Shown here: one piece after another, positions 1 to 56,970 of the stretch
Numbering within the stretch: position 1 is the first letter of the stretch
Layout of the letters: the number at the start of each line of letters is the position of its first letter
IMG/VR virus record: IMGVR_UViG_3300007512_000010
Location: 62,001-118,970 of that record
Strand: one strand, 5' to 3'
DNA length: 56,970 bases
DNA from: an uncultured virus (IMG/VR IMGVR_UViG_3300007512_000010)
Lineage: Duplodnaviria > Heunggongvirae > Uroviricota > Caudoviricetes
Made by a program: the position numbers and the translations under genes
The notes under the pieces: model-generated
Database searches by the model: none
What the model saw: only the letters and a program-made list of their open reading frames with translations
What the model was told of the DNA's origin: nothing

Positions 1-2
1 GC

Positions 3-3000
3 GAACAGGGGGCTCGGGTACGGATAGGGTACGGAAGGCTTAACGCTATTGCTCCACGGAAACAGGTGGATGATGACGGGGATAGCGAGATCGACACGAT
101 CAAGTCCCAGGACGATTCCCTGACCTGGGCTAGTTCTACAGGTTATCACTACAACGTCTTTGGATTGGATAATTGGTACGCCTGGGCGCATGGCACTGTT
201 TTTGGTAGTGAAACCATTACCGCTACACCCCCATGGTACGACGAAGATATTGGTTGGAATGTATACGATAGCGAGGGCGTCACCCTTGAGGTTGGGGGAA
301 TAGACCCAGACCTCGTTCGAAGAGATATCCCTTTAGAAGGGATGGTCAGTGCGGCAGCTAGAGATGATGGTGGCGATAAAAACCCATCTTTAAAGCAGGC
401 AGCTTTCGACCACTCTACGACGCCGCAAGAGAGCCAAGACAGGTCTATTCTTGGATCTATCGAAGCCACGGTGCTCGGTAACTACAACCACGACCTTGTA
501 AATGAGGCAACCAGGAAGCTATACGGGCATGAGACAGTAACTATTGGCGAAGCCTACATGAAGACAGAGCACCAATTTGGTGTTCTTTCTAATGGTGTTA
601 TTACCGGTGGATATTGTTTTTCTTTGGTGAATGAGAATGCCGGGGAAATCTTCCCTTCGGACACTTTGTTTGACCGGCTAAGTTACCATGATTTTGGTGA
701 TTGGACTGCGGATGACGCGGATGGCGCTAAGCGTGGGCTTGTGTTTTGCGAAGCTTACGTTCTTCTTGGTGGGGCGAAGTGGCATATTCCTGCTGACGTG
801 TACAATCTAGAGGATTACTCGGACGACCTAGATAGCCGGGAGTTCATGGTTTGGTTTGACGCACGAGCCCGAAAAGTTCTAATTAAGCCAATTGGCTCGG
901 CTGCTGATATGCACTCATCCCCAGCCGCTGCTGACCCCTGGTTGTGGAGTCAGTACGATGAGGCGCATATTGTCCCGTTTGCAAAGGTGGTTACGGATAA
1001 CGACGGTTTTATCGAGGCCGTAATAAACCTTAGAAAGCCGATTTCGCGTGTCGATGAACGAACCAACCTATTGGTGGGGACCACCTCTACAGAAGAGCTA
1101 GCTTCACACATGAAGTTGGTGGATAGCGCTCCGGGCGAAGGCCACTCCCAGTTTGGTGTAGACGCACACACACAGGCACAGCTTCATTTTAAGAACGTAG
1201 GTGAGGCCCTTGTTTACATCGAGCACATGGATAACACCCAAGCGTACAAAGGGCGTAAGTGGACAATTGAGGTAGTTGGCTCTTGCCATGAGTTCGATCA
1301 CGAGGCCAGAGGGATCACGCTCCCCATGCGGTTCCCTGTGCACGGTATCAATCTCATCGGGCACAAAGGCGCAGACCAGTCCTGGCTGCATAACCGGGAA
1401 ATGAGGACAGCATATACCCACCCGACAGAACCAGCATCAGCGGAAGGGGTGTGGATGTCTTGGTGGCATGGTGCTGCAACCCCGACCGATGACGCAGTAA
1501 ATGACGACGGATGGCTCAGAATCCACCCAGGACATGGACCAGTAATTTATTGGTCTGAGGGTAAGCCGCTGTTCGATCTAAACAGCCGACAAGGTGTCAC
1601 TGTTAGAGATGTCAATCTCCGCTTCATCGGTGTAGACCACGGTCTAGACGAAGAGGCGTTTGCTGGGAACTATTGGGACACCGGCTGGGACACCGGTGTC
1701 GAGGACGGCCATAACACTCGGCCGAATGTTGCCGCCTTCATCTGCACCCGCAAGGATGGGGACCTGTCCATCCCAGCCATGGATCAGGATCGGGGAGGCA
1801 TGTGGACGGCTATTTACGGGTTACAGAGGCCCAACGCCGCTTTCTCAGGGAACTACTTATTTGAGGGGGTCACCCTCCACAATGGTGGAATCCTTTGTGA
1901 TTTCTACAACCCCACGACGTACACAAGAACCACCGCATCGTTGGACAACATTACCCTACGGAATTGTCGGGCTATCAATGTTACCCACGGTTTAGCGGCC
2001 TTCGGGTGCACTATTTGGGCGGACGACGGTGACGTGGGCGAGATGGTGAATTGGGACAATGTGACCCCATACGGTGCGGCGTTCTCGTACGGTGCGGGTA
2101 ACCATAAGAAGTACCACAAGGGTATTACGATTGATTCTTGCGAGGCTGTGTGTGTCCCGTCAGAGCACGGGCACATGCATGAAATGTGGGAAGAGGATCA
2201 CACCGCGTTCAGTAAGCGTCGTGCGGGTGTGTTTGCGACTCACTCAAAAGAAGTGACTGTCACTAACTGCTCTTTCCACGGTGGGTTCGCTTACGGCGTC
2301 TATTTTGGGGAGGATGTGCAATGGTATGACTTCGGGGGGTCTGCAGAGAGCCAGCATTGGGCCACCGGAACAATCGAAAACAATACGATTAGTGGTCCTT
2401 TAGAAGTAGGTATCTTCGCCTGCTCACAGCACGAATTTTCAGACATCCGTATTGTCAACAATACGATCCGCGACCCAGGGATGCCCTACTGGAAGAAGGA
2501 AAATTACAGTACACAATACGCGTGTGAAGACCCATGGGGCATTGTTGTCGATGGGGCCAACTTCCAAGTTACCGGAAACACTATTAGACACACCGTTTAC
2601 GCGCTAGACGCGTATGGCGGAGATGGGCTCGATAAATCTCAGAGTAACTTCTGTGGGGGTATTTATTTCACCGGGGCTCAGGCGTTTTACTACAAGGCTC
2701 TTCCGTCTGAAATTTCTGGGAACAGCATCCATCTGGTCGGTAAGGCCCTTAAGGGGATTGTTCTCGCTGACGCTGTAATGACGGATTTTTGGGAGTACGT
2801 AGCTTCCCACACGCACGGAATCCATATAAACGGTAATAATATCATCAACGATATTACCACCGGATACTCGTGGTCTACAGGGTACTACTCTTACGAGAAC
2901 AACGAGGGGGGCGTGGACGATGTTTTCGATGCCGCCGACGCACGCTTTGAGCTTATGGGAACAAATTACCCGTTCAGCATTTTCGTTGGCTGGGGTCACC

Positions 3001-5885
3001 AAACCGTGAAGATCGTAGACAACAATCTTGTTGGACCCGTGTACTTCGGTATTGGAACAAACAACTCGATATTTTCGAATAATACTCTTCGAGATTGTGC
3101 GGCATCGCCAAGCGGATACTTGCCAGAAAGTAACGGGGTGATGAACACAAACGATAAGGGTAATGCGGCGATGCTCGTTGCGTATGACACGCAAAATATT
3201 TCTATCACCAATAACCAAATGCATATGGGGCACGTCTTTCTTGATTCCTGTATGAACGCAAAGGTTGACGGGAACAACCTGTACCCGCATGGAGATAGGT
3301 ACGTTATTGATCCAGTGAACCAGCCGGTAGGCATCTTTTTACGAGAAGATTGTCACCAAGCAAATATCATCAACAACCACATCCCTGGTGATGGGTTTAT
3401 CTTCGTCGGTGCCGGGGGTGACTGTTTCGACTGCTCGATTAGAGGTAACAAGTGGGGCGTCCGCGCAGAGACCCAAAGTAATTATGCCTACTACGGTGGG
3501 TTCTATACCGCCGATATTGATCACAACCAGGGGTACTTGGGCGAAATCGACCTGTGGGATTACGACCTGGATGGAGATGACATCCATAACGGTGGGCTGG
3601 TTTATTGGGACGGCGGTGGGGGCTTAATTGCAGACAACGTCTTGCTGAATAATGACATCTTTGTTGGCAACTACAATTGGGATCTTGGAGACTGGTATGG
3701 GTCGGGTCAGGTAGCCCTGGCGGAAGGAGACACGATAATCGCAGAAAAAAGGGCAGGCGCTAATTTTACAGTTTCTAGGAACAAGCTGAACGGCGGCTCA
3801 ATCCATATGTATTCGTGGGGAGGCTCTATTGTTGATAATGACCTCCGACGTTATTCCCCAGGTGACGGACGCCCACTGCAACAGGCTTTGGACCTTTGGC
3901 TGTTTGTCGGAACGTTCTATCAGCCCAACATCGAGTCTTACGGTAGGGCCACACGTATTTCTGGAAACGCTTGTCCTGGGACTATTTATAGTGCTTGGAA
4001 TGACAACGGGATAATTAGTGAGAATAGTGTGGGTCGTGACATTGTTACCTACAGCGGCAAGTCCCTCCAGATTATTAATAATAACCTATCAGTGATAGAG
4101 CCCCAGATGCTCAGCCTTGACACGGTTTCGGGCAAGGTTCGATATAACCCCACCGATGACCCGGCTAGGCATATACACGGCCAGGGAAATATCGTATTGC
4201 AGAGTTCTGACAATGCTGTGGTTTCTGGGAATGTTTCGCTTATGGGCTATGAAGAAATATCCGCAAGACCCAAATACCTTCTCGGGGTAAGAACCGATCC
4301 TAACGACCATTTGTACTACGCCGATTACGTTGCACCTTTCCGAAACTGGGAGTTGTACGGACCAGAAAGCGGCTACCAAGTAGATTTTGATCATGGCGTT
4401 TATGTCATGCAGTACATCGACGCGGGAGGTGATACAGAGGGCAACGTAACGGCACACCAGGATACTAGGGCTTTTGCTGAAGCGGGTAATAGCAACCACG
4501 TCGGTGGTCCCGGCCATAACTACTGGTGCCAGCAACCAGAACCCGGCGAATCTGGGTTCCCAGCGGAAGATCACAGTAAACATCGCATCGGCTTGGTATA
4601 CAGCAACTCAGGCGGGCTGTACTCTTGTAGCGGCGGGACCAACAACGTAGGCCCGTTCAGCCCCCTTAATTGGCAGTCTAGGCGTCGGTCGGATGATGGG
4701 TTCCCCTCAATGGAGATAATGCTGGGTAGTACCGATAGCTACACAACGTGGGGACGCCGTATCTATGCTTATGACTCTTTTGGGGTCGATATTAACAATA
4801 ATAAAGTAGCTCATATCGAGGTCGATAACTGCTCCAAGGGCTCAGTCACGAGAAATCGGTGTTTCTGGGGCGGGTTTAATCCGAACTACACACTGAAAAA
4901 CCACAGCATCTTACTTCACGGCGACGTGACAGAATTCGTCGTGAGTGACAACAAATGCTCGGGGTCTATTTGGATTGCGGATAATTACAATTGGGGGGAC
5001 GTATCGTCTGGCCCTGATGGGGATGACACCGTCTATAACTGGGGCTCTGTACAGGTCTCCTTGATGGTTAATGGGAACACCTGTGGTTGGCATACTGATC
5101 GTACCTCGTTCTGTTCCTCCCAAATAAACCTTTCCAACGACACAACACCTGAGGAGGAGCAGTGGGCGACGTCTAAGTATCTATTCGGCGGCGGCGGTAA
5201 TATCCTCATCGATAACTGTACGATGGTAACAGCCAACCATAACGTTTTGAATGCCGCACGAGGTCCCTACCCGGACAGGTGGTGGGATAACACGATGGAT
5301 GGAGTCGAATGGGGGGAAATCTACCTAAATCGTCTTGGAAACCCTTTTGCGCAAATCATTTCAACTTCGGATGACGGCTCCAGCCACATGCAAGCGCATA
5401 AACAAAACTACGGTACGGTTGTTACTTTTAATCAGGCCGCTGGGGTTATGGGCTGGGTTCGCCAGCCGGACCACCACACAGAAAACTTTACCAATGATAC
5501 AGACGATTTTTTCGATAATGGTGAATACAAGGGTCCGTATGCTTCTGGGAACTCTCTTAGGTACCTGTCAGACCGCGTCATCCCATGTATTGGTGGTTCC
5601 TTCGGTGATTGGACTGGTAATAGATTAACTGATGATATCTTTACCGTAATGACAGAGCTTTGGACCGAGGGCGGCAGCTTCGCCGGATTTACTATTGAGG
5701 ACTTTACGCATCCGTATTGGGGATTAAAGGACTGGGTTGGGTCGAACACCCATTGGTGGGGTAATATGGACTCAACCACTGGACCATTCCAGGCTAATGG
5801 CGAACATGGAAATGCGTCTATCCCGAGTTGTACAGGGTCTAAGTACTTCGGAAATCCGACCCTGAACTATTGGGATAAAGACTGA
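3..5885 (+). CDS. Giant tailspike/tail-fibre-like protein with right-handed parallel beta-helix (pectin-lyase-like) repeats; 5'-truncated by the window
   Basis: The frame is open from position 3 (EQGARVRIGYG...) through the GTG at 66, so it is >1950 aa. It has many I-x-x-N-x-I / SGN / NN repeats (TIENNTISG, IRIVNNTIRD, QVTGNTIRH, ISGNSIH, IVDNNL) and is rich in D/G/N/Y/W. Confidence 0.7.
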   Translation, partial: EQGARVRIGYGRLNAIAPRKQVDDDGDSEIDTIKSQDDSLTWASSTGYHYNVFGLDNWYAWAHGTVFGSETITATPPWYDEDIGWNVYDSEGVTLEVGGIDPDLVRRDIPLEGMVSAAARDDGGDKNPSLKQAAFDHSTTPQESQDRSILGSIEATVLGNYNHDLVNEATRKLYGHETVTIGEAYMKTEHQFGVLSNGVITGGYCFSLVNENAGEIFPSDTLFDRLSYHDFGDWTADDADGAKRGLVFCEAYVLLGGAKWHIPADVYNLEDYSDDLDSREFMVWFDARARKVLIKPIGSAADMHSSPAAADPWLWSQYDEAHIVPFAKVVTDNDGFIEAVINLRKPISRVDERTNLLVGTTSTEELASHMKLVDSAPGEGHSQFGVDAHTQAQLHFKNVGEALVYIEHMDNTQAYKGRKWTIEVVGSCHEFDHEARGITLPMRFPVHGINLIGHKGADQSWLHNREMRTAYTHPTEPASAEGVWMSWWHGAATPTDDAVNDDGWLRIHPGHGPVIYWSEGKPLFDLNSRQGVTVRDVNLRFIGVDHGLDEEAFAGNYWDTGWDTGVEDGHNTRPNVAAFICTRKDGDLSIPAMDQDRGGMWTAIYGLQRPNAAFSGNYLFEGVTLHNGGILCDFYNPTTYTRTTASLDNITLRNCRAINVTHGLAAFGCTIWADDGDVGEMVNWDNVTPYGAAFSYGAGNHKKYHKGITIDSCEAVCVPSEHGHMHEMWEEDHTAFSKRRAGVFATHSKEVTVTNCSFHGGFAYGVYFGEDVQWYDFGGSAESQHWATGTIENNTISGPLEVGIFACSQHEFSDIRIVNNTIRDPGMPYWKKENYSTQYACEDPWGIVVDGANFQVTGNTIRHTVYALDAYGGDGLDKSQSNFCGGIYFTGAQAFYYKALPSEISGNSIHLVGKALKGIVLADAVMTDFWEYVASHTHGIHINGNNIINDITTGYSWSTGYYSYENNEGGVDDVFDAADARFELMGTNYPFSIFVGWGHQTVKIVDNNLVGPVYFGIGTNNSIFSNNTLRDCAASPSGYLPESNGVMNTNDKGNAAMLVAYDTQNISITNNQMHMGHVFLDSCMNAKVDGNNLYPHGDRYVIDPVNQPVGIFLREDCHQANIINNHIPGDGFIFVGAGGDCFDCSIRGNKWGVRAETQSNYAYYGGFYTADIDHNQGYLGEIDLWDYDLDGDDIHNGGLVYWDGGGGLIADNVLLNNDIFVGNYNWDLGDWYGSGQVALAEGDTIIAEKRAGANFTVSRNKLNGGSIHMYSWGGSIVDNDLRRYSPGDGRPLQQALDLWLFVGTFYQPNIESYGRATRISGNACPGTIYSAWNDNGIISENSVGRDIVTYSGKSLQIINNNLSVIEPQMLSLDTVSGKVRYNPTDDPARHIHGQGNIVLQSSDNAVVSGNVSLMGYEEISARPKYLLGVRTDPNDHLYYADYVAPFRNWELYGPESGYQVDFDHGVYVMQYIDAGGDTEGNVTAHQDTRAFAEAGNSNHVGGPGHNYWCQQPEPGESGFPAEDHSKHRIGLVYSNSGGLYSCSGGTNNVGPFSPLNWQSRRRSDDGFPSMEIMLGSTDSYTTWGRRIYAYDSFGVDINNNKVAHIEVDNCSKGSVTRNRCFWGGFNPNYTLKNHSILLHGDVTEFVVSDNKCSGSIWIADNYNWGDVSSGPDGDDTVYNWGSVQVSLMVNGNTCGWHTDRTSFCSSQINLSNDTTPEEEQWATSKYLFGGGGNILIDNCTMVTANHNVLNAARGPYPDRWWDNTMDGVEWGEIYLNRLGNPFAQIISTSDDGSSHMQAHKQNYGTVVTFNQAAGVMGWVRQPDHHTENFTNDTDDFFDNGEYKGPYASGNSLRYLSDRVIPCIGGSFGDWTGNRLTDDIFTVMTELWTEGGSFAGFTIEDFTHPYWGLKDWVGSNTHWWGNMDSTTGPFQANGEHGNASIPSCTGSKYFGNPTLNYWDKD

Positions 5886-5926
5886 TAGCTAAAAAAGAGA
5901 AGGGGGTGTTACCCCCCTCCTCTTTC
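5886..5926 (-). terminator. Intrinsic terminator for the minus-strand unit (possibly bidirectional)
   Basis: The minus strand reads AAAGAGGAGGGGGGT-AAC-ACCCCCTTCTCTTT-TTTAGCTA, a GC stem plus U6 tract, between convergent genes. Confidence 0.8.
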
Positions 5927-5949
5927 TGACTGTCTTCCTCAGAATAAGA

Positions 5950-6360
5950 TTATGCTGAGGCGGTTTGGAACTCCACGATGGCGCGAGCCAACGCTTCCTT
6001 GGTCGGGTGAGGACCAACATCCAGACCGTGCGACTTGGCAGCAGCGCGAAGCTCGTTAAAGCTTGCACCCTCCATGACGGTCTGAACAGCGTCGGAAACA
6101 ACAGCCTCCGTCACCGGCTCGGGAGTAGCAGTGGAGGCTTCAACAGCCTTCGCTTCTTCAGCCTTTGCCAGCTTCGCAGCCTGTCGTTGGGCCTTCAGGG
6201 CCTGACGATTGCTCGCCCACCGACGACGACGTGCGCCTAGATTATCTAGTGCACGGATCGTGTAGAGCGTGGTGACGCCGCATCCTACGGCAAGGACGAA
6301 CTGTTGAACAGTTCGGTTCTGAATGATGGCCTGACCAGCAGGCCTGATTGCTTGCAACAT
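5950..6360 (-). CDS. Small protein with an N-terminal hydrophobic segment, basic/Ala-rich coiled linker and C-terminal helix-extension-helix (Rho-N/SAP/HeH-like) motif
   Basis: Strong RBS (AAGGAGG) upstream of the ATG. Hydrophobic segment FVLAVGCGVTTLYTI; C-terminal FNELRAAAKSHGLDVGPHPTKEALARAI. Confidence 0.7.
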   Translation of the reverse strand: MLQAIRPAGQAIIQNRTVQQFVLAVGCGVTTLYTIRALDNLGARRRRWASNRQALKAQRQAAKLAKAEEAKAVEASTATPEPVTEAVVSDAVQTVMEGASFNELRAAAKSHGLDVGPHPTKEALARAIVEFQTASA

Positions 6361-6418
6361 ATTTCCCTCCTTAATGGGTTGAGTTGCGTTGAAAGAAAAG
6401 CCGTTGAGAATTCAACGA

Positions 6419-6598
6419 CTACCGGGGGTCCGCACCAACAGCTTCGAGAGCACGGTTCGCACGATTGCGATACTTCGCCTCGATGATGTTGGCAGCATCG
6501 GTACCGACGCTAGCCAGACCGCGATAGGCCTTGATAGCTACGTCGACTGCGACGACGGTCAAAAACACCTGACCAATGATTCGAAAAGTATTACCCAC
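6419..6598 (-). CDS. 59-aa hypothetical protein missing from the ORF track (MGNTFRIIGQVFLTVVAVDVAIKAYRGLASVG...ADPR)
   Basis: I translated this by hand: GTG start 8 nt after AGGAGG, TAG stop at 6419-6421. It is the first gene downstream of the conserved motif at 6666. Confidence 0.75.
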   Translation of the reverse strand: MGNTFRIIGQVFLTVVAVDVAIKAYRGLASVGTDAANIIEAKYRNRANRALEAVGADPR

Positions 6599-6665
6599 GA
6601 GACATTCCTCCTAAAGGACAAAAAGGGTTTTACGAGAGAAACACCTATTGCTTCCCTTCACTATT

Positions 6666-6678
6666 CTTATCCCTAAAA
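6666..6678 (-). promoter_or_regulatory. Putative phage promoter element, copy 1 (TTTTAGGGATAAG)
   Basis: Near-identical 13-mers occur at 26315 and 30391. All three are intergenic at strand switches, upstream of minus-strand genes. Confidence 0.65.
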
Positions 6679-6816
6679 ACACCCCTATTTTTGCACTTTT
6701 TGGGCATTTATTACGTAGTGATAATGGGTATTTTATTACGCTGTAATTATTAAATAATAAAAATTATTATCGGAATGGTCTTCTTCAAGTATTAGCGCGT
6801 TCCATATAATCTAAAT

Positions 6817-7812
6817 ATGGGAAGACAGGTTATTACTACATTGCTTACAGCGACCGGCCTATTAATACCGAGTCAGATCGGATGTGGATCTGACCACTAC
6901 TTAACCTACGAAAATATAGTCGAGGTGCCCGTGGAGGTGCCCGTCTATATTGAAGAGGAGGTTCCAGGGGGGAATGTATGGGTAGATTCCTTTACCCAGC
7001 CTGGGTCGGTTGACGGCGTAGACATCCTGTGGGTGGTTGACCAGTCTGGATCCATGCAGAATGATGAGCCCAATCTACTCGCGGGTATAGGGGCCATGAT
7101 GAACGCCTTACCACCGTCTGGATGGCGTCTTGCAATAATTCCAGCGGACCCGACTGCTGCCTCTATTGAGAACCAGTTCCCTCTGGTGCCTGGAGACACT
7201 GTTCAGGATGCGACAGACATGCTGAATAATATGGCTAGTGGGCACCTTGAGGCTGGGCTTGACGCTGTGTACCACTATGTAATGTCAAATCCATACTCGC
7301 TCACATGGATGCGAGATGATGCGGCGCTTCTAGTTGTGTTTGTGTCTGACGAAGATGACCAGAGCGTAACTATGGCGACGGCCCAAGACTTCATCTATTG
7401 GTATCAAACGACGTCTATCTCTCCGTTTGCCGCCAGCATCGTGAACCTCGACCCCGCCGAGTCTATGTGCAATAGCTCTGCGATGCATGCGGGTGACAAG
7501 TATATTGACGTGACGAACCATTTCGTTGGCGTTGTTTTGGATATTTGCTCAGAGGATTGGTCACAGGGGTCTGTTGATGCTGGCGTACAAGTAGAGCCTC
7601 ACAGCGAATGGCCTCTTTCGCATACCCCAATAGTGGACACTGTTCGTGTATTTATCGATAGCGCATTGAACTCAGACTGGACGTATGACGCGGTAGAGAA
7701 CAAAGTTTTGTTTACGGTGATACCCCCGAGTAATTCTTTGGTTGAGATTGGGTATGTGATTGATGAGCCGGATACTGGACTGGACGCGGGTGCCGATACT
7801 GGTAGTAGCTAA
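6817..7812 (+). CDS. VWA-domain lipoprotein, myxobacterial/Bdellovibrionota type (CglB-like architecture)
   Basis: Signal peptide ending in a lipobox-like QIG-C; MIDAS DILWVVDQSGSM; later EAGL and RDDAALLVVFVSDEDD; C-terminal beta domain and DTG...DTG tail. Confidence 0.75.
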   Translation: MGRQVITTLLTATGLLIPSQIGCGSDHYLTYENIVEVPVEVPVYIEEEVPGGNVWVDSFTQPGSVDGVDILWVVDQSGSMQNDEPNLLAGIGAMMNALPPSGWRLAIIPADPTAASIENQFPLVPGDTVQDATDMLNNMASGHLEAGLDAVYHYVMSNPYSLTWMRDDAALLVVFVSDEDDQSVTMATAQDFIYWYQTTSISPFAASIVNLDPAESMCNSSAMHAGDKYIDVTNHFVGVVLDICSEDWSQGSVDAGVQVEPHSEWPLSHTPIVDTVRVFIDSALNSDWTYDAVENKVLFTVIPPSNSLVEIGYVIDEPDTGLDAGADTGSS

Positions 7813-7851
7813 AAAAGAAGGGGGGACCACCGTGATGGTGATCCCCCCTTC
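7806..7851 (-). terminator. Intrinsic terminator ending the long replication operon
   Basis: The minus strand reads GAAGGGGGGATCACCA-TCAC-GGTGGTCCCCCCTTC-TTTTTTAGCTA. Confidence 0.85.
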
Positions 7852-7882
7852 AACCTAAGCCCTGATCAGGTAGGGCCTAGAA

Positions 7883-8674
7883 CTACTTCTTTAGTTGTGA
7901 CAAGTCCTTAATAAGGTCATCATCGTCTTCAATGATCGCCGTATTAAGGATGTATACCAAAGCGTCATGCAAATCAGCGTACATCGCCGCTTGCTCAGCA
8001 CGCATCGCCTGAACCTCCCCACGGAGGCTATCAATCCCCGTCAGGAAGGAATTAAGGTCGGTACCCACACTAAGGGTGACCTCAGGCGTAGTGGTTGGAA
8101 TTTCTTCCTTCACCACCTCAACAGCTTCAGCAGCAGTCTTCTTTACTCGGAAGCCGCCCTTCTTTTTCTTGGCGGTGGTTTCCTGCTTCTTGGTAGCCGT
8201 CTTAGTAGCAGCTTTGGCGTCTGTAGTGGTCTTGCGTGGCCTACCGCGCTTTCGCTTAGCAGGGGCAGCTTCGACAGTTTCTTCAGTAGCAGCAGTTTCT
8301 ACTACCGGGTTTTTGCGGGGACGTCCACGCTTCCTCTTCTTAGGAGGTTCAACAGTGACAGCAGTGCCTTCTTCAGCTTCCACTGCCTCTTCCGTGGCCC
8401 CGCCAGTAGGGAAGGTGGGAGCCTTGGAGTTACCAAGAATGAATTGCTGCAACTGCTGTAGGTACGCTACGACATTTGGTCGGAACTGTTCCGCGCCAAT
8501 GGTCTCTAGGTCCAGAGACGCAAAGTCTTCAGCACGCTCTTGAATCCAAGAGATCGTTTCGCCCTCTTTCTTGGTGTACGCTTCAAGGGGTTCCATCCCC
8601 ATTCCCACGATTACGATTTTTCTAATTTCCGCTCGGTCGAGCGGGGTCAACATTTTCTTTGTTACTTTACCCAT
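7883..8674 (-). CDS. AT-hook DNA-binding protein (HMGA/histone H1-like)
   Basis: Two canonical AT-hooks (KRKRGRPRK x2), a Lys/Ala/Thr-rich tract and a C-terminal coiled coil. Start revised to ATG 8674 (GGAGG RBS). Confidence 0.75.
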   Translation of the reverse strand: MGKVTKKMLTPLDRAEIRKIVIVGMGMEPLEAYTKKEGETISWIQERAEDFASLDLETIGAEQFRPNVVAYLQQLQQFILGNSKAPTFPTGGATEEAVEAEEGTAVTVEPPKKRKRGRPRKNPVVETAATEETVEAAPAKRKRGRPRKTTTDAKAATKTATKKQETTAKKKKGGFRVKKTAAEAVEVVKEEIPTTTPEVTLSVGTDLNSFLTGIDSLRGEVQAMRAEQAAMYADLHDALVYILNTAIIEDDDDLIKDLSQLKK

Positions 8675-8951
8675 TTTCTTCCTCCAGGAGTTGTTTATAG
8701 CAGAATAATACAACCCCATCATGATGCTCGTAGCAGTTACCATTACATGGGAGGGAAAGCCTGCTACGGTTGTTTTCAATAAAAGCTATAAGACTATTTC
8801 TCATTTGATTGATAGGCGTTTCTGGTATTTCCTCTAGGTTGAATTGCAGAAAACTGTGTAGGTCTTCTAGCTTTGTTGATGGAGACACACGGACTCCTGT
8901 TTGTTCTAGGACTATGTGCCTTAGTTCCTCCTTACCTGTTTTAGGATTCAT
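8667..8951 (-). CDS. Hypothetical protein with a C-terminal Cys/His cluster
   Basis: Overlaps both neighbours in operon fashion; contains LPCNGNCYEHHDGVVLFC. Confidence 0.6.
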   Translation of the reverse strand: MNPKTGKEELRHIVLEQTGVRVSPSTKLEDLHSFLQFNLEEIPETPINQMRNSLIAFIENNRSRLSLPCNGNCYEHHDGVVLFCYKQLLEEENG

Positions 8952-9375
8952 CGCTAAGCTCTTCTATTTTTATTTTGATGCCCACGAAGTCATGGGCGGG
9001 TCCGTCTAATTTCTGAATAAACTCCTCCGTGAAACAAGAATCGTCGATACCTAAACAGTCGGCCAGTACGTCCTCTAACACCTTTACTAAGTTTGATACG
9101 TCCCGCCGCTTGAATCGGGTCTTGGCCTTTGTTGGCCACCCCTTGTTGAACAAGGCTGGTAGGTAGTAGTAAATACTTAGTCGATGGGGCTTGTCTCCGT
9201 TTAGAGGGCTCCCGTCAAAGGACAGTTGTTGGGCTATCTCCATAGACGCTTTCGCTTTAAACTGTTTCATCTTGCTAGACGGCCTAGGCCCACGAGCAGT
9301 ATAGATATACATATTGTTAACTGACGGTGGTAGCAACGTCAACTCTGCAGTGAACACCGTCTTATTTTTATTCAC
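8941..9375 (-). CDS. rusA: RusA-family Holliday junction resolvase
   Basis: LPPSVNNMY, RRDVSNLVKVLEDVL and GIDDS motifs. Probable GTG start at 9375. Confidence 0.8.
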   Translation of the reverse strand: MNKNKTVFTAELTLLPPSVNNMYIYTARGPRPSSKMKQFKAKASMEIAQQLSFDGSPLNGDKPHRLSIYYYLPALFNKGWPTKAKTRFKRRDVSNLVKVLEDVLADCLGIDDSCFTEEFIQKLDGPAHDFVGIKIKIEELSDES

Positions 9376-9913
9376 GAGACACCGGCTTATAACCCCCGGC
9401 AAATTTCTTTGCTGGCTTTGATTTACTCAAGGAAAACTCAGAGTTACGCTCGGGCTCATCTTGTGTTCTAAACCATAGCTCTCTTCCGATTCTGTCCATG
9501 CTTTTGCTTATCTTTCTTAGCCTAGCATCGTGGACATCTACCTTTGCCTTGAAGTAAACGTAGTCCCGCTTTGCCCCTAAACAGGCAGTTACGACGTACG
9601 CCTTTCGGAGGTCTGCGTTGGTTAACTTTTTATCTTTGGCAGATGCAAGAGTTGCCGTCGCGGTTACCGCCTCAAGTCTCGCTTTACTGACGGACATGTA
9701 GCTACTGGCTTTAGCAACTTGATCAGAAAGATACTCAAAGAACGCCAAGAAATCATCGTAGAGTTCTTTGAGGTCTTCGTTCGGTAAGTCCTTCAACCCA
9801 GCAGGTAGTCTAGGTTCTTCACTGGGTGGCTCCCGATCAGGAGCAAAACCCGTGGCACGCAGATCTTTTTCTAGTGTTTCACGTAATTCAAGGAATAAAT
9901 CCTTCTCAGCCAT
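9368..9913 (-). CDS. Helical coiled-coil protein, possibly a UvsY-like recombination mediator
   Basis: All-helical pattern and location among RecA/nuclease genes; GGAGG RBS. The function is inferred. Confidence 0.45.
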   Translation of the reverse strand: MAEKDLFLELRETLEKDLRATGFAPDREPPSEEPRLPAGLKDLPNEDLKELYDDFLAFFEYLSDQVAKASSYMSVSKARLEAVTATATLASAKDKKLTNADLRKAYVVTACLGAKRDYVYFKAKVDVHDARLRKISKSMDRIGRELWFRTQDEPERNSEFSLSKSKPAKKFAGGYKPVSRE

Positions 9914-9922
9914 AGGCACCTC

Positions 9923-10636
9923 CTACTCGCTGAAGGGCTGGCAGACATGCTGAAACTTACATGTTCTACATACCCATTTGTTTGGTTCCTTTGGAGGGGC
10001 TTCTCCAGCCTCTACAAATTCTTCAACTGTCTTTATTATGCTCACAATTTCCTGGAAGATGTCGTTGTCGAACTCAATCTTGAAGAGTCGCATCTGTCCC
10101 GTCGCCCTAGCCACGTAAAGTAGCTGAGTCCTTGGGACGTCCTCGCAGAACATGTAACAGTGTACTTGGTAGATATGCTCTTTCTTGGGCCGAACAAGTG
10201 ATTTAAACACACTCTCGCCCACTGTTTTGATCTCAAGTAGCCAGTCCCTATCACGGAATATTCCGTCGCAGTGGCCCACGATGTGGAGGTCTTCGTTACT
10301 GATTGGGATCTCGGCGTTGAATCCGTCGAACTCCTTCTCAAGCTTCTCTTGGATCATGTCGTGAAGCGCGTGCCCCATGTCAAACAGCATACGGAGATCT
10401 GATGGGATTCGGCTTTCGGGCTCTTGCCCTGTCCGGTCGTACCAAAGAGCACGTTTACAGGCCGTTGGCGTAAGAGAGGATGGGTGATACCCACCGGTTC
10501 TTCTAGACCAAGGCTCTAGGTTTGATTCGAAGTCAATACGCTCTATTTCTTTTAATACTGAGAACTCTCCGTCCTCTTTTATCTTCTTTTCGTTTAGGCA
10601 GCGTGCTGGAATCCTAAATCCTTTTTTCTTTGCCAT
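9923..10636 (-). CDS. Cas4-like / PD-(D/E)xK exonuclease with Fe-S cysteines
   Basis: HPSSL..ACKRALWY, GHALH, GHCDG, LLEIKT, QVHCYM, C-terminal CRTCKFQHVC. Confidence 0.85.
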   Translation of the reverse strand: MAKKKGFRIPARCLNEKKIKEDGEFSVLKEIERIDFESNLEPWSRRTGGYHPSSLTPTACKRALWYDRTGQEPESRIPSDLRMLFDMGHALHDMIQEKLEKEFDGFNAEIPISNEDLHIVGHCDGIFRDRDWLLEIKTVGESVFKSLVRPKKEHIYQVHCYMFCEDVPRTQLLYVARATGQMRLFKIEFDNDIFQEIVSIIKTVEEFVEAGEAPPKEPNKWVCRTCKFQHVCQPFSE

Positions 10637-10637
10637 T

Positions 10638-11405
10638 TCATATACCTCTTTTCGCAAAGGTGAGGAAATTCTCGTAGCTCATCAGTAGATACTCATCCGA
10701 CTCAACGGTAAATCGCACGCCTACGTCATTGAAAACGTCTGCGGCCATCTCTAGAGAAATAGTTAATATCTTTGAAGATTTCTTTTTGCTTGGGATATCC
10801 CTAGTAGAAGAAAGCTCTTCTAGGAAATCTTCTCCTAGATCCTGAAATGGGACTATGGCTACCTCACCTTTCCTCGCAAACTCTATTATGTACGCAGGTA
10901 TTTTACCTTCTGAATATGCTTGAAATTTCAAGTGCTTTAGGTCTTTTAAGCTTAGGGCGTATTTCCCCGTTGTTGTTGTCTTCGCTTCCACCAGAAGCTC
11001 TGGTGTCACCACATCCCGTCTGAACCCCCAAACTGACCCGGAGCCTGCTTGAGTTTTTCCTTCAAGTTCTTTCGCGATGCGCTTCTCTTGTTTTTTACTA
11101 GCATCGCGGTTTGTGGTCACAGCTAATGCCTCCTTTATTACGATGTCATATGTTGTGTCGTTGTAAATCTGTTCCGCGCCCTTGTCCCAGTCTACGCGCC
11201 CTAGAATCATTCGGCATAGCTCTAGGTGACGCTCATCTATATTCGGGAGGACCGCAAGACCGCTCTTTATATGCGTGATGGAATACTCTGTGCCCCCCTT
11301 TGCCTTCTTGGGCGGCTTGTGAAAGTACAGCCCAGGAAGGAAGGGGAACCCATCTACATAGTGCGGTTGTGCTTTTGGCCCTATCCGAATACAGAGTCTT
11401 GCCAT
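10638..11405 (-). CDS. PD-(D/E)xK nuclease, phage Holliday-junction-resolvase-like, with an extra N-terminal domain
   Basis: QEKRIAKELEGKTQAGSGS...DVVT..LLVEAKTT; N-terminal YSITHIKSG domain. Confidence 0.7.
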   Translation of the reverse strand: MARLCIRIGPKAQPHYVDGFPFLPGLYFHKPPKKAKGGTEYSITHIKSGLAVLPNIDERHLELCRMILGRVDWDKGAEQIYNDTTYDIVIKEALAVTTNRDASKKQEKRIAKELEGKTQAGSGSVWGFRRDVVTPELLVEAKTTTTGKYALSLKDLKHLKFQAYSEGKIPAYIIEFARKGEVAIVPFQDLGEDFLEELSSTRDIPSKKKSSKILTISLEMAADVFNDVGVRFTVESDEYLLMSYENFLTFAKRGI

Positions 11406-11406
11406 G

Positions 11407-11703
11407 CTAGTTACCGGTATTTAGCTGTCTCACACACGAGGTGTAAATAGCGTGGTCTAGCTCATTACCTGCCGCACTAGCCGAGAGTGTTCCAGAGCGA
11501 GCGTAAACTCGCCAGAGATCGCCATCGGCTTGTTGTAGGTCGGCGTATTTTTCGCCCATACAGGCGTGTATTTTCGCTAACTTCGCATCGTTTGGTTGGA
11601 TCCAGAACAGGTACCAACCGGTAGAGACGACGAGGAATGAGATTAACACTATGAAAATAGCTGGTTCAGGTAAGTACTTCATCATCAGAAGGCTCCTCTT
11701 CAT
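11407..11703 (-). CDS. Small membrane protein
   Basis: TM segment AIFIVLISFLVVSTGWYLFWI followed by a soluble domain with two Cys. Confidence 0.6.
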   Translation of the reverse strand: MKRSLLMMKYLPEPAIFIVLISFLVVSTGWYLFWIQPNDAKLAKIHACMGEKYADLQQADGDLWRVYARSGTLSASAAGNELDHAIYTSCVRQLNTGN

Positions 11704-12748
11704 TGGGTGTTTTACCCAGCACTGCGGCTCGGACTTCAGCGGCTAGTTCTGGGGACGATCTCAACATTGAGACTACCCCATCCAGGCCACCTTTGATTTT
11801 ATCCTCGTAATCGAGGATATAGTAAACAGGACCGCTATTCCTAACCACACCGTGTGCCTTTGCTGCACGCGCTAGGTCTTGAACTAAATCTACGCCTTGG
11901 TTGAAGATGAAGCTATAGCTCCCCTCAGCACCCTCGCTAATCCCGTGCTTGCCTTTTGAGATTTTCCACTTGATCTCTTTTCCGATTTTTGTCGTTCCCT
12001 TCTTTAGGGTCTGACCCGGCTTCAAGTGAATATCTACAGCTTTTGCGTGCTTGAGGGCGTATCCCCCAGGCTGGGTGTAAGGAACGTACTTCGCGCTGTG
12101 CGCGTTCATGTTTGCCCGAACCGGGTTAATCATGACTACACAAGTCTGGTTGGGCTTGCCGTCCTCGCCAGGAACGCGCATGGCAGAGTAGAACTTCTGA
12201 CAGAAGGAACTAAGTAAAGAAGCCCACGTAGCGATTTTTGCGTCTTCGCCCAGGCCTTTAACTAGATTGTGTCGCGTTTCTCCGGAGCCGAGTTCGTTGA
12301 TGATCAACAAGTGGAACTCCTGGGATTTAACCATCTCTAGCATGGCGTCCAGCATTGTCTCTGCTGGTGCATCGGAGTCGGTGGTAGCGAGATCGACAAA
12401 GAGTAGGTTTCCGCAATCTAGATCAATACCAGCCAGTTCCATGAACCCTGGGTCCGGTTTGTATCCGAAGCTCATCCAGGCAATGTTAGCTGCGTCTCCG
12501 TGTGTCCGCTGTACCTCAGCAATCACTCGGTTCGAAAGGTAGTCTTTACCTACGCCGTCTGGCCCGAAAAGTTGGATCATTGAGCCACCGGGCAACCCGC
12601 CTTTTAACGCGATATCAAGCGATAATATTCCGGTAGGGAGCCTCGTATCAAACGGGGTCTCTACCTCTGTAATGGGGGTAACTGTCGCGGCTCCACCGAG
12701 ACGCTTTTGTACCGATTTAATGAGGTGGCTTAGATCTTTTTTGGCCAT
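11666..12748 (-). CDS. recA: RecA-family recombinase (divergent)
   Basis: LPTGILSLDIALKGGLPGGSMIQLFGPDGVGK, INPVRAN, PGGYALKHA, F.FNQGVD. Confidence 0.9.
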   Translation of the reverse strand: MAKKDLSHLIKSVQKRLGGAATVTPITEVETPFDTRLPTGILSLDIALKGGLPGGSMIQLFGPDGVGKDYLSNRVIAEVQRTHGDAANIAWMSFGYKPDPGFMELAGIDLDCGNLLFVDLATTDSDAPAETMLDAMLEMVKSQEFHLLIINELGSGETRHNLVKGLGEDAKIATWASLLSSFCQKFYSAMRVPGEDGKPNQTCVVMINPVRANMNAHSAKYVPYTQPGGYALKHAKAVDIHLKPGQTLKKGTTKIGKEIKWKISKGKHGISEGAEGSYSFIFNQGVDLVQDLARAAKAHGVVRNSGPVYYILDYEDKIKGGLDGVVSMLRSSPELAAEVRAAVLGKTPNEEEPSDDEVLT

Positions 12749-12993
12749 CAGGTCTCCTCTAGTTCTTTTCTCATTTTTTCAAATTCTTCGATAAGTTCTG
12801 GGTCCATACCGTCATCCCCAAGCTGGTCTCTGTACAGACTGACCATGTCGTTAAGCAGCTTCATCTTGAAGTCCTTAATCATTTGGGGGGCTCTCCCGGA
12901 AGCTATTTTTTCCATCGCAGCCTCTTCAGAATCGCAGAGCTTCATCTTCAGAAGTGTTGCGACAAGTTGGGAGGCGTCGCTGTATTTTTCCAT
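12748..12993 (-). CDS. Hypothetical protein
   Basis: Translationally coupled in the operon. Confidence 0.55.
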   Translation of the reverse strand: MEKYSDASQLVATLLKMKLCDSEEAAMEKIASGRAPQMIKDFKMKLLNDMVSLYRDQLGDDGMDPELIEEFEKMRKELEET

Positions 12994-12997
12994 AATA

Positions 12998-13546
12998 TTA
13001 CTCTTCTAGGTTTAGGCGTTTCTTCACGGAACGCATCTCAGACTTGGTTACTGGTCCCATAGACATTCGGTAGCCAGAGCCATCTTCTAGCTCAACGTAG
13101 CCTTGGTCTATGTCGAGGAAGGCCCCAACGACGGCATCACCCTCGGTGACAGTGGTATTCACTGATCCGATGATTTCTAGTAAGGCTACTTGCCGCTTCT
13201 TGATCATGTCATTTATGTCCAATTCTTCCTCCCGGTGAACACTGTGATGGGTTGTGAAGCCGTTCGGATAACGGCGCTTCAGCTTGTCTATATTTATATC
13301 ACCTATGTCCGACAGGTCGAGTTTTAATATGCTCGAAATCCCGGCGATGTACCAAAGGAGATCACCAAGCTCTTTAGCCAAGTAATCTTTATCAAGGGCG
13401 TGCTTATGAAAGACCGCTTTCTTAACGTGGTCAATCAACTCCCCACCCTCCCCAGCAAGACCTAAACAAAAGTTCGTTAGAAGGCTATCTATTTCTTCTA
13501 CTGGGATGGTTCTCGCTGCTAACCTTTGGTACTCGCTCAGGTTCAT
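12998..13546 (-). CDS. mazG: MazG-like nucleotide pyrophosphohydrolase with a C-terminal extension
   Basis: EYQRLAART, LGLAGEGGELIDHVKK, KELGDLLWY, NIDKLKRRYPNGF. Confidence 0.9.
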   Translation of the reverse strand: MNLSEYQRLAARTIPVEEIDSLLTNFCLGLAGEGGELIDHVKKAVFHKHALDKDYLAKELGDLLWYIAGISSILKLDLSDIGDINIDKLKRRYPNGFTTHHSVHREEELDINDMIKKRQVALLEIIGSVNTTVTEGDAVVGAFLDIDQGYVELEDGSGYRMSMGPVTKSEMRSVKKRLNLEE

Positions 13547-13549
13547 CTA

Positions 13550-14035
13550 TCAGTACTCCGGTGATGTAAACTTACTTCCATCTGGGATCTTTGTTACGGC
13601 CCAGTTGGTCAGATCGATCCATTCAATATTTTCACTATCTACGATGGCGCAGAAGCCCACAAGGTATCGGAGCTTCTCATATCCGATTTCTTGTAAGATT
13701 ACAGACCAGTCCTCGTGGACGTGCTCCTGTAGTTCCGTTGTGAAGTCGATTTCTTCACAGTCTTCAAAGTCGTCCCCCTCGCCCCCGTCACCATCATTTT
13801 TTACAATTATGCGCTCACAGGGCCAACTGGTGTACCCCCCGAAGGCTACGAGTTCAAACGGCTCTTCTTCCGGGTCACTCGCGTACTTTTGGTGGACCTC
13901 TGCGGTATCTACCGCCTTTGTCCAAAGCTCTAAACCATCATCGCTAGAGATGAGGGTATCGAACCAATCTTGAAACTTCTCTTTGTCCTTCACCCTAAAA
14001 TAGGATGATCTAACTGCGGGCAGGTAATTAGCCAT
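13550..14035 (-). CDS. Acidic hypothetical phage protein
   Basis: MANY...RSSYFRVKD...IGYEKLRYLVG; GGAG RBS; operon context. Confidence 0.6.
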   Translation of the reverse strand: MANYLPAVRSSYFRVKDKEKFQDWFDTLISSDDGLELWTKAVDTAEVHQKYASDPEEEPFELVAFGGYTSWPCERIIVKNDGDGGEGDDFEDCEEIDFTTELQEHVHEDWSVILQEIGYEKLRYLVGFCAIVDSENIEWIDLTNWAVTKIPDGSKFTSPEY

Positions 14036-14297
14036 AGCCAAACTCCGTGATAAATTCTTCTTTTTCTTTCTTACTCATACGCTTGAAGCCATGCTCAGAG
14101 ACTAAGGCTTCCGCCTTGTCCCGGCACCTATGGGAGTAGGCTAAGTAGACGGGTCTTCTAGACCTCGTATACTTAGCCCCTCTCCTGGTGCTGTTATGTT
14201 CGTGCACGCGTCGTTTCAGGTCCGTAGTAATCCCTGTGTAGAGAGAACCGTCTGAACACCTAACAACGTATACAAACCATAGCTTCTTTTTTGGCAC
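14028..14297 (-). CDS. GIY-YIG nuclease (UPF0213/YhbQ-like)
   Basis: WFVYVVRCSDGSLYTGITTDLKRRVHEHN..GAKYTRSRRPV..E..FKRMSKKEK. Confidence 0.9.
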   Translation of the reverse strand: MPKKKLWFVYVVRCSDGSLYTGITTDLKRRVHEHNSTRRGAKYTRSRRPVYLAYSHRCRDKAEALVSEHGFKRMSKKEKEEFITEFGYG

Positions 14298-14299
14298 AA

Positions 14300-14725
14300 C
14301 TAGCCCTCAAACGGGGAAACAAACTTACGGACAAAGCCTACGTAAAGACCTAAGTCATTATCTTGGAATTCTGCATCTTCCATTGATTCGCCTAATCTTC
14401 CGTAGGCGAAGGCGATATCATTATCTGTGCAGTATTCATCGATCTGGTTTATCACAAGATCCCAGGGATCGTAGCACTTCCAGTAGTCATGTTCGAATGC
14501 AGCCCTGGCAAGTCCATTGTCTGCGTTCACAATGTCTAGGTCAATTTGGGACATTTGGATGTTCTCGTAGGTTTCCCCAACGGTGAACCCATAGCTACTT
14601 GGGATGGGTGCTTTTTTCTCTAGTTCTTTGCACATCTCTTCTTGGGTCTTCAGCCATTTGAAGAAGGCATCCATCTTATCCTTAGGTGCCTCAACAAGTA
14701 TTTGGTAACTACTCCTGTACCCCAT
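14300..14725 (-). CDS. Hypothetical phage protein
   Basis: Start revised to ATG 14725 (MGYRS, AAGGAGG RBS); ends ...AFAYGRLGESMEDAE. Confidence 0.6.
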   Translation of the reverse strand: MGYRSSYQILVEAPKDKMDAFFKWLKTQEEMCKELEKKAPIPSSYGFTVGETYENIQMSQIDLDIVNADNGLARAAFEHDYWKCYDPWDLVINQIDEYCTDNDIAFAYGRLGESMEDAEFQDNDLGLYVGFVRKFVSPFEG

Positions 14726-14993
14726 GGCTCTCACCTCCTTCATTTTCAGGGCTATTGGGACAGCCGAACATGTGGCCCATGTCTTTGGGCGCATGGCAGC
14801 AGTTGTAATGTGTGGGCTCAAGGTCAGGCACATCTTCTTCGTTGCAGTCTGGGTGATCGCAACACCTAGCGTGACAATGAGATAGTGGGTTTTCTACTGG
14901 GCTATGGTGGTCTTCCCACTCATCCGCTGTGTACTTTTGTTCGCAGAAGTAGCAGGTAGCTACATCCAACCACTCGGAATACTCAGTCGTCAT
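14709..14993 (-). CDS. Small Cys/His-rich hypothetical protein
   Basis: CYFC, HCHARCCDHPDC, HYNCCH, HMFGC; coupled to its neighbours. Confidence 0.5.
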   Translation of the reverse strand: MTTEYSEWLDVATCYFCEQKYTADEWEDHHSPVENPLSHCHARCCDHPDCNEEDVPDLEPTHYNCCHAPKDMGHMFGCPNSPENEGGESHGVQE

Positions 14994-15231
14994 TGAAGTA
15001 ATCCATGTCTTCGTCAGCGTCATCTGTGTCTTCTGTACCGGCCTCATTAAAGAAGGCGTAGCAAGCAGCTAGATGGGCTTCATCATGGTCGTCTTTTATT
15101 AGGGCTTGGCTGTACATGTCGCACAGCGCACCCTCATCGGTCATCATTACTCGGACCAAGATGTTGTTCACCGTAATCCAGACCGTATCGTCTACTTGGA
15201 ATAGTTCTAATTCGTGGTCATGATTCGTCAT
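14983..15231 (-). CDS. Small acidic hypothetical protein
   Basis: Operon-packed ORF. Confidence 0.55.
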   Translation of the reverse strand: MTNHDHELELFQVDDTVWITVNNILVRVMMTDEGALCDMYSQALIKDDHDEAHLAACYAFFNEAGTEDTDDADEDMDYFNDD

Positions 15232-15406
15232 CTAACCTTTCTCCTGTTTGTATTTCGTAGTGCCGTACTTCCCCCGTAGAGAGACACTCCACGGAGGCTA
15301 CGGTTTCTTCGGTCTCAATACGATCTAGGGTTACTACGAGCGCCCTTTCGAAGCTGTCGGCTTTAAGCTCATCCTCGATTATTACTCTATAATGTTTTTG
15401 TTCCAT
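15218..15406 (-). CDS. Small hypothetical protein
   Basis: Operon-packed ORF; probable start MEQKHY. Confidence 0.5.
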   Translation of the reverse strand: MEQKHYRVIIEDELKADSFERALVVTLDRIETEETVASVECLSTGEVRHYEIQTGERLDDES

Positions 15407-16058
15407 TACCGTGCGTCCCTGCCCCAGAGGGCGTAAAGAGAGGTTTTCCTTCTTCATCAAGAGACCAGCCTCGGCTGCGCCACACTGGTCCTATGAGTGG
15501 CAAGTCGTCACACTTATGGTGCTCTTGCCAGGGCCGCTGCTTCGCATTTCTAAGCTGGTCATTTCCGATCCCAAAATGCTTCTTTCCCTCCTCCACAACC
15601 TTCTCCCAGCCCTCTGAGTAATCAGTGAACGGGGGCTGCAATTGCCGGATAGGGAAAGCGTCGCAGCTTGGGTCCAGTACGTACATGTGATACTGGTTCG
15701 CTGTATCTAGAAGCTCCTCCTGGGGAGGGTACATCTGCATCCCCCAGCAAGCCGTGCCGCAAAGCTCTGACTTGATTCTGTAGAAGTCGCGCCAATCTTG
15801 CCACGGCTCTCGCGTATTAAGCTTTAATGAAAGCTCCACGATTTGTGGCCAACCCGTCAATCCGAGCCCAGCGATAACTTCTTCTCTCGAAACTTCCTTG
15901 GGGAAGTAGGACATTACAGGGTAGTCATATACGAATACTTGACACTTATCGTTGACCCAGGTTTCCCCGGTTTTTGCCATTGGGTGGTTTAGTGGCTTCC
16001 CAGGCCAAAGAGGTTCCCAATAATTATCGGGAGCAGGCTTGTAGTCTTTTTGGTTCAT
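15387..16058 (-). CDS. Conserved phage hypothetical protein
   Basis: The LS.K....EP..DWRD...IK.EL.G.....Q.YP....L.D.ANQYH motif pattern is common in phage proteins; TAATG coupling to the upstream gene. Confidence 0.65.
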   Translation of the reverse strand: MNQKDYKPAPDNYWEPLWPGKPLNHPMAKTGETWVNDKCQVFVYDYPVMSYFPKEVSREEVIAGLGLTGWPQIVELSLKLNTREPWQDWRDFYRIKSELCGTACWGMQMYPPQEELLDTANQYHMYVLDPSCDAFPIRQLQPPFTDYSEGWEKVVEEGKKHFGIGNDQLRNAKQRPWQEHHKCDDLPLIGPVWRSRGWSLDEEGKPLFTPSGAGTHGNGTKTL

Positions 16059-16345
16059 TACCAATCCCATGTTTGAAAGTTTTTGTCTGTGTTTCCATCT
16101 CTATCTAAGACTACAAGCGTGCACTCATCTCGGTACGCGATCTCCATGATCGGAGTGATCCAATCAGGAACGCCGTATCCAGGCTCTGAAACCCATACGA
16201 CGTAGCCATACTCAAAAGACAAAGCCCGAAGGCCCCCAAACTCTGGGGACTCTCCGGGCATATGCGCTGTTGAAAGGACGAGTGCTTTTTCTATGTACGG
16301 ATGGTCAGACGAACATTGGTGGTTCTTCTTCCTCTTCCTCGTCAT
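16058..16345 (-). CDS. Conserved phage hypothetical protein
   Basis: LVLSTAHM...EYGY.VW...LDRDG...WDW pattern. Confidence 0.65.
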   Translation of the reverse strand: MTRKRKKNHQCSSDHPYIEKALVLSTAHMPGESPEFGGLRALSFEYGYVVWVSEPGYGVPDWITPIMEIAYRDECTLVVLDRDGNTDKNFQTWDW

Positions 16346-16553
16346 TCAGTAACTCCTTCAATTCTGACGGTGCTCCCACAACCAGATACGTTGTTGAGCT
16401 TGTTTTCTTATTGTGGATGTCTACGTGGGTCTTCCTGTCGTACTCTCCCTCACCGTCCCTATATACAGCGATGTGGTAGTCACCGACTTCGAGCGTAATT
16501 GAGTCGCAGTCCGGGAAGTAGTTAGTCACCTTTAGCTTTGCTTCTTCAGTCAT
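16305..16553 (-). CDS. Small acidic hypothetical protein
   Basis: Operon-packed ORF. Confidence 0.5.
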   Translation of the reverse strand: MTEEAKLKVTNYFPDCDSITLEVGDYHIAVYRDGEGEYDRKTHVDIHNKKTSSTTYLVVGAPSELKELLNDEEEEEEPPMFV

Positions 16554-16794
16554 TTTGTTTCTTCTCCGCTGCCTGTTCCAGGGAAGGTCCTAAGGTTATT
16601 TCTATCCCGACGAGTTTGTACACGTCGTTCCACTCGGCAAAACACTCTTCGCAGGACACTTGTGCCCAGGCTTCCATGGCGTCTGTGCTCGGAGGCCTTG
16701 CACTGATATTTTTAGTGCGGCAGTAGGGGCATCGCAGCCCCCCGCCGTTTAAGTATTGTTCTTCTCGATCTACGTCTTGTGTTAGTTGCATCAC
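16546..16794 (-). CDS. Small Zn-ribbon protein
   Basis: CPYC...CEEC.AEW; ATGA overlap with the polymerase stop. Confidence 0.65.
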   Translation of the reverse strand: MMQLTQDVDREEQYLNGGGLRCPYCRTKNISARPPSTDAMEAWAQVSCEECFAEWNDVYKLVGIEITLGPSLEQAAEKKQND

Positions 16795-18698
16795 TTACAC
16801 TCCAGCCAGTTGTCCCCGTACTTGCTTGACGTTTCCAAAGGAACAGCCAAGTCGAAGTCAAAGGGATGCATCATTAGTTCTTCGATGCGGTCGTTAAATT
16901 CTTTATCGTTTACAAATTCTTCAGGCACTTCGAACACGATTTCATCGTGGACCTGAATGACCATTCTGGCACCAGAGTTGGCAATGAAATCATCTTCCCA
17001 TATACGCACCATAGCCATCTTAGTGATGTCCGCAGCCGTACCTTGAATGGGAGAGTTCTTTACCTTTCGTTCCGCTTGAGCAATGTCAGCACCAACATTA
17101 GACCTAAGGCCCGGAACCTGCCGACGCCTACCCAGAAGGGTAGAGCAGAAGCCATCTTCTTTAGCTTTAATGATTGCGTTTCTGAAGTACTTTGTGACGT
17201 TAGGGAACGCACTGAAGTACTGACGGATAAGACCGCGTGCCTCATCGATTGTACAGTCCAAGGTGCCCGCTAACTTACCAGCACCCTGCCCGTACATGAG
17301 GCCAAAGTTAATCGCCTTCGCGCTCTTTCTGTACTTGAGAAGACTACTCTCGTACTTGTCTAGGCTCTCCCCGTTATCGTCTTTGGTACGAGCGGCCATA
17401 ATGTCTTCGTAAGGAACACGAAACATTTCAGCAGCCGTAGACGAGTGAACGTCCATGCCTGCTTGGATGGCGTCAATGAGTGTTTCGTCATTGGAGAAGT
17501 GCGCCAAGATACGCATCTCTAGTTGAGCATAGTCAGCCGCCATTAGCTTATTACCCTGTGATGGGACATACGCTGAGCGAATGTATGGGGGCTGGTTCTG
17601 TAGGTTTGGGTCCGAAGAACTCAACCGACCAGTGCGGGCACCGGTTTGGTTGAACGACGCATGGATTTTTTCATCGATGTGGATCTTCTCAAGAAGGTTA
17701 CTGATGTAGGTTCCAAGCTTTTTATCTAAGTCTCGGTAGAGAAGAAGCTTCGTTGCAAACTCACACCCCGCACGAGCCCACATGGTAAGAACATCCTTGT
17801 TTAGTTGTGGTTGTCCCTTGTCCGTGTAGCTAACTGCTTTTCTGTCCAACCCTTCGAAGAACAGCCCACCCATCTCTTTGTTCGACTTCAGATTGATGTA
17901 CATTCGACCGGTTTCTCGGCCAAACCATTTCTGAATAGCCAGAAGCTGCTCTTCGATAACAGGGGCCTGTTCAAGAAGGGCAATTTTGTCAATTGTGATC
18001 CCCTCTCGTTCAAGCATGTACAGAATCTTTGTGAAGGGGAGTTCTGTTTTCAGGTAGTAGTCCCACATGGTTGGGTAGGGAGCATCTGCTTTGGCCCTCT
18101 CTGGGAAGACCCAGATATCTCGCATCTCGTCCCTTACTTTGAAGAAAAGCTTGTATGTTGCATACGCATCCAGGGAGGCGTAGTTCGATACGATGTCTTC
18201 ATTGTCTGGGTCTAGAAGAACTTCGTGCAGGGGGCGCTTTCGAAGCTGAGTACCAAACACGGATTTGAACGGGACCATTTCGATTCCCGTGTAGTGCTTT
18301 GTTAAGAACTTTAGGTCATGGGGAAGGGTGTCATCTACGAGAGCGTGCATGACCATCGTGTCATAGACACGGTAGTGGTCTCGGTTGCAATACTTGTAGA
18401 TGTCTATTCCCACATTACGAAGCATCCAAGTGTCAAAGTTCGCGTTATGCATGATGAGCTTCAACTCTGGATTTTCTAGCAGCCCTTTGAAGTACGGGAG
18501 CACCTCAGGCCAGATAGCAAACCTTTCTTCACCATCGCTGATTGCGAGGATGATAGTCCGGTCACGGATTCTGGAGAGTCCTGTAGTCTCTGTATCAACG
18601 GCTAATATCTTTTTGTCCTGCAGGGTTTCTGCTAGGGCAATAGCCTGTTCAGGCTCTTGAATCCGGATAGCATCCGGCAATAGGGTAAACATACCCAT
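16791..18698 (-). CDS. polA: Family A DNA polymerase (3'-5' exonuclease + polymerase; no 5'-3' exonuclease domain)
   Basis: ExoI AVDTETTGL, ExoII HNANFD, ExoIII YASLDA, TGRLSSSDPNLQN, motif A DYAQLEMRILAH, motif B RKSAKAINFGLMYG, motif C QVHDEIV. Confidence 0.95.
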   Translation of the reverse strand: MGMFTLLPDAIRIQEPEQAIALAETLQDKKILAVDTETTGLSRIRDRTIILAISDGEERFAIWPEVLPYFKGLLENPELKLIMHNANFDTWMLRNVGIDIYKYCNRDHYRVYDTMVMHALVDDTLPHDLKFLTKHYTGIEMVPFKSVFGTQLRKRPLHEVLLDPDNEDIVSNYASLDAYATYKLFFKVRDEMRDIWVFPERAKADAPYPTMWDYYLKTELPFTKILYMLEREGITIDKIALLEQAPVIEEQLLAIQKWFGRETGRMYINLKSNKEMGGLFFEGLDRKAVSYTDKGQPQLNKDVLTMWARAGCEFATKLLLYRDLDKKLGTYISNLLEKIHIDEKIHASFNQTGARTGRLSSSDPNLQNQPPYIRSAYVPSQGNKLMAADYAQLEMRILAHFSNDETLIDAIQAGMDVHSSTAAEMFRVPYEDIMAARTKDDNGESLDKYESSLLKYRKSAKAINFGLMYGQGAGKLAGTLDCTIDEARGLIRQYFSAFPNVTKYFRNAIIKAKEDGFCSTLLGRRRQVPGLRSNVGADIAQAERKVKNSPIQGTAADITKMAMVRIWEDDFIANSGARMVIQVHDEIVFEVPEEFVNDKEFNDRIEELMMHPFDFDLAVPLETSSKYGDNWLECK

Positions 18699-18721
18699 AG
18701 CTGACCTCCGTTAGCTAGGTT

Positions 18722-18759
18722 GGGTGGACCAGAGGAGTTATTTCCCCTGGCCCACCCCG
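18722..18759 (-). other. Intergenic stem-loop between the SSB and DNA polymerase genes (no U-tract)
   Basis: GGGTGGGCCAGGGGA-AATAAC-TCCTCTGGTCCACCC on the minus strand. Confidence 0.55.
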
Positions 18760-18780
18760 TACCAAATGACGTTGAATTTA

Positions 18781-19959
18781 TTAGAATACGTCGTTGTCGG
18801 AGACAGGCGTACTATCGTTGTCTTCCCTGTTGCGGGGAGTTTCGAAGTACTTGTCTAGTGCTCGCTGGGCACTCGCGTCAAACGGATTTCGTCGGCCCAT
18901 CGCCTTCGCTTGGTCATCAAGGTCCTGACGACCAAGAAAATAATCGAAGTCCATGGGTTCAGTCATCCAGCTAGGAACATCCAGTTCCTCGGATACGGAA
19001 AACTCGTCGATGTTTACAGCGGTCCTGTTGCCGACTGAAATGGCTGAGACGGTTACGTCACAGGCAGACCAGTCAAGCTGGGCAGGATTACCGCACCCCT
19101 CAACGTATTGCTTTCGGCTTCCGACGCCTTTAACGTGCACGCAGTCGATAAGCTGCTTAGCTTTAGCGTAGTGCTTGCACTCTTCGCACTCAACTTCCAT
19201 AGTCCGAAGCTGCTCTTCGGTGTCAACGTCGATAGCGTCTTCTCTATGGTTTGCGAACTCATTGTCACACTTAGCGCACGCATACGCATAAGTACTGATT
19301 TCGCCCTCACCGCAACTGGAACAGCTTTCACCGATTCCGTCTAGCTTTGACTCAAAGTCTCTCTTCTGAGAGTCCCACATTTCCCACCAAAGCTTGCGAC
19401 CGAATACGATGTCGTATTCCTCGTGAGCAGAAGATGGGTGGACAATCCGACCGTGACGGTCGGCAGCGGGAACCCGCTCGTAAGTGAAATACTCAAAACC
19501 ATTCTTTGAGGTATGGGGAATCTTATAGAAGTCCTCAAGAACGAGAACGGTCACAGCGAGCTTTTCATCTGCCCAATAGTTTTCGCTCTCTTCTTTCTCG
19601 CAGTAGTAGTAAAGAACACAGGGGACATCCCGTTCACCATTCCAAGCATTTGAAATGAGGTTTCGGTTTTGTCCTTCTGGGGTCTTAATCCACTTCGTAT
19701 AGAACTTATAGAAGGGCTTCTCTTCTGTAGTCGGGATGATGCGAATCCGCGTTGGGGTCTCGTCGGGCTTAAACTTACTGTCCCGGTGACGAAGCTTCCA
19801 CGCAGGGGGCATCTTCTTTTCTGCAAAAGAGTTGCTGGCGGGGGGTTTCCTACCCGCCGAGAACTTGCCCTTTTTACCGGCAAGCATTTTCTTTCTGAAG
19901 TCTCCTCGCTGTTGGTCGCGAAAGGATTTCCAGTTTACTGCTTCTTCTTCTTTAGCCAT
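18781..19959 (-). CDS. Putative single-stranded DNA-binding protein (gp32-like) with Zn-ribbon insertions
   Basis: FKPD...RIRIIP N-terminal motif, CxxC pairs (CSSC, CAKC, CEEC), acidic C-terminus ending in F (DNDVF); lies between primase and polymerase. Confidence 0.55.
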   Translation of the reverse strand: MAKEEEAVNWKSFRDQQRGDFRKKMLAGKKGKFSAGRKPPASNSFAEKKMPPAWKLRHRDSKFKPDETPTRIRIIPTTEEKPFYKFYTKWIKTPEGQNRNLISNAWNGERDVPCVLYYYCEKEESENYWADEKLAVTVLVLEDFYKIPHTSKNGFEYFTYERVPAADRHGRIVHPSSAHEEYDIVFGRKLWWEMWDSQKRDFESKLDGIGESCSSCGEGEISTYAYACAKCDNEFANHREDAIDVDTEEQLRTMEVECEECKHYAKAKQLIDCVHVKGVGSRKQYVEGCGNPAQLDWSACDVTVSAISVGNRTAVNIDEFSVSEELDVPSWMTEPMDFDYFLGRQDLDDQAKAMGRRNPFDASAQRALDKYFETPRNREDNDSTPVSDNDVF

Positions 19960-20938
19960 TTTGACTACTCCATTCATACGGCTTAAGCGCCGTTTCGATT
20001 GATAATTGTGTCTGTGTTTTTGTTAGATCGTCTGGTGATATAGGGTCGTTGGTTCCATAGTTGGCGACCCGCACCTCAATACCGCATAATTGTTTAATAA
20101 CTTGGTGCGTTGCTCTCCTCCCTGCTTCATCGTTGTCTAGAAAAATGACCACCTTGTTGGTGACTCTTTGGAGTAACGTCTTCTGTTCCCTGCTGAGAAA
20201 TGAACCCAACATGGCAACCGAATCGGTATACCCAGACTGAACACACCATAGGCAGGCTTTAAAGCCTTCACACAGTATAACCGGCATGTCAATACTTGTA
20301 TACATTCTCCTTGGATAAAACTTGTCTAGTCCGTACAGAATGCGGCCCTTCTTAAACTCATAGTTACGAGAAACTTCGTGGAACTCTGAGCGGTATATTT
20401 TGTATCTTGGCATCTCTCCACGGACGGTTCGTCCTGAGATGCCCACTAAATTTCCCTGATGATCCCTAAGAGCGAAGGTTATCCGCTTACGTCCTCGGTC
20501 GAAACCTATGTCGTACTCCCGAAGAAGTTTAGGGGAGAATCCCTCAGCTATGAGTGCTTTGGGCATGTACTCAAAGACTCCCAAGATGGCTTCGGGAAGA
20601 ATAGGCACCGAAAAGTCTAGGGTCCGAAACGGATCTACCTTTACTTTCGGTGCCTGCTCCTCAAGAACCTTTTTGAAGGTATCCACAATCTGTGGACCAA
20701 CCTTTAGGTCTTTAAGCAATCCCGTTAGGGTCCACCCCTTGTTGCATGTGTGGCAGAAAGCCATACCTACATGTCGGGATATGGACTGATTACCTATGTA
20801 AACATAAAGGGATGGACGGCTCTCTTTGCCCTCCTTATGGAAGGGGCAAAAAGCTGGGAGGTTATCACCAGGGGTATCGTGTTTATCAAACGTTATATAA
20901 TTCGATAATAAATCGACTACCTCTTCTTTTGAAAACAT
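19952..20938 (-). CDS. dnaG: DNA primase (CHC2 Zn finger + TOPRIM)
   Basis: CPFH...CHTC, LVGISGR, ILYG, ILCEGFKA, FLDNDEAG. Confidence 0.9.
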   Translation of the reverse strand: MFSKEEVVDLLSNYITFDKHDTPGDNLPAFCPFHKEGKESRPSLYVYIGNQSISRHVGMAFCHTCNKGWTLTGLLKDLKVGPQIVDTFKKVLEEQAPKVKVDPFRTLDFSVPILPEAILGVFEYMPKALIAEGFSPKLLREYDIGFDRGRKRITFALRDHQGNLVGISGRTVRGEMPRYKIYRSEFHEVSRNYEFKKGRILYGLDKFYPRRMYTSIDMPVILCEGFKACLWCVQSGYTDSVAMLGSFLSREQKTLLQRVTNKVVIFLDNDEAGRRATHQVIKQLCGIEVRVANYGTNDPISPDDLTKTQTQLSIETALKPYEWSSQNG

Positions 20939-20940
20939 CC

Positions 20941-22365
20941 TTACCCCGTTGCTGTATCCTCATCTATCTCGTCAGGTTCTTGTTGGTTTCGAGCCTGATC
21001 CATTAAAGGGCTGGTAACAGCGGGTTGGATCTCAAAGGCATCCTCAGGAACTTCTTCCTGATCGTGCATCCTTTCCTCTTCATCTTGTGTGTCCGTCAAC
21101 GAGTACAACGTATCGTGCGCGTACCCGAAGTTTTCCGAGGCAAGCGCATGAATCGTGAACCCAGGGTCTGTAGTCTCCCTAGCGGCAGCTAGGTGGATAC
21201 TTAGTTCCTGTTTTCGTGGATGGTAGACAAGACGAATACCTACGTCACAGTCCATTACGGCACCAGTATTCATAGCTAATGACGCTGTGCCCCTAGACTT
21301 TGAATATTTATATGCAGACCGCTCATTTTCTTGCAGAATTGAAAGAACCGGTATTCCGGTTGATTTTGCGATTTGCTTTAGCTGTCTATTGATTGAGGAC
21401 AAGACCTTCCAATCAAGAGCATTTGAATTCCCAGAACCGGGAAGTTCCAACATGTATGACGAATCAAGCAACACAAAGTGTGGCCTGTAGATTTCGATTT
21501 TACGCCGAACTTCGGCAGGCCCACCGGGTGACCCATCTGGTCTGTCGCAGTTAGTGAAGAATAGCTCTCCGGGGAAATCATCAGAAGCAAGCTGCTCTTG
21601 TGTCTCCAGTAGGTGAGATATCTCGGCACGAGAGAGCGACGCATTCTTAAGTCTGGTGTAGTTCACCTTACTCATAATGCTACTCACTCTTCGTCTAACG
21701 GCGGTCCACGTCATTTCCTTGCTATATACAAGTACTCGTCTTCCCGTGGACAAGACATGAGCAGCGACAACAAGACCGAACCACGTTTTCATGGACTTGG
21801 GCAACGCCCACACCATGATGTAGTCCCCTTCTTGAATACCGTTGGTTGCTCGGTTTAATCGTGCCCAGGGCCAAGGGATTCCGGTAATCCCATCAGCCTC
21901 TCTATGACGATTGAGTTCCTCTATAGTTTCCTCTAAGGCAACTTGGGTAAAGACCACATCATCTGATGTTTGGACCTTTTCTTGGAGTTGTCCTAGAGAG
22001 TCGTACAGATCGGTCATGGCCCCAATAGGGTTAGTGCCGGTCTGCTCCATAAAGGTATTGATGAGTTTTTCGGACTCTCTTTTTACGTGTTGGTGCTTAA
22101 CCTTTTCACAAAGGTCAACAAGGTTTTCTAGGGGCCTAGGTAGGTCCAGACCCGGAAATTGTTCAGTTAAAGATTCCTCACTAGGGATATGCCCGAAATT
22201 GTTTGGTCTTCGGTAATGCGCGTCTACTGCCGAAAACAGTGACTTAGCCTCCATGTTACCAAACGTACGGAACTGCAATCCTTCTTTAAGGATAGTCTCC
22301 CAAGCCGTTGAGGGGTCTTCTGCGCGAATCACAGAAGAGATTACTTGCAGTTCCCAATTAGCCAT
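20941..22365 (-). CDS. dnaB: DnaB-like (SF4) replicative helicase
   Basis: ITGIPWPWARLNRATNGIQEGD, Walker A variant ALPKSMKT, SKEM, VLLDSSY, LKQIAKSTGIPV..LQ.N; adjacent to primase. Confidence 0.85.
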   Translation of the reverse strand: MANWELQVISSVIRAEDPSTAWETILKEGLQFRTFGNMEAKSLFSAVDAHYRRPNNFGHIPSEESLTEQFPGLDLPRPLENLVDLCEKVKHQHVKRESEKLINTFMEQTGTNPIGAMTDLYDSLGQLQEKVQTSDDVVFTQVALEETIEELNRHREADGITGIPWPWARLNRATNGIQEGDYIMVWALPKSMKTWFGLVVAAHVLSTGRRVLVYSKEMTWTAVRRRVSSIMSKVNYTRLKNASLSRAEISHLLETQEQLASDDFPGELFFTNCDRPDGSPGGPAEVRRKIEIYRPHFVLLDSSYMLELPGSGNSNALDWKVLSSINRQLKQIAKSTGIPVLSILQENERSAYKYSKSRGTASLAMNTGAVMDCDVGIRLVYHPRKQELSIHLAAARETTDPGFTIHALASENFGYAHDTLYSLTDTQDEEERMHDQEEVPEDAFEIQPAVTSPLMDQARNQQEPDEIDEDTATG

Positions 22366-22667
22366 TAGAACTCCCTGTCTACTAAGCCTTTGATGGTTGT
22401 ACGTACTGCCTCTTCACTGGTGTCATCCTCACTACCGCCAACGCCCTTCAGAAATTCTGACTCAATCGCCTCAACAAGCTGTTGTGCTTTTGTCAGAACT
22501 TCTTCAGAGAACTCATTAGACGTCGCCATACCTGCGGCTTTTCCCTCCGTTAAGTACGCGATACTGGCCTCCACCGTAGGACGCACATTGGTCCCATGGT
22601 GGTGCCAGGACACCGTAACCTCAAAACACTTGAGGCCGTTTATTCGGTTGCTGTTAAATTCAATCAT
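22365..22667 (-). CDS. Hypothetical protein
   Basis: Probable start MIEFN; coupled to the helicase start. Confidence 0.55.
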   Translation of the reverse strand: MIEFNSNRINGLKCFEVTVSWHHHGTNVRPTVEASIAYLTEGKAAGMATSNEFSEEVLTKAQQLVEAIESEFLKGVGGSEDDTSEEAVRTTIKGLVDREF

Positions 22668-23094
22668 TGAATCGTTCCTCATACAACCGTGTTCTAATGT
22701 CTGTAACATGGCCCATCATGGCTTTACCGAGATGCTCACGAGAAGCCTCCCAAGCCAAGTCATATGCCATGTTGTGCGCAGCACGGATAGTGTCGGCGTT
22801 CTGGTCACACTGAAGCGTGACACTTGAGAAAACCTCAACGCTGTATGGGATCTTATCCCAGGTCCCTTCTGCGTAATGTACTGAGTCTGATACTTTTGTG
22901 GATACGCTGGCTGTAACAGCAGCGTATCCATCGTCTCGTTCAAATACTAAGTCTCGAACGGGGATTCGATCTTCAAGTCTTTCGGCCATTTCGTACTCCT
23001 TATCTTTTTTAGATGGTCCATCTTTCCACGTTTTTCGTATAAAGACGGAGAGGGTGCCGTAAGCACCCTCCCCGTCGTGCATGCGAGCACGCAT
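22660..23094 (-). CDS. Hypothetical protein
   Basis: Operon-packed ORF. Confidence 0.6.
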   Translation of the reverse strand: MRARMHDGEGAYGTLSVFIRKTWKDGPSKKDKEYEMAERLEDRIPVRDLVFERDDGYAAVTASVSTKVSDSVHYAEGTWDKIPYSVEVFSSVTLQCDQNADTIRAAHNMAYDLAWEASREHLGKAMMGHVTDIRTRLYEERFND

Positions 23095-23516
23095 TATGCG
23101 ACCTTAATAACGACTTCCTTCGGGGCCGAGACCCGTGGGGTGCCGTGCTTTTTGGTTCTAGCACCGTTAATCAAGTCGGCGTCGAAGGTACCTGCAACAA
23201 TACCTTGCTCGATTACACGGTTATCAACGGATTTAACGACGCCAGGGGTCTTCAGATATGAAGACGGAAGTTCATGGGGCTCGTAGGCCCAGGTTTCTGG
23301 TGCCCGTGAGCGGTCCATAATCCCGATAGACATGGGGTCCGTTCCGGGACGACTTCTAAATGCGTCAATCGCATTACTGCGAGAAACGTTGTACTCCTGT
23401 ACAAGTTGATGGAACTGGTCAAACACTTGCTCGTGGTCAGCCATAAATTCCAACAATTGATCTCTTTTGTTTGCGAAAGCTTTCTCAAGCTTCCGTACTT
23501 CTCGTTCACTAGCCAT
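23094..23516 (-). CDS. Hypothetical protein (N-terminal coiled coil)
   Basis: AGGAGG RBS; operon-packed. Confidence 0.6.
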   Translation of the reverse strand: MASEREVRKLEKAFANKRDQLLEFMADHEQVFDQFHQLVQEYNVSRSNAIDAFRSRPGTDPMSIGIMDRSRAPETWAYEPHELPSSYLKTPGVVKSVDNRVIEQGIVAGTFDADLINGARTKKHGTPRVSAPKEVVIKVA

Positions 23517-24177
23517 GTTGATTCCTCCTTAAGGATTTGATTCTGTGGGCTATATCTAAACCCACGCGTATGTTATCTAGTGTCTTATTCCATATACCCC
23601 CGACTTTTTGTGACGGGTTTCTATACAGTTGGTTGACAGATGGGAGTGCCATAGTAGGCACTGGGTATTTAATTAGGTCTCCCTGAATGAAGGCCTCTAC
23701 TACCCGCCCTTGTACTTCTTGAACCTTTACGTTTGGAACAAGCGCGTTCACTGAAGCGGAGCCGAAGGCAAATATAAGGCAAGGCTCAATTAGATGAATC
23801 TCTTGGTGGAGCCGTGTATTACATGCTTCTACTTCTGACTTTTTCGGTGCCGGAAGCATCTCTATTCGACGTGGTTGTGGCCTAAGCCCCCCTGTCGGGC
23901 AAGATACTACTGGGGTAACCCAAATAGCCGCTGGACTCATTCCGGCTCTCTTGAACAGAGTGTTCAGGAACCGGCCTTCACCGCTTGAGAGAATATCGCC
24001 TGTCACAGCGGCCCTTGGGCCGACGCGATCAATTACAGCTACAAGGTGGGTACTAGGACTGCCTTTTCCACAAAGAAGAACTTTGCGGTTTCTGTGGAGA
24101 CCACATGAGGTGCAAGAGCGTTGTTCGAACAGTAAGTTCTCAATCTTCTCTTCCGATGTCACTGTGTCTAAATCCAT
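23509..24177 (-). CDS. Uracil-DNA glycosylase family 4-like protein with degenerate catalytic motifs
   Basis: CTSCGLH..R..V..G.G, G..G..L..L...G, V.C.., P...E..AC..RL..EI..I.P..I..FG..A. The GE(A/G)PG and HP(S/A) motifs are replaced by DRVG and LPS. Confidence 0.75.
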   Translation of the reverse strand: MDLDTVTSEEKIENLLFEQRSCTSCGLHRNRKVLLCGKGSPSTHLVAVIDRVGPRAAVTGDILSSGEGRFLNTLFKRAGMSPAAIWVTPVVSCPTGGLRPQPRRIEMLPAPKKSEVEACNTRLHQEIHLIEPCLIFAFGSASVNALVPNVKVQEVQGRVVEAFIQGDLIKYPVPTMALPSVNQLYRNPSQKVGGIWNKTLDNIRVGLDIAHRIKSLRRNQHG

Positions 24178-25543
24178 TGGCTCTAATACTCTTCCTTAGG
24201 TGTTTACACATTGCCCTGGCTGGGCCAAAGTTATAGTCGTCTAAAACGATAACCACTGGGGGTTTCTTGTCTTTGTGGCGGCGTTCAATTCTCCCCTTCC
24301 CTTGTTGAAACGCCCCCCAAGCCTTAAATGGACTAGCAAAAATAAGCGTGTCCAGTGCTGCGACATCCAGCCCCTCACGGGCAACCCCAAAAGTGGCGAA
24401 AGTCACGTTGTTATCTTCAATTATTTTCGTTCGGAGGTCTCCGGGGGTATCCCCTGAAACCGCCCCTGCTGTATACCTTTCCTTACACGGGCTGTCCAGA
24501 AACTTCTCAACCATGATGGCTGGATGATCCTTACTGTGCGTGAGGACAAGGACTTTTCTTCCACTGTCCAACGCGGACTCGACCGTCTTTAAAAGGGCGA
24601 CGTTGCGGGCGTCGTGCTCCGCAAAGTATTTGTACATCTTCCCCGCCGAGAACTCTCCGGTGATGTCTTTAATCACCGAGGTGTCTTTTGGCATTGGGGT
24701 GGACACCTTCTTGAAGTATATCTCCGCCTCTATGTCACCAGCTAAATCACTATAGAAAATGCGCCCTACATGAGAGTAGTACACATCTTCTAAGCCATCT
24801 TCCCGGCAAGGTGTAGCGGTTAAGCCGAACCTATTACCGAAAAATAATGGGGCTGTCTGGCTAAAGGTTGTGGCCGAGAGGTGGTGTACTTCATCAAACA
24901 CAACAGTTCCAAAGCGGGTTCGGATATCCAAGGGGATAGAGTCTGCTCGTTTTGCGAGGGTGTGAATCATGGCGATGACAAGAGGTTTATCCCACTCAGC
25001 CTTTGGGCCTTGCACGATACCGATGTCATCTTCTGAGATGTCCAAAAACTCTAATGCACGCTCTTTCCATTGATCCATAAGGCCACTGTTGTTCACCACA
25101 ACGACGGCGGGATGTCCGCGCTGAGCAATCTTTTTTAGTGCTAGGACGGTTTTGCCTTTTCCGCAGGCTAGGTTCAAGACACCGTGATTTCTTTCAGAGA
25201 AGGCTTCCCAAGCAGCAAGCTGGTCAGCGTCTCTAGGTGTGATCTTGTCACCGAAGTCAAAAGATTCGTAGGAAAGAGAGACTTGTTCCCAAGACTCTAC
25301 CTTCTCTAACCAGACCTCTTTAGTGAAAAAGTGTCTAGCTATTACAACGTAATCCCCTACTTCTGCGGCTAGCGGTACTGAGGTTACATCCCCAGTCCGG
25401 TCGTTTACCACATTGATCGTGGCTGCTCGTATGAAGGCTTGCTTGTTGGTCAACCGCTCAGAGGGAACCCAAACGGAAGCAGAACAACAAACTAGACCTT
25501 CAAGCGACGCACCCTGGTCACTTTCTGGTAGGTAGGGTTTCAA
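24140..25543 (-). CDS. SF2 DExH helicase (ResIII/UvsW/XPB-like)
   Basis: LACGKGKT, FDEVHH, GLTATPCREDG, REGLDV, QGKGRIER; TTG start. Confidence 0.9.
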   Translation of the reverse strand: MKPYLPESDQGASLEGLVCCSASVWVPSERLTNKQAFIRAATINVVNDRTGDVTSVPLAAEVGDYVVIARHFFTKEVWLEKVESWEQVSLSYESFDFGDKITPRDADQLAAWEAFSERNHGVLNLACGKGKTVLALKKIAQRGHPAVVVVNNSGLMDQWKERALEFLDISEDDIGIVQGPKAEWDKPLVIAMIHTLAKRADSIPLDIRTRFGTVVFDEVHHLSATTFSQTAPLFFGNRFGLTATPCREDGLEDVYYSHVGRIFYSDLAGDIEAEIYFKKVSTPMPKDTSVIKDITGEFSAGKMYKYFAEHDARNVALLKTVESALDSGRKVLVLTHSKDHPAIMVEKFLDSPCKERYTAGAVSGDTPGDLRTKIIEDNNVTFATFGVAREGLDVAALDTLIFASPFKAWGAFQQGKGRIERRHKDKKPPVVIVLDDYNFGPARAMCKHLRKSIRANGFRHSDIGRED

Positions 25544-25544
25544 G

Positions 25545-25982
25545 TTACTTCTCCAATATCCGGGTTATTGCCCCCGAGATAAAATGTTCCATACTCTCCG
25601 TTCGTTCTGTTGGGAGGTGCTCAAAGAACAAGTCCACTATTCGGGCGGTCTTGTCTTCTGAGATGGAGTCCTTTTTAATATATTTCCGAAGTTCCGCGTT
25701 AGCGGCGGCACCAAAAGCTCGTTTAGCTGCGGGCTCTCTTTTACTTCGTTCTTCGTATAGAGCCGCTATCAGCCGTTTAGCCTCTTCGTCTTTACTGGGG
25801 TCAAGGTCGAGTGCCTTAAGAATCTTCTCCAAACTCTGGTTTGGCGGTAAAACTTTGCCCGTTTCGTACTGACGGTACGTCTCTCTATTTAATCCACACA
25901 ATTCTGCAAATTTACGAGAGGACAGTCTGCGGCTGGTTCGCATGGTTGACAAAACCGTGCCGAAACGAGATTTTGTTTTCAT
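25545..25982 (-). CDS. XRE-family helix-turn-helix regulator
   Basis: FG..L...R..RRLS...FAELCGL.RETYRQYETGKVLP....LEKILKAL. Confidence 0.85.
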   Translation of the reverse strand: MKTKSRFGTVLSTMRTSRRLSSRKFAELCGLNRETYRQYETGKVLPPNQSLEKILKALDLDPSKDEEAKRLIAALYEERSKREPAAKRAFGAAANAELRKYIKKDSISEDKTARIVDLFFEHLPTERTESMEHFISGAITRILEK

Positions 25983-25993
25983 AGAGTCCTCTG

Positions 25994-26266
25994 CTAGTTG
26001 TCTTGATCGCTATCATGATATATGACAGAATCTTCTTTGTCACAAGCAGATACTTCGTCAAAGTCGATATCTATGATGGTTCCACCGGTTTCAAGCGCAG
26101 TCCCTGTGGTATCTTGAGAGGGTGGTTTGCGGAGACTGCGGGAGATCCTATTGAATAAGTCCATCAAACCAGTTACTAAAATTTCAGGAACTTCTCTGGG
26201 TTCATCTGTTGTTATAGAATCAGTTGGCACTTCTACATTAATGGTATACGGTTTATCATTTGACAT
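25994..26266 (-). CDS. Small acidic hypothetical protein, first gene of the replication operon
   Basis: Start revised to ATG 26266 (GGAGG RBS), downstream of the motif at 26315. Confidence 0.6.
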   Translation of the reverse strand: MSNDKPYTINVEVPTDSITTDEPREVPEILVTGLMDLFNRISRSLRKPPSQDTTGTALETGGTIIDIDFDEVSACDKEDSVIYHDSDQDN

Positions 26267-26314
26267 GATCACTAACCTCCGAGTTAGGGTGTAGGTAAGG
26301 TAGCTAACAAAGTG

Positions 26315-26327
26315 CTTATACCAAAAA
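26315..26327 (-). promoter_or_regulatory. Putative phage promoter element, copy 2 (TTTTTGGTATAAG)
   Basis: Heads the 18-kb minus-strand operon; matches the 13-mers at 6666 and 30391. Confidence 0.65.
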
Positions 26328-26352
26328 GGGCTCAACCATTGTGGAGATAGAA

Positions 26353-27348
26353 ATGCCAAGCTTTTCAAATGTTTACGACCAGTATGACGATGAAGGACGC
26401 TTCCTTCGAAGGGAGCTTTCTGACAAGGGCGTTCCTGCAATTATTAAAGTTGCCGCAAACTTGTCGGAAGCAACGATTAAGCATGCTGAAGATTACGCTC
26501 TAGTTGCTGAAACTGAGCATGGTACGGAATACCGTTATCCTGTGTGTGACGCTGGGAACACCGTTGCATCAGCGATTTACTTCGCTGAGTACGGGGATTC
26601 TCTGCCTGGAGACCTCCGCAAGGAAGCTGCGAAGAAGCTGAATGAGGCCCTAGTCTCTTTTGGCTTTACGCCCCCTGAAGAACTCACTAAGACTGCCGCA
26701 ATTGAGGTTGGTTACAGTGGTGAGGGCGAGGATATGTCTCTTGAGACCCTGTTTGGGTTTACCGGCTCAGACGAGGACAACATGGAGTTGGTTGAGGATG
26801 CATTCAGCGGCCTCTCCCCAAGAGGAAAACGTCGCTTGGCTCTTCAGGTTAAAGAGGCAGGCGCAGAGTTCTCCGAAAAGCTGGCTAATTATGCTGCCGA
26901 TGATATCGGAAGTGACTTCAATCTTGCTCTCGATACAAGAAGACTCGTTCTTATGGAGGCCGACGCCATCATCGAATTAGAAGAGCTTCAGAAAAAGGCG
27001 TCCGCTGGGTTTGTTGGGGAGCCTTTGGCCGAAGCCCTCACAGAGTTTGATGAGAAGTACAAGATTACCCACCATTATAACAACGTAATATTGGATCCGT
27101 ACGCATCCGTATTTGGCTCTACTATTGAGAAGGCCGCAAACGTAGAGCGCCCGGTAGAGATTGGTGGAAACGAATATACATCCGACAGGATCGCTTCTTG
27201 GGTTACAGGTGGCGGAGCCTCACAACTAGAAGATGCTTTTGGTGAGGACTTCAAGGAGCAATTCCAGGCTGACCCAGCCACGGTGTTGTCCAGCCTACCG
27301 ACTACCCACAAGCAAGCAATCGCTCGGATGATTGATGAAGCCCATTAA
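26353..27348 (+). CDS. Acidic putative head/virion protein with multiple K-x-A motifs
   Basis: GGAG RBS; IKVAA, TKTAA, VKEAG, QKKAS, EKAAN; lies two genes upstream of the portal. Confidence 0.6.
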   Translation: MPSFSNVYDQYDDEGRFLRRELSDKGVPAIIKVAANLSEATIKHAEDYALVAETEHGTEYRYPVCDAGNTVASAIYFAEYGDSLPGDLRKEAAKKLNEALVSFGFTPPEELTKTAAIEVGYSGEGEDMSLETLFGFTGSDEDNMELVEDAFSGLSPRGKRRLALQVKEAGAEFSEKLANYAADDIGSDFNLALDTRRLVLMEADAIIELEELQKKASAGFVGEPLAEALTEFDEKYKITHHYNNVILDPYASVFGSTIEKAANVERPVEIGGNEYTSDRIASWVTGGGASQLEDAFGEDFKEQFQADPATVLSSLPTTHKQAIARMIDEAH

Positions 27349-27991
27349 GGCTAATAGTGGTTTGGGCTCCCCCAAACACGCGTTCACGAATAAGTCTGCG
27401 CACCCACTTGTACTGAACCTTCTCTTGGTTAAGGAGTTTGGTCCTGAGTACCTTGGTTGGGAACCGGAAACTTGTTGGCTTGAGATTTCCCGTACATGGG
27501 GAACAACCGTTTCTGAAGTAAACAGAAATAAAATCCAGGCTATCCGGACTTGCCACACAACGGACCAGCCCTACGAGCGTTGGGAAGTATTCGATCTTGT
27601 TTGCTCTGGGCTTTTAGGGACACCACCCAAGTTCGACTTGATACAGAAGCCCTCTCCACACAGAGCGGCCTTTGCATTAGATGTGCTAAGCCAAGTAAAA
27701 GAGGGCACAAAGATTTCGGATGAGGTGTACAAGTACACCGCCGCGTGCATGATGGATTACGGCTTGGCCTACGGGCCGGGTCCGCTGGGTCCGTGCAACG
27801 AACACCTACTTAAGTTTGTTTCTCGGGAGCAGCAGTTGCGAGTAAAGGCGGCTTTGGACCGGAAATATGTCCCCACGTTTGATGGTGTGAACGAGGATGA
27901 CGTACAAATTATGAAGTGCATTACTGTGCAAGACTTCTTGGAGAGTTCTTCCAGAATGCTTCTTATTCAGTTAAAACGGCTTCTTCCGTAG
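27335..27991 (+). CDS. Hypothetical protein in the head module
   Basis: Long ORF coupled between the 26353 gene and the portal; WEPET motif. Confidence 0.65.
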   Translation: MKPIKANSGLGSPKHAFTNKSAHPLVLNLLLVKEFGPEYLGWEPETCWLEISRTWGTTVSEVNRNKIQAIRTCHTTDQPYERWEVFDLVCSGLLGTPPKFDLIQKPSPHRAAFALDVLSQVKEGTKISDEVYKYTAACMMDYGLAYGPGPLGPCNEHLLKFVSREQQLRVKAALDRKYVPTFDGVNEDDVQIMKCITVQDFLESSSRMLLIQLKRLLP

Positions 27992-28000
27992 GGGATTATT

Positions 28001-30004
28001 ATGTCTAGTAATATTGGTCGTTACGTTTCAGGCGGTAGAGCCCGCGCATCCACGGTGGGCAGACCAGAAAAGTTCTACCCGAGTCCCTTTTTTGACGTTG
28101 CACAAAACTATCTACCCAAAACGATCAAAGATACTTTTGACTGGTGCTTGTACTACCAGCTTACTAATCCCCTGGTCAGCAGCATTACGCAGAAGCTCGC
28201 AACTTACGCCATTACCGACCTTATCTATGAGGACGATAACGAAGGCGTCACAGAGCGATACAAAGAGATCTTCGAAAAGCAGTTTTTGCTGCGGCAGTTC
28301 CTCGTAGAAACGAATCTAGATAGGTACACGTACGGCAATGCTTTTGTCTCCGTATCCTTCCCCTTTACAAAGGTTCTTACTTGTAAGGAGTGCAAGGCAG
28401 ACTACGAGGCAAGGAAGATCAAGTACAAGTGGAAGAGCTATCAATTCCACATCACTTGCGACTCGTGCGGGCACGAAGGGATTGCTGGTGTAAAGGATGA
28501 GCCAGTAAAGGCTGGCCTACAGATTCGGCTTATTCGTTGGAATCCGAAGAACATCAAAATCAACTACAACGAAATTACCGGGAAAAGCGAGTATTACTAC
28601 GAGGTTCCTCGCTATATCAAAAACGATATCACCCTCGGTAAACCCTCAATCATCGAAACGGTGCCGCAGGCTTTTATCGAGGCAATGCGGAAGAAGAAGA
28701 GCATCCTTCTCGAAAGCTCTAAACTGTTTCACGCGAAACGTGCATCAATCTCAAGAGCCCCCTCCGATAGTGGCTGGGGTGCTCCACTCATCCTCCCAGT
28801 GCTTAAGGATATTTTCTTTCTACAGGTCTTGAGGAAAGCTCAGGAAGCTGTCGCCATGGAGCACATCGTCCCCATGCGGGTCATGTTTCCACAGGTAACT
28901 ACAGACGGGAACAACCCTTACGCACACATCAATCTTCAGGATTGGCAGGAAGAGGTCTCTAGTCAGATTAAGAAGTGGCGGCAGGACAACAACCATATCC
29001 CGGTGATGCCTGTCCCCGTTGGCTACCAGATGATTGGCGGGCAAGGGCGGTCACTACTCCTCCACCAAGAACTCCGAATTTATAATGATCAAATAATCGC
29101 TGGAATGGGTGTTCCCACTGGGTTCTTTTACGGAGAGCAGCAGTACTCAGGGGCCTCAGTGAATCTTAGGGCGCTAGAGAATGAGTTTTTGGGAAATCGG
29201 CAGGATATGCTTCGTCTCGTTGAGTTTATCCGTGATCGTGTGTGCGCTTTCTTGGATCTTCCTAAAATCAAACTGAAGTTCAAGCCATTCAAGATGGCTG
29301 ACGACATCCAGCGAGCACAGTTTGATATGCAGCTTGCTGGCTCAAACATGATTAGTCGCAGAACCTTCTTGGAGTCCCGAGACTTTAACTTTGAGAGCGA
29401 GCAGGAACTTATCAGCACTGAACTGACGAAGATGAATAAGCAGCAGCGTGAGCAAATGATCGCACAGGCGAGCGCTCAGGGCGAAGCAATGCTCATCAAT
29501 ACTCGGTATCAGGGACAGGCTCAATTCCTACAGGCAGAGTCTCAGCAGGAGTTGCAACAGGCATTCCCGGAAATGGCCCAGCAACAAGCAGCCGCTCAAC
29601 AGGGCGGTGGTGCTCCGCAACAAGGAGGCGCTCCGCCACAGCAAGGCGGCGGTGATCCAGCCGCCGCTCAACAACAGGGGGCACCGCCTCCCGGAATGGA
29701 GCAACAGCAACAACAGCCGCCGCAACAAGAAGGCGGGCCTGTCCAAGGGGTGGAGCAGAGTCCGGTTCAGGCTCAACAAAACGGCGGCATGGTAGATATG
29801 TTTGCACAGGCCAAGCAACTCACCTCAGAGCTAAAAAAGATGAATGAGGTGGACAGGTATCGGGCCATGTCCCAAATCCGTGCAAGCAACCCTGATCTCT
29901 ACATGTTGGTGAATAATGCCCTATCTGGGGCTGGCGTGAAGTCCATGAATCCCCTACCGGAGAAACTACCTTCACGCGCAGACCCAGATAGAGCGCAGGT
30001 TTAA
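28001..30004 (+). CDS. Portal protein with a Zn-ribbon insertion and Gln/Pro-rich C-terminal region
   Basis: YYQLTNPLVSS, YTYGNAFV, IRWNPKNIKI, GWGAPLI, IIAGMGVP..F, SGASVNL motif series typical of large-phage portals; CKEC/CDSC. Confidence 0.75.
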   Translation: MSSNIGRYVSGGRARASTVGRPEKFYPSPFFDVAQNYLPKTIKDTFDWCLYYQLTNPLVSSITQKLATYAITDLIYEDDNEGVTERYKEIFEKQFLLRQFLVETNLDRYTYGNAFVSVSFPFTKVLTCKECKADYEARKIKYKWKSYQFHITCDSCGHEGIAGVKDEPVKAGLQIRLIRWNPKNIKINYNEITGKSEYYYEVPRYIKNDITLGKPSIIETVPQAFIEAMRKKKSILLESSKLFHAKRASISRAPSDSGWGAPLILPVLKDIFFLQVLRKAQEAVAMEHIVPMRVMFPQVTTDGNNPYAHINLQDWQEEVSSQIKKWRQDNNHIPVMPVPVGYQMIGGQGRSLLLHQELRIYNDQIIAGMGVPTGFFYGEQQYSGASVNLRALENEFLGNRQDMLRLVEFIRDRVCAFLDLPKIKLKFKPFKMADDIQRAQFDMQLAGSNMISRRTFLESRDFNFESEQELISTELTKMNKQQREQMIAQASAQGEAMLINTRYQGQAQFLQAESQQELQQAFPEMAQQQAAAQQGGGAPQQGGAPPQQGGGDPAAAQQQGAPPPGMEQQQQQPPQQEGGPVQGVEQSPVQAQQNGGMVDMFAQAKQLTSELKKMNEVDRYRAMSQIRASNPDLYMLVNNALSGAGVKSMNPLPEKLPSRADPDRAQV

Positions 30005-30225
30005 TGGACAAGAATTAGTATTGCCGAGGGGTTATCGCATCTGTCGCAAACGCCCCGTTGATAGTACGGGGAGGCCTTATCAGCTTTAACGACACATGCA
30101 GAGCAAACCCATCTAACGCAACCAGTGTTCTCAATGAAATGAGCACACGCCCCGCAATTCTTGGGTTCGTAGCACCAGATTCCGGCAACGTCACAAGCAA
30201 TAGGTTTGGGGGCGCGAGTAGACAT
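30001..30225 (-). CDS. Small Cys-rich (probable Zn-binding) protein
   Basis: CGAC, CSAC, CDRC and further Cys; lies downstream of motif copy 3. The start is uncertain (30225 or 30279). Confidence 0.5.
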   Translation of the reverse strand: MSTRAPKPIACDVAGIWCYEPKNCGACAHFIENTGCVRWVCSACVVKADKASPYYQRGVCDRCDNPSAILILVH

Positions 30226-30390
30226 CGCTATCCGACGATCATCAGCGATGATTCTACGGCTGACGCGAATAGTTCGCATGTGTTAAGACACCACATAAAG
30301 CACCTCTTTGACTATTGTTCCATGATTGTTAGAAAGATACACGCTGGTATACTCCTCTTATTTGGTTGGGAGCTACATTGCTCCATAGTT

Positions 30391-30403
30391 CTTATACCTA
30401 AAA
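30391..30403 (-). promoter_or_regulatory. Putative phage promoter element, copy 3 (TTTTAGGTATAAG)
   Basis: Matches the copies at 6666 and 26315; sits back-to-back with the RNAP start. Confidence 0.65.
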
Positions 30404-30432
30404 CGGGAGCGTAGTTAGCGCGGAGGCACCCA

Positions 30433-33400
30433 ATGGCAAACGTTCTAGATCCCCAGAGAGTTATGAAAGCTCTCGAAGACGGGACCGTAGAAAAAATAAA
30501 TAGTTTTTTTCCACTAGTAGGCAAGAAGCAAACATTAGTAGCTCGTAATATCTACACCACGGGCGATACTGATTTAGATGATATTCCTTCGCAGAAAAAA
30601 GCTAGATTACGTGGACGAACATGGGCTCAGGGAGTCTATGGTGACTTTGAGTTAGTCGATAACGAGACCGGCAAAGTCATAGATAAGGTGGCTAAGGTTA
30701 AAGTTGCCGCTGTCCCGAAAATCACAAGAAGATATAGCTACATTGTCGATGGTACGGAGTATCAGGTAGACAACCAGTGGCGGCTAAAATCCGGGGTGTA
30801 CGCCAGACGTAAAGCCAACGGAGAGCTTGAGAGCCAGTTCAACCTAGCGGCTGGGCGGGGTTTCCGTTTGGGATTCGACCCCGCAAGACGAAGATTCTTA
30901 ATGGGGTATGGAACGTCAAACGTTCAACTACTGCCCGTTCTACAAGCTTTGGGAATTCCGGATGAGGACATCCGTGCTGCTTGGGGGGCTGAGCTATACG
31001 CACGGAGCGTCTCTGATAAAAAGCGGGGGGAGGTCGTTAAGCTCGCCAAGGCTCTTGTACGCGGTGCCGCCCCAGCAAACGATACTGAGGCTGCGGCAAT
31101 CGTCAAAGAAGCGTACGACAAAACAGCGTTACTCAAAGATACAACAGCGATTACCCTGGGTGAAGGCTTCGATAAAGTCTCCGGTGGTGCGCTGCTAGCC
31201 TCTTCTAGAAAGTTATTAGCCATTAATAGGGGGGAGGCTGAGGTTGATAATCGGGACTCCCTTCGGTTTAAGGAGCTTTGGTCCATTGACAACCACATTC
31301 CCGAGCGGATTGGTAATTCAGCTAGAAGAATCCAGTATAAGCTAGGGAACAATATCGATAGGAAGGATAGCGTTCGCGCCATCGTTACACCGGATGTCTT
31401 CAACATCCCTATCAAAACCTTCTTTACGTCAACGTCGCTGTCCCAGCAAACAAGCCAAGTTAACCCGGTAGATATGATTGGTGGGTTCCTACGAACGACC
31501 ATTATGGGGCAGGGTGGTATTTCTAATGAGCAGGCTGTTTCAGATGATGCAAAGCTTATTGACTCTAGCTTCCTAGGGTTTATCGATCCGGTGCACACAC
31601 CAGAGGGCAAGCGTTCTGGTATCAGCGGGCATCTTGCTTTGGGTGTTAAGAAGGATGGGACGACGCCGTTAATCACTGTGTACGACACCAAGTCTGGGGC
31701 GTACGTGGATAAAAGCCCAGCAGACCTAGCTAATGCCGCCATCGCTTTCCCGGACCAGTACGACTTTTCTGGAAAGAAGCCTAAGGCCGTTGACAGCTTA
31801 GTAACGGTTGTCCGAAAAGACGGTGGGGATCCAGAGAAGGTTGCGCCTAATGAGGTCGATTACATCCTTCGGTCCCCCAAAGGCATGTTCTCCATCACAG
31901 CAAATCTGATCCCGTTCCTCCCTACGGATCAGGCTAATCGCGCTGGAATGGCTACCCGCCACATGGAACAAGCGGTAGCCCTAAAAGATCGAGAACAACC
32001 ACTTGTGCAGGTAGTCTCCGGCAACCCGAGCAAACGGTTTAAAACGTGGGAAAACATTGTAGGTTCCTTCACTAGTCACAACAGCCCAATCTCTGGGACT
32101 GTTCTGTCTGTTGGGGCCACCAAAATCGTTCTACAGGCGAAGGACGGTAGCAAGGTAGAGATGCCCCTCTACGACAACTTTCCCCTGAACGACAAGAAGG
32201 CCTTTGTCAGCAGCACCCCCTTGGTTAAGAAGGGGGACACCGTCAAAGCTGGCCAGACACTCGCGGACACCAACTTCACAAAAGACGGGACGCTGTCGAT
32301 GGGCACGAACCTTAGGGTTGGCTACATCCCCTACAAAGGTTTGGTGTTTGAGGACGGCATCGTCATCTCTGAAACGGCGTCAAAGAAGCTGACTAGCGAG
32401 CATCTGCACAAAAATAGGGCGTACGTTGAAAAAAATATGCAGGTTGGGCTACGCAAGTTCCGGGCAAATTTCCCAGGCTCAGTAACGGACGATAACGCTG
32501 CCAAGCTGGATGAGGATGGTGTCATTAAGAAGGGCCAGCGGGTTGACCCAGGCGACACTTTGATGACGGTTCTCCAAAAGACAGAGCCCTCAAAAGAGCA
32601 GGCGATGTTGAAGGGAATCCATAAATCCCTGGTACGCCCCTTCAAGGACCGCTCTGTCACCTGGGAGAAGCCTTACGCCGGAGTCGTTACGGATGTTGTT
32701 CGTAATGGTCGAGAGATAATGGTCTACGTAAAGACCGAAGAACCCGCAGACGTAGGAGATAAACTCACAGGTAGGCATGGCAATAAAGGTGTTATTACTG
32801 CCGTAATACCTGATGAGGAGATGCCCAGAGATGCGGAAGGGAACCCACTCCAGTTGATTCTGAATCCTTCTGGTGTTCCGGGCCGAATCAATCTAGGGCA
32901 GGTCCTAGAGACCAGTTTGGCTAAGGTTGCTGACAAGCGGGGCGAGCCTTACGCAGTCGATAACTTTCAGGCTAGCGGAGGGAAAAAGATTGTCCGGGTT
33001 AAGGAGCACACCCGCACTATCCAGACAAAAGAAGGCCCTAAGCAAATAACGATTAAGGCCCACGACCGTGAAGTCGGCTACCAAGAGCAGGTAAAGAAGG
33101 TTCTTGCCGCAGAGGGCGTCTCTGAAACCACGGAGTTGTTCGATCCGGTCACAGGGAAGAGTCTGGGGCAAGTACTGGTAGGTAAGCAGTACACGCTTAA
33201 GCTGCTACATCAGATTGATAAGAAGCTCCGTGCTAGGGCACATGGTTACGGACACGACTACGACGCAAACTTGGTTCCCAAGGGCGGTGGGGAAACCGGA
33301 GGCGCACAGCGGTTTGGCGAACTAGGTCTTTACGCCATGCTTGCCCACGGAGCTACAGCCAATATTCGGGACGCACTGACCTACAAAAGCGATAAGCAAC

Positions 33401-36400
33401 AGGATGAGATTTGGACAGCAGTCCAAACAGGCCAGATCCTCCCCAACCCAAAACCATCGTTCGCATATGAAAAATTCTTGGCGTACATGGGGGCTCTTGG
33501 TCTTAACGTGGAGAAGGAGGGGAATGGTCTTGTTGTCTCACCTCTCACGGATAAACAAATTCTTGAGACCTCTAACGGTGAGATTACCGATGGTAGTCGC
33601 GTAATTCGCGGCAAGGATCTAAAGCCAGAAAAGGGCGGTCTATTTGATGAGGACGTGACCGGTGGCCCAGGCGGTAATCATTGGGGGCACATCGCTCTTG
33701 GAACCTCTATGCCGAACCCCATGTTTGAAAAGGGTGTTCGGTCTTTGCTGGGACTGACTGGGAAAGAGTACGACAGTGCTATTGCGGGAACGCATAAAGA
33801 CATAGTCGGTCCTCAAGGAATCATTGCTGCCCTAGCTGCACTAAATGTGGATGAAGAGCTTGCCTCGGCTAAGGAACAGATAAAGACCGCTAGACGGGGT
33901 GAGCTAGATAAGCTGAACAAGAAGATTAAGTACCTGCTGATGCTCAAGAAGGAGGGCCTTTCCGCTGACAAGGCGTACGGAATAAGCAATGTGCCAGTCC
34001 TGCCCCCTATCTTTAGGCCCATTACCGCTATGGAGGGCGGGGATCTAAACATCGATGGTACAAACATGTTGTACCGCGATATCGCCATGCTCAACCAAAA
34101 GCTAAAGGAGGCCGATGGGGTTTTGCCCGAGTCCGCAACCGCGAAGCTCCGGGGCGACCTATACAATGCTGTGGATGCTTTGATGGGCGTGTCTACCCCT
34201 ACAGAGGGGGCCATGACTATGGATGGTCAAGCAAGACCCCCCGGAATACTCACCATTCTCTCTGGCCGTCAATCGCCAAAGCAGAGCTTTTTCCACAAAC
34301 GAATTCTGGATCGTAAGCAGGACATCTCCATGCGGTCGGTCATTGTTCCCGATATGGATCTGCACCTCGACGAGTTAGGTCTTCCGAGGAAGGGGGCTAT
34401 GAAGATCTACAGGCCCTTTGTGGTGAAGGAGCTTGTAAACATGGGGTATACGCCCCTCAAGGCTAGGGAAGAAATCGAGAAGAATAGTTCTTTGGCGAAT
34501 AGAGCCCTTGAGGTTGCTGTTAACAAGCGCCCGGTACTTTTTAAGCGTGACCCAGTTCTACATAAGTTTGGGATCATGGCCTTTAAGCCAAAACTTCACG
34601 ATGAGAAGTCCATCCACATCCACCCTCTGGTGACCGGTGGGTTCAATGCTGACTTTGACGGGGACACAATGGCCATCTTTGTGCCCGTATCCCAAGAGGC
34701 CGTCGATGAGGCGCATAAAATGCTGCCCTCAAAGAACCTGTTCAACCCTGCTACTGGGAGGGTGATGTACCAGCCGAGCCTAGAGGGCCAGTTAGGGCTC
34801 TACCTGCTTACCCAAATGGGGAAGAAGACGAGAACTAAGTTTGCCGATGCTAAAGAAGCATTAGCCGCCGCAGAGGCTGGAGATATTCTAGCTACTGATG
34901 TTGTGTCTGTTGGGGGATTACGAACAACGGCGGGAAGAATATTATTCAATAATGCCTTGCCGAAAAAGGTTCAATCTGAAGAAATCCTCACAGACCCTAA
35001 GCTGATTATGGGGAAGGGTGTCCTCCAAAACATCTTGCGCCAAGTAGCTGTGAAAAGCCCCGCAGAGTTCCAAGCCACAGCAGACAAGATAAAGAATCTT
35101 GGCTTTGGTCATGCGTACGACACCGGGTTCTCGTTTGATTTGGATGACTTCAACACTCTCACAGAGCTTCGCAATAGCAGGATGAAAGTTGCGCGGGCTA
35201 AGGAAACAGCCATCAGGAAAAAGGAGAAGATGAAGCTCATCTCTCCTAGCGCCGCCGAAGCTCAAATTATCGACCTGTATACCAAGGTGACAGAAGACCT
35301 GTCGTCAGAAGCTAAGAAGATTCTAGACAAAGATGGAAACAAACTCAGAGCTATGAACAACGCAGGAGTCAAACCCGCTTGGTCGCAGCTACAGCAGATG
35401 CTTATCGGACCCATGCTTCTAGAGAATGCGAGCGGTCGGGTTATTCCTGTGCCTGTAGACAGGTCATATTCCGAAGGTCTGCGTTCTTCTGATTACTGGG
35501 TCGCTTCATCTGGTGCGCGTAAGGGCCTCATTGAGAAGGTACAGTCTGTATCTGTTCCGGGGGCACTGAATAAACAAATAGCCAACACGGCTATTAGCTA
35601 CGTAGTTACACAGAATAATTGTGGTACGAAGCGGGGGATTGCCCTAGATATTGGCGACTCAGATTTAGTTGATCGGTTTACTGCTAAAGCCTTTAAGGCT
35701 GGGGGATCCACGGTCCCCGCAGGTACGGCCATAACCCCTGCGCTGCTTTCTAAGCTAAAGGCCTCAAAGGTCTCTAAAGTTGTGGCTAGATCGCCTATGA
35801 AATGTGAGTCCAAGAAGGGGCTGTGTTCTCACTGCTATGGGCTCATGGATGGTGGAAGGCCTGTTGAGGTGGGGACCAATATCGGGCTTATTGCCGGAAC
35901 CGCATTGGGGGAACGCGGCACACAGTTGTCTATGAAGACATTCCATACGGGCGGTGTGGCCGGGTCTTCTGCGGGTGTCGTTGGTGGCATTGACCGGATT
36001 AGCCAACTTCTGAAGATGCCCGCAACGCTACCTAACGCAGCAGTACTTTCTCCAGCTACCGCTGAGGTAAGCAAGGTGACTAAGAGCCCTGTCGGTGGTT
36101 TTGATATCTCTATTGGTAACGAGGACATCTATGTTCCGGCTGGGCGAACGATCAGTATCGGTGTTGGGGACAAGGTTAGGAAGGGCCAGCAGATTTCAAG
36201 TGGTGTAATTGAGCCCCGAGACCTATTGGCAAAGACCAACGTAGACACAGTCCAGGCGTACATCGCTGACGAGATCAACAAGGTGTATAAGAGCGAAGGG
36301 ATTAAACGAAGGAACATTGAGGTGGTCACCAAGGCGGTAACCAACCTCGGGCGGGTCACTGACCCTGGAGACTCCTCGTTTATCAAGAATGACTACATCT

Positions 36401-36666
36401 CTTTATCACACGCTGCTGCCCTCAATCGTTCTGGCAAAATGAAAGCCCCGATCAGAGTGCAGCCGATGCTCCGTGGTATCGAGACACTTCCTCTGGATCA
36501 GAGTACAGACTGGATCGCTAGGCTTCAGTACCGAAAACTTAAAGAAACCTTTATTAGGGCTGCGAATGAGGGATGGGAGTCTGATCTTCACGGAACACAC
36601 CCCGCCCCAGGCATCGCTTATTCCGCTGAATTCGGTAAGCCTAAAGATAGCGGAGGCCCTTATTAA
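30433..36666 (+). CDS. rpoBC: DNA-directed RNA polymerase, fused beta-beta' single polypeptide (bacterial type, streamlined)
   Basis: Beta motifs: IDPVHTPEG, LIPFL.TDQANRA.M, GLVFEDG, GDKLTGRHGNKGV, NPSGVPGRINLGQ, YTLKL.H, GGAQRFGE, KSD. Beta' motifs: GGLFD, WGHIAL, VLPPIFRP, RSVIVP, RDPVLH, catalytic NADFDGD (34645-34665), bridge helix GARKGL, C-x6-C-x2-C, trigger loop GERGTQLSMKTFHTGG. Confidence 0.95.
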   Translation: MANVLDPQRVMKALEDGTVEKINSFFPLVGKKQTLVARNIYTTGDTDLDDIPSQKKARLRGRTWAQGVYGDFELVDNETGKVIDKVAKVKVAAVPKITRRYSYIVDGTEYQVDNQWRLKSGVYARRKANGELESQFNLAAGRGFRLGFDPARRRFLMGYGTSNVQLLPVLQALGIPDEDIRAAWGAELYARSVSDKKRGEVVKLAKALVRGAAPANDTEAAAIVKEAYDKTALLKDTTAITLGEGFDKVSGGALLASSRKLLAINRGEAEVDNRDSLRFKELWSIDNHIPERIGNSARRIQYKLGNNIDRKDSVRAIVTPDVFNIPIKTFFTSTSLSQQTSQVNPVDMIGGFLRTTIMGQGGISNEQAVSDDAKLIDSSFLGFIDPVHTPEGKRSGISGHLALGVKKDGTTPLITVYDTKSGAYVDKSPADLANAAIAFPDQYDFSGKKPKAVDSLVTVVRKDGGDPEKVAPNEVDYILRSPKGMFSITANLIPFLPTDQANRAGMATRHMEQAVALKDREQPLVQVVSGNPSKRFKTWENIVGSFTSHNSPISGTVLSVGATKIVLQAKDGSKVEMPLYDNFPLNDKKAFVSSTPLVKKGDTVKAGQTLADTNFTKDGTLSMGTNLRVGYIPYKGLVFEDGIVISETASKKLTSEHLHKNRAYVEKNMQVGLRKFRANFPGSVTDDNAAKLDEDGVIKKGQRVDPGDTLMTVLQKTEPSKEQAMLKGIHKSLVRPFKDRSVTWEKPYAGVVTDVVRNGREIMVYVKTEEPADVGDKLTGRHGNKGVITAVIPDEEMPRDAEGNPLQLILNPSGVPGRINLGQVLETSLAKVADKRGEPYAVDNFQASGGKKIVRVKEHTRTIQTKEGPKQITIKAHDREVGYQEQVKKVLAAEGVSETTELFDPVTGKSLGQVLVGKQYTLKLLHQIDKKLRARAHGYGHDYDANLVPKGGGETGGAQRFGELGLYAMLAHGATANIRDALTYKSDKQQDEIWTAVQTGQILPNPKPSFAYEKFLAYMGALGLNVEKEGNGLVVSPLTDKQILETSNGEITDGSRVIRGKDLKPEKGGLFDEDVTGGPGGNHWGHIALGTSMPNPMFEKGVRSLLGLTGKEYDSAIAGTHKDIVGPQGIIAALAALNVDEELASAKEQIKTARRGELDKLNKKIKYLLMLKKEGLSADKAYGISNVPVLPPIFRPITAMEGGDLNIDGTNMLYRDIAMLNQKLKEADGVLPESATAKLRGDLYNAVDALMGVSTPTEGAMTMDGQARPPGILTILSGRQSPKQSFFHKRILDRKQDISMRSVIVPDMDLHLDELGLPRKGAMKIYRPFVVKELVNMGYTPLKAREEIEKNSSLANRALEVAVNKRPVLFKRDPVLHKFGIMAFKPKLHDEKSIHIHPLVTGGFNADFDGDTMAIFVPVSQEAVDEAHKMLPSKNLFNPATGRVMYQPSLEGQLGLYLLTQMGKKTRTKFADAKEALAAAEAGDILATDVVSVGGLRTTAGRILFNNALPKKVQSEEILTDPKLIMGKGVLQNILRQVAVKSPAEFQATADKIKNLGFGHAYDTGFSFDLDDFNTLTELRNSRMKVARAKETAIRKKEKMKLISPSAAEAQIIDLYTKVTEDLSSEAKKILDKDGNKLRAMNNAGVKPAWSQLQQMLIGPMLLENASGRVIPVPVDRSYSEGLRSSDYWVASSGARKGLIEKVQSVSVPGALNKQIANTAISYVVTQNNCGTKRGIALDIGDSDLVDRFTAKAFKAGGSTVPAGTAITPALLSKLKASKVSKVVARSPMKCESKKGLCSHCYGLMDGGRPVEVGTNIGLIAGTALGERGTQLSMKTFHTGGVAGSSAGVVGGIDRISQLLKMPATLPNAAVLSPATAEVSKVTKSPVGGFDISIGNEDIYVPAGRTISIGVGDKVRKGQQISSGVIEPRDLLAKTNVDTVQAYIADEINKVYKSEGIKRRNIEVVTKAVTNLGRVTDPGDSSFIKNDYISLSHAAALNRSGKMKAPIRVQPMLRGIETLPLDQSTDWIARLQYRKLKETFIRAANEGWESDLHGTHPAPGIAYSAEFGKPKDSGGPY

Positions 36667-38123
36667 TGTCTGAATTTCAAGATGGTATGGGGCAAACTCC
36701 TGGGTTTGCTGACAGGCCCGCGAAGGTGCACCTAGCTCTGGTACAGAGTGTGAACGTGCAAGAGTTTACTTGTGACTTGATGACGATTTACACGCATAAG
36801 GCATTGGTGGATGTTCCTTTTGCTGCTGGGTATTGTCATCAAGATCATGTTGGTGGGTTGTACTGGATGCCGGAAGTGAACTCACACTGTTATGTGTGTG
36901 AGTGTGCCGATGGGACGTCCTTTATCCTCTCGTTCATCATAAACGCACAGCCAGCCGTTGTCCCGGAGCACATGGCTGAGTTGGACGGCCCAAGCGCAGA
37001 ATTGATTGAAGAGTCCGCTGATGCTGGGCCGAACTTCCGGGCAATGCGGGAGAACCTAGAACCCGGCGACATTTACATGGGTGCTATTGACGGTAATCAT
37101 GTCATTGTTCGGCGTGGTGGGATGGTACAAATCGGCGCTACTGGGTTAGCGCAGCGCGTCTACCTGCCCATCGAGAATTTAGTACGCGACTACTTCCAGA
37201 GATACCAAGCCTACAGCCCCGTTGGAGAGATTGAATGGGGCCACGCACAACTAGTTGAGGGCGAAACGCCCACAGAGGTTCTAGGCTACTTGTCTTCTGA
37301 TTTGTTGGAGGAGGCCGATAAGAGCAAGGCTCTGAGCGCGGCAGCAGAGACGCCGGTGATGGTTCGGTACAACATAAAAGATTTGTGCCAAGAGGACGTT
37401 AAGGAAGGCAAGTACACTGTAGAGCTTCGTATTGGTCGTTTAACTCCAGAGGTCTTAGATACCGAGGAGGATGCTGAACATGAGTTTGGTTATTTGGGGC
37501 ACAAAGCCACCAAGGATCGAGTTGATCAGCCAGTACGGTTAACGGGTAGCCACAAAGCTAAAGGTATTAGAAAAGAGTCCAAGGGCATCCTCAGCCTTAC
37601 CATCTACAACCATGACCCCGAGAAGGATACGAACACCGAGACCAAGGATTCCGTTTGCTACGCCTTCCAACTAAATCGAGAAGGGGATGCACTTGTTTTC
37701 ACAAAGGGGCATATACACGCTGAGATAGACCAGACACTATATGCGCGTGTTAATAAAGGTATCAAGGTTGTTTACGGTGGTGACGGTGGGAGCGAAGATA
37801 CCAAGGAAAATAAGCAGAGTATCCTTGAATTATTAGACACTAATGAGTTTGAAGCTCAAGTAAAATCAGTATTATTCAAGGTGCTGGAAGAGATGGATTT
37901 CCAGGTTAAGGGCGATGTCCTTATTCAGGGAGAGGCAAATATTCAGTTGGGAACCAACAGTGACGAACTACAAGGGGTGGTTCGTTGGCAGGATTTAAAG
38001 ACTTGGCTAGAGAGCAAGTTCTCATGCGCTACCCCGGCTGGTCCTAGCGGACCCGTCCTCCCTAGCGCGACAGTTACGTTTGAAGATGATGTAGCGTCTA
38101 AGACAGTAAAGGCTAAAAAGTAA
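36666..38123 (+). CDS. Baseplate hub/central spike protein (gp5/GpV-like OB fold + beta-rich C-terminus)
   Basis: ALVQSVN...GGLYWMPEVNS.C.V OB-fold signature; C-terminal TPAGPSGP apex-like motif. Confidence 0.65.
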   Translation: MSEFQDGMGQTPGFADRPAKVHLALVQSVNVQEFTCDLMTIYTHKALVDVPFAAGYCHQDHVGGLYWMPEVNSHCYVCECADGTSFILSFIINAQPAVVPEHMAELDGPSAELIEESADAGPNFRAMRENLEPGDIYMGAIDGNHVIVRRGGMVQIGATGLAQRVYLPIENLVRDYFQRYQAYSPVGEIEWGHAQLVEGETPTEVLGYLSSDLLEEADKSKALSAAAETPVMVRYNIKDLCQEDVKEGKYTVELRIGRLTPEVLDTEEDAEHEFGYLGHKATKDRVDQPVRLTGSHKAKGIRKESKGILSLTIYNHDPEKDTNTETKDSVCYAFQLNREGDALVFTKGHIHAEIDQTLYARVNKGIKVVYGGDGGSEDTKENKQSILELLDTNEFEAQVKSVLFKVLEEMDFQVKGDVLIQGEANIQLGTNSDELQGVVRWQDLKTWLESKFSCATPAGPSGPVLPSATVTFEDDVASKTVKAKK

Positions 38124-38124
38124 A

Positions 38125-38625
38125 ATGCCATTAGCAGCAGCCCTATCAGCAATGACCGACGCCCTGGAAGGCGTAGTTTCCGCCATGAATGAAGGCGATG
38201 AAAGTACTCACGCAGGACAAGAGTGGGCGGTTGTGGGCGAAGCCTTTTTTGAGAACGGCTTGAACCCGACGTGGACACCGGTTGGGCTAGAGGCCGGTAA
38301 GGCGGCTTTCGCAGCAGCGTTCGGGGCCACTGTTGCCCCCGACCCAGCCGGGGCGACGCTCGCTACTGCCCTGCAGAACGGGTTTCAAGCTTTTGGGGCG
38401 CTGGCCTCTATACCAGTAAACGCTGCACCGGGCATCGCTGGGCAGCTTATCCCCATCACGCCTCCCCCCGCCCCACCGGTGATTACTGTGATAACTAGCC
38501 CTGCTAGTGATTCTCACGCACCGATAATAGCTGAAATACACCCGAAACTACTTACATGGGCTGCGACGGGGTTGGTTTCTGTGACCACTCCCGGTGGTCC
38601 AGTACCCACAACCCCTTGGAGCTAG
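38125..38625 (+). CDS. Small Ala/Pro-rich baseplate/spike-associated protein
   Basis: Directly follows the spike gene; ends TPGGPVPTTPWS. Confidence 0.45.
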   Translation: MPLAAALSAMTDALEGVVSAMNEGDESTHAGQEWAVVGEAFFENGLNPTWTPVGLEAGKAAFAAAFGATVAPDPAGATLATALQNGFQAFGALASIPVNAAPGIAGQLIPITPPPAPPVITVITSPASDSHAPIIAEIHPKLLTWAATGLVSVTTPGGPVPTTPWS

Positions 38626-38712
38626 AGTAGCTAATGCCTTCAACACTTGATACTAACAATGTATTATTAGACCAAGCCGACGCTCATCGCACAGGTCGTA
38701 GGAGTATATAAC

Positions 38713-40683
38713 ATGGAACTTACCAGAAAATTAAAAGGACCACACTTCGAGAAGGTAGCTGCCAAGTTCCTTCTCGGGGATAACCCGTCCACTTACCCCA
38801 GTGAGTTGATCGCTCATCTGTACAAGCAGCACCCCTACCTGGGTAAGTATCAGGTGAACATCTCTGTCCAAGGGCAGGATGAGAGCCAAGGATACATGTA
38901 TGGTGTATTCCTCGTCAGCCAGCCCAGCGATGTTCCACCCCCAGAGGGAACACAGCAGATGGGACAGATGATTAGTCAGGGTCAACCAGAGCCAGATCCG
39001 AACAATAGTGTTCGTATCCCGATCATTGTGGAGAATAAGAAGGCGTACTCCTACGACGTTTTCATCACTCCCGATGGTAGGTTCTTGCCCCTAAACGAGA
39101 TGCGCGTTGCAGCGGCGATGTTTGATGCGGGTCCGTACTCCATCGCTCCTGTTCCCAAAGCACTAGGGGCGTCGGCTAACCAGAACGTTAACCCCGCTGA
39201 GCCCGAGGGTATGAGTGGTGGTGGTCCCCTTTCCCCAAACCAGTCAGTTAAGCAGGCTTCTGCATTTGCTGGTGTGTCATTGGGCAAAGAGGTGGTTGAG
39301 AAGTTCTTCAACAAGATTGCGGCTAGTGAGCGTCTTGTTGATGCGGCTGATCTAAATCCCGCGTTTTCATCAGTGTTGTCCAAGTTGGCACACTCCGTAG
39401 AAAACCAGCCCGTTGAGAGTGCGCCCACAACCTCTGATTTTGAGGCAGCGGTTGTCTGTAAAGTTGGCGGCGGCTACCTGATTAAAACCGCAAGCTCTAA
39501 CGGGTTTGAGGTTTCTACACACAAGCTCCGCAACAAGGACGCGGCGACCCTTCCCAGGGAGGTTCGAAATAGTGTGGTGAAGACAGGATCCGTATTATTA
39601 GCTGATAATACTGAAGCGCTACCTAAAATCGAGGTGACCAAAGATCTAGAGGTTATTGATGAAACCGGTGTGTTCTCTGTCCTAGATAAGTACGGCAGTG
39701 CGCGACGAGCCGCAGTGATCACCGATGTTCTCACCCTGGACGGGCGGGAATCCGACCTTCGTCTGGTTGTTGGGTCTAGCGGAGCCGCTTTTCAGGCTAA
39801 GGTAGCTGGTGTTCGTTGTGGGGATCTTGACCTAAACGCTCTCGAAGGCTCGGCCCCAATAGGGGAGGGAGTCTTTGTGTTTAAGACGGCAGGTAAGGTT
39901 TCGGAACCATTGACCGTAAACCACGCGGTGACGGATGCGAACGGGGAGACTTCGTACATCTACGAAACCCCCCTACAGGGACGGGGAACGCTCAAGCTGG
40001 CGTCGGTGCGGATTCCTGTCGGCCTTGGTGGGCGTGATTTCCTAATTCCCGAAGACAGTGTGTTTGTGCCTATGACCTTTAACGGGAGCTACCGGTCAGA
40101 CACCACGCAGATTGAGAAGATTTCGGCCAGAACCGACTATATCAATAAAGTTAAAATCATTAGCGATGGGACAGAATTTAGCTTTGAGGGAGCCCCGGTA
40201 AAAGATCTAGAGAAGAGGGCCTTCTTGAAGTTGGATGAGGCGCTTCTGGTACTGGGTGTTCTCGGAGATTCTTCAGAAGGAGCTATGACTAAGTTAGCTC
40301 ATGCGGCTGATAAGGGAGAAGAGGTTTTCGTCGCTAGTCGTAGGATTCTAGCGCCAACGATTGAGTTGGGCTCGAATGACGAAGCCGCGCAAATTGCGTC
40401 GGTGATTAGGATGGATTTGGTCAAGGAGGCTGCGGTTCTAAACAACTCGGAGACAGTTGACTCCGTATTATCACTTAACTTTATTACGCCAGAAAACGTC
40501 CAAGGATACTTGGATGCTCTACCTGTTTTTGAGGAATCTGCCTCTAAGCTGGCTGAGCTACTTGTTGGCGTTCGACTTGGTTTGTCAGATATTCCTGAGC
40601 CTGCGGTAGCGTCATCCCTTTCTGGCATGGAGCGTGCGATTACTGGGCTTAAGAAGCTGCAGATCAGGTCTAATACTATGTAA
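38713..40683 (+). CDS. Putative virion head protein with multiple K-x-A motifs
   Basis: AGGAG RBS; FEKVAA, VKQAS, NKIAA, SKLAH, IKTAS, LKLAS, EKISA, TKLAH, VKEAA, SKLAE. Confidence 0.6.
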   Translation: MELTRKLKGPHFEKVAAKFLLGDNPSTYPSELIAHLYKQHPYLGKYQVNISVQGQDESQGYMYGVFLVSQPSDVPPPEGTQQMGQMISQGQPEPDPNNSVRIPIIVENKKAYSYDVFITPDGRFLPLNEMRVAAAMFDAGPYSIAPVPKALGASANQNVNPAEPEGMSGGGPLSPNQSVKQASAFAGVSLGKEVVEKFFNKIAASERLVDAADLNPAFSSVLSKLAHSVENQPVESAPTTSDFEAAVVCKVGGGYLIKTASSNGFEVSTHKLRNKDAATLPREVRNSVVKTGSVLLADNTEALPKIEVTKDLEVIDETGVFSVLDKYGSARRAAVITDVLTLDGRESDLRLVVGSSGAAFQAKVAGVRCGDLDLNALEGSAPIGEGVFVFKTAGKVSEPLTVNHAVTDANGETSYIYETPLQGRGTLKLASVRIPVGLGGRDFLIPEDSVFVPMTFNGSYRSDTTQIEKISARTDYINKVKIISDGTEFSFEGAPVKDLEKRAFLKLDEALLVLGVLGDSSEGAMTKLAHAADKGEEVFVASRRILAPTIELGSNDEAAQIASVIRMDLVKEAAVLNNSETVDSVLSLNFITPENVQGYLDALPVFEESASKLAELLVGVRLGLSDIPEPAVASSLSGMERAITGLKKLQIRSNTM

Positions 40684-40688
40684 TTATT

Positions 40689-41501
40689 ATGAAGCATCCG
40701 AACGAGTATTGGCTTAGATACATGCTGGTGTTCTCGGATTTGTCCATAGAGCAGGTATGCGAAGCGGCTGTTCTATATGAAATGCAGGAACCGGATTCTG
40801 ATTATTTGTTGGAAATACGGAACCAGCTAGAGCGGACAAAGCCGAGCCCATTTCGCATGGACTTTTCGGACACACGAAAGTGGGTCCGTAGGCAGCGCAT
40901 CATGTCTTTGGCTAAAGAAGACAAGTACGCAGTGCAAGCTAGGGACATACTTGGAAATACAAAAGTTCGCCCTGTCCTCGAAGCCCTTCTTACTGCGGAT
41001 ACACCAATTGCCCAGATCCCTGAGTATATAAAGAGTCTTACCGGTCAGGTTGTTTCAAAGCGCGTACTGAACATGTACGCGCATTACTTTTGGAATCGGT
41101 CGCTCCTGTCCACTAGCCAGTGGTATGAGTACTTGAGGGGCCATGATAATGGGCGCATGCTCAGGTCTTGCTACAACCGTGGTGAGGCTTTTGCTTTATG
41201 GAAGCTTGGCTACAAGTTAGAACTATCTCAGCAGGACGTTATTCGTGACCTATTCCATGAGTCATCGATGCGCTTTTTCGAGACCTCTGAAATGCCCAAC
41301 GGTAAAGAAACGGCCATGACAGCAAAGCTGTGGGCAGAGAACATTTTTAGAGCTACAGAGGAGATGAACCGGACAGGTGACGCAGTCAGTCAAGTAATTG
41401 ACGGGCTAAGAGACATTGCAATTAAACTAGGTAAGCGGGAAATCTCCAGCGTAGAAGAGCTTGGCGACGTTACCGAAGGTGGTACTGATGATCCCAAGTA
41501 A
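40689..41501 (+). CDS. Hypothetical helical protein (terminase small subunit is possible but unsupported)
   Basis: Long ORF in the virion operon. Confidence 0.6.
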   Translation: MKHPNEYWLRYMLVFSDLSIEQVCEAAVLYEMQEPDSDYLLEIRNQLERTKPSPFRMDFSDTRKWVRRQRIMSLAKEDKYAVQARDILGNTKVRPVLEALLTADTPIAQIPEYIKSLTGQVVSKRVLNMYAHYFWNRSLLSTSQWYEYLRGHDNGRMLRSCYNRGEAFALWKLGYKLELSQQDVIRDLFHESSMRFFETSEMPNGKETAMTAKLWAENIFRATEEMNRTGDAVSQVIDGLRDIAIKLGKREISSVEELGDVTEGGTDDPK

Positions 41502-41808
41502 CGTTATAATTGAACCCGTGATTTTCACGGAATCCAAGACCAAGGTTCCAGGTGTTCGGGTGGAGTACTACATCTACGAGAGCGGGGTAAAGTTTCATAT
41601 TTGGGCTGACCCCGAGTTCCCTGACTGTCTTGAGTCCTGTATAAAAGAAGCATGGTCTAAATTCCCGGAAAAGTCTGTGATTGCAGAGTACGTGCCAGAA
41701 GTAGATAGCTGGTACGGGGAATTGAAGAATATTACTGTTGGCATATCTGACGTGCTTGCAGAAAGCCTTATCGCTAAGGTTGCTAAGGAGGTATCCAAAC
41801 ATGGCTAA
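41488..41808 (+). CDS. Hypothetical protein
   Basis: Probable ATG at 41488; overlaps both neighbours. Confidence 0.55.
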   Translation: MIPSNVIIEPVIFTESKTKVPGVRVEYYIYESGVKFHIWADPEFPDCLESCIKEAWSKFPEKSVIAEYVPEVDSWYGELKNITVGISDVLAESLIAKVAKEVSKHG

Positions 41809-42592
41809 ACGACAAGAGGCCCCTGGGTATCTGACAACCTTAGGCAAAGCCGCTCCCTTTTTTCTTGCTAAGTCCGTTTTGGGAGATCTTCCAAAAGGTG
41901 GGATTGAGAAAGCAATCGAGTTGAAACTAGGTCCCAAGAAGGTACCCCTACGGAAGGGCTTCATGAAGGGGATTTCTGGTAGGGGCTCTGGCCGTGCGAT
42001 TGGGGCAATGAGCGGAATTGTCACTGCTCCCCTATACCTAAAGAGTCTTAGCCTCTTAAAGTCTAAGAAGAAGAGCGACCGCAAGAAGGGGCTGGCCCTC
42101 CTAGTAGGGGTTACGAGCACTTTCACAGTACAGAAGGGGATGCTTGAGAGCATCGGTGAGCAGGGTGGAATCTCGAAAGCTATTCGACGCCGAGTTAGTC
42201 GCCTCCCTGCTAAAGCTTCTGGCACTTCTTTGAAGAAGGCCCTCGGTCTTGGGGTGGGCAGGCTCTCCTATAAGATCCCTTCCGCTTTGATTATGGCGAA
42301 GGGCCTCACAAGCGGTGGCGGCAAAGGCAAGGGTAAGAAGAATAAAGCTCTTATGTCCGCTGCCTTGGGCGGGGCTGGGGCTGGTGCGCTTAGCCGTGCG
42401 GGCGATACCATCATTAAGGAACTTACCGCGAAGTCAACCAGCAAGGCGTACAAGTTCAACCCAGGCATCTTCGGCAAGAAGATGATGGCGGGTGGTGTAG
42501 GCGGTGCAGCAGCAGGGGCGCTCGGTGGGCTAGTCCTATCCAAAGCGATTTCTGCAGCGAACAAGTCCTTGTCCGGTGGTAAGAAGAAGTGA
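41801..42592 (+). CDS. Highly basic Gly/Ala/Lys-rich protein with glycine-zipper hydrophobic segments (candidate internal/ejection protein)
   Basis: AAGGAGG RBS; GGVGGAAAGALGGLVL, AALGGAGAGAL. Confidence 0.6.
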   Translation: MAKRQEAPGYLTTLGKAAPFFLAKSVLGDLPKGGIEKAIELKLGPKKVPLRKGFMKGISGRGSGRAIGAMSGIVTAPLYLKSLSLLKSKKKSDRKKGLALLVGVTSTFTVQKGMLESIGEQGGISKAIRRRVSRLPAKASGTSLKKALGLGVGRLSYKIPSALIMAKGLTSGGGKGKGKKNKALMSAALGGAGAGALSRAGDTIIKELTAKSTSKAYKFNPGIFGKKMMAGGVGGAAAGALGGLVLSKAISAANKSLSGGKKK

Positions 42593-44376
42593 GGTTTTTC
42601 CTTAAATGCGCCGCCGAGGTCGCTCAGGAAGTGCAACACGGTACGGGTATTCCCGCGCTTAAAGAGTGGTTTAAACCGTATGAGCACCAAGCAAAAGCGA
42701 TAGAGCGTCTGTACGCAAATAAGGGAAAAATGATTCTCGCCCACGAGATGGGCACGGGGAAAACCGCTACAAGCATTTACGGATTTGAGAAGCTACGTCA
42801 CGATGGGAAAGCAAAGAAGGCGCTAGTAGTTGTTCCCTCTGGCTTACGGGCCAACTTTGCGGATGGCGGTGTTCGAAAGTTCACCACTAGCAGCGTTCAG
42901 ATTGTTGGCTCGCCTGCTGAAGTTCGGAAGAAGGACGGCTACGTACGCCCAGGTAGCGAGGGCAACGCTGATTACACAATCATAAGCTACGCCCAGTTTC
43001 GGAAGGACCCAAAAGGGTTCATGGAGCGAACCGGGGCTGACACTCTGATTTTAGATGAGTTCCACAAGACTAGAAATGAATCCGCATCAACGTTTAAAGC
43101 GGCAGTAGAGGCTCGAAGGTACGCGGTCAACTTCATGGGGCTGACAGCCTCTTTGATCAACAACCGCCCTTCTGAAATTGCCTCGTTGATGACCATCTCC
43201 GAGAACAACCGAGAGATGACGCCCCAGCAATTCAGACGAAGGTTCACCAAGACTGTTGGGACAGCAAAGGGTTTTGGTGGTGGGAAGAAGAAGATTCGCG
43301 GCTACCAGCGGGTTGAGGAGCTAAAGGCCCGGACACAACCGAGAATAGACTACATTGAGACGGGTGATCTTAAGGGCAAAACGATGCCCCGGAAGGATGT
43401 GCGGAATGTGGACGTGGAGATGTCCCCCGCACAGTACGATCTATACCAGCTAGCTCTGGATAAGCATCCAGCGATTAAAGAGATGCTTATGCGTAGAGAC
43501 AAGAACATCACCGTCAAGGATGCGAAGTTCATCTTCGCCCAGATCGCGGCGGCTCGACAGGTTGCTAACTCTGTGCACACCGGAAGATCAGACGTGACTG
43601 CAGCGCAATCCGCTCAGCAGACACCAAAGGCTAAAAAGGTACTGGATGACACGGCGCAGCATCTCACAGAGAAGCCCGACAACAAGGTTGTCCTGTACAG
43701 CAACTTGGTACGTGGTGGTGTGGACGTCCTATCTGCTGGCCTAAAAGCTCGCGGTATCGATCATGCCGTGTTTGTTGGCAAAGGAACAACCGTTGGTGAG
43801 AACAAGGTCACTGCCCTGACAAGACAACAGGGAGTGAAGGACTACCAAGCAGGCAAGAAGAAAGTAATCATCCTAAGCGGTGCTGGTGCGGAAGGCCTCG
43901 ACCTGAAGAACTCTACTGCGTTTTACGCGTTGGACGGGCACTTCAACCCGCAACGGATTCTTCAGGCGGAAGCCCGTGCCCGTAGACTCGGTGGGCAGCA
44001 ACACCGTGCCGTTGAGAACCGGGCGGTAGATGTTCGACGGTACAGAAGTACTGTGCCCAAGGCAGCTAGACCAGGATTTATTGGTCGAGCGATGGGTAAG
44101 AAGACCCCCCAAACCACAGACGAATGGATGTACGGAGTTGCTGGGCGAAAGTTCAAGCAGCAGAAGGACTTCTACACAGCCTTTAAAAAGCCTACTAAAT
44201 TTATCTATAAGTATAGAGACAACACAACAGGGAAGATGCGTTATGTTTACCCGAAACAAAAGGCCCCAAAACAAGGGTTCTTCAGTAAATTATTTGGAGG
44301 TAAATCGCCTTCTAGACCAACTCCAAGCCAAACTAGCCAGCACTCAGCCACCCAGGCTGCGGTTAGCGCAAGCTGA
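42589..44376 (+). CDS. SNF2-like SF2 helicase/ATPase in the virion module
   Basis: PYEHQ, AHEMGTGKT, LDEFH, GLTASL, GAEGLDL, QAEARARR. Confidence 0.85.
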   Translation: MRFFLKCAAEVAQEVQHGTGIPALKEWFKPYEHQAKAIERLYANKGKMILAHEMGTGKTATSIYGFEKLRHDGKAKKALVVVPSGLRANFADGGVRKFTTSSVQIVGSPAEVRKKDGYVRPGSEGNADYTIISYAQFRKDPKGFMERTGADTLILDEFHKTRNESASTFKAAVEARRYAVNFMGLTASLINNRPSEIASLMTISENNREMTPQQFRRRFTKTVGTAKGFGGGKKKIRGYQRVEELKARTQPRIDYIETGDLKGKTMPRKDVRNVDVEMSPAQYDLYQLALDKHPAIKEMLMRRDKNITVKDAKFIFAQIAAARQVANSVHTGRSDVTAAQSAQQTPKAKKVLDDTAQHLTEKPDNKVVLYSNLVRGGVDVLSAGLKARGIDHAVFVGKGTTVGENKVTALTRQQGVKDYQAGKKKVIILSGAGAEGLDLKNSTAFYALDGHFNPQRILQAEARARRLGGQQHRAVENRAVDVRRYRSTVPKAARPGFIGRAMGKKTPQTTDEWMYGVAGRKFKQQKDFYTAFKKPTKFIYKYRDNTTGKMRYVYPKQKAPKQGFFSKLFGGKSPSRPTPSQTSQHSATQAAVSAS

Positions 44377-44515
44377 TGAACGCTGCGTAACCTGTAAACA
44401 GTTCATCTACTCGGCTGGCAGAGCCCATTCTGGGGATGGGGAGTGTACAGAGTACCGCACGTTCGTGCGAGCAGACTTTGTGTGTGATAGCTATATTAAC
44501 GAGGACGCAGAGTGA
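44294..44515 (+). CDS. Small 4-Cys protein (HiPIP-like spacing) overlapping the helicase 3' end
   Basis: ERCVTCKQF...GECTEY...VRADFVCDSY; contains AKLAS. The start is uncertain (TTG 44294 or ATG 44243). Confidence 0.45.
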   Translation: MEVNRLLDQLQAKLASTQPPRLRLAQADERCVTCKQFIYSAGRAHSGDGECTEYRTFVRADFVCDSYINEDAE

Positions 44516-44729
44516 TTTTCACAAGCCCTCTTTTTGTATTTATGGAGACCCTGGCTCTCGGTATGTATTCACCAATGAACTCTTTTAAGAGCTTTTTATT
44601 ATGTTGTGATATTGGGGGCCACAGCTTAAGAACGTATGTGTTCTCGGCATCTTCTTTATAGGAAACAAGGTCGTTTCCAAGTGCCCTAGATAAGGAACCC
44701 ACTAAACTAGTTACGGTATCTTTGATCAT
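44496..44729 (-). CDS. Small hypothetical protein, antisense within the virion module
   Basis: Fills the gap between the helicase and terminase genes; protein-like composition. Confidence 0.4.
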   Translation of the reverse strand: MIKDTVTSLVGSLSRALGNDLVSYKEDAENTYVLKLWPPISQHNKKLLKEFIGEYIPRARVSINTKRGLVKITLRPR

Positions 44730-46371
44730 GTCTTTACTCGATGAACAATCAGCAGCTTTTGAGAGGGATAATAATCTCTTTCCTAGCGAGTTTGTATCAT
44801 CTTTCTTCAATATGCCCAGCTTGGGAGAGTTGGAGCATTTTTCGTTTAAAGGCAGGCGTTACCTGATCCCTATCTATGACACACCTTCCCAGAGACTGCT
44901 TCTTCAGTGTGGCCGACAGGTAGAGAAGAGCACAACCCTAGGGAATATTACGCTAACATACTCGACTTTGAGAAGGCACTTTAGGTCGCTGTTCGTAAGC
45001 CCCACTCAGCAGCAGACTGAAACATTCTCAAGGGATAGGATACAGACACCTATAGAACTCTCCCCCACACTACAAACTTTTGCAGAGGGAGCGAATACCA
45101 AGAACAACGTTCTGTACAAGAAGTATGTGACAGGCTCAGACATCACTATGCGGTATGCCTTTTTACACGCAGATCGCGTGCGCGGTATCTCTGCTGACAT
45201 GCTTTTGTTGGATGAGATTCAGGACATCCTTACAGACATCATCCCAATTATTGAGGAGGCGTTGTCGCACTCCCCGTTCAAGATTCTTCGCTACTCCGGT
45301 ACGCCGAAGAGCTTGGACAACACCATCAGCTACTATTGGAACCAATTCAGCACCCAAAATGAGTGGGTTGTTCCATGTGAGGGCTGTAACACTTGGAATG
45401 TTCTGGGAGAAGACAACATTGGTGCCCAGGGGTTGATCTGTAAAAAATGCGGGAGGGCCATACATGCGGATCATCCAAGGGCTCAATGGGCGTCCATGCG
45501 GTCACCCCAATGGCTGAAGCACCCACCGGTTACGACGCCTTTTGAGGGGTACAGAATCCCACAGTTAATTGCTCCTTGGGTGCGTTGGGACGATATTCTC
45601 GATAAAAGGAAACGGTACAGTCGCGCTCAGTTTTTTAATGAGGTTTTGGGCGTTGGTTACGATTCTGGTGAGAAACCTATCAACAAGGAATCTCTGATAA
45701 AGTGCTGTAATCAAGAACGACCAAACACACTGGAGTTCGCGACTAAATTCGTTAAGGGCCGTAATCGAAAAGTCTATCTAGGGATTGATTGGGGTACAGG
45801 AGAGAATACTTATTCCGTACTTGTTGCTGGGTGTTATATCGGCCGCATCTTTACTATCATCTACTGTAGACGGTATGAGGGTGAAGACGGCAGTCCAGAA
45901 AACCTTATGAACGACATTGCCAAGCTGATGGATAGATTCGAAGTTCGCATAGCTGGGGTTGACTACGGGGGTGGATTTGACCGTAATGACCGGCTGATAA
46001 GGCAGTTTGGGATTGCCCGTGTTGCGAGGTATCAGTACGTAAATGCTAAGAGAATCTACTTCGACAAAAGCCTCCATAGGTTTATGGTTAATAGGACGGA
46101 GGCGTTGATGGCGGTTATTAACGCAATTAATCGTGAGGACGAATTAGCCTTCCCTAAATGGGAAGATTTTGAAACACCCTTTGGAAGCGACCTCTTATCT
46201 GTATTTACAGAGTACAACGAGGCGCGAAGAACGACTATTATTAATAGGACACCGGGTACAACAGATGATACTTTGCACGCAATTACCTACTGTTTTCTGG
46301 CGTCTATGATAGAACACCCAAGACCTGATATTATTAGCCCGTCAGGGGATGATAAGCATGATAGAGGTTAG
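44728..46371 (+). CDS. terL: Terminase large subunit (lambda GpA-like)
   Basis: FSFKGRRYLIPIY, Walker A variant GRQVEKST, Walker B LLLDEIQD, SGTP coupling motif, CEGC/CKKC, FFNEVLG, nuclease LGIDWG, DDTLHA. Confidence 0.9.
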   Translation: MSLLDEQSAAFERDNNLFPSEFVSSFFNMPSLGELEHFSFKGRRYLIPIYDTPSQRLLLQCGRQVEKSTTLGNITLTYSTLRRHFRSLFVSPTQQQTETFSRDRIQTPIELSPTLQTFAEGANTKNNVLYKKYVTGSDITMRYAFLHADRVRGISADMLLLDEIQDILTDIIPIIEEALSHSPFKILRYSGTPKSLDNTISYYWNQFSTQNEWVVPCEGCNTWNVLGEDNIGAQGLICKKCGRAIHADHPRAQWASMRSPQWLKHPPVTTPFEGYRIPQLIAPWVRWDDILDKRKRYSRAQFFNEVLGVGYDSGEKPINKESLIKCCNQERPNTLEFATKFVKGRNRKVYLGIDWGTGENTYSVLVAGCYIGRIFTIIYCRRYEGEDGSPENLMNDIAKLMDRFEVRIAGVDYGGGFDRNDRLIRQFGIARVARYQYVNAKRIYFDKSLHRFMVNRTEALMAVINAINREDELAFPKWEDFETPFGSDLLSVFTEYNEARRTTIINRTPGTTDDTLHAITYCFLASMIEHPRPDIISPSGDDKHDRG

Positions 46372-46373
46372 TC

Positions 46374-47468
46374 ATGAGCGAATTTGAACAGTACTTGTCC
46401 ACAAAAGAAGACGCAGGGGTTACGCCCCATGAGTTGCGAAAAATGGGGGCGACCGCTGCGCATGCGTACATTCAGGAACAAAAGCCTCTGAATGACAGCA
46501 TCCTTGAGATGGTTAAAACCAGCAGCTTAAACCTAGAGCAGGTTAGGCGGATTGTTGAATACGCAAACAACGACACGTTTGGACACTTGTTCAAGGCTGG
46601 GCATGAGAAGAATATCACCTTCCCAATGGCTGACGCGTCAATTGTTATGCAGAAGAAGGGAGAAACCATGTCTAAGGTTGCTTCAAGAAAAGTGCTTCCA
46701 CGGGGACACTATATCCCTGGGCAGGAGTACGTAGACTTAGATGAAGCCTTTGGCGCAAAGGATTTCGAGAAGGCCGCAGAGGCTTCTGGTATTTCTGATT
46801 CTGAACGACACCGTTTAGGGGTAAAGTTTCTTGACCTAAGGGTGGCTCGTGAAAACCACGCGTCTGACGTGGACATTTTGGCAGACACCTTTGCGGTAAA
46901 ACTTTCAGCCCTAAAAGACCTATGCAAAGAGGCGCAGGCCGAAGGGTACTCCACCAGCACAATTGGTGCTGCCATTGAAGACGCCAACCCCTCTGAGGGC
47001 CTACTCGATGTTATTGAGATTGACTTTGGGGATAGGCTTGTAGAGTTCGGATGCAAAGAGAAGTTGGCCTTCCAGGGAATGGCAGTTATGCCAGGGAACC
47101 CAATTACTGGGCTGACCCAGGATTTAGAGGGTGTTTCTGGAAAGCTTGTGACTGCTCAGCAGTCTATGCATCGCGTACAGACTTCGATGACAGAACTTCT
47201 TGGGATTCTTCGTGGGCCAGACCCAGGCCACACAATGGCCAGTGGATTGTTCAATCCAGGCGGTATGGGTTCACAACCCGCCCCTCCACCTACCGGTGCA
47301 GCACCTGCCGCGCCGCCCTCCGGTGGTCCTCCTGCAGGAATGCCCTCCTCTCCTCCCCCTGAGGCTGCTGCTGCACCTGCGGGAGGGCCACCCCCTTCCC
47401 AGGGACCAGTATCTGGAGGCGCTCCCGGTGGCAAGGGCTTGGGTGCACTGTTTGGGGGTAAACGGTAA
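46374..47468 (+). CDS. Putative head protein with K-x-A motifs and a Pro/Gly-rich tail
   Basis: LN..I...LN.EQVRRIVEYAN domain; VKTSS, SKVAS, EKAAE, EKLAF; PPPEAAA tail. Confidence 0.6.
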   Translation: MSEFEQYLSTKEDAGVTPHELRKMGATAAHAYIQEQKPLNDSILEMVKTSSLNLEQVRRIVEYANNDTFGHLFKAGHEKNITFPMADASIVMQKKGETMSKVASRKVLPRGHYIPGQEYVDLDEAFGAKDFEKAAEASGISDSERHRLGVKFLDLRVARENHASDVDILADTFAVKLSALKDLCKEAQAEGYSTSTIGAAIEDANPSEGLLDVIEIDFGDRLVEFGCKEKLAFQGMAVMPGNPITGLTQDLEGVSGKLVTAQQSMHRVQTSMTELLGILRGPDPGHTMASGLFNPGGMGSQPAPPPTGAAPAAPPSGGPPAGMPSSPPPEAAAAPAGGPPPSQGPVSGGAPGGKGLGALFGGKR

Positions 47469-48127
47469 TGGAAGATCGTTTAGCCAAAGCGTGGGCAACA
47501 TTAGGGAGTAATGCGGGACCACCGGTTGATCTGGAGAAGCTCGCCATTGGCGGGCTCGTCAGTGGTGGCCTCCGTCTTGCTGGCCGTGGTAGGGGCGCAT
47601 TAAGAGCGGTTCCGGGTGTTGCGCGTCAAGTAGCTCGGCCTGTCTTACAACGGGGCGCACAAATAGCGGGCGCTGGTGTAGCGTTGGCTCCGGTGGCGAT
47701 GCGGGGCCTCTCCCATGTGGCTCCAGCAGCTAGGCAAGTTGCGACCCACGCACCCGGAGCAGCCGCGCATGGTAGTAGAGGACTAGCTCTTGTAGACCCG
47801 AAGGGTCAACCTGCCCCACCTTCTATGGGCGCGATGCCAAGCCCAGCTTCTCGCGCCTCGGCGGATCTAAAGAAAAGCCTTTTTGATTCCGCAGCCCCTG
47901 ATCAGATAGGAACCCAGGGTTCGGGCAGGCCTAGAAGAAGGGCGGCAAACGACAAAAGAAGAAGATTAGTCGTGCCCGGTGGCAGCACCCCTCCCGCACG
48001 TGGTGGTTTTGGTTCCAGCCCTGGCCCCGCAAGAGGGGGCGCTGCTGAAGAGACTCAGCGGCAGTTGGACGCTAGTCTCCGTGGCACAGTAATCCCCGCT
48101 TCTGCTAGAAACAGAGGTTTCGTATGA
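47468..48127 (+). CDS. Basic Ala/Gly/Arg-rich putative internal protein
   Basis: Acidic leader ending LEKLA followed by a very basic remainder. Confidence 0.55.
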   Translation: MEDRLAKAWATLGSNAGPPVDLEKLAIGGLVSGGLRLAGRGRGALRAVPGVARQVARPVLQRGAQIAGAGVALAPVAMRGLSHVAPAARQVATHAPGAAAHGSRGLALVDPKGQPAPPSMGAMPSPASRASADLKKSLFDSAAPDQIGTQGSGRPRRRAANDKRRRLVVPGGSTPPARGGFGSSPGPARGGAAEETQRQLDASLRGTVIPASARNRGFV

Positions 48128-48843
48128 GTTTAGTGCACACACTACCCGTGGCAAAGCGTTCGACACTTAACGTACGTCCCCATGAGAAGCAGCAAAACAA
48201 GCACAAGCTTGCTATGGAACTTCGAAAGGTTGCTGGCCCCGGTGAACAGGCTGGGGGGTGGGTTAATAGAAACATCCTCGATAGGAGTATCGGAGGACAC
48301 TCTCTTCGGTCGGTCACCCAAGGGGTTAACCAAGGTCTGTGGTCAGGCCCCTCTGAGCTAGCTGCTACTCCTTTTAGGAGAGGGGCCGATAAAGCCAAAG
48401 AGATCCTTTTAGGAAAGCGCTCCACGGAAGGCGTCCATGCAGGTAAACGTCTCCACTCTTTAGCAACGGGTAATGCGGCTAAAGACATAGCGGCTGGCAA
48501 TATTACACCTGTATCCAAAGAGGTCGCTGACGAGATTTTGTCTGGTAGAGCGAAGGGCCAAATAACCAAAGGAAGTGTGGGCGGGAAAACCGTCTACTAC
48601 AAAACCAAGTTTAGGCCGAAGGGTGTTGTTGGTTGGGGCATGAAAAACCCAGGCAAAATGGGCCTTGCGGCACTTGCTGCATACATGCTCTTGAAGCCAG
48701 AAGCTCGACAGACTGCTGGTAGCGTAGCTAGCGGCTTTGTACCCAGGGGTCCAAAAGGACCCACAGAAGAGTTCCAGCGGGAGTGGGCACCAAAACAACA
48801 ACAATCAGCAAGGCCTGCTCTTCAGCAACAGGCATGGGGTTAA
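48124..48843 (+). CDS. Basic putative internal protein with a C-terminal hydrophobic helix
   Basis: ELRKVAG near the N-terminus; MGLAALAAYMLL. Confidence 0.55.
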   Translation: MSLVHTLPVAKRSTLNVRPHEKQQNKHKLAMELRKVAGPGEQAGGWVNRNILDRSIGGHSLRSVTQGVNQGLWSGPSELAATPFRRGADKAKEILLGKRSTEGVHAGKRLHSLATGNAAKDIAAGNITPVSKEVADEILSGRAKGQITKGSVGGKTVYYKTKFRPKGVVGWGMKNPGKMGLAALAAYMLLKPEARQTAGSVASGFVPRGPKGPTEEFQREWAPKQQQSARPALQQQAWG

Positions 48844-48844
48844 A

Positions 48845-49957
48845 ATGGACATCACAACCAAAATAAGATTACTTGAGAAGCTTGCTCAGCCACCAATGCC
48901 CCCACAAGGAATGCCCCCACAGGGGCCTCCCCCCGAAGCGGCGGCTCAGGCAGGACCTCCACCAGAAGCCGCTGCCCCTTCACCAGAAGGAGGGCCTCCT
49001 CCGGGAATGGTTCCCAAAGCACCAGAAGATATGCCCGGTGGTGATCCTGAAGGTGCCGAAGAGAAGCTGAAGACCCTGATGGAGATCTTAGCTGACTCCG
49101 CTCCCGATGCCGTCAAGTTTGATGCGGGTAATTCAGCGGCTGGTTCTAGACTTCGTAAGAAGGCTCTCCAAGCTGCTAAGCAGTTGAAGTCTCTCCGTGC
49201 AGAAGTCCAGAGCACGAAAGGTGTCCGTAAAGAGGAGAAGGCCCAAGCCCTTGCAGCGATGATGCAACAACAGCAGCAGGCTGCTCAGGCACAAGCTCAA
49301 GCTGAACAGGCTCAGGCCCGTGCCCCCGCCGACAAGTTATTCCAGCCCAGTGAGGGTGGACAACCCCCGGCACCTGCCCAGGCCGCTCCTCAAGGAATGC
49401 CCGCCCAAATGCAACCAAAGATGGCTTCGCTCGATAAAGAAGCAGGTCGTCTACAGGCACTAAGGGCTGCACTTGGACGTCGAGTAGGTGGTTTTGGGAG
49501 ACGTTTTGGGATCAATGTTGATCCGTCGCAGGGTGGGATGTTGTCTCGCCGTGTAGCAGACCTGTCTACTGGCGAAAAGGTTCTGGGTCTTGGTCTGGGC
49601 GCTGCTGGCTTAACTGCTGGTATCAGGGGCGCTGACGCAGCCATTGATTCGATTGGAGGGCCTATCCGTCAACGGAAGGCTTTCAATGCGATGATGGATG
49701 AGAACCCCAACCTCAAGAAAGAAGACCAAGGCGACGTAAAGAAGATCTTCCGCACGCTGCACACCTTCAACCCCGACATGGCCAAGGATCCACTGGTAGC
49801 CGGGTCGTTCATGCGCCGATCCTTGCAATACAAGGATGAAGGAATCCAGCCGCAGGATGTGAAGACTTTAGCTGAGATCAACAAGATGAGGTCTGACTCC
49901 AGGGGTAAGGAATCTCTTCTTCAGGCAATGATGGGGGCTGCTGCCGGTGGCGGATGA
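48845..49957 (+). CDS. Modular head protein: Pro/Gln linker, Hc1 histone-like domain, TM-like helix and C-terminal helical domain
   Basis: Start revised to ATG 48845; DAVKFDAGNSAAGSRLRKKAL..KQLKSLRAEV; LEKLA, PKMAS, DKEAG. Confidence 0.6.
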   Translation: MDITTKIRLLEKLAQPPMPPQGMPPQGPPPEAAAQAGPPPEAAAPSPEGGPPPGMVPKAPEDMPGGDPEGAEEKLKTLMEILADSAPDAVKFDAGNSAAGSRLRKKALQAAKQLKSLRAEVQSTKGVRKEEKAQALAAMMQQQQQAAQAQAQAEQAQARAPADKLFQPSEGGQPPAPAQAAPQGMPAQMQPKMASLDKEAGRLQALRAALGRRVGGFGRRFGINVDPSQGGMLSRRVADLSTGEKVLGLGLGAAGLTAGIRGADAAIDSIGGPIRQRKAFNAMMDENPNLKKEDQGDVKKIFRTLHTFNPDMAKDPLVAGSFMRRSLQYKDEGIQPQDVKTLAEINKMRSDSRGKESLLQAMMGAAAGGG

Positions 49958-50681
49958 GGGTAAAACTACCCTGTATGAAAAGCTAACTGGGGCACCCGGA
50001 AAGGCTTTAACGTCAGGGGCCGTAACGGCTGGAACGCTTATCGCAATGCGAAAGGCGTTAGGCACCCGTGCGGCTCGTGCCATCACTAGCAAGGTTTTTG
50101 AGCGGGCTAGCCGTCTTCCCCTTAAAAGGAACAGACAACTAGAGCTTGGCTTTGGTCCATCTACAAGGGCCAATGCTGCGATAAATAAGACGCTTGCTTC
50201 TGGTGGCCTTCTAAGTAAGGGGAGTATAGGTACTGCTACCGCTCTTGGTGCGGGACTTTCTGGGTTGACTGCCAAGTTCGAGAGGAAAGCTTACGCCGAT
50301 AACTTGGCACATAAGATTCAGGCCGGTAAAAAACTCAGTCGCTCTGAGAAAGAGGCGTTGTCGCGGGTGGCGGATATCCGTAGATTCCCTAAGCGTTCTC
50401 GGATAAAGTCCACAGGCCTCCAAAAGGCAGAAGACATCTATTGGTCTCCCAAAAAGATGGGCTTAACAGCAGCAGCAATTACAGCCGTAATGCCGGGATC
50501 AGCGCTGGCTAGGGCGGGTGGAGCCGTGTTAAACAGTTCGACTTCCGCCGCAGATACAAAGTATAGAGGGTTTATTATGGCTAAGGCTCTCCGTGATAGA
50601 CTAGATAAGAAGCGAAAACTGCTCCCGAGCGAGCGCCGTCTTCTTAAGACTATCCAAGGGTTGGGAGCTTCGAATGCTTAA
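49947..50681 (+). CDS. Highly basic putative internal protein with hydrophobic Gly/Ala segments
   Basis: K/R-rich; GTATALGAGLSGL, MGLTAAAITAV; overlaps the protease start. Confidence 0.55.
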   Translation: MADEGKTTLYEKLTGAPGKALTSGAVTAGTLIAMRKALGTRAARAITSKVFERASRLPLKRNRQLELGFGPSTRANAAINKTLASGGLLSKGSIGTATALGAGLSGLTAKFERKAYADNLAHKIQAGKKLSRSEKEALSRVADIRRFPKRSRIKSTGLQKAEDIYWSPKKMGLTAAAITAVMPGSALARAGGAVLNSSTSAADTKYRGFIMAKALRDRLDKKRKLLPSERRLLKTIQGLGASNA

Positions 50682-52359
50682 GTTACTCACATTCCCCGGA
50701 TCAGATGAAGATGGAAACATCTTTGTGCAGGCCATTAATCCAACCGAGGGGTTGGTAAAGCAGGCCTCTCACTCAGACCTCCACGATACGATTAAAAGCC
50801 ACATTGATGGGATCAGTCCGTCAGACAAACACTTGTATGTTCTAGTTAATGCTCTCGGTGCCGGTGAGTATTACGGTAGTAATATCAATGGGGACTATTT
50901 TGAGGAGTCCGAACTCGCTCCCAAAACAGACACTGAGCTTTCGGGGTACAAAACGTTCAAGAAGTCTGGTGTGTACAGGCACCACAAAAACAAAGACATC
51001 AGCCGCTCTATGGGGGAGATTGTTTGTGCTTGTTACAACCCCGTTATGCACAGAGTCGAGTTGATCATTCGAATTGATCGAGAAAAAGCTTCCGAAGTGG
51101 GGCATGAGGATTTAGTTCGAAAGTTGGATGCTGGTGAGCATCCCGCTGTCAGTATGGGGTGTAAGGTAAAGTACGATGTCTGCTCGATCTGTGGGCATAA
51201 GTCCAAGACGAGAAAAGACTACTGCGTACACACCAAGACTATGATGGGCAAAATCTTTCCGGATGGTAGAAAGGTGTTTGTCTACAACCCCCGACCTAGA
51301 TTCTTTGACATTAGTTTTGTCATCATAGGGGCAGACAGAACTAGTTATGCAATGGCTAAAGTGGCTTCTGTCTTCGGTGGTTCTTCCGCCCTAGCCGCTG
51401 AAACTGGGGGTCTTCGGGATGGGGTTGCTCTTGAGTCTCTTCGGGAGAAGTTGGCTAACAAGAGGAAAACTTCTGAATTGTTGAAGCAGGTCCCCGCCTT
51501 GTCTGCGAAGCACATAAAGCCAGTTGCCGACACAGAACCAGATCTCAAGACCAGCCTTCTTGATAGATTAGCTAGGCATCCGGTAGAGAAAGTATTAACT
51601 ACTGCATCTGCTGGTGGAATTGTGTTAAAGCCTAAGGAGTATCAGAGAATAATACTCATTAGGATCGGAAGACCTAGTTTGGCAAATCGTCTCGACAATG
51701 CAGGACACGTATTCAATCCGTCGCCAATGGTGGATAAGAGCATCCGAATTGGTGCTCCATCTGACCATTCCTCTTTAATAAGAAATCTGTTATTAAATTC
51801 CGTACAACAACGGAGTATGTTTGAGCCCGTATTGCGCAAACGTATAATTATCATTAAATCCACAGGGGCTTCTACAAACCCCCAAGCACAGCGTATGCTG
51901 GGTATGCGGAAACTTGGAGAAACCAATGTTGATCTCACAGACGAAGAAAATGCTCTTCTTAGTAAGATCGCAGCAGGTTACAATGGGTACCGCGAACAAT
52001 TATTGGAGAAAATAGGCTCCATAGTTGAGGATATTACCAGAGGTGATATAAAGTTGCTTTCTACAATCGACAATGGCGTGGAACTAGAAGACGCATTTAT
52101 GGGACACGAACTTACCAAAGAGGGAAAAGGGCTACCTAGTGCTCTCTTGGGAGTGTTTCCACTTATGTATCTTTACGGGGCCAACGTTCGAAAGAAGCGA
52201 GGTTCCGGACAGGACATCAGCGCACTTGATCGATTTGTGGAGCGACATCCAATCTTGGCAACCTCTGTACTGGTAGGGCTGACTCGTCTAGGGCTTAAGG
52301 CTCATAGTAAGGGTCATCTCGGTAGAGCTTGGGAGAAGGCAATTGCTAAGATTGATTAA
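50674..52359 (+). CDS. Prohead maturation protease (HK97/herpes assemblin fold) with a Zn-finger insert and long C-terminal extension
   Basis: NINGDYF, YRHHKN (His), AVSMGC (Ser), CSICGH..YCVH, and FFDISFVIIGAD (compare HK97-type E-x-S-x-V..PA); upstream of the scaffold-like and capsid genes. Confidence 0.75.
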   Translation: MLKLLTFPGSDEDGNIFVQAINPTEGLVKQASHSDLHDTIKSHIDGISPSDKHLYVLVNALGAGEYYGSNINGDYFEESELAPKTDTELSGYKTFKKSGVYRHHKNKDISRSMGEIVCACYNPVMHRVELIIRIDREKASEVGHEDLVRKLDAGEHPAVSMGCKVKYDVCSICGHKSKTRKDYCVHTKTMMGKIFPDGRKVFVYNPRPRFFDISFVIIGADRTSYAMAKVASVFGGSSALAAETGGLRDGVALESLREKLANKRKTSELLKQVPALSAKHIKPVADTEPDLKTSLLDRLARHPVEKVLTTASAGGIVLKPKEYQRIILIRIGRPSLANRLDNAGHVFNPSPMVDKSIRIGAPSDHSSLIRNLLLNSVQQRSMFEPVLRKRIIIIKSTGASTNPQAQRMLGMRKLGETNVDLTDEENALLSKIAAGYNGYREQLLEKIGSIVEDITRGDIKLLSTIDNGVELEDAFMGHELTKEGKGLPSALLGVFPLMYLYGANVRKKRGSGQDISALDRFVERHPILATSVLVGLTRLGLKAHSKGHLGRAWEKAIAKID

Positions 52360-52459
52360 TCGCCATGAGGTATTTAGGCCGAATATTCAGCCGAAGATGG
52401 TGCCTTGGCAAAGTAACGAGTGCAAACTAAACCTGAAAACACCCTAGGAGGGTACTAAA

Positions 52460-53113
52460 ATGAACGAATTGCTTGCACAGGCATACGGAACCGAGGCTAA
52501 CATTCAGGCCAACTCCGGTGACACGGAGAAGACTGCTGAGGCCGTCCTTTTGGAAGAACTTGAGAAGATCGCTACCGCTGAAGGTATCGACCTTAATGAG
52601 TTTGACGACAACGATATTCTTGAGATCATCACCGAGGCTATGGGTGAGACGGAGAAGACCGCCGCCGCTGAAGGCGACGAGACCACGGAGACCACGGAGA
52701 CCACTGAGGGTGGTGAGGTAGAGGAAGGCGAGGCCAAGTTGGCTGAAGCTGATTTCCTTGGCCGCACTATGGCTCATGCGTTCTACGATGAACTCACGTC
52801 CATTCAGACCGATGGCACTGAGAAGACTGCTGGCGCTCGTAAGAGCGACCACTTTCTGAAGACTGCTGGCGACGAGGCTGTAGCGGGTGAGCCCGAGATT
52901 AGCCCCGAAGTAATGCAGCAGTTTGAAGATGCTGCGCTGACTCGCGCCCAGGAGATCCTCGACTTCATCGATACCGATGGTACGTCGAAGCAGTCCTCTG
53001 CTTTTGACGACGAGGAGCTTGAGACGGCTGTGATGTCGCGTGCCGGTGAGCTTCTTAACGAAGCTGGCTACGACGTCAACGCTATCGCCCAGGCCATCTA
53101 CGGGGATCAGTAA
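52460..53113 (+). CDS. Very acidic scaffold-like protein, densely K-x-A-marked
   Basis: AGGAGG RBS; EKTAE, EKIAT, EKTAA, AKLAE, EKTAG, LKTAG, SKQSS. Confidence 0.6.
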   Translation: MNELLAQAYGTEANIQANSGDTEKTAEAVLLEELEKIATAEGIDLNEFDDNDILEIITEAMGETEKTAAAEGDETTETTETTEGGEVEEGEAKLAEADFLGRTMAHAFYDELTSIQTDGTEKTAGARKSDHFLKTAGDEAVAGEPEISPEVMQQFEDAALTRAQEILDFIDTDGTSKQSSAFDDEELETAVMSRAGELLNEAGYDVNAIAQAIYGDQ

Positions 53114-53226
53114 GCGAACTATGTTGGGTAAGCACTCAGAATTAACTAATTTAATTGGTAGATACGGTTTGCTTACTCTATTAGTCCGTAATATTATTGA
53201 ACCTAGCCACAGAAGTACAATGAGAG

Positions 53227-53257
53227 ACCCCCTGGCTGGGGAAACTCAGCCAGGGGT
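53227..53257 (+). other. GNRA-tetraloop stem-loop in the intergenic/5' leader region
   Basis: ACCCCCTGGCTGGG-GAAA-CTCAGCCAGGGGT. Confidence 0.6.
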
Positions 53258-53279
53258 TATCCCCAGGAGATAGGGAAAA

Positions 53280-54023
53280 ATGTCATCTTTAGACACACTC
53301 ATTCAAAAACTTGCTGGGGCGAACTCTTCTGTTTCTGCGGCAGAACCGATTGTTGAAGAAGCAACGGTTTTATCTGATTCATTAACTGATCCGGTTTTCG
53401 TAGAGAAATTGGCTTCTGCGGTAGACTTTATCGTGGACCAGTATCCAAATCAGCAAGAAGAGCCCCAAACGCAAGTATCCGAAACCGCAGCGCCTGTTGC
53501 TTCTGAAGTCACAGAAGAAACGCCTGTGGTTGAAAACGTTTCCCAAATTTCCGATCTTATGCGTGAGCGCCTACAAGCGCAGCTAGCTAAGAAGACGGAA
53601 ACGGAAACCGTAGAAGAAGATCAGCAGGCTTCGCAGGTTGCCCAAAATGTATTAGGCAGACTGCTAGCCCTACGATCTGGTTCTTCAGAAGAAGAGACTG
53701 AGGTTGAGGAGAAGCCCGAAACGGCTTCTGTTGAGCCCTTAGAGGAAGCTTTTGAAACCAGCCCTTATAGTAACGACGAACCCGAAGTTTCGAATGAAGC
53801 TTCATCCGAGGAAGAGGTCAAGGCTGCAAGCGTTGATCAAAGCCTCGCTGATGTGCTGAATGCAGCACTTAGCTCTGACGAACAAGTTCAGGAGAGTGTC
53901 CCAGATGAGGATGCGAAGACTGCTGGCGTTCGTGGTGGCAACGGGCCGAAAGCCCGTAAACAAGGTGTAGAGGTTCTCAAAGAGAAACTCCTCGCCACTG
54001 TCGGTAAGGAGGCACAGTCATGA
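53280..54023 (+). CDS. Very acidic scaffold-like protein
   Basis: E/S/T-rich; QKLAG, EKLAS, VKAAS, AKTAG. Confidence 0.6.
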   Translation: MSSLDTLIQKLAGANSSVSAAEPIVEEATVLSDSLTDPVFVEKLASAVDFIVDQYPNQQEEPQTQVSETAAPVASEVTEETPVVENVSQISDLMRERLQAQLAKKTETETVEEDQQASQVAQNVLGRLLALRSGSSEEETEVEEKPETASVEPLEEAFETSPYSNDEPEVSNEASSEEEVKAASVDQSLADVLNAALSSDEQVQESVPDEDAKTAGVRGGNGPKARKQGVEVLKEKLLATVGKEAQS

Positions 54024-54367
54024 GCACAATGGACCCAACTTCAACCAAGGAAGTCCTCTCGCAGGTTCCCGATGTTCTTCGGGCGCTTGTAGAAGAGAAC
54101 ACCAAGCTCGCAACTGCTTTGGCAGATTTTGAGCAACGGGAGAAAGCGGAAGAAATCGTGAGCATGATGGATGCCCGTGGATTCTCTGACAAAGCCGTTC
54201 CTTTTAAGAAGAAGGTAGCTGCATTGCTAGCTTCTAAGAAGGATCTGGAAGTAGTCAAAGAAGCATTGGCCCTATCCGCACCCGACTTGTCCTTTGCATC
54301 TATTTCCGATGTGCCTGAAAACACAGATGCAACTTCCGCCTTCGAGAATTTCCTTCTCGGAGACTAA
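54020..54367 (+). CDS. Small coiled-coil head assembly/scaffold-like protein
   Basis: AAGGAGG RBS; coiled coil; C-terminal FENFLLG; two genes before the MCP. Confidence 0.6.
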   Translation: MSTMDPTSTKEVLSQVPDVLRALVEENTKLATALADFEQREKAEEIVSMMDARGFSDKAVPFKKKVAALLASKKDLEVVKEALALSAPDLSFASISDVPENTDATSAFENFLLGD

Positions 54368-54392
54368 CTAAACCAATTGTAGGAGAACCAAA

Positions 54393-54974
54393 ATGGCATT
54401 TAATGATACTGTCATGGAGGCCAGCAAAAGGCGGAACGTCAGCCCCACCACGTCAACCCTCAAGATGCTTGTTGAGGATATGGATGCTAGTGGGTTTGCC
54501 GAAATGCCCGAAGATGGCCAATTTATTGTAGCGCTTCCCGGTGCGGAAGCTGCTACTTGTACTGCATACGCAGCGAGTTCCAATGCTCTAGGAGAGCTTG
54601 GTGGCGCACTGCGTATGGTGTGGGCTTCCGCCCGCCGTTCGGATCGTCAGGCTCTGGGAGACCAGAAGTGCCCGGTGATCATGCACGGTGGCGGTCGTTT
54701 CCGGATGAAGACCTTTCTCACCGATGGCAATGCGCCTTCGACTGATGGGTACACGGCCGGAGCCGCACTTACCGTTGCCGCCCCTAGCGGCGCTCACCGT
54801 GGTACGGCTAACCGCCTGTTTCTTGCCCCTGTGCAGGAATCGGGTGGCGTAGCTGCCTGGGTCGTCGGATACGTCGTTCGCGTCGTAAACGATTCCGCCA
54901 CTTCTGGAACTGGAGAGATTGAGGTCATGCTCTACTCCGAACCCAGAATCATCGAAGACAACGCTCAAGCTTAA
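54393..54974 (+). CDS. Putative head decoration/cement protein
   Basis: Immediately upstream of the MCP; beta-rich with GY.AG..LTV and VVGYV.RV patterns typical of decoration proteins. Confidence 0.55.
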   Translation: MAFNDTVMEASKRRNVSPTTSTLKMLVEDMDASGFAEMPEDGQFIVALPGAEAATCTAYAASSNALGELGGALRMVWASARRSDRQALGDQKCPVIMHGGGRFRMKTFLTDGNAPSTDGYTAGAALTVAAPSGAHRGTANRLFLAPVQESGGVAAWVVGYVVRVVNDSATSGTGEIEVMLYSEPRIIEDNAQA

Positions 54975-54987
54975 GGAGGGCTAAATC

Positions 54988-56181
54988 ATGTCTAGTGTAC
55001 CTAATGAAGTCCTCAACGAGCTTTTCGTTTCGAAACTCGATAGTGAGGCTGGTAAAGAAAAGATTGCTGCCCTAGGTGGTGATTACATTCGTGATCGTCT
55101 GCGTGAGGAGAGCTTTGCTCGCAAAGTCCTCCCCCCGAAGTCGGTTTCTCGCTCTGACCTTCAGGTCAGTGTTGCCCACGACACCCTGGTGAAGATCGTA
55201 GAGGTCGAACCCCAGAGCCGTGCCATGTCGATGTCTTTCCGAGGCCAGCCCTCGGTGAAGTACTACACTGGCCCGCGTTTTGAGGTTCCGTTCCACACGG
55301 TCGGTTCGCTCCGTTACGAGCAGACCGAGCAGGAGCTTATGGCCTACACGCTTCCGATCACCGAGATCATCCGTCGTAACATTGTTAACGACATCCAGGA
55401 GATCGAGGATCGGGTGTTCCTGAACCACATGGAGTCGGCTGTTCAGTCACTCCAGCAGGATGCACAGAGCCTTACCTTTGGCGCTGCTTACGCCGACGCT
55501 GCTGCCTTCTCGGCATGGAACGTCGAGAATAACAGCCTGTCTGAGGTCGGTAAGTGCAAGGGTGTTGATGTTCTCAACAATACTGCCGTAGCTAACGCTT
55601 CGGACAGCCTTGATGAGGATCTCGTCTACCCCATCCAGAAGGATGACCTGATTAAGCTGTTCCAGCTTTTCACTGGTACGGGTAACCGTGGTTCGCGTTT
55701 GCGTTGTGATCAGTTCCTGATCACTGACACTGACTTCGAAGACATCAACGCGTGGGCTCATAGCGATATGGGCGAGAAGGTCGGTGAGACGACCGTTGAC
55801 GGGTTCAAGTACAAGACGCTCATTGGGCGTCGCTTTGTGCGTACCCTGAAGACGGACATCCTCCGTCCCGGTAACATCTACGCGTTCTGCTCTCCGGAGT
55901 ACTTGGGTGGCTTCCTGCTTCTCAACAAGACCAAGTTCTTTGCCGATAAGGAACGGAACCGGGTCTCGTTTGAGGCATGGGAAGACATTGGTATGTACGT
56001 TGGTAACGTCGCTGGTGTGCGTAAGCTTGAGCTTTACGCCGGTGCGGTCGAGACCGTTGGTACTGCCGCTGACAATGCGACCACACGGGCCGCATACCTG
56101 CCCAAGGCAGAGGCCGATCTTGGTGCGAAGAACAACCTTGTTGAGGAAGGCGAAACCTTCCCCAGCATCTCGAACTTCTAG
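54988..56181 (+). CDS. Major capsid protein (HK97 fold)
   Basis: Strong AAGGAGG RBS; DYIRDRLREESFARKVLPP, IQEIEDRVF, CSPEYLG, AWEDIGMYVGN; follows protease/scaffold/decoration genes and precedes a stable hairpin. Confidence 0.8.
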   Translation: MSSVPNEVLNELFVSKLDSEAGKEKIAALGGDYIRDRLREESFARKVLPPKSVSRSDLQVSVAHDTLVKIVEVEPQSRAMSMSFRGQPSVKYYTGPRFEVPFHTVGSLRYEQTEQELMAYTLPITEIIRRNIVNDIQEIEDRVFLNHMESAVQSLQQDAQSLTFGAAYADAAAFSAWNVENNSLSEVGKCKGVDVLNNTAVANASDSLDEDLVYPIQKDDLIKLFQLFTGTGNRGSRLRCDQFLITDTDFEDINAWAHSDMGEKVGETTVDGFKYKTLIGRRFVRTLKTDILRPGNIYAFCSPEYLGGFLLLNKTKFFADKERNRVSFEAWEDIGMYVGNVAGVRKLELYAGAVETVGTAADNATTRAAYLPKAEADLGAKNNLVEEGETFPSISNF

Positions 56182-56199
56182 CCTTTTGTAGTAGTACTG

Positions 56200-56245
56200 G
56201 TGGGCACCCCCTGGCTTCGGCTGGGGGGTGTCTCACCCCTTCATT
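56200..56245 (+). terminator. C(UUCG)G hairpin after the MCP gene; partial terminator or mRNA stabiliser
   Basis: GTGGGCACCCCCTGGC-TTCG-GCTGGGGGGTGTCTCAC followed by a weak pyrimidine tract. Confidence 0.65.
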
Positions 56246-56268
56246 TATTCATATTAGGAGCTAATAGG

Positions 56269-56787
56269 ATGCCCTACATCATTAAAAGTCTGGTCGGCAC
56301 GCGGAGAGATCCGAATCGTCGTGGGCATCGGAGCCCCTTCGTTGTTAGAAATTCCGCACGACTCCACATTGGAAAACGGTCCATTAAGGCCGGTAAGTCT
56401 GTGTCTATCAGCGACACAGTGTTTGAGAGAAACGAAGCCCAAATCACTGCCTTAGCTAAAGCTGGAATTATCGAGCTACGCAAACTGGGCGCAGCGAGTA
56501 ACTGGGAACCAGAACAGATCCACGTACCAGTAGAGCCACCGGCCGAAGAGGCACAAGAGGCAGCACCTGAAGAAGCTGCTGCTGAAGAAGCCCCGGTTGA
56601 GGCGGCTGCTGAAGAACCAACACCCGAGCCAGAGCCAGAGCCGGAACCCGAGCCCGAACCTGAGCCCGAACCTGAGCCCGAACCGGAACCGGAACCTGCT
56701 CCCGAGCCAGAACCAAAGAAGGCAGAAAAGCCTAAGAAGAAGGTTCAATCGAGGCGTCGGAAGCGCAAAAAGGCTGAGGACAAGTAA
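56269..56787 (+). CDS. Hypothetical virion protein with a (PE)n repeat and basic tail
   Basis: AGGAG RBS, ATG 56269; EAAA/PE repeats followed by KKKVQSRRRKRKK. Confidence 0.65.
   Translation: MPYIIKSLVGTRRDPNRRGHRSPFVVRNSARLHIGKRSIKAGKSVSISDTVFERNEAQITALAKAGIIELRKLGAASNWEPEQIHVPVEPPAEEAQEAAPEEAAAEEAPVEAAAEEPTPEPEPEPEPEPEPEPEPEPEPEPEPAPEPEPKKAEKPKKKVQSRRRKRKKAEDK
56623..56715 (+). repeat. Degenerate 6-bp coding tandem repeat (CCNGAR)n encoding Pro-Glu
   Basis: cccgagccagagccagagccggaacccgagcccgaacctgag... Confidence 0.85.
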
Positions 56788-56970
56788 TGTATATTCGAAG
56801 CGAAAAGCGTACTTGGAAGATCCTAGGGAAGCACCTGACTAAAGGCGCTGTCATGCCCATCACGGCTGAGCAACTCAAGGATTACCGTAGTCTGCTTAGC
56901 TCCGGGGACCTCGTCGTTTTAGATGACCACCCAGACGAAAAAAAGAAGGCAGCTTCTCGTCGTCGAGCAA
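56787..56970 (+). CDS. 3'-truncated hypothetical protein (MYIRSEKRTWKILGKHLTKGAVMPITAEQLKDYRSLLSSGDLVVL...)
   Basis: TAATG coupling to the previous stop; open to the window end; loosely resembles the N-terminal domain of the preceding gene. Confidence 0.55.
   Translation, partial: MYIRSEKRTWKILGKHLTKGAVMPITAEQLKDYRSLLSSGDLVVLDDHPDEKKKAASRRRA

Follow-up and report, generated by a model that had tools for sequence, protein, structure and literature searches.

The window analysed here (56,970 nt of a 118,970-bp record from an uncultured tailed phage) holds the record's three main minus-strand units, each headed by a candidate promoter that lies in a divergent intergenic gap (Table 1). Promoter 1 has a predicted leader of 60 nt that runs to a GTG at 6598. 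Promoter 2 heads a replication operon encoding an XRE HTH protein, helicases, UDG, DnaB, primase, PolA, MazG, RecA, a Cas4-like nuclease, RusA and small genes, and it runs into the 5' end of the plus-strand gene that diverges from this operon. Promoter 3 stands back to back with the start of the RNA polymerase (RNAP) gene, and a 5-bp hairpin starts at its predicted +1 G. In the unit behind it, the conserved part of the Cys-rich gene begins at Met 30225 (74 aa), not at 30279, and the Cys-rich protein shows 35-72% identity in relatives; the 22-codon ORF resembles small ORFs of relatives by eye only.

Table 1. Predicted features of the locus (positions in the window, except for the sigma gene)
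Feature	Position	Strand	Details
Candidate promoter 1	6659..6695	-	-35 TGCAAAA (6695-6689); -10 region GGGATAAG (6673-6666); 20.1 bits
Predicted +1 of promoter 1	G at 6659	-	From spacing; a 5' hairpin starts at the same G
Candidate promoter 2	26308..26343	-	-35 CACAAT (26343-26338); GGTATAAG (26322-26315); predicted +1 G 26308; 16.4 bits
Candidate promoter 3	30384..30419	-	-35 GCTAAC (30419-30414); GGTATAAG (30398-30391); predicted +1 G 30384; 21.6 bits
Unit 1	5950..6598	-	Two small genes (59 and 136 aa) without known family
Terminator-like hairpin and U tract, end of unit 1	5890..5920	-	Pattern match
Unit 2, replication/recombination operon	7883..26272	-	
Terminator-like hairpin and U tract, end of unit 2	7810..7851	-	Pattern match
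Unit 3	30001..30296	-	22-codon ORF (30296-30228) and Cys-rich gene
Fused beta-beta' RNA polymerase	30433..36666	+	Proposed core enzyme of 2077 aa, with NADFDGD around residue 1404
Proposed sigma partner, outside the window	G000:C1:21468-22367	+	299 aa; 40 kb away from the window
Possible host-type promoter of the RNAP gene	30326..30353	+	TTGTTA-16-TATACT, TG before -10; weak, chance level for the scan

Exactly three exact matches to CTTATMCCWAAAA occur in the window, at 6666, 26315 and 30391 and in a single shared orientation; 100 shuffles gave none, a comparison in which the pattern derives from the very three copies counted. With two mismatches allowed, the count is at background level (7 against 4.8 +/- 2.0). 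A matrix of 15 columns trained on relatives only ranks promoters 3, 1 and 2 first, second and third in the whole record. Of these, the promoter 3 site is orthologous to the region used for training, which leaves only the sites at 6659 and 26308 as independent. The fourth-ranked site, at 15.5 bits, is intragenic; four sites in the record exceed 15 bits, and a Markov null gives about one per genome. The preliminary description of this DNA had reported three same-orientation copies at strand switches, each ahead of a minus-strand unit, with no further full copy and none ahead of a small ORF at 44496-44729. All of this is confirmed: the 118,970-bp record contains no other exact match, and the matrix finds nothing above 9 bits before that ORF.

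The motif extends well beyond this genome. An unseeded search on 52 relatives returned one motif (log-likelihood 328, against 59 for shuffled sequences), and a site of the same orientation scoring at least 10.9 bits is present at the promoter 3 junction in 51 of 52 non-redundant relatives; G002 and G004 have a site at the junction matching promoter 2. In five records there are 85 pattern matches against 13 for reversed-pattern controls. In a scan of ten relatives, of the kind proposed earlier as a check, 97 of the 118 strong sites fall between genes, where intergenic DNA is 10-18%, and the next gene is co-oriented with the site in 87 of the 97, counts based on gene calls from our own crude caller and on records of which six were read only in parts around known matches and one (G001) is the same virus. 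Since 55 of the 97 intergenic sites sit behind a co-directional gene, the direction is unambiguous. The word drifts by lineage, being GTTATAAG in Vibrio phage D69 and GG[GAC]ATAAG in G006, G007 and G010. In 5 of 15 sigma-bearing contigs the strict pattern has at most two copies; a looser pattern finds one-strand variants in some sigma-bearing contigs, such as G020 with 15 same-strand copies of GGTATAAG-N5-TR, and none above control in G026. Six tested genes directly after an extra site in G001 have no PHROGs family.

Read on the minus strand, the conserved element is (G/C)AA(A/T)-N15/16-GG(T/G/C)ATAAG-N5-T|G. The 13-bp boundaries first assigned to it were wrong: TTTT is present in 13 of 93 sites, six of those 13 from one virus, so the TTTTW half is local and lies outside the conserved element, which extends the other way to N5-TG. 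Nor is it a single element with unconserved upstream sequence and no shared -35, as had been thought. At two fixed upstream positions, both unused in site picking, A occurs in 85/93 and 79/93 sites, and the three window sites share an upstream box at equal offset (GCAAAA, CACAAT and GCTAAC, with AA in all three). A [CG]AA[AT] box at two adjacent offsets, in line with the 16-18 bp between the -35 and -10 boxes of sigma-70-family promoters, is found in 66 of 93 sites against 1-12 in control windows. A is invariant at -11 (93/93); at -7, a column of the picking matrix, G occurs in 82/93 and T in 2/93. Of the 93 sites, 53 have a stem that opens at +1 to +3, compared with 22-34 in control windows; because stem openings range between about 4 nt ahead of the predicted base and 3 nt past it, hairpin starts bound the +1 and do not fix it. 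The element is best read as the -10 half of a putative two-part, phage-specific promoter, with (t)GCAAW around -35 to -30, a distance of 17-18 bp, DATAAG at -12 to -7 preceded by GG, T at -1 and G at +1. Computation directly supplies the motif, the way it points, its bipartite form and its spread, as well as the sigma fold and the co-occurrence of sigma and polymerase described below; that the element is a promoter facing the minus-strand genes is very likely.

The closest cultured relatives are Salmonella phage Arash (OQ632216) and Vibrio phages D69, D148 and D181, with about 30% identity in RNAP and about 29% in sigma. As in this phage, the portal adjoins RNAP in these relatives, and Arash carries GGTATAAG-N5-YR before non-structural genes and tRNAs, with GTTATAAG in D69; unlike this phage, Arash and the Vibrio phages split RNAP over two genes, carry a second sigma and have a weaker upstream box (0.47 bits at most in Arash). 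Arash contains 31 exact copies of GGTATAAG against 4.8 expected, 30 of them on the non-structural strand, and 25 of these 30 lie within 70 nt of an annotated start. A pyrimidine/purine step follows 6-7 nt past the -10 box, with a pyrimidine at -1 in 30/31 and a purine at +1 in 31/31, positions unused in picking. The Arash sigma orthologue is gp10, detected in virions with 467 spectra; the top virion protein is RNAP beta gp206 with 3516, above the major capsid protein (PMC10585845). The virion list holds 116 proteins including metabolic enzymes, and its authors allow for carry-over (PMC10585845). Arash is the only relative for which a polymerase in the virion is published, and the main text of that paper does not contain the word 'promoter' (PMC10585845). 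As a caution on a packaged enzyme in the present phage, the Arash support comes at only about 30% identity and with virion carry-over allowed. With the sites, the predicted start base and both proteins named in a cultured phage, the proposal is directly testable in Arash.

The proposed sigma belongs to the sigma-70 family: both its sequence and its predicted fold show regions 2, 3 and 4. It matches the SigB/F/G model at E 1.3e-5, the region 3 Pfam above cut-off and profiles of solved sigmas with E down to 1e-13. All fold matches listed are sigma chains or sigma-RNAP models, the top E being about 1e-6 and TM only 0.2-0.35 (predicted fold pLDDT 75.9; a single-sequence prediction with pLDDT 52 was left unused). 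It scores under the curated cut-off of every NCBIfam model, including TIGR02980 of the SigB/SigF/SigG subfamily (25 bits against a cut-off of 234). A Pfam region 2 search of five records missed this sigma in all of them and found a different sigma in two. The sigma is present in 10/10 relative records, and 15/15 large contigs found through it also carry the polymerase, with one polymerase locus per record; sigma and polymerase occur together in 25/25 tested records. A search of five records found no alpha subunit. Modelled in complex with RNAP 600-1330, the sigma scored 0.73 (best control 0.01) and passed a mark reached by 116 of 157 solved pairs and 2 of 215 mismatched pairs, although sigma and RNAP are a textbook pair and the pass may therefore reflect likeness to solved holoenzymes. 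At least 97% of contacts agree between runs, partner pLDDT is at least 80, and the model pairs the clamp helices and flap tip of the polymerase with sigma regions 2 and 4. A link between sigma residues and promoter variants (a basic residue is missing from region 2.4 of the D69 sigma, and the D69 word carries GT instead of GG) was considered and is not claimed, 11 related sequences being too few.

The preliminary description had proposed a minus-strand-facing early or middle promoter in a phage with its own fused RNAP. That much stands, but the sigma, which lies outside the window, had been missed. From the evidence above we infer the start site, the reader, the timing and packaging in this phage. 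The promoter is very probably read by the phage sigma; this sigma probably works on the phage core, in which case the phage polymerase would read the element; and delivery of the holoenzyme in the virion is moderately likely. We favour, with the same moderate confidence, an early promoter of a packaged polymerase-sigma holoenzyme that is encoded in full by the phage. The holoenzyme would consist of the one-chain beta-beta' polymerase and the SigB/F/G-like sigma, whose region 4 would recognise the upstream box, while its regions 2-3 would contact the GGNATAAG box. The polymerase and the sigma would be produced alongside the structural genes, packed in the head and injected, and an injected holoenzyme would turn on replication and host-takeover genes at once, without the host polymerase. 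G at -7 would keep the host sigma-70 away from these sites.

The same holoenzyme and promoter might instead be made after infection, the host polymerase first transcribing the RNAP and sigma genes from host-type promoters and GGNATAAG marking a middle class. This is unlikely, as both genes lie among portal, terminase, capsid and tail genes on the same strand, RNAP beta outranks the major capsid protein in Arash virions, and the motif heads small-gene clusters typical of the earliest class (G005 243-7192, G001 3306-5008). Synthesis after infection would be favoured by TG-TATACT 80 nt before RNAP here, by TATAAT just before the sigma ORF, by possible carry-over in the Arash virion list and by a TAnnnT box that 18 of 38 distant relatives have 7-13 nt ahead of the RNAP start (0-7 in control windows). 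That host-type box is compatible both with early synthesis of RNAP by the host enzyme and with its late synthesis. At 209 element-free gene starts in four records, a search for a late-promoter motif found only terminator-like runs, and TAnnnT was not enriched (74 against 104 on the other strand).

It is improbable that the phage sigma works on the host core and leaves the phage polymerase to another gene class or a role elsewhere. Phage sigmas that redirect the host core are common (PMC7598289, PMC13282480), the lack of alpha in the five records would suit such a scheme, and the complex was modelled on the phage RNAP only; against this stand the co-occurrence of sigma and polymerase, the clamp helices and flap tip kept in the phage polymerase and paired by the model with the sigma, and the conservation of the word among phages of different hosts. 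Still less credible is the preliminary reading, in which the fused polymerase alone, without a sigma, reads a single AT-rich element after the manner of phiKZ/AR9 early promoters: jumbo-phage early promoters are indeed motifs of about 10 nt centred near -10 (PMC7598289) and the Arash upstream box is weak, but here a second box stands 17-18 bp away in the -35 position, and the conserved sigma has a region-4 helix-turn-helix. Recognition by a host sigma factor, SigB/F-like or flagellar, is very doubtful. GGGTAT resembles the SigB -10 box GGG(A/T)A(A/T), but SigB promoters combine a GTTTAA -35 with a spacer of 12-14 bp (PMC8346170), against GCAAW and 15-16 here. The same word recurs in a Salmonella phage, and the Salmonella and Vibrio phage words differ at one base. 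Salmonella is not known to have a SigB/F-type sigma. Equally doubtful is a signal of another kind, be it an operator, a polar DNA signal or a late promoter that serves the divergent structural genes on the plus strand, despite the placing of all three window sites in divergent gaps, two of them 18-33 nt from a plus-strand start, and the one-strand bias in Arash, because orientation tracks the gene even in back-to-back pairs in G005 and G008 and the motif is non-palindromic; a plus-strand late promoter was rejected on the variable distance from site to RNAP start (22 to 145 nt) and on the 55 of 97 sites with no divergent gene behind them.

With the packaged phage holoenzyme as the preferred reader, the lineage appears to combine its own core, its own sigma and its own promoter. 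A large phage group sets the two-part promoter before genes for non-particle proteins and most likely reads it with its own single-chain polymerase and sigma. Slightly better than even, in our judgement, is the prospect that throughout this widespread lineage tailed phages of 170-200 kb inject an alpha-less beta-beta' chain with a true sigma-70-family factor that reads its own two-part promoter, that sigma and promoter drift together as orthogonal sets, and that late genes return to host-type promoters. If true, no other bacterial-type holoenzyme with sigma-directed initiation would be as simple, and the system would offer a model of alpha-independent sigma action and a candidate for orthogonal expression. 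The motif also separates early from structural genes across many uncultured genomes. Literature searches, whose coverage lay outside subscription journals and supplements, found no paper on this promoter, and a 2020 review states that no jumbo-phage virion RNAP had yet been purified.

Several known systems resemble parts of this one. Like mReC (PMC7481178), the phage is an uncultured tailed phage with a bacterial-type beta/beta' polymerase and NADFDGD, here with the NADxDGD signature in one chain; the text of the mReC paper contains neither 'promoter' nor 'sigma' (PMC7481178). mReC capsids are PF07068 and terminases PF03237, whereas here the capsid is HK97 capsid_Caudo_2 (NF042927, with no capsid Pfam match at E 0.01) and the terminase PF05876; assignment to mReC was dropped on these markers. 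With phiKZ/AR9-like jumbo phages it shares an alpha-less polymerase of the multisubunit type, whose injection is proposed, and a motif near -10 ahead of early operons (PMC7598289, PMC13282480). Those enzymes have at least five chains, no sequence-recognisable sigma and one AT-rich box, and according to reviews, large phages that encode an RNAP have no recognisable sigma and those that encode a sigma use the host core (PMC7598289, PMC13282480). Here, unlike the two split polymerases of phiKZ/AR9, a single fused ORF is the only polymerase seen, and it comes with a recognisable sigma-70-family factor and two boxes. SigF and sigma-28 offer further comparisons among group 3 sigmas. Group 3 promoters such as that of B. 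subtilis SigB share the G-rich -10 start and the short -35, and their sigma, about 230 aa long, likewise has regions 2, 3 and 4. Unlike SigB (GTTTAA-N12-14-GGGWAW; PMC8346170), the element has GCAAW at -35 with 15-16 nt to GG, a fixed AAG end and a T/G start, and its sigma is far under the family cut-offs and has a phage core as proposed partner. Sigma-70 promoters (TTGACA-17-TATAAT) share the -35/-10/start spacing and A at -11, and sigma-70 binds a flipped T-7 (PMC7598289). Unlike them, the phage sites have G at -7, GG rather than TG before the hexamer, and GCAA rather than TTG at -35. Coliphage N4 carries in its virion a single-subunit polymerase of the T7 type, which uses hairpin promoters without a sigma; the N4 programme likewise assigns early genes to an injected polymerase and late genes to host-type signals.

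On sequence evidence, the element heading three minus-strand units of the window is a real feature, best read as a two-part promoter found across the lineage; a candidate holoenzyme can be named and a cultured relative offers a test system. Three matches to CTTATMCCWAAAA lie in the window, at 6666, 26315 and 30391, all in a single orientation; 100 shuffles gave none. The pattern was derived from those same three copies and with two mismatches gives an ordinary 7 matches vs 4.8 expected, so the exact-match count alone shows little. As the preliminary description had it, each copy occupies the gap that separates a minus-strand unit from a plus-strand gene diverging from it, and no full copy occurs elsewhere; this also holds for the first 62 kb of the 118,970-bp record, nearly all plus-strand genes, of which the window is the final 57 kb. 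Terminator-like hairpins close the first two units; a 'ttttagc/ttcttagc' word recurs in relatives upstream of co-directional promoters. The small antisense ORF has no copy, again as described, so this fourth unit on the minus strand depends on a different signal or on read-through; the ORF is conserved (46-55%) in the related records G002 and G004.

Features discussed in the text, with coordinates (window, unless a record is named)
Feature	Position	Strand	Remarks
Unit 1, two small genes		-	
Unit 2, replication operon		-	18 kb; PolA, primase, DnaB, RecA, helicase, UDG, RusA
Unit 3, Cys-rich gene		-	
Plus-strand genes		+	terminase, protease, capsid, 2077-aa fused beta-beta' RNA polymerase with NADFDGD
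Terminator-like hairpins	5890-5920; 7810-7851	-	each ends in a U run, then AGC
vWA-like gene	6817-7812	+	alone between two minus-strand units
Tiny ORF and Cys-rich 74-aa gene	30001-30296	-	tiny ORF with 'ELAxAVxxAL'-like end
SNF2-type helicase	42589-44376	+	among structural genes
Small antisense ORF	44496-44729	-	
Sigma-like protein, 299 aa	G000:C1:21468-22367	+	record under study, outside window, among plus-strand genes
K-x-A-word proteins/regions	52460-53113; 26353-27348; 38713-40683; 53280-54367; G000:C1:21468-21520		last entry, sigma leader
Copy within coding region	G001:C1:37708; G002:C1:106712; G004:C1:46864		candidate internal promoter
Unannotated Arash sites	Arash 127778; 101767; 139405; 171079	-	probable missed small genes
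TAnnnT-bearing polymerase upstream regions	include L014, L015, L016, L021, L051, L052, L061, L066, L073-L075		loci of relatives

Among the neighboring genes, the vWA-like gene has no homologue among the fetched loci of relatives, and TATAAT lies 7 nt ahead of its ATG. The tiny ORF and Cys-rich gene, for which no family match was found, are flanked by portal and RNAP in relatives whose RNAP is 59-77% identical. This genome has a shorter version of the tiny ORF, and a ribosome site with GTG further upstream begins a different frame. The SNF2-type helicase could serve the polymerase; in Salmonella phage Arash, a virion-detected helicase adjoins the beta' gene (virion data in PMC10585845).

A scan with the first 589 polymerase residues gave 77 loci; two from the same virus were excluded, and the remaining 75 upstream regions yielded 52 non-redundant ones. 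An unseeded two-strand search of these found a 16.7-bit motif, CATAGTTCTTATACC, with a log-likelihood of 328 against 59 for shuffled sequences. This motif reaches at least 10.9 bits in the motif orientation in 51 of 52 regions, never exceeds 9.6 in the opposite one, and holds down to 35% polymerase identity. On the study record this matrix ranks the three window sites first (21.6, 20.1 and 16.4 bits; the 21.6-bit site is the orthologue of a training region and only the other two are independent of training), followed by two sites within genes (15.5 and 14.1). Under a third-order Markov null, 1.1 sites per genome would exceed 15 bits, and 4 do; what counts is therefore the placement of the top sites, not their number. 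Whole-record counts in five records come to 85 vs 13 for reversed controls, and in five records at greater distance a looser pattern gives 86 vs 21.

Genes were called with a simple caller of our own. Over four complete records plus stretches of 20-60 kb from six more, picked around known motif matches, 97 of 118 sites of at least 14 bits are intergenic, with intergenic DNA making up 10-18%; at 87 of the 97 the next gene is oriented the GGNATAAG way, and a site lies a median of 40 nt from the start that follows it. G001 comes from the same virus (at least 99.9% identity over 99 kb) and is longer; its extra 56 kb hold eight more sites of at least 13 bits, six on the strand of the window sites and two opposite, which precede genes of that strand. 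Three records retain a strong copy within one shared coding region.

On the minus strand the conserved element reads GG(T/G/C)ATAAG-N5-TG. These boundaries replace the 13-bp element first described, since its TTTT precedes GG at only 13 of 93 non-redundant intergenic sites. The claim of no shared -35 also falls: A occupies two positions beyond the matrix at 85 and 79 of the 93 sites, [CG]AA[AT] lies within one 9-nt window at 66 (1-12 in five control windows), and all three window sites have AA (GCAAAA, CACAAT, GCTAAC). With DATAAG set at -12 to -7, the conserved T/G fall at -1/+1 and tGCAAw at -35 to -30, leaving the boxes 17 or 18 bp apart, a sigma promoter spacing from which we infer the start base. 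In the 40 nt from the predicted +1, a stem opens within three bases at 53/93 sites (22-34 in the control windows); two of the three window sites have a hairpin starting on the predicted +1 G. Such openings lend this start weak support. Of the single-element promoter read by the fused RNAP, the promoter stands, the single element gives way to two boxes, and a sigma factor is added as the likely reader.

The 299-aa sigma-like protein matches the SigB/F/G model at E 1.3e-5, with a score well short of that model's cut-off, and also a PHROG sigma family; its match to Pfam region 3 passes the cut-off. A ten-homologue profile gave 64 matches among solved sequences, the best 60 of the 64 all sigma factors, and the structure model (pLDDT 75.9) matches sigma chains full-length with low TM-scores. 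The protein was found in 10/10 relatives tested, one copy being cut by a contig end. From a sigma scan (62 loci) we took the 15 on contigs >165 kb absent from the polymerase scan results; all 15 contigs carry the polymerase, and the strict motif occurs 4-22 times in 10 of them and 0-2 times in five (controls 0-1), variants accounting for some of the five, not G026. Modeled with polymerase residues 600-1330, sigma scores 0.73 (best control 0.01), the score mark being reached by 116/157 solved and 2/215 mismatched pairs; since sigma-polymerase is a textbook pair, this is to be read as likeness to solved holoenzymes, not binding. The runs agree in at least 97% of contacts (partner pLDDT at least 80), with region 2 predicted to lie against the clamp helices and region 4 against the flap tip (our part names). 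Five records yielded no alpha subunit. A second sigma occurs in G005, G006, G008, G015, Arash and Vibrio phage D69, and was not seen in G004 or G012-G014.

The nearest GenBank phages are Vibrio D181/D148/D69 and Arash (~30%). Arash has 31 exact copies of GGTATAAG vs 4.8 expected, 30 on the non-structural gene strand; 25 of these 30 are no more than 70 nt from an annotated start, that of a tRNA in one case, and one lies within a gene. The lone plus-strand copy stands ahead of gp9-gp10, gp10 being the sigma orthologue. Positions not used in selection show a -1 pyrimidine in 30/31 and a +1 purine in 31/31; the upstream box is weak. Across 81 kb of D69, GTTATAAG occurs in 7/8 minus-strand sites. 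At four Arash sites a copy is followed by a ribosome site and ATG with no annotated gene, and a T[CG]TAAAA-like word in several other upstream regions is a possible second promoter class.

Packaged polymerase and sigma would use this promoter to switch on the non-structural genes as soon as they are injected, a course we consider probable. Arash virions contain gp10 (467 spectra), RNAP beta as top protein (3516) and capsid (1333) in a list of 116 proteins for which the authors allow carry-over (PMC10585845). Hydrophobic/Glu-K-x-A words (EKTA, EKVA, VKQA), candidate prohead-protease sites, are concentrated in head-region proteins of the plus strand (5 in 217 aa, 6 in 331, 8 in 656), with 8 in ~3900 aa of minus-strand proteins; the sigma leader has FLKFA and is missing from gp10. 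The main rival, the same enzyme and promoter with the enzyme made after infection, is unlikely; in its favor, TAnnnT stands 7-13 nt before the polymerase start in 18/38 distant relatives (two of 40 dropped, start missing) vs 0-7 in nine control windows. TAnnnT there suggests near-leaderless host-type promoters, so the polymerase gene looks host-transcribed, early or late. In some of these relatives a TTG falls opposite the -35 region of the early promoter, on the reverse strand; a search for a late-gene motif among 209 gene starts lacking the element in four records found none.

The four other explanations fit less well than a packaged or post-infection enzyme. That the phage sigma works on host core, as described for phages with clear sigmas (PMC7598289, PMC13282480, PMC7824862), is improbable beside the modeled polymerase complex. 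A sigma-free single element has slight probability given the upstream box. A host sigma promoter is very improbable. Sigma-70 promoters share the spacing, and sigma-70 binds a flipped T at -7 (PMC7598289), where 82/93 sites have G. A non-promoter or plus-strand signal is likewise very improbable, since 55/97 intergenic sites follow a co-directional gene and a divergent gene cannot be their target.

SigF, sigma-28 and N4 serve as comparison systems. The literature searched, supplements (which could bear on Arash and the RNAP-encoding uncultured mReC phages) being outside its scope, held no published account of this promoter. The phage was at first assumed to be an mReC, an assignment dropped as its capsid and terminase families differ from those described (PMC7481178). 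Jumbo phages are described with virion polymerases and single-box early promoters, without recognisable sigma (PMC7598289, PMC13282480, PMC7824862). The SigB promoter has a similar -10 box and differs in its -35 and spacer (PMC8346170, PMC5829568).

Follow-up and report, generated by a model that had tools for sequence, protein, structure and literature searches.

A conserved Lys-x-Ala motif in the head proteins of an uncultured tailed phage, and its probable recognition by the prohead protease

Maturation proteolysis combined with targeting leaders is textbook biology in phage T4. The herpesvirus assemblin, which has a hydrophobic P3 and few substrates, cleaves between Ala and a small residue, and frees itself from a fused C-terminal part. 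The T4 protease gp21 has gp22, gp67, gp68, gp23, gp24, IPI-III and Alt as substrates. As far as the accessible parts of the literature go, the head proteases of T4, phiKZ, 201phi2-1 and SPN3US all cut after glutamate; gp21 and SPN3US gp245 recognise the P3 and P1 residues and cleave after the latter, and gp245 prefers Ser at P1' (PMC9026906, PMC10052503).

The DNA studied here, referred to as the window, is a stretch of 56,970 nt of the uncultured virus IMGVR_UViG_3300007512_000010 (Caudoviricetes; record positions 62,001-118,970). We compared the 24 ORFs of its plus-strand head block, the strand of all the features located below, with its 26 minus-strand replication ORFs and its 31 tail-block ORFs. 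The gene order is terminase (44722), protease (50674), acidic ORFs and major capsid protein (MCP, 54988); the ORF map and the profile matches place the protease gene between the portal/terminase and the scaffold-capsid genes. The virus resembles the mReC phages, tailed phages with a multisubunit RNAP according to the available text of PMC7481178, and the likeness to phiKZ and SPN3US extends to a virion RNAP in the head in the accessible text of PMC10052503 and PMC5694885. Salmonella phage Arash (PMC10585845) shares the motif and the gene order and has homologues of the MCP (28%) and the protease (39%), but its beta and beta' subunits are encoded by two ORFs instead of one.

Distribution and conservation of K-x-A

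Expected counts were calculated from the amino-acid composition of each protein. K-x-A-[ASG] is found 33 times in the head block, versus 18.2 expected (1.8-fold, p=0.001), whereas the replication ORFs contain 7 copies (6.7 expected) and the tail-block ORFs 31 (26.3 expected); the recurrence of the motif in head proteins, noticed from the letters of the DNA, is confirmed. Neither the reversed motif (11 versus 18.2) nor R-x-A-[ASG] (7 versus 14.4) is in excess in the head block, differently spaced controls are null, and the top 15 gapped pairs of this block do not include bare K.A. The signal in this single genome is modest. The enrichment across relatives is decisive as to the reality of the motif: of the 74 related loci kept after dereplication at 80% protease identity, 73 are above expectation (1388 versus 402, the reversed motif being found 366 times), and, out of 380 pairs, K.A comes first in 47 loci and among the first three in 59.

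In seven motif proteins, the conservation of the K and A of the motif is 0.80, compared to 0.45–0.47 for K and A elsewhere in these proteins and 0.57 for x; in control families, motif K/A score 0.54/0.60 and other K/A 0.53/0.49. The position that follows Ala tolerates several residues (at 29 conserved sites, S 33%, A 21%, E 15% and G 11%). Since 46 sites are encoded by 44 different 12-mers, an origin as a DNA repeat is ruled out. The motif is conserved, enriched and under selection at the protein level. It marks eight proteins of the window: the protease, acidic scaffold or core candidates and, with a weaker signal, the capsid protein; the RNAP, the terminase, the portal and the replication proteins show no enrichment.

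The acidic scaffold candidate 52460..53113 (217 aa, net charge -43) has six K-x-A, not the seven first counted, conserved in 13/14 to 21/21 homologues (161 copies in homologues versus 33.5 expected); if cut, it would be reduced to pieces of 12–30 aa plus an 81-aa tail. Five sites are found in a second acidic scaffold candidate, 53280..54023 (247 aa, net charge -34; homologues 61 versus 10.1), and three in the 115-aa scaffold or core candidate 54020..54367, which the initial list did not include (conserved 21/25 to 22/24; homologues 112 versus 15.2). The core-protein candidate 46374..47468 has four (homologues 108 versus 15.9), of which SKVAS is conserved in 20/20 sequences, and the syntenic Arash gp220 has seven K-x-A for 0.87 expected. 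The 656-aa head or core candidate 38713..40683 contains 14 K-x-A, nine of them followed by A, S or G (homologues 133 versus 19.2), and the acidic 331-aa protein 26353..27348 contains nine (11 versus 0.8 in two homologues). A single-sequence prediction for 38713 gave no reliable fold (pLDDT 32.8), the ESM Atlas gave no usable match for 38713 or 52460, and scans of viral contigs with 38713 or 26353 alone found no records other than 100% identical ones.

All the motifs listed by the sequence-only reading are present in the ORFs and at the places where it had put them, including EKIAA from residue 24 of the MCP. Their conservation is uneven: the sites of 52460 and SKVAS are kept, while others are weakly conserved or absent in homologues, such as SKIAA in the protease (5/30), PKMAS (0/15) and DKEAG (7/18) in 48845 and RKVAG in 48124 (0/8).

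The MCP (54988..56181; PHROG 2522, E 1.4e-4) has a single site, K25-I-A27 (55060-55068; K 65/79, A 66/79). Its cleavage is doubtful, because the N-terminal segment that carries the site is homologous to that of phage G gp27, which is devoid of the motif. The deposited capsid chain of phage G (6wkk, 280/282 residues) keeps this segment, and several relatives with motif-rich neighbours have an MCP without the site. A PDB sequence search with the Cali MCP matched only phage G gp27; the single MCP sequence of the window has no Pfam match at E 0.01, PF07068 being the criterion for an mReC MCP.

The motif recurs in Arash, Vibrio phage D69 and phage G. The first position changes with the lineage and the small-small end stays: a Bxz1-like mycobacteriophage carries an R-x-A version (Cali, R in first position, 23 versus 9.7), and Y3 has S-x-S-[ASG] (17 versus 4.5). 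A weak non-basic x-[TVLI]-A-[ASG] signal in RSL1 (20 versus 13.6) and Aura (27 versus 18.1) is marginal (p 0.03–0.06), with a motif picked after looking.

The protease ORF 50674 and its sites

ORF 50674 (50674..52359, 561 aa) matches PHROG 18299, "head maturation protease" (E 1.5e-12). Its AF2 model (pLDDT 83.3) consists of a gp21/assemblin-fold domain (residues ~1-220) that holds a zinc-ribbon-like Cys/His insert, followed by a C-terminal extension. T4 gp21 (5jbl) is matched by Foldseek (E 8e-4) and is the best fold match by VIA-align (Z 11.8, rmsd 2.9, 149 residues aligned). The next is the protease of VZV (1vzv, Z 6.8), and that of HCMV (8j3s) has Z 4.8, both values being in the range that the alignment tool calls middling. 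As judged from the model, the fold is that of T4 gp21 and assemblin (SH-clan), and the match to the VZV protease agrees with the assemblin fold initially ascribed to this ORF. No Pfam or NCBIfam protease family was found for 76 members, and PDB sequence searches with the protease, the MCP and the phage G portal detected no relative.

His104 (50983..50985) and Ser160 of the SMG motif (51151..51153), the putative catalytic histidine and nucleophile, are invariant in 76/76 sequences. Ser160 falls on residue 140 of T4 gp21 only in a weak hhalign alignment of 20 columns (probability 0.09). D212 (90% or more), S214 and D221 (invariant) are candidates for the third member of the triad.

On either side of the catalytic domain, conserved sites lie in low-confidence loops, and they are still present in phage G gp19. 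K29-Q-A31 (50758..50766), before the catalytic core, has K and A in 107/107 sequences and a variable x; its loop has a pLDDT of about 62 (AF2), and this site is among those kept in gp19. Residues 2-21 belong to strands that lie in the part aligned to gp21; a cut after A31 would therefore break into the fold instead of releasing a loose leader. K229-V-A231 (51358..51366; K and A 105/107 each), directly after the core and within a segment (218-234) of pLDDT below 50, is a candidate site of release or autocleavage. A third site, K259-L-A261 (51448..51456), is conserved in 96/107 (K) and 91/107 (A). The residue two before K is hydrophobic at the first site (L/M/F, 101/107) and at the second (M/L/I, 107/107).

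Asp221 (51334..51336) could, speculatively, be the partner of the basic P3 residue. The A-D loop that holds it is present in 69 of the 74 loci, absent in one and unread in four; it is found in Arash, D69, G and Cali, and not in RSL1, Aura and Y3. A counter-example is locus L059, which lacks Asp221 and yet has 16 motifs versus 4.0 expected. A complex predicted between residues 1-228 of the protease and residues 52-88 of 52460 (score 0.01) bears neither way.

Readings of the motif

We consider it probable that K-x-A is the cleavage site of the ORF 50674 protease, the likelier register being P3-P1, with a cut after Ala; we infer each of the three parts of this reading, namely that the motif is cut, that the enzyme is ORF 50674 and that this bond is the one broken. 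The reading is well, though indirectly, supported by the fold, by the bracketing sites, by the density of sites in the acidic scaffold candidates, by the apparent avoidance of the motif in two neighbours and by the T4 control. The two K/A-rich neighbours that apparently avoid the motif are the basic protein 41738..42592 (2 versus 11.3 in homologues) and 49947 (0 versus 9.7). In T4, the same statistic returns I.E and L.E as top pairs, [LI]-x-E is found 55 times (28.8 expected) and K-x-A-[ASG] 3 times (3.7 expected), the helical scaffolds of T4 being null for K-x-A. In the window, [LI]-x-E is not enriched (26 versus 20.6), and pairs ending in E are outside the top seven in the window, Arash, D69 and G.

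The enzyme would thus recognise an often hydrophobic P5, Lys at P3, a variable P2, Ala at P1 and a mostly small P1'. During head maturation it would trim itself after A31, A231 and A261, chop 52460, 53280, 54020, 46374 and probably 38713 and 26353 into pieces able to exit the head, and remove short N-terminal leaders from packaged proteins, such as the helicase and small basic internal proteins. Such a scheme resembles T4, where, in the available text of PMC9026906, gp21 reads a short P3-x-P1 motif, scaffolds contain many sites, N-terminal propeptides are removed, and gp21 has a motif near its own N-terminus (LIE-9) and C-terminal self-processing. ORF 50674 differs from gp21, which cuts after Glu in L/I-x-E, and also by its Cys/His insert, its C-terminal extension of ~330 residues and the lack of a Pfam protease family. 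With phiKZ gp175 and SPN3US gp245 (MEROPS S80) it would share large-scale head proteolysis, a three-residue motif, redundant sites, auto-cleavage after the catalytic domain and Ser favoured at P1', as far as the accessible parts of PMC10052503 and PMC5694885 go; by the same accounts their motif is A-x-E or S-x-E and their portal and capsid lose long propeptides, whereas the portal of the window is not enriched (5 versus 3.6) and its capsid leader has at most 27 residues. The fold class is that of assemblin (VZV 1vzv, HCMV 8j3s), unlike which the motif of the window would have Lys at P3.

In an alternative that we consider unlikely, K-x-A is not cut and is a docking or assembly motif, by which scaffold, core and cargo proteins attach, through short helices, to the capsid floor, the portal or the body of the protease. 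The copy of the MCP is indeed in a conserved N-terminal segment whose homologue is kept in phage G, the K-Y-A of a leader described below lies in an apparent amphipathic helix, and no cleavage at K-x-A is known: our literature searches found no paper describing the motif and no cleavage datum for any member. On the contrary, the motif occurs in low-confidence loops on both flanks of the protease domain and in up to 14 copies per protein, spaced by 9–95 residues, it is depleted in neighbouring K/A-rich proteins, and its pattern mirrors that of the known cleavage motif of T4 under the same test.

It is also improbable, and this reading comes next in order, that the same protease cuts the same motif after Lys (hydrophobic-x-K|x-A), with a hydrophobic P3 as in T4. 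In HK97, the P1 residue is Lys. The tolerance of the residue after Ala fits this register, as does the enrichment of a hydrophobic residue two before K in the window (25 versus 4.8), Arash (38 versus 5.1) and phage G (20 versus 6.4), but in Cali a hydrophobic residue there shows no enrichment (7 versus 4.2), Ala is as invariant as Lys, which would be unusual for P2', and in distant lineages Lys is replaced by Arg, by Ser or by a non-basic residue, the small-small end being kept. Last, an artefact of composition or helix propensity in K/A-rich coiled proteins, which the 1.8-fold excess, the rank of K.A in the window, the mildly high bare K-x-A (1.0–1.5-fold) of several replication proteins and the unconserved quoted examples could suggest, is very improbable, being largely refuted by K and A that are fixed while x is free and by the 73/74 loci, in addition to the null reversed, Arg, differently spaced and T4 scaffold controls.

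Published virion data were considered. Among 25 proteins of the Arash virion table, the motif-dense gp225 (0.15) and gp220 (0.30) have the lowest ratios of unique to theoretical peptides, and gp223, with eight K-x-A, has an ordinary ratio (0.69). The coverage of the Arash MCP, 86.64%, corresponds to the whole protein minus one 41-residue peptide, and such coverage would imply that peptides span the site; we rejected the coverage column as evidence, since even for two-peptide proteins it equals all but the over-long peptides. The supplementary files of phage G have no "peptide", "coverage" or "PSMs" content, and the accessible text of the mReC (PMC7481178) and Arash (PMC10585845) papers makes no mention of "protease" or cleavage.

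Leaders, lineages and significance

The sequence-only reading had combined a protease site with cargo targeting; its first part agrees with the fold, the distribution of sites and the T4 control, and its second part is not supported, as a general rule, for K-x-A itself. K-x-A as a universal cargo tag is ruled out by the fused beta/beta' RNAP (30433..36666; Pfam Rpb2_6, Rpb1_2, Rpb1_5), the portal and the decoration-position ORF 54393, all null: homologues of the RNAP have 14 copies versus 16.6 expected, although the Arash RNAP is packaged and gives the most spectra of its virion in the accessible part of PMC10585845. The SNF2-type helicase (42589..44376) is not enriched overall (26 versus 27.0), and its short N-terminal leader ends in K-x-A (42604-42612), a motif found within the first 16 residues in 17/23 homologues among the matches listed. 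None of the four variable G/A/R-rich ORFs 47468, 48124, 48845 and 49947 (47468..50681) is enriched overall; three of them have an N-terminal K-x-A, and EKLAQ of 48845 is conserved in 14/18.

A better cargo candidate than K-x-A itself is a longer shared leader with K-x-A in it. This sequence of ~18-21 residues, of the type M-N-A-L-E-K-Y-A-A-K-x-x-L-x-x-x-L-x-K-x-A, with Leu conserved at +9 and +13, is found, in the close clade only, at the start of many basic proteins that are unrelated to one another: its pattern gave 38 rows, three of them chance or internal, with 27 BLAST clusters among 37 bodies and a net positive charge in 36/38. The record G001 has 12 copies. Outside the head block, an N-terminal bias of K-x-A is clear in G001 (52 versus 26.6) and weak in G002 (26 versus 18.6) and G003 (17 versus 13.7; 17 versus 10.8 for its minus-strand set). 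By analogy, the leader resembles the capsid-targeting sequence of T4, a shared N-terminal leader with a protease motif on unrelated small basic proteins (PMC9026906, available text), and is a candidate for a role in packaging.

More tentatively, the capsid proteases of mReC-type phages, phage G and Bxz1-like actinophages may form a single branch that cleaves after Ala, as herpes assemblin does, and reads, possibly via Asp221, a basic P3 that switches between lineages (Lys or Arg, and in Y3, RSL1 and Aura perhaps Ser or an aliphatic residue). In the close clade, a mobile leader of ~20 residues built around the site may load exchangeable basic proteins into the head.

The surprise is limited, since the mechanism, maturation proteolysis with targeting leaders, is known from T4; what differs is the Lys-x-Ala rule. 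With Lys or Arg inside the site, trypsin digestion would tend to mask a cut, which may explain why it is absent from virion proteome reports. The rule is open to immediate testing in Arash, Vibrio D69, phage G and cluster C mycobacteriophages, and, if true, it would predict, in a widespread group of phages, the mature termini of numerous virion proteins that lack annotation. Lys/Arg-x-Ala would give the head-protease family of large phages a second, assemblin-like specificity, and, if the reading of the leader is also true, the packaged, probably injected proteome of these uncultured phages would become readable from sequence.

The K-x-A signal across the clade

The motif K-x-A, often followed by Ala, Ser or Gly, is a real, conserved and clade-wide signal. 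The window makes up the final 57 kb of a phage record 118,970 bases long (G000), whose gene content fits that of the mReC phages as described in the accessible text of PMC7481178. Replication-type genes lie on the minus strand (about 7.9–26 kb of the window), and a plus-strand block starting at 26.3 kb carries a portal candidate (28001, whose homologues include the annotated portals of Salmonella phage Arash and phage G), a fused beta/beta' RNA polymerase (30433–36666, a single 2077-aa ORF), a SNF2 helicase, the terminase (44722), the head maturation protease (50674) and the capsid protein (54988). The beta/beta' fusion also occurs in the related records G001–G003 and is differently split in Arash, Vibrio phage D69 and G004. 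The cultured relatives are Arash and the Vibrio phages D69, D181 and D148; remoter protease homologues are found in phage G, cluster C mycobacteriophages and Gordonia/Rhodococcus phages and, weakly, in Y3, RSL1 and Aura.

Other features of the window are a very large, probably beta-helical, tail fibre/spike-like protein lacking a Pfam or PHROG match (66–5885, part of G000 59234–67885), a plus-strand VWA-domain, lipoprotein-like gene that separates the tail and replication blocks (6817–7812), a Pro/Gln-rich protein matching Pfam Hc1 (histone H1-like) over the curated cut-off (48845–49957, E 3.8e-9), and a long Glu-Pro repeat in the protein after the capsid gene (56200–56787).

Against each protein's own composition, K-x-A-[ASG] occurs 33 times in the head block (18.2 expected), 7 times in the replication ORFs (6.7 expected) and 31 times in the tail block (26.3 expected), nine overlapping or doubtful ORFs having been removed by hand beforehand and 54020 put in; the reversed and Arg versions are under expectation in the head block. 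Taken alone, the excess is modest. Every motif quoted in the sequence-only reading is found in the sequence, conservation being missing for some of the sites; the scaffold candidate 52460 contains six K-x-A, not seven.

The 117 protease matches were reduced to 74 loci by excluding near-identical records, cultured phages and those at least 80% identical to another. In genes lying no more than 6 kb from the protease, these loci contain 1388 K-x-A-[ASG] (402 expected), as against 366 reversed motifs and 254 Arg versions (293 expected). The motif exceeds expectation in 73 of the 74 loci and K.A is the first of 380 pairs in 47, it being understood that loci sharing ancestry are not 74 independent trials. 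Among cultured phages, in hand-picked gene sets (for G and Cali, picked after inspection of per-gene counts), observed and expected numbers are 17 and 3.9 for Arash, 21 and 3.4 for D69, and 18 and 4.1 for phage G; mycobacteriophage Cali favours the Arg version (23 vs 9.7; Lys version, 12 vs 5.7). When seven T4 head genes are submitted to the same test, I.E is the first pair and L.E the third, while K-x-A-[ASG] stays at 3 vs 3.7.

We found neither a description of the motif nor a documented cut at it in the literature, in which subscription journals were scarcely covered, so that an earlier mention is possible. The accessible texts on phage G (PMC12484599, PMC8570332), PaBG (PMC7412058) and, as a review, jumbo phages (PMC7824862) hold no cleavage-site analysis; in its accessible text, the review does no more than suggest that phage G's group has divergent SH-superfamily peptidases.

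Carrier proteins and site conservation

Enrichment is 4.3- to 13.6-fold in the homologue sets of the protease and of the scaffold/core candidates 26353, 38713, 46374, 52460, 53280 and 54020; the scaffold candidates are acidic. It is 1.8-fold in capsid homologues and absent from those of the RNA polymerase (0.8), terminase (0.6), portal (1.4), helicase (1.0) and 54393 (1.3). The motif is depleted in homologues of 41738 (2 vs 11.3) and 49947 (0 vs 9.7); the small ORF 41461 has 3 vs 0.9.

Conservation of the motif's Lys and Ala across seven families is 0.80, compared to 0.45–0.47 for other Lys and Ala, and control families show nearly no such gap. The codons at the sites are variable, and K-x-A behaves like a linear protein signal. 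All 107 protease sequences have K29 and A31 (x being T, V, E, Q or L), K229 and A231 are each kept in 105, K259 and A261 in 96 and 91, and the site near 482, degenerate in G000, in 102 and 91.

Arash gp218 (L068 19442–21262 and 22730–24577), represented by 36 unique peptides in virions, resembles 38713 and has a single K-x-A-[ASG], far below the latter. Outside the window, the tail region (G000:C1:20610–28044) has genes with K-x-A-dense N-termini (27172, 25332 and 22364), candidates for processed ejection or core proteins; 27172 has five K-x-A in about 75 residues ahead of a hydrophobic segment.

Probable cleavage by the prohead protease

The model of protease residues 1–259 (pLDDT 83) matches T4 gp21 (Z 11.8, rmsd 2.9, 149 aligned), the next match being VZV assemblin (Z 6.8), and His104 and Ser160 are invariant among the homologues. 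The first two K-x-A sites lie in the least confident segments of the model and flank a 200-residue core; phage G gp19 retains both. Against cleavage, the first 21 residues seem, in the model, to be part of the fold.

Invariant Cys-x-x-Cys and Cys-x-His at protease residues 168–187 (window 51175–51234) form a zinc-ribbon-like insert, also present in phage G, Cali, RSL1, Aura and Y3. Intein/LAGLIDADG domains or a fusion to PF18823, called inorganic pyrophosphatase by one source, occur in homologues P0054, P0059, P0076, P0077, P0083, P0098 and P0109–P0120. Cali gp93 (L070 17878–21738), noted as 'tape measure', has a protease domain at its start and looks like a protease-scaffold fusion.

Assemblins cleave Ala-Ser, and the HK97 protease cleaves Lys-Ser. 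According to the accessible texts, T4 gp21 cleaves after L/I-x-E, shreds scaffolds and takes off propeptides (PMC9026906), and SPN3US gp245 cleaves after A-x-E with a preference for Ser at P1', and also cuts itself beyond its catalytic domain (PMC10052503, PMC5694885). Given this behaviour, the gp21/assemblin fold and the core-flanking sites, the original proposal that K-x-A is the P3–P1 site of the 50674 protease is the economical inference, and we favour it. That K-x-A is a cleavage site of this prohead protease, in whichever register, is probable; that the cut follows Ala is fairly likely. Cuts after Ala would yield pieces mostly of 9–60 residues from 26353, 52460 and 54020.

A cut after Lys, hydrophobic-x-Lys preceding the bond, fits as well. 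We nevertheless clearly favour the bond after Ala on two grounds: the Ala does not vary, and the wider family keeps a small-small end while changing the residue at the first position (Lys; Arg for Cali; Ser for Y3). In Y3 head genes (L158 14310–20705), S-x-S-[ASG] is enriched 3.8-fold (17 vs 4.5), and the distant Y3 homologue possibly follows a different site rule; in RSL1 and Aura, the first position is weakly V/T/E. These distant-lineage signals were picked out post hoc, and some of them are marginal. Over eight aligned named proteases, Asp221 goes together with the basic preference, with one counter-example among the loci, and a link between the two would be a guess.

The segment that holds the capsid site (K in 65/79, A in 66/79) has its homologue at the N-terminus of phage G gp27. 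That N-terminus has no motif and is retained in the deposited chain; this argues against a capsid cut. The Arash coverage figure, which is unreliable, would also mean an uncut capsid N-terminus.

Cargo and the shared leader

The suggestion that K-x-A by itself targets cargo does not hold, since the RNA polymerase is not enriched, although its beta subunit has the most spectra in the Arash virion (PMC10585845, accessible text).

N-termini are nonetheless biased: the first 80 residues of G000 plus-strand genes hold 62 K-x-A (32.7 expected), four control patterns giving null results there, and the bias recurs unevenly in G001–G003. K-x-A-S begins at residue 3 of the Arash and D69 RNA polymerase subunits, and K-x-A lies in the first 16 residues of 17 of the 23 helicase homologues listed.

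A common N-terminal leader of about 20 residues, of the type M-N-A-L-E-K-Y-A-A-K-x-x-L-x-x-x-L, starts genes 5848, 7013 and 7327, outside the window (G000:C1:5848–7614), and many genes of close relatives (loci L099, L161, L177–L189). It precedes unrelated small basic proteins, in up to 12 copies per record; no copy is found in the examined regions of G003 or Arash. The search pattern fixed only the stretch through K-x-A/T, and beyond it the A, K, L and L are kept in 30, 30, 31 and 28 of 38 rows, which include three chance or internal matches and two that overlap others. Twelve rows come from G001, 36 of the 38 are net basic, and 37 protein bodies form 27 BLAST clusters. Window ORF 48124 looks like a degenerate copy, and homologues of 46374 have the leader's first seven residues.

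By analogy with the T4 capsid targeting sequence, carried by small basic internal proteins, the leader is a candidate capsid-targeting sequence. The K-x-A system would work like T4 head maturation, but with a protease outside the Glu-specific prohead protease families.

Follow-up and report, generated by a model that had tools for sequence, protein, structure and literature searches.

A lineage of Caudovirales encoding multi-subunit RNA polymerases (mReC) has been described from 97 contigs of large tailed phages in aquatic and other metagenomes (Weinheimer & Aylward 2020, PMC7481178). The mReC β and β' homologs are seen by cellular HMMs and form a clade apart from the cellular enzymes; the main text speaks of β and β' "subunits", uses fused or fusion for crAssphage only, the enzyme of which is too divergent for cellular HMMs, and never mentions sigma, virion, intein or split (PMC7481178). 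The phage studied here resembles mReC in its profile-recognisable β and β', encoded on a contig of a tailed phage that also has genes for portal, capsid and terminase, and a like separation of the polymerase is found here for bacteria.

Cultured relatives are Salmonella phage Arash, published as an isolate in 2023 (PMC10585845), and the Vibrio phages D69, D148 and D181, with genomes of ~181-187 kb. They are joined in the same way at the β-to-β' junction and have a gp10-type sigma factor, portal, SNF2 ATPase, terminase and capsid in common with the present phage, to the polymerase of which theirs are ~30 % identical. In the tree they form the sister group of the fully fused clade, from which they differ by a β' that is cut after the catalytic domain, yielding pieces of ~1525 and ~606 aa (~610 aa annotated in D69). 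The β' pieces are separated by ~0.6 kb of DNA in D69 and by ~4.8 kb in Arash; in D148 and D181, the annotation places a homing endonuclease at this position. The second sigma factor of Arash, gp196, has no homolog in the phage studied here.

Polymerases of the phiKZ/AR9 type are likewise phage-encoded two-barrel enzymes without α and ω, one set of which is packaged in the virion. They consist, however, of 4-5 polypeptides, occur as virion and non-virion paralogs and have no recognisable initiation factor, whereas the present phage has a single copy of a one-chain enzyme and a gene of the sigma70 family; their match to the fused protein is weak (PHROG E 1e-30 to 1e-5). Cellular fusions of Helicobacter (L168, 2908 aa) and a Paceibacterota MAG (L141, 2284 aa) also carry β followed by β', joined at the natural termini, but are larger than the phage chain; their placement within the bacterial part of the tree shows that they are of independent origin. 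Cells with such fusions carry α, ω and sigma genes. Single giant polypeptides, thought or known to be delivered with the virion, are further represented by crAss-like gp66 and the N4-type virion polymerases, the N4 enzyme possessing a T7-like single-subunit fold unlike that of the fused protein.

A single reading frame for β and β'

The locus is situated in a window of 56,970 nucleotides (the whole stretch of DNA that was analysed) from a large marine phage, and comprises the following features:

30433..36666, + strand: fused β-β' RNA polymerase gene (ORF call, 2077 aa; Pfam β then β' domains)
31420..31509, + strand: equivalent of rifampicin-pocket cluster I (alignment to Salmonella β 505-534)
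32770..32793, + strand: β active-site motif GRHGNKGV (residues 780-787), identical to Salmonella β 1063-1070
34645..34665, + strand: NADFDGD catalytic Mg-binding motif (residues 1405-1411), located in the translated ORF
35494..35598, + strand: bridge helix (residues 1688-1722; alignment to Salmonella β' ~769-805)
35881..35964, + strand: trigger loop (residues 1817-1844) without the large enterobacterial insert (alignment to Salmonella β' ~913-942)

The gene is a single ATG-start ORF with 0 internal stops, preceded by a GGAGG ribosome-binding site and overlapping with its stop codon the ATG of the following gene. The Pfam search proposed by the first-pass annotation, which had reported β motifs followed by β' motifs in this ORF, returned Rpb2 and Rpb1 domains in one frame and in that order. 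Seven Pfam RNAP domains recognise the protein: Rpb2_3 (340-403), Rpb2_6 (554-938, E 1.2e-55) and Rpb2_7 (957-996) in the β part, and Rpb1_1 (1141-1255), Rpb1_2 (to 1431, E 1.5e-27), Rpb1_3 (1435-1572) and Rpb1_5 (1682-1863, E 3.7e-22) in the β' part. A sequence search of the PDB matched bacterial β' with a best E of 2e-116. The gene product is confirmed as a phage-encoded single-chain β-β' enzyme of bacterial type.

All catalytic motifs are intact, including NADFDGD, bridge helix and trigger loop as first described, and the fused RNAP is, judged by its sequence, almost certainly active. Across 44 aligned sequences, no variation occurs at D1407, D1409, G1410 and D1411 of NADFDGD and almost none at A1406 and F1408, N1405 belonging to neither set. 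Bridge helix, trigger loop, lid, rudder, clamp helices and flap with tip helix all align to Salmonella undeleted, while ~188 Salmonella residues after the trigger-loop segment have no phage equivalent. In the rifampicin pocket, the positions of Salmonella D516, H526 and S531, which presumably govern rifampicin binding, are occupied by S, G and T, and due to these substitutions the polymerase is predicted to be insensitive to rifampicin. PDB titles naming RpoB-H526Y and D516V fit a role of those positions in rifampicin binding.

Both halves were modelled separately and the junction was located by alignment to Salmonella:

30433..33525, + strand: β module (residues 1-1031; AlphaFold model, Foldseek, VIA)
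33490..33561, + strand: β/β' junction, linker-free (residues 1020-1043; alignment to Salmonella)
33529..36663, + strand: β' module (residues 1033-2077; predicted model, Foldseek, VIA)

The β model (pLDDT 83.5, pTM 0.79) resembles bacterial β (Foldseek TM 0.74-0.75), its residues 1-955 superposing on 14-982 of chain 9dvs_C with VIA Z 35.3 and rmsd 3.8 Å over 857 residues. The β' model (pLDDT 80.7, pTM 0.51) matches bacterial β' (Foldseek E 1e-63) and E. coli β' 16-1375 with VIA Z 31-32 over ~990 residues, at a global rmsd of ~21 Å, i.e. the inter-domain geometry of this predicted model is wrong. At the junction, Salmonella β ~1342 corresponds to phage residue ~1031 and β' ~20 to residue 1033, and residues 1001-1075 are gap-free and 65-70 % conserved in 30 family members. 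The fusion point had been placed at ~33500-33560, and the string quoted for it is indeed residues 1020-1043.

With ~230 kDa the chain is 672 aa below the sum of Salmonella β (1342 aa) and β' (1407 aa), close to the ~650 aa estimated on first inspection. The accompanying notion of a minimised enzyme is not supported, since ~419 of the 672 missing residues (~60 %) represent three enterobacterial lineage-specific inserts and the β half superposes essentially full length on compact bacterial β subunits. The real losses include the β' N-terminal zinc ribbon:

33634..33702, + strand: site of the deleted β' N-terminal zinc ribbon (Salmonella β' 68-99 unmatched)
35614..35841, + strand: second zinc site, Cys1730, 1791, 1798 and 1801 (Salmonella β' C814, C888, C895 and C898)

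The four-cysteine ribbon was not found by alignment to Salmonella β' or by cysteine count, the whole protein containing 4 cysteines, all of them at the second zinc site; cysteines are also absent at the ribbon site of the family consensus.

Spread and origin of the fusion

Among the matches listed, PF00562 and PF00623 occur together in 120 of 120 homologs, 85 of which have 2020-2120 aa and 34 are longer, intein or homing-endonuclease domains being listed for 30 of the 34. In total, 72 related viral loci with the same architecture were found. A single Rpb2_6 site is present in the phage's own record and one β' frame per record in 5 related records. The β-β' fusion goes back a long way and has become fixed in a large clade of phages. 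An artefact, whether a chimera of phage and bacterial chromosome created by assembly or a pseudogene with fused frames, was tested and rejected, and can practically be dismissed in view of the even GC content across the window (0.47-0.55), the phage genes flanking the RNAP on both sides, the identical gene in two further records (L010 and L011, 100 % identity), and the conserved junction and recurrent architecture.

The first-pass annotation had regarded the enzyme as captured from bacteria. A recent acquisition of an rpoB-rpoC pair from a host-like bacterium, subsequently fused and trimmed by the phage, would agree with an architecture whose flap, clamp helices and second zinc site mark it as bacterial and neither archaeal nor phiKZ-like, and with the existence of the two cellular fusions. 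It is nevertheless very unlikely, since identity to Salmonella amounts to only 27.7 % (β) and 28.3 % (β') and to rpoC of many phyla to 27-34 %, and BLAST scores of 900-1600 bits per subunit between Salmonella and bacteria contrast with 200-350 bits for the phage clade. In a phylogeny calculated from β plus β' of 13 phage and 19 bacterial rows with archaeal and eukaryotic rows left out, a single branch ~2.4 substitutions per site in length (SH-aLRT 100) divides the phage rows from all bacterial rows, both cellular fusions included. The mReC study, which covers all three domains of life, concludes likewise (PMC7481178). A recent bacterial capture is not supported by these sequence comparisons.

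Sigma factor, α and ω

The enzyme had been suspected to operate without α or sigma, none of α, ω and sigma being found in the window, in agreement with the earlier reading. Extension of the search to the rest of the genome upheld the absence of α and ω and revealed a gene of the sigma70 family. A profile search yielded 0 matches to RNA_pol_A_bac in the phage's own record, and neither RNA_pol_L (0/5) nor, above cut-off, Rpb6/ω (0/5) was detected in five records. No α or ω was present among 85 ORFs of the genome remainder, and ~175 kb of phage sequence yielded no α, no ω and no further RNAP; ~2-5 kb of the genome may be missing from this, and the Pfam scan covered the window's small ORFs in part. 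Divergent α/ω analogues may exist. Sigma-related features are the following:

32590..32625, + strand: equivalent of the flap-tip helix (Salmonella β ~897-908 aligned, no deletion)
34063..34188, + strand: clamp helices, a coiled coil (Salmonella β' ~262-309 aligned, one-residue gap)
G000:C1:21468-22367: sigma70-family ORF, 71 kb upstream of the RNAP, outside the window

The sigma ORF is a homolog of Arash gp10 (E 1e-21), matches Sigma70_r3 with 27.2 bits (cut-off 25.3) and phrog_351 sigma factor with E 1.3e-13, and its profile detects RpoS (7.7e-9) as well as SigA, HrdB and RpoD over positions 51-203, corresponding to regions 2-3. For region 4, the C-terminal part matched sigma F (E 0.01) and FliA (E 0.04) weakly, and Pfam Sigma70_r4 was not found. 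The gp10-type sigma is kept in 7 of 7 related RNAP phages tested (5/5 records, D69 and Arash), which speaks against a sigma-free enzyme; Rhizobium phage TM30 has neither this sigma nor the polymerase. The lengths of the longest contigs coincide in the RNAP and sigma homolog tables. Co-occurrence within one phage clade as such says nothing on which polymerase the sigma serves. A search of 74 upstream regions revealed no shared promoter motif.

In bacteria, the clamp helices are the main docking site of sigma region 2, and the flap-tip helix is taken here to be that of region 4. The β' model predicts the clamp helices as a long pair (H189-207 and H213-231). Phage sigma factors classically redirect the host core polymerase, and the N-terminal zinc ribbon contacts sigma and DNA in bacterial holoenzymes. 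The sigma-like protein could accordingly reprogram the host core in the fashion of T4 or SPO1, while the fused RNAP would initiate sigma-free or via another factor as in phiKZ/AR9, where multisubunit polymerases lack a recognisable initiation factor; the lost zinc ribbon and the sporadic additional sigma genes of the clade (Arash gp196 and one in G005) point in the same direction. Such a division of labour is distinctly unlikely given the strict retention of the gp10-type sigma in polymerase phages and its absence from TM30, its presence alongside the polymerase in Arash virions, and the preserved clamp and flap-tip helices. The fused RNAP probably works with the phage sigma.

Gene neighbourhood and possible virion packaging

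The RNAP gene is located inside a head/packaging gene block and is co-directional with portal, terminase, protease-like and capsid genes:

28001..30004, + strand: portal protein homolog (34 % identity, E 6e-101 to the annotated portal Arash gp204)
36666..38123, + strand: conserved downstream gene, possibly baseplate hub or central spike (lead)
42589..44376, + strand: SNF2-family ATPase (Pfam SNF2-rel_dom E 4.6e-17; ortholog of Arash gp217, E 2e-37)
44722..46371, + strand: large terminase (phrog_675 E 4.8e-68; Arash gp1 E 5e-45)
54988..56181, + strand: major capsid protein homolog (Arash gp226 E 7e-32; weak phrog_2522 match)

Of 64 related loci with 2.6 kb or more of upstream sequence, 62 have a portal homolog ahead of the RNAP and in the same orientation (immediately adjacent in 24/64), and the downstream gene follows the RNAP in 60 of 60 loci with at least 1.6 kb downstream. 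The proposed position between portal and spike genes is borne out for the portal; the downstream gene has weak Atlas leads to Gp5_OB and Phage_base_V clusters, and support for a spike or hub was absent from PDB sequences and PHROGs.

In gradient-purified Arash virions, Gp206 was represented by 128 unique peptides and 3516 spectra, the highest of all proteins, next to Gp216 (40 unique peptides), sigma Gp10 (24), SNF2 ATPase Gp217 (38) and the portal (32), as compared to 2 peptides for carry-over helicases and 2-3 for evident contaminants (PMC10585845). Since the RNAP homologs are the most-detected proteins of these virions, packaging of the fused RNAP is plausible by analogy. The transfer is indirect, owing to the low identity of Arash and its split β'. 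Moreover, the preparation yielded 116 of the 272 proteins of Arash, ribonucleotide reductases and RNA ligases among them, and carry-over is raised by the authors themselves (PMC10585845); with metabolic enzymes among so many proteins, carry-over is real.

Possible, though on the unlikely side, is a polymerase that stays out of the virion and is synthesised in the infected cell to transcribe middle and late genes, the host RNAP reading the early genes and the Arash signal reflecting abundance or carry-over. Next to the breadth of the Arash preparation, this would be in line with one polymerase per genome, whereas phiKZ-type phages need a separate virion copy, and with the unfolding or special handling that a chain of this mass needs for passage through the tail. 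It conflicts with the peptide numbers of the Arash polymerase pieces, sigma and SNF2 ATPase (24-128), which are at least equal or close to that of the portal and far from those of contaminants, and with the position of the gene in the head/packaging block, its stop overlapping an ORF with weak spike leads. Delivery of the fused RNAP with the virion is, by analogy to Arash, mildly favoured.

Overall, the single-chain, bacterial-type phage RNAP of the first-pass annotation stands, while recent capture, minimisation and sigma-free function are not supported. In the best explanation of the locus as a whole, which with all the steps given next has a probability of roughly 0.55, the gene specifies in one chain the catalytic core of a bacterial-type transcription machine belonging to the phage itself. 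The covalent β-β' link would stand in for the assembly role of the α dimer, and the phage sigma, docking on the clamp helices and flap tip that are still present, would direct the RNAP to phage promoters. Produced late with the head genes, the enzyme would be packaged in the capsid, probably with sigma and the SNF2 ATPase, and enter with the DNA, so that early genes could be read without host polymerase. Rather doubtful is the furthest-reaching version, in which β-β' chain and sigma, without α, ω and N-terminal zinc ribbon, would form the smallest self-contained bacterial-type transcription system known, packaged with sigma and SNF2 ATPase, ejected with the DNA and acting as sole phage polymerase from early to late, independent of host and rifampicin. 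Fusion, sigma partnership and zinc-ribbon loss were not found in the literature searched, and neither biochemical work on the compact fused enzyme nor any experiment on a fully fused member is on record. While the phage lineage is already in print, the fused compact enzyme with its putative sigma partner is, as far as the literature searched shows, the new part.

The fused polymerase gene and its anatomy

The polymerase is encoded by a single uninterrupted frame with a GGAGG ribosome-binding site, the stop codon of which overlaps the ATG of the next gene:

window 30433–36666, + strand, fused beta-beta' RNA polymerase (RNAP) gene, 2077 aa

The succession of beta and then beta' motifs in one frame, reported in the first-pass annotation, was recovered by Pfam: beta domains 3, 6 and 7 come first, and beta' domains 1, 2, 3 and 5 after them. 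Among PDB sequences, 186 distinct bacterial RNAP chains matched at E ≤ 1e-10 (top match Thermus beta', 2e-116). The window forms the terminal 57 kb of a 118,970-base IMG/VR virus record (completeness 67 %, CheckV). The uniform GC content along the window and the phage genes on either side of the polymerase rule out a chimera with a bacterial chromosome. These phage genes are DNA polymerase, primase, helicases and a UvsX-like recombinase on the minus strand, and portal, terminase, a protease-like gene and a capsid gene on the plus strand.

Thirty family members were aligned to Salmonella beta (1342 aa) and beta' (1407 aa) from a phage-collection record, to which the polymerase is 27.7 % and 28.3 % identical, respectively. 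Position ~1342 of beta is joined without linker to position ~20 of beta' at phage residues 1031/1033, the very site first proposed as the fusion point; the junction region is free of gaps and 65–70 % conserved across the 30 family members. Retained are GRHGNKGV, FEDG and the flap including its tip helix in beta, as well as the lid, clamp helices, rudder, NADFDGD, bridge helix, trigger loop and second zinc site in beta'.

Salmonella residues without counterpart in the phage polymerase, according to the alignment
beta: 2–37; 221–302 and 321–360; 941–1049; 1126–1141
beta', N-terminal part: 1–19; 68–99; 127–151; 164–176
beta', remainder: 551–567; 696–709; ~188 residues within 947–1179; 1383–1407

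Three of the missing blocks, which correspond to the inserts labelled beta SI1, beta SI2 and beta' SI3, account for 419 of the net 672 residues missing relative to Salmonella, so that most of the apparent streamlining reflects the absence of enterobacterial inserts. The beta' N-terminal zinc ribbon (Salmonella beta' 68–99) is a genuine loss; the polymerase contains only four cysteines, every one at the second zinc site. Its length is ~200 aa below that of the most compact cellular sets sampled (a 2284-aa fused frame from Paceibacterota and the 1082 + 1275 aa of a metagenome-assembled genome, MAG). For the beta half, the AlphaFold model (pLDDT 83.5, pTM 0.79) superposes from residue 1 to ~955 on compact bacterial beta (9dvs_C: Z 35.3, rmsd 3.8 Å, 857 aligned), in agreement with the missing residues being mostly enterobacterial inserts. 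The beta' model (pLDDT 80.7, pTM 0.51) matches bacterial beta' with Z 31–32, spanning E. coli residues 16–1375; the global rmsd of ~21 Å arises because the domains are mis-oriented when this half is folded by itself. In the rifampicin pocket, the positions of Salmonella D516, H526 and S531, known sites of rifampicin resistance, are occupied by S, G and T, from which insensitivity of the polymerase to rifampicin is predicted.

Distribution and phylogenetic position

A protein database search with the polymerase yielded 512 matches, and all 120 homologs listed combine beta and beta' domains. Among these 120, 85 measure 2020–2120 aa, one 2010 aa, and 34 exceed this range. Of these 34 over-long homologs, 30 are annotated with intein, LAGLIDADG or homing-endonuclease domains. 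IMG/VR contained 72 related loci (longest contig 195.6 kb), including two at 100 % identity to the window gene. The beta-beta' fusion is a fixed trait of a large phage clade, and some JGI annotations of homologs already read "beta subunit/beta' subunit". The nearest isolates, Vibrio phages D69, D148 and D181 and Salmonella phage Arash (~30 % identity), share the junction of the window polymerase; they differ, however, in that beta' is cut past the catalytic domain, with other genes between the pieces. In D148 and D181, a homing endonuclease is annotated at this split site. The over-long homologs and the split beta' of the Arash/D69 group mark the polymerase gene as a hotspot of selfish elements.

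Rhizobium phage RHph_TM30 (NC_070966.1, 207 kb) was considered as an unfused relative and rejected. It encodes a lone 1127-aa beta'-like protein (locus 8392–11775) with 28 % identity to residues 1184–1839 of the window polymerase, and neither Rpb2_6 (beta domain 6) nor a sigma factor of the Arash gp10 type was detectable in its whole genome. RHph_TM30 represents a different arrangement from that of the polymerase clade and was not counted as a family member.

When one genome per prokaryote species was scanned by pattern, the best 80 of at least 600 matches were all ordinary rpoC genes, drawn from many phyla and 27–34 % identical. Concatenated or fused beta and beta' sequences (32 rows, 1950 columns) were used for a tree (IQ-TREE quick search, LG+C20 PMSF) comprising 19 bacterial rows (17 of the best 80 genome loci, Salmonella and a Staphylococcus record) and 13 phage rows (10 of the 72 viral loci, the window, Arash and D69). 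Three loci were left out: L118 (no beta in the sequence used), L144 (fragmented) and L066 (intein). The phage rows are split from all 19 bacterial rows by a branch ~2.4 substitutions per site long (SH-aLRT 100), and the 11 fully fused rows are sister to Arash and D69. This separation and the low rpoC identities speak against the earlier suggestion of an enzyme taken over from bacteria: the polymerase is not a recent bacterial capture. Since the non-phage rows are bacterial only, the tree fits both an ancient and a merely fast-evolving phage clade. The multi-subunit-RNAP-encoding Caudovirales lineage (mReC) has been argued to be ancient using all three domains (Weinheimer & Aylward 2020; PMC7481178).

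Both cellular fusions (Helicobacter, Paceibacterota) fall on the bacterial side. The latter, on a Candidatus Paceibacterota MAG contig of this CPR bacterium (L141), is a 2284-aa frame from base 163 (beta 13–1049, beta' 1060–2233); it groups with other Patescibacteria and is therefore independent of the phage fusion. The unusually small beta (1082 aa) and beta' (1275 aa) of a MAG labelled uncultured Gammaproteobacteria (L176) sit on a long branch apart from both Pseudomonadota rows, and the bin label may be wrong.

A sigma-like gene and the missing partners

As originally noted, genes for alpha, omega or sigma are not found within the window. The proposal that the polymerase may operate without sigma is not supported: a sigma70-family gene lies beyond the window, surrounded by tail and virion genes and 71 kb upstream of the polymerase:

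G000:C1:21468–22367 of the whole record (= L006:1468–2367), + strand, sigma70-family gene, 299 aa

The encoded protein has its ortholog in Arash gp10 (annotated "RNA polymerase sigma factor"; E 1e-21), clears the cut-off of Pfam Sigma70_r3 (27.2 bits versus 25.3) and matches phrog_351 (sigma factor, E 1.3e-13). A profile of 42 sequences aligns with regions 2–3 of solved RpoS, SigA, HrdB and RpoD (best E 7.7e-9), its C-terminus giving weak matches to sigma F and FliA. Among 170 database homologs, the longest contigs have the same lengths as in the table of polymerase homologs. The gene is present in all five related viral records (four of four rated at least 90 % complete; one is the same phage) and also in D69 and Arash, i.e., in 7/7 distinct phages; the polymerase frame is single in each record examined. 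Given the retained docking elements, the sigma-like protein may dock on the polymerase.

The same phage is also represented by a 155.7-kb record, which adds 56,475 bases to the record of the window and gives 175,445 bases combined. Pfam searches of the 85 ORFs of this remainder found no alpha, omega or sigma. Six-frame searches detected RNA_pol_L in 0/5 records and omega above cut-off in 0/5. An additional Sigma70_r2 protein occurs in one of five relatives and in Arash (gp196); a second sigma of this kind was rejected for the window phage, with no gp196 homolog in ~175 kb (phmmer, E ≤ 10). The 74 upstream regions of the combined genome yielded only the Shine-Dalgarno word and AT-rich words as candidate promoter motifs (k-mers of 6, 7 and 8; best p 3.6e-5 over 3687 tests; no 8-mer in at least five regions). 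A SET methyltransferase domain (PF00856, E 2.6e-9) was noted in a 99-aa ORF of the 56-kb remainder (L095:6971–7270, - strand).

Possible virion association and relation to known systems

The polymerase gene is codirectional with the head and packaging genes. Its placement between portal and spike is borne out on the portal side, as 62 of the 64 related loci with enough sequence have a portal homolog upstream in the same orientation (directly adjacent in 24/64); the spike identity lacks sequence-level support. The overlapping 485-aa gene is next downstream in 60/60 loci, and protein-atlas leads to gp5-OB and Phage_base_V clusters hint at a spike; it has no PDB sequence match at E ≤ 1 and no PHROG match below E 0.04. 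For a 656-aa gene farther downstream, the protein atlas gave no usable match.

In the Arash report (PMC10585845), gradient-purified virions yielded 128 and 40 unique peptides for the two polymerase pieces, the larger of which led all proteins with 3516 spectra. Unique peptides numbered 24 for sigma, 38 for the SNF2 ATPase gp217, 32 for the portal and 2–3 for evident carry-over enzymes; 116 of 272 proteins were detected in the preparation, and carry-over is possible according to its authors. Based on these peptides, tempered by the breadth of detection and possible carry-over, packaging of the window phage's polymerase in the virion appears somewhat favoured by analogy (probability ~0.55). The SNF2 ATPase is conserved:

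window 42589–44376, + strand, SNF2-family ATPase, conserved with Arash gp217

It may be associated with the polymerase and packaged together with it. A specific likeness to RapA was rejected; its PDB matches are generic SNF2/ISWI/Rad54 proteins, and RapA is not among the 35 at E ≤ 0.001. A head-module protein (window 48737–49957, + strand) carries a histone H1-like Hc1 domain (PF07432, E 3.8e-9; residues 109–160), matches Arash structural protein gp221 at its C-terminus and could be an internal protein that condenses DNA. Most of the giant ORFs in a plus-strand run (G000:C1:59234–67885, to window position 5885, and upstream 8041–58377; 2020, 1210, 999, 2613, 2225, 1532, 841, 998 and 2883 aa) match no family; in view of the PKD, Ig-like or laminin-G domains detected in a few, the ORFs presumably encode fibres or adhesins.

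In published accounts, phiKZ/AR9-type enzymes resemble the window polymerase in the absence of alpha and omega, but consist of 4–5 chains and occur as paired virion and non-virion sets in which an initiation factor is not recognisable; the window polymerase is the reverse on chain number, copy pairing and initiation factor. The mReC lineage agrees with the window clade in every feature tested; its main text does not apply "fused" to these phages and mentions neither sigma, virion, intein nor split (PMC7481178). No description of the fusion, sigma partnership, single copy or zinc-ribbon loss in the clade was found in the openly accessible literature, the mReC main text included. These four features are descriptive additions to a known lineage; since both this lineage and an isolate have appeared in print, the discovery value of the window is limited.

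If the proposed mechanism is true, the clade would possess a bacterial-type RNA polymerase minimised by nature, with a holoenzyme of only two genes that assembles without the alpha platform. The real need for alpha, omega and the beta' zinc ribbon would then become directly testable, as would packaging and ejection of a 230-kDa enzyme and travel of the sigma factor inside the virion, with experiments feasible through the cultured relatives Arash, D69, D148 and D181. Cell-free and synthetic-biology applications would likewise gain a transcription module that is compact, orthogonal and probably insensitive to rifampicin.

What the first reader, a model, noticed from the sequence alone, without database searches (positions are those of the whole stretch)
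48845..49957. Hc1 histone-like domain embedded in a head protein between putative cleavage sites
Seen: EKLKTLMEILADSAPDAVKFDAGNSAAGSRLRKKALQAAKQLKSLRAEVQSTK (~49061-49219) matches the D..KF..GN.AAG.R.RK....K..K..R.EV signature of Hc1/histone-H1-like proteins, which are known from Chlamydia and as small stand-alone genes in Bacteroidota. It is flanked by Pro/Gln linkers, with LEKLA upstream and PKMAS/DKEAG downstream, followed by a TM-like helix and a helical domain. Inference: a polyprotein whose processing releases a DNA-condensing peptide inside the capsid, or delivers it to the host.
Basis: partly seen in the sequence, partly recalled or inferred. Interest (0 to 1): 0.7.

Follow-up and report, generated by a model that had tools for sequence, protein, structure and literature searches.

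The report
Capsid-targeted Hc1 domain in phage precursor
A group of uncultured marine phages has inserted a small histone-like (Hc1) domain into a head protein between probable protease cut sites, so it is probably loaded into the virus particle, but it lacks the positively charged tail that compacts DNA in Chlamydia, and neither cutting nor DNA binding has been shown.

Summary
The Hc1 domain is real: Pfam PF07432 at aa 73-124, 36.9 bits against a cut-off of 23.5. The carrier is a conserved head-module protein, orthologous to gp221 of the cultured phage Arash, which was detected in virions. Only 7 of 69 distinct family members carry Hc1, forming one nested clade. The same Hc1 paralog also sits in three other precursors with K-x-A motifs. 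These 10 copies form one branch (99/94), apart from the stand-alone Hc1 that this genome also keeps. K-x-A motifs mark capsid, protease and scaffold-like proteins, so LEKLA and DKEAG are credible prohead-protease sites; PKMAS scores poorly. 'DNA-condensing peptide' is not supported. The domain matches the dimerising N-terminal half of chlamydial Hc1 and has no Lys-rich tail, and the predicted released piece has net charge -1. The 'TM' helix is below threshold. Best reading: a head-loaded, protease-released dimeric Hc1 cargo, possibly ejected like T4 internal proteins; cutting, packaging and DNA binding are inferred. Stand-alone phage Hc1 is in print, and this scan noted the K-x-A code before on other DNA; the head-targeted paralog was not found in my searches.

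The parts
48845..49957 (+). 370-aa head-module precursor (P0001): leader, Hc1 insert, conserved core; orthologue of Arash gp221 and Vibrio phage D69 VPHD69_0269
   Evidence: core HMM E 6e-11, syntenic; E 1.2e-7
48845..48886 (+). 14-aa N-terminal leader ending in K-L-A; probable capsid-targeting propeptide and first cut site
   Evidence: K-x-A in the first 30 aa of 61 of 66 family members against 3 of 26 replication-block proteins; site score 4.3
48887..49030 (+). Pro/Gln-rich linker 1, poorly conserved
   Evidence: 35% mean identity among 7 fused proteins
49031..49057 (+). Conserved MPGGD cap in front of the domain
   Evidence: 94% mean identity; GG(D/H) form also in two other carriers
49061..49216 (+). 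Hc1 domain (Pfam PF07432), two-helix hairpin, predicted homodimer, net charge +4; no Lys-rich tail follows
49220..49426 (+). Gln/Ala-rich stretch and Pro/Gln linker 2 ending in QPK-x-A (present in the fused proteins, but a poor fit to the site profile)
49436..49444 (+). K-E-A motif (DKEAG), probable second cut site at the start of the mature core; also present in the nearest Hc1-free relatives and in D69
   Evidence: site score 3.1, 0.8-4.8 in all 7 fused proteins
49565..49942 (+). Conserved core: Gly/Ala-rich helix (about 49589-49645, not a canonical TM segment) and a small helical domain of no named family
44722..46371 (+). Context: terminase large subunit
   Evidence: PF05876, phrog_675
50674..52359 (+). 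Context: head maturation protease, with K-x-A near its N-terminus and just after the protease domain; the presumed cutting enzyme
   Evidence: phrog_18299 E 1.5e-12
52460..53113 (+). Context: acidic scaffold-like protein dense in K-x-A/S
   Evidence: 7 motifs against 1.0 expected
54988..56181 (+). Context: major capsid protein, K-x-A at residues 25-27
   Evidence: phrog_2522, NF042927; motif in 16 of 16 distinct N-termini

Best explanation
The gene encodes a head precursor. Its short leader takes it into the prohead (inferred). The phage's maturation protease cuts at K-x-A after residue 14 and after residue 200 (inferred; the bond after Ala rests on analogy with herpes-type proteases, recalled). 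That frees the conserved core and an 18-kDa piece that holds a folded Hc1 hairpin between flexible arms (domain shown; dimer predicted). The piece has no good internal site, so it should stay whole in the mature head. It is a dedicated head-targeted paralog, kept beside the ordinary stand-alone Hc1. It most likely acts as a small dimeric nucleic-acid or nucleoid-protein binder, using its conserved Arg/Lys face, that travels with the genome and acts at the start of infection, like T4 internal proteins. It is not a polycation that compacts the genome in bulk.
For: Domain over cut-off in all 7 fused and 3 other-carrier proteins. Insert gained once, nested among Hc1-free forms (SH-aLRT 94). Conserved as strongly as the core (76% against 75%; linkers 35-55%). 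All 10 fused copies form one branch (99/94) although they sit in four layouts, among them leader plus Hc1 alone (P0038). That leader type starts three unrelated small genes in this genome and a run of genes in a relative. A stand-alone copy is kept at G000:C1:7833-8021. K-x-A: 54 against 39.1 expected in this head module (2 of 500 shuffles), 46 against 21.0 in Arash and 51 against 22.4 in D69 (0 of 500 each), not enriched in control blocks; kept at the capsid propeptide in 16 of 16. Arash gp221 was detected in virions, 8 peptides and 355 spectra (PMC10585845, table passage). Homodimer model 0.61 against best control 0.00; the mark was reached by 20 of 30 solved pairs and 1 of 23 single chains; runs agree in at least 90% of contacts, pLDDT at least 79. 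K91, R102, K105, K112 lie outside the predicted interface and are conserved.
Against: No cut, packaging, ejection or DNA binding has been measured. Arash gp221 is listed at 100% sequence coverage, which does not fit complete removal of a leader (the preparation also held many enzymes, so uncut material is possible). One fused protein (P0007) has K-L-S, not K-x-A, at the leader. The site profile was trained on K-x-A sites and compared with only 34 background sites. Enrichment in this genome's head module is modest. In Chlamydia this half of Hc1 is the dimerisation half, not the DNA-binding half (PMC2848022). Arash and D69, the cultured relatives, have no Hc1 insert. The host is unknown.
Confidence: 0.42

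Rival explanations
1. Assembly aid: the Hc1 hairpin is used only as a dimerisation module that helps pack the precursor into the prohead core; after cutting it is inert or discarded.
For: The domain is the dimerising half of chlamydial Hc1 (PMC2848022); dimer predicted; the released piece is neutral to acidic like scaffold material.
Against: 62 of 69 family members do without it. The leader-plus-Hc1-only protein P0038 has nothing else to dimerise. Exposed basic residues are kept.
Confidence: 0.2
2. One reading: the released piece condenses or organises DNA inside the capsid.
For: Domain net +4 to +6 with a conserved basic face; the same role was suggested, untested, for stand-alone Hc1 of moraphages (PMC12619734, passage).
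Against: No Lys-rich tail; piece net -1, relatives -2 to -6. Neighbouring head-module proteins are far more basic (+19 to +42) and fit charge neutralisation better. Most relatives package similar genomes without the insert.
Confidence: 0.13
3. K-x-A is a binding or sorting motif rather than a cut site here; the protein stays whole and Hc1 tethers the core (with its Gly/Ala helix) to DNA or to a partner.
For: 100% coverage of Arash gp221 in virion MS; K-L-S variant in P0007; no measured cut.
Against: The motif sits where propeptides end: capsid N-terminus (16 of 16), both sides of the protease domain, many copies in acidic scaffold-like proteins. Unrelated modules are exchanged at these motifs. 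The same Hc1 occurs without the core.
Confidence: 0.15
4. Passenger: a chance capture in a region of the gene that tolerates inserts, with no role.
For: The stretch between leader and core varies freely in length and content across the family.
Against: 76% identity, equal to the core and well above the linkers; full-length domain over cut-off in all 10 copies.
Confidence: 0.05

Closest known systems
Chlamydial Hc1 (HctA), Pfam PF07432, NCBIfam NF051889
   Same: Shares the conserved N-terminal domain (Pfam over cut-off; weak NF051889 match) and probably its dimerisation.
   Different: No Lys-rich DNA-binding C-terminus; far under the HctA cut-off (16.8 against 100 bits); embedded in a phage head precursor.
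Stand-alone Hc1 of aquatic phages (moraphages, PMC12619734) and of Bacteroidota
   Same: Same tail-less domain of about 60 aa; 35 of 37 viral loci with Hc1 hold it as a 57-80 aa gene; this genome has one too; Bacteroides thetaiotaomicron and a Mucilaginibacter MAG have it.
   Different: The copy here is a separate paralog fused behind a head leader; the passages read in that paper describe no fusion or processing.
T4 internal proteins IPI-III and Alt with capsid targeting sequence, cut by gp21; SPN3US ejection proteins cut by gp245
   Same: Short N-terminal leader ending at a motif shared with capsid, protease and scaffold-like proteins; unrelated cargos behind one leader (PMC7411985, passages).
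   Different: Motif is K-x-A, not a cut after Glu (T4 rule recalled); no sequence match to T4 proteins in Pfam or PHROGs; cargo lies between two sites inside a larger precursor.
Salmonella phage Arash gp221 and Vibrio phage D69 VPHD69_0269
   Same: Orthologous core, same place before the protease gene, K-x-A leader and second site; gp221 found in virions.
   Different: No Hc1 insert; 179-183 aa; function unknown.

Membership tests
Pfam PF07432 (Hc1 domain) | Score over the gathering cut-off across the model | tested here: met
   36.9 and 42.1 bits against 23.5, positions 2-54 of 57
Pfam PF07432 (Hc1 domain) | Same predicted fold as other members | tested here: met
   Helices 4-21 and 34-61 of a 68-aa model, pLDDT 74.6; TM 0.88/0.95 to an Hc1 cluster, both predicted models
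Chlamydial HctA (NF051889) | Full-length match over the cut-off | tested here: not met
   16.8 bits against 100
Chlamydial HctA (NF051889) | Lys-rich C-terminal DNA-binding domain | tested here: not met
   Domain is followed by a Gln/Ala stretch; aa 15-194 net -1
Chlamydial HctA (NF051889) | N-terminal dimerisation | tested here: inconclusive
   Model supports a homodimer, 0.61 against control 0.00; prediction only
Chlamydial HctA (NF051889) | Binds and compacts DNA | not testable with these tools
   Needs EMSA or a compaction assay
T4-type capsid-targeted internal (ejection) proteins | Short N-terminal leader ending in the motif shared with capsid and protease | tested here: met
T4-type capsid-targeted internal (ejection) proteins | Cut after Glu by a gp21-type rule (recalled) | tested here: not met
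   The conserved motif is K-x-A; works like, is not a member
T4-type capsid-targeted internal (ejection) proteins | Leader removed by the prohead protease; protein kept in the head and ejected | not testable with these tools
   Only indirect: Arash orthologue in virion MS, at 100% coverage
mReC phages (PMC7481178) | Multi-subunit RNA polymerase beta and beta-prime | tested here: met
   2077-aa protein at 30433-36666 matches several RNA polymerase PHROGs
mReC phages (PMC7481178) | Capsid in PF07068 and terminase in PF03237 | tested here: not met
   Capsid has no Pfam hit at E 0.1; terminase is PF05876. Not filed as mReC; Arash-like head module instead

The most novel reading that the evidence does not exclude
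One lineage of marine phages has turned the tail-less Hc1 domain, an almost unstudied bacterial and phage protein, into a capsid-loaded effector: a second copy was fused behind a K-x-A leader, shuffled among at least four precursor layouts, freed by the head protease and injected with the genome, where the dimer binds phage or host DNA, or pairs with the host's own Hc1, to reshape the nucleoid at the start of infection.
Probability: 0.25. Interest if true: 0.75.

Novelty: new variant of a known kind. Interest (0 to 1): 0.5.

Why it matters
Tail-less Hc1 genes are common in aquatic phages and present in Bacteroidota, and what they do is unknown. A paralog that evolution has repeatedly placed behind a capsid leader says the domain is useful inside the particle or in the first minutes of infection, which narrows the question. 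The precursor also shows how new head cargo can be added by dropping a module between two protease motifs, and the cultured relatives Arash and D69 allow the cutting rule to be tested directly. It does not show a phage histone that condenses the genome.

Tried and rejected
Word-index search with the 58-aa domain found no candidates; the exhaustive search did (55 hits). No Hc1 match among cultured phages by tblastn, none for the core by tblastn (the HMM did find Arash and D69), no solved relative by sequence for the domain and no meaningful one for the protease. Fold searches were uninformative: hairpin best Z 5.1 (rmsd 3.5, 66 aligned), no viral hit under E 0.001; core best Z 5.7 (rmsd 2.5, 54 aligned), one uncharacterised phage protein. 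The Atlas gave only leads under 0.9 for the core (tape-measure-like) and no feature hit for the domain; the phrog_777 'major head protein' hit (E 0.004) lies over low-complexity sequence and was set aside. The tree used a wrong core piece for P0004 and dropped 22 rows; it was redone and only that tree is used. In one search the pattern-based count for the protease C-boundary (12 of 16) includes one misplaced window; three divergent proteases really lack the motif there. No promoter or terminator excess. No RNA holder listed. No DNA was obtained for the other fused or other-carrier proteins, so their gene context, their stand-alone copies and dN/dS are untested; their assignment to this lineage rests on shared leader and modules. 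P0035, P0036 and P0037 look like truncated or aberrant forms on short contigs and were left out of counts; P0002 is this gene from a later start. Simple duplication of the genome's own stand-alone Hc1 was not favoured: a starred branch separates the two sets, but the alignment has only 62 columns. The primary paper on Hc1 domains (PMC177758) was not held; I rely on passages in PMC2848022 and PMC3469542. Literature searches that found no report of a fused or head-targeted Hc1 or of a K-x-A rule; subscription papers and the supplements of the Arash and moraphage papers were not seen and may bear on this.

Full report
Setting. The window is bases 62001-118970 of a 119-kb virus record, about 67% complete; complete relatives with terminal repeats are 173-181 kb. 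It is held by marine and seawater metagenomes of two studies (possible source left out). The gene lies in a plus-strand head module: terminase large subunit (44722-46371), the query (48845-49957), head maturation protease (50674-52359), acidic scaffold-like proteins and the major capsid protein (54988-56181). The only cultured phages with a related capsid protein were Salmonella phage Arash and three Vibrio phages. A 2077-aa RNA polymerase recalls the mReC phages, but the capsid and terminase families differ from those given in PMC7481178 (parts 1-2 of 6 read), so I do not file it there.

The observation. The 370-aa protein matches Pfam Hc1 at aa 73-124 over the curated cut-off (36.9 bits against 23.5). 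It folds as a two-helix hairpin, and the Atlas model aligns with an Hc1 cluster at TM 0.88/0.95. A contig from a second study spans 49066-49604 without differences. The Gly/Ala helix is not a canonical membrane segment (hydropathy 1.08).

The carrier. A search with aa 190-370 gave 33 proteins, 6 with Hc1 on record, one of them this gene. Pooling these with loci from two collections gave 69 distinct cores; 7 carry Hc1. A terminase or protease homologue lies in 68 of 69 loci. The 7 form one branch (SH-aLRT 94, quick tree) nested among Hc1-free forms, and the sister group keeps the K-x-A site before the core: the insert was gained. Arash gp221 (E 6e-11) and D69 VPHD69_0269 (E 1.2e-7) are syntenic orthologues without the insert. 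Arash gp221 was found in purified particles (8 peptides, 355 spectra, 100% coverage; PMC10585845, table passage). The core has no named family or clear fold match.

The insert is under selection and mobile. Among the 7 fused proteins the domain is 76% identical, the core 75%, the linkers 35-55%. The exhaustive search gave 55 hits: 47 short stand-alone proteins (median 63 aa), 5 forms of the fusion and 3 other carriers. One carrier, P0038, is a 19-residue-or-so leader ending in K-L-A followed by Hc1 alone; the same leader type starts three unrelated, basic small genes in this genome and a run of genes in a relative. P0043 and P0090 place Hc1 behind other modules, one of which recurs in the longer fused proteins P0005/P0006 and inside a leader in a relative. 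All 10 fused domains form one starred branch (99/94) in a 68-row tree with few columns. This genome also keeps a stand-alone 62-aa Hc1 at G000:C1:7833-8021, as do 5 other relatives among 23 records searched, many of them fragments; these fall apart from the fused set. Outside this lineage Hc1 is a small free gene: 35 of 37 viral loci.

The cut sites. Plain K-x-A occurs 54 times in 18 head-module proteins (query excluded) against 39.1 in shuffles (2 of 500 as high), against 35 versus 30.9 in the replication block and 35 versus 28.2 in the tail block. The signal is stronger in Arash (46 against 21.0; control 14 against 13.8) and D69 (51 against 22.4; tail 4 against 9.9). The motif is kept at the capsid N-terminus in 16 of 16 distinct sequences, near the protease N-terminus in all 33 rows and after the protease domain in 31 of 32 rows shown (counted by eye); two further divergent proteases lack the second one. 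A leader K-x-A is in 61 of 66 carrier proteins against 3 of 26 controls. Against a flank profile from 63 sites, LEKLA scores 4.3 and DKEAG 3.1 (1 of 34 background sites as high), PKMAS -10.4 and the K-K-A inside the domain -5.5; the profile is descriptive, as it was trained on K-x-A sites. This is the pattern of T4 and SPN3US, where the prohead protease trims capsid, scaffold and itself and removes short targeting leaders from ejected proteins (PMC7411985, passages). No cut is measured, and the 100% coverage of gp221 counts against complete trimming.

What the piece can do. In Chlamydia the conserved N-terminus of Hc1 dimerises and the Lys-rich C-terminus binds DNA (PMC2848022 and PMC3469542, passages). 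The phage domain corresponds to the N-terminal part of the 121-position HctA model and is far under its cut-off. A homodimer is supported by modelling: 0.61 against best control 0.00, a mark reached by 20 of 30 solved pairs and 1 of 23 single chains, contacts at least 90% in agreement, pLDDT at least 79. The domain is net +4 to +6, with K91, R102, K105 and K112 conserved outside the predicted interface, so some nucleic-acid binding is possible. But aa 15-194 is net -1 (relatives -2 to -6), whereas four neighbouring head-module proteins are +19 to +42. Bulk condensation is therefore the weaker reading.

Mechanism and odds. Shown: the domain, its gain, its conservation, its reuse behind leaders, the positional conservation of K-x-A. 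Inferred: loading into the prohead and cutting (about 0.75 together), retention of the 18-kDa piece, and a role as a small dimeric binder acting with the genome at or after ejection (0.42 overall). Rivals: assembly aid 0.2, uncut tether 0.15, in-capsid condenser 0.13, passenger 0.05.

Novelty. Stand-alone Hc1 in large aquatic phages is in print, with genome compaction suggested but untested (PMC12619734, passages and section 11). Earlier AI notes of this scan describe the K-x-A code on other genomes; I had reached that reading before looking and tested it here. My searches found no account of a head-targeted Hc1 paralog. It is a new variant of a known kind: T4-like leader cargo with an unexpected passenger. 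Interest 0.5; higher if ejection and a target are shown.

Noticed in passing
G000:C1:7833-8021 (outside the window; L084 1489-1677): Second, stand-alone 62-aa Hc1 gene right after a cluster of leader-bearing small genes; same position in at least one complete relative (L080 11279-11458).
   Followed up: yes
G000:C1:5848-7614; L080 5518-8775: Small, very basic proteins (net +15 to +23 in G000) that share one N-terminal leader ending in K-x-A but have unrelated bodies; at least seven such genes in a row in L080. Better candidates for charge neutralisation in the head than the Hc1 piece.
   Followed up: partly
P0005, P0006, P0043, P0090; L080 7005-7613: A second mobile module of about 55 aa (ends in H-x-G-E-x-V-V-P) moves among the same precursors and has even entered a leader; no Pfam name was returned for it.
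   Followed up: partly
window 30433-36666: Single 2077-aa RNA polymerase with beta and beta-prime parts in one frame; Arash has it as two genes and carries both in particles.
   Followed up: partly
window 41738-42592, 47468-48843, 49947-50681: Four highly basic Gly/Ala-rich head-module proteins of no known family (net +19 to +42) flank the query.
   Followed up: no
window 49031-49057: The Met of the MPGGD cap is invariant in all 7 fused proteins; an internal start is conceivable but no ribosome-binding site was tested.
   Followed up: no
window 26341-27348 and 38713-40683: Two further proteins rich in K-x-A/S (8 against 1.8; 13 against 3.8 expected), probably more protease substrates; 28001-30004 looks like a portal by position but had no PHROG hit.
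   Followed up: partly
window 56200-56787: Protein after the capsid gene with a long Pro-Glu dipeptide run and a basic tail.
   Followed up: no
L078: A contig labelled Klebsiella pneumoniae MAG holds a stand-alone Hc1; the label may be a binning error (not checked).
   Followed up: no
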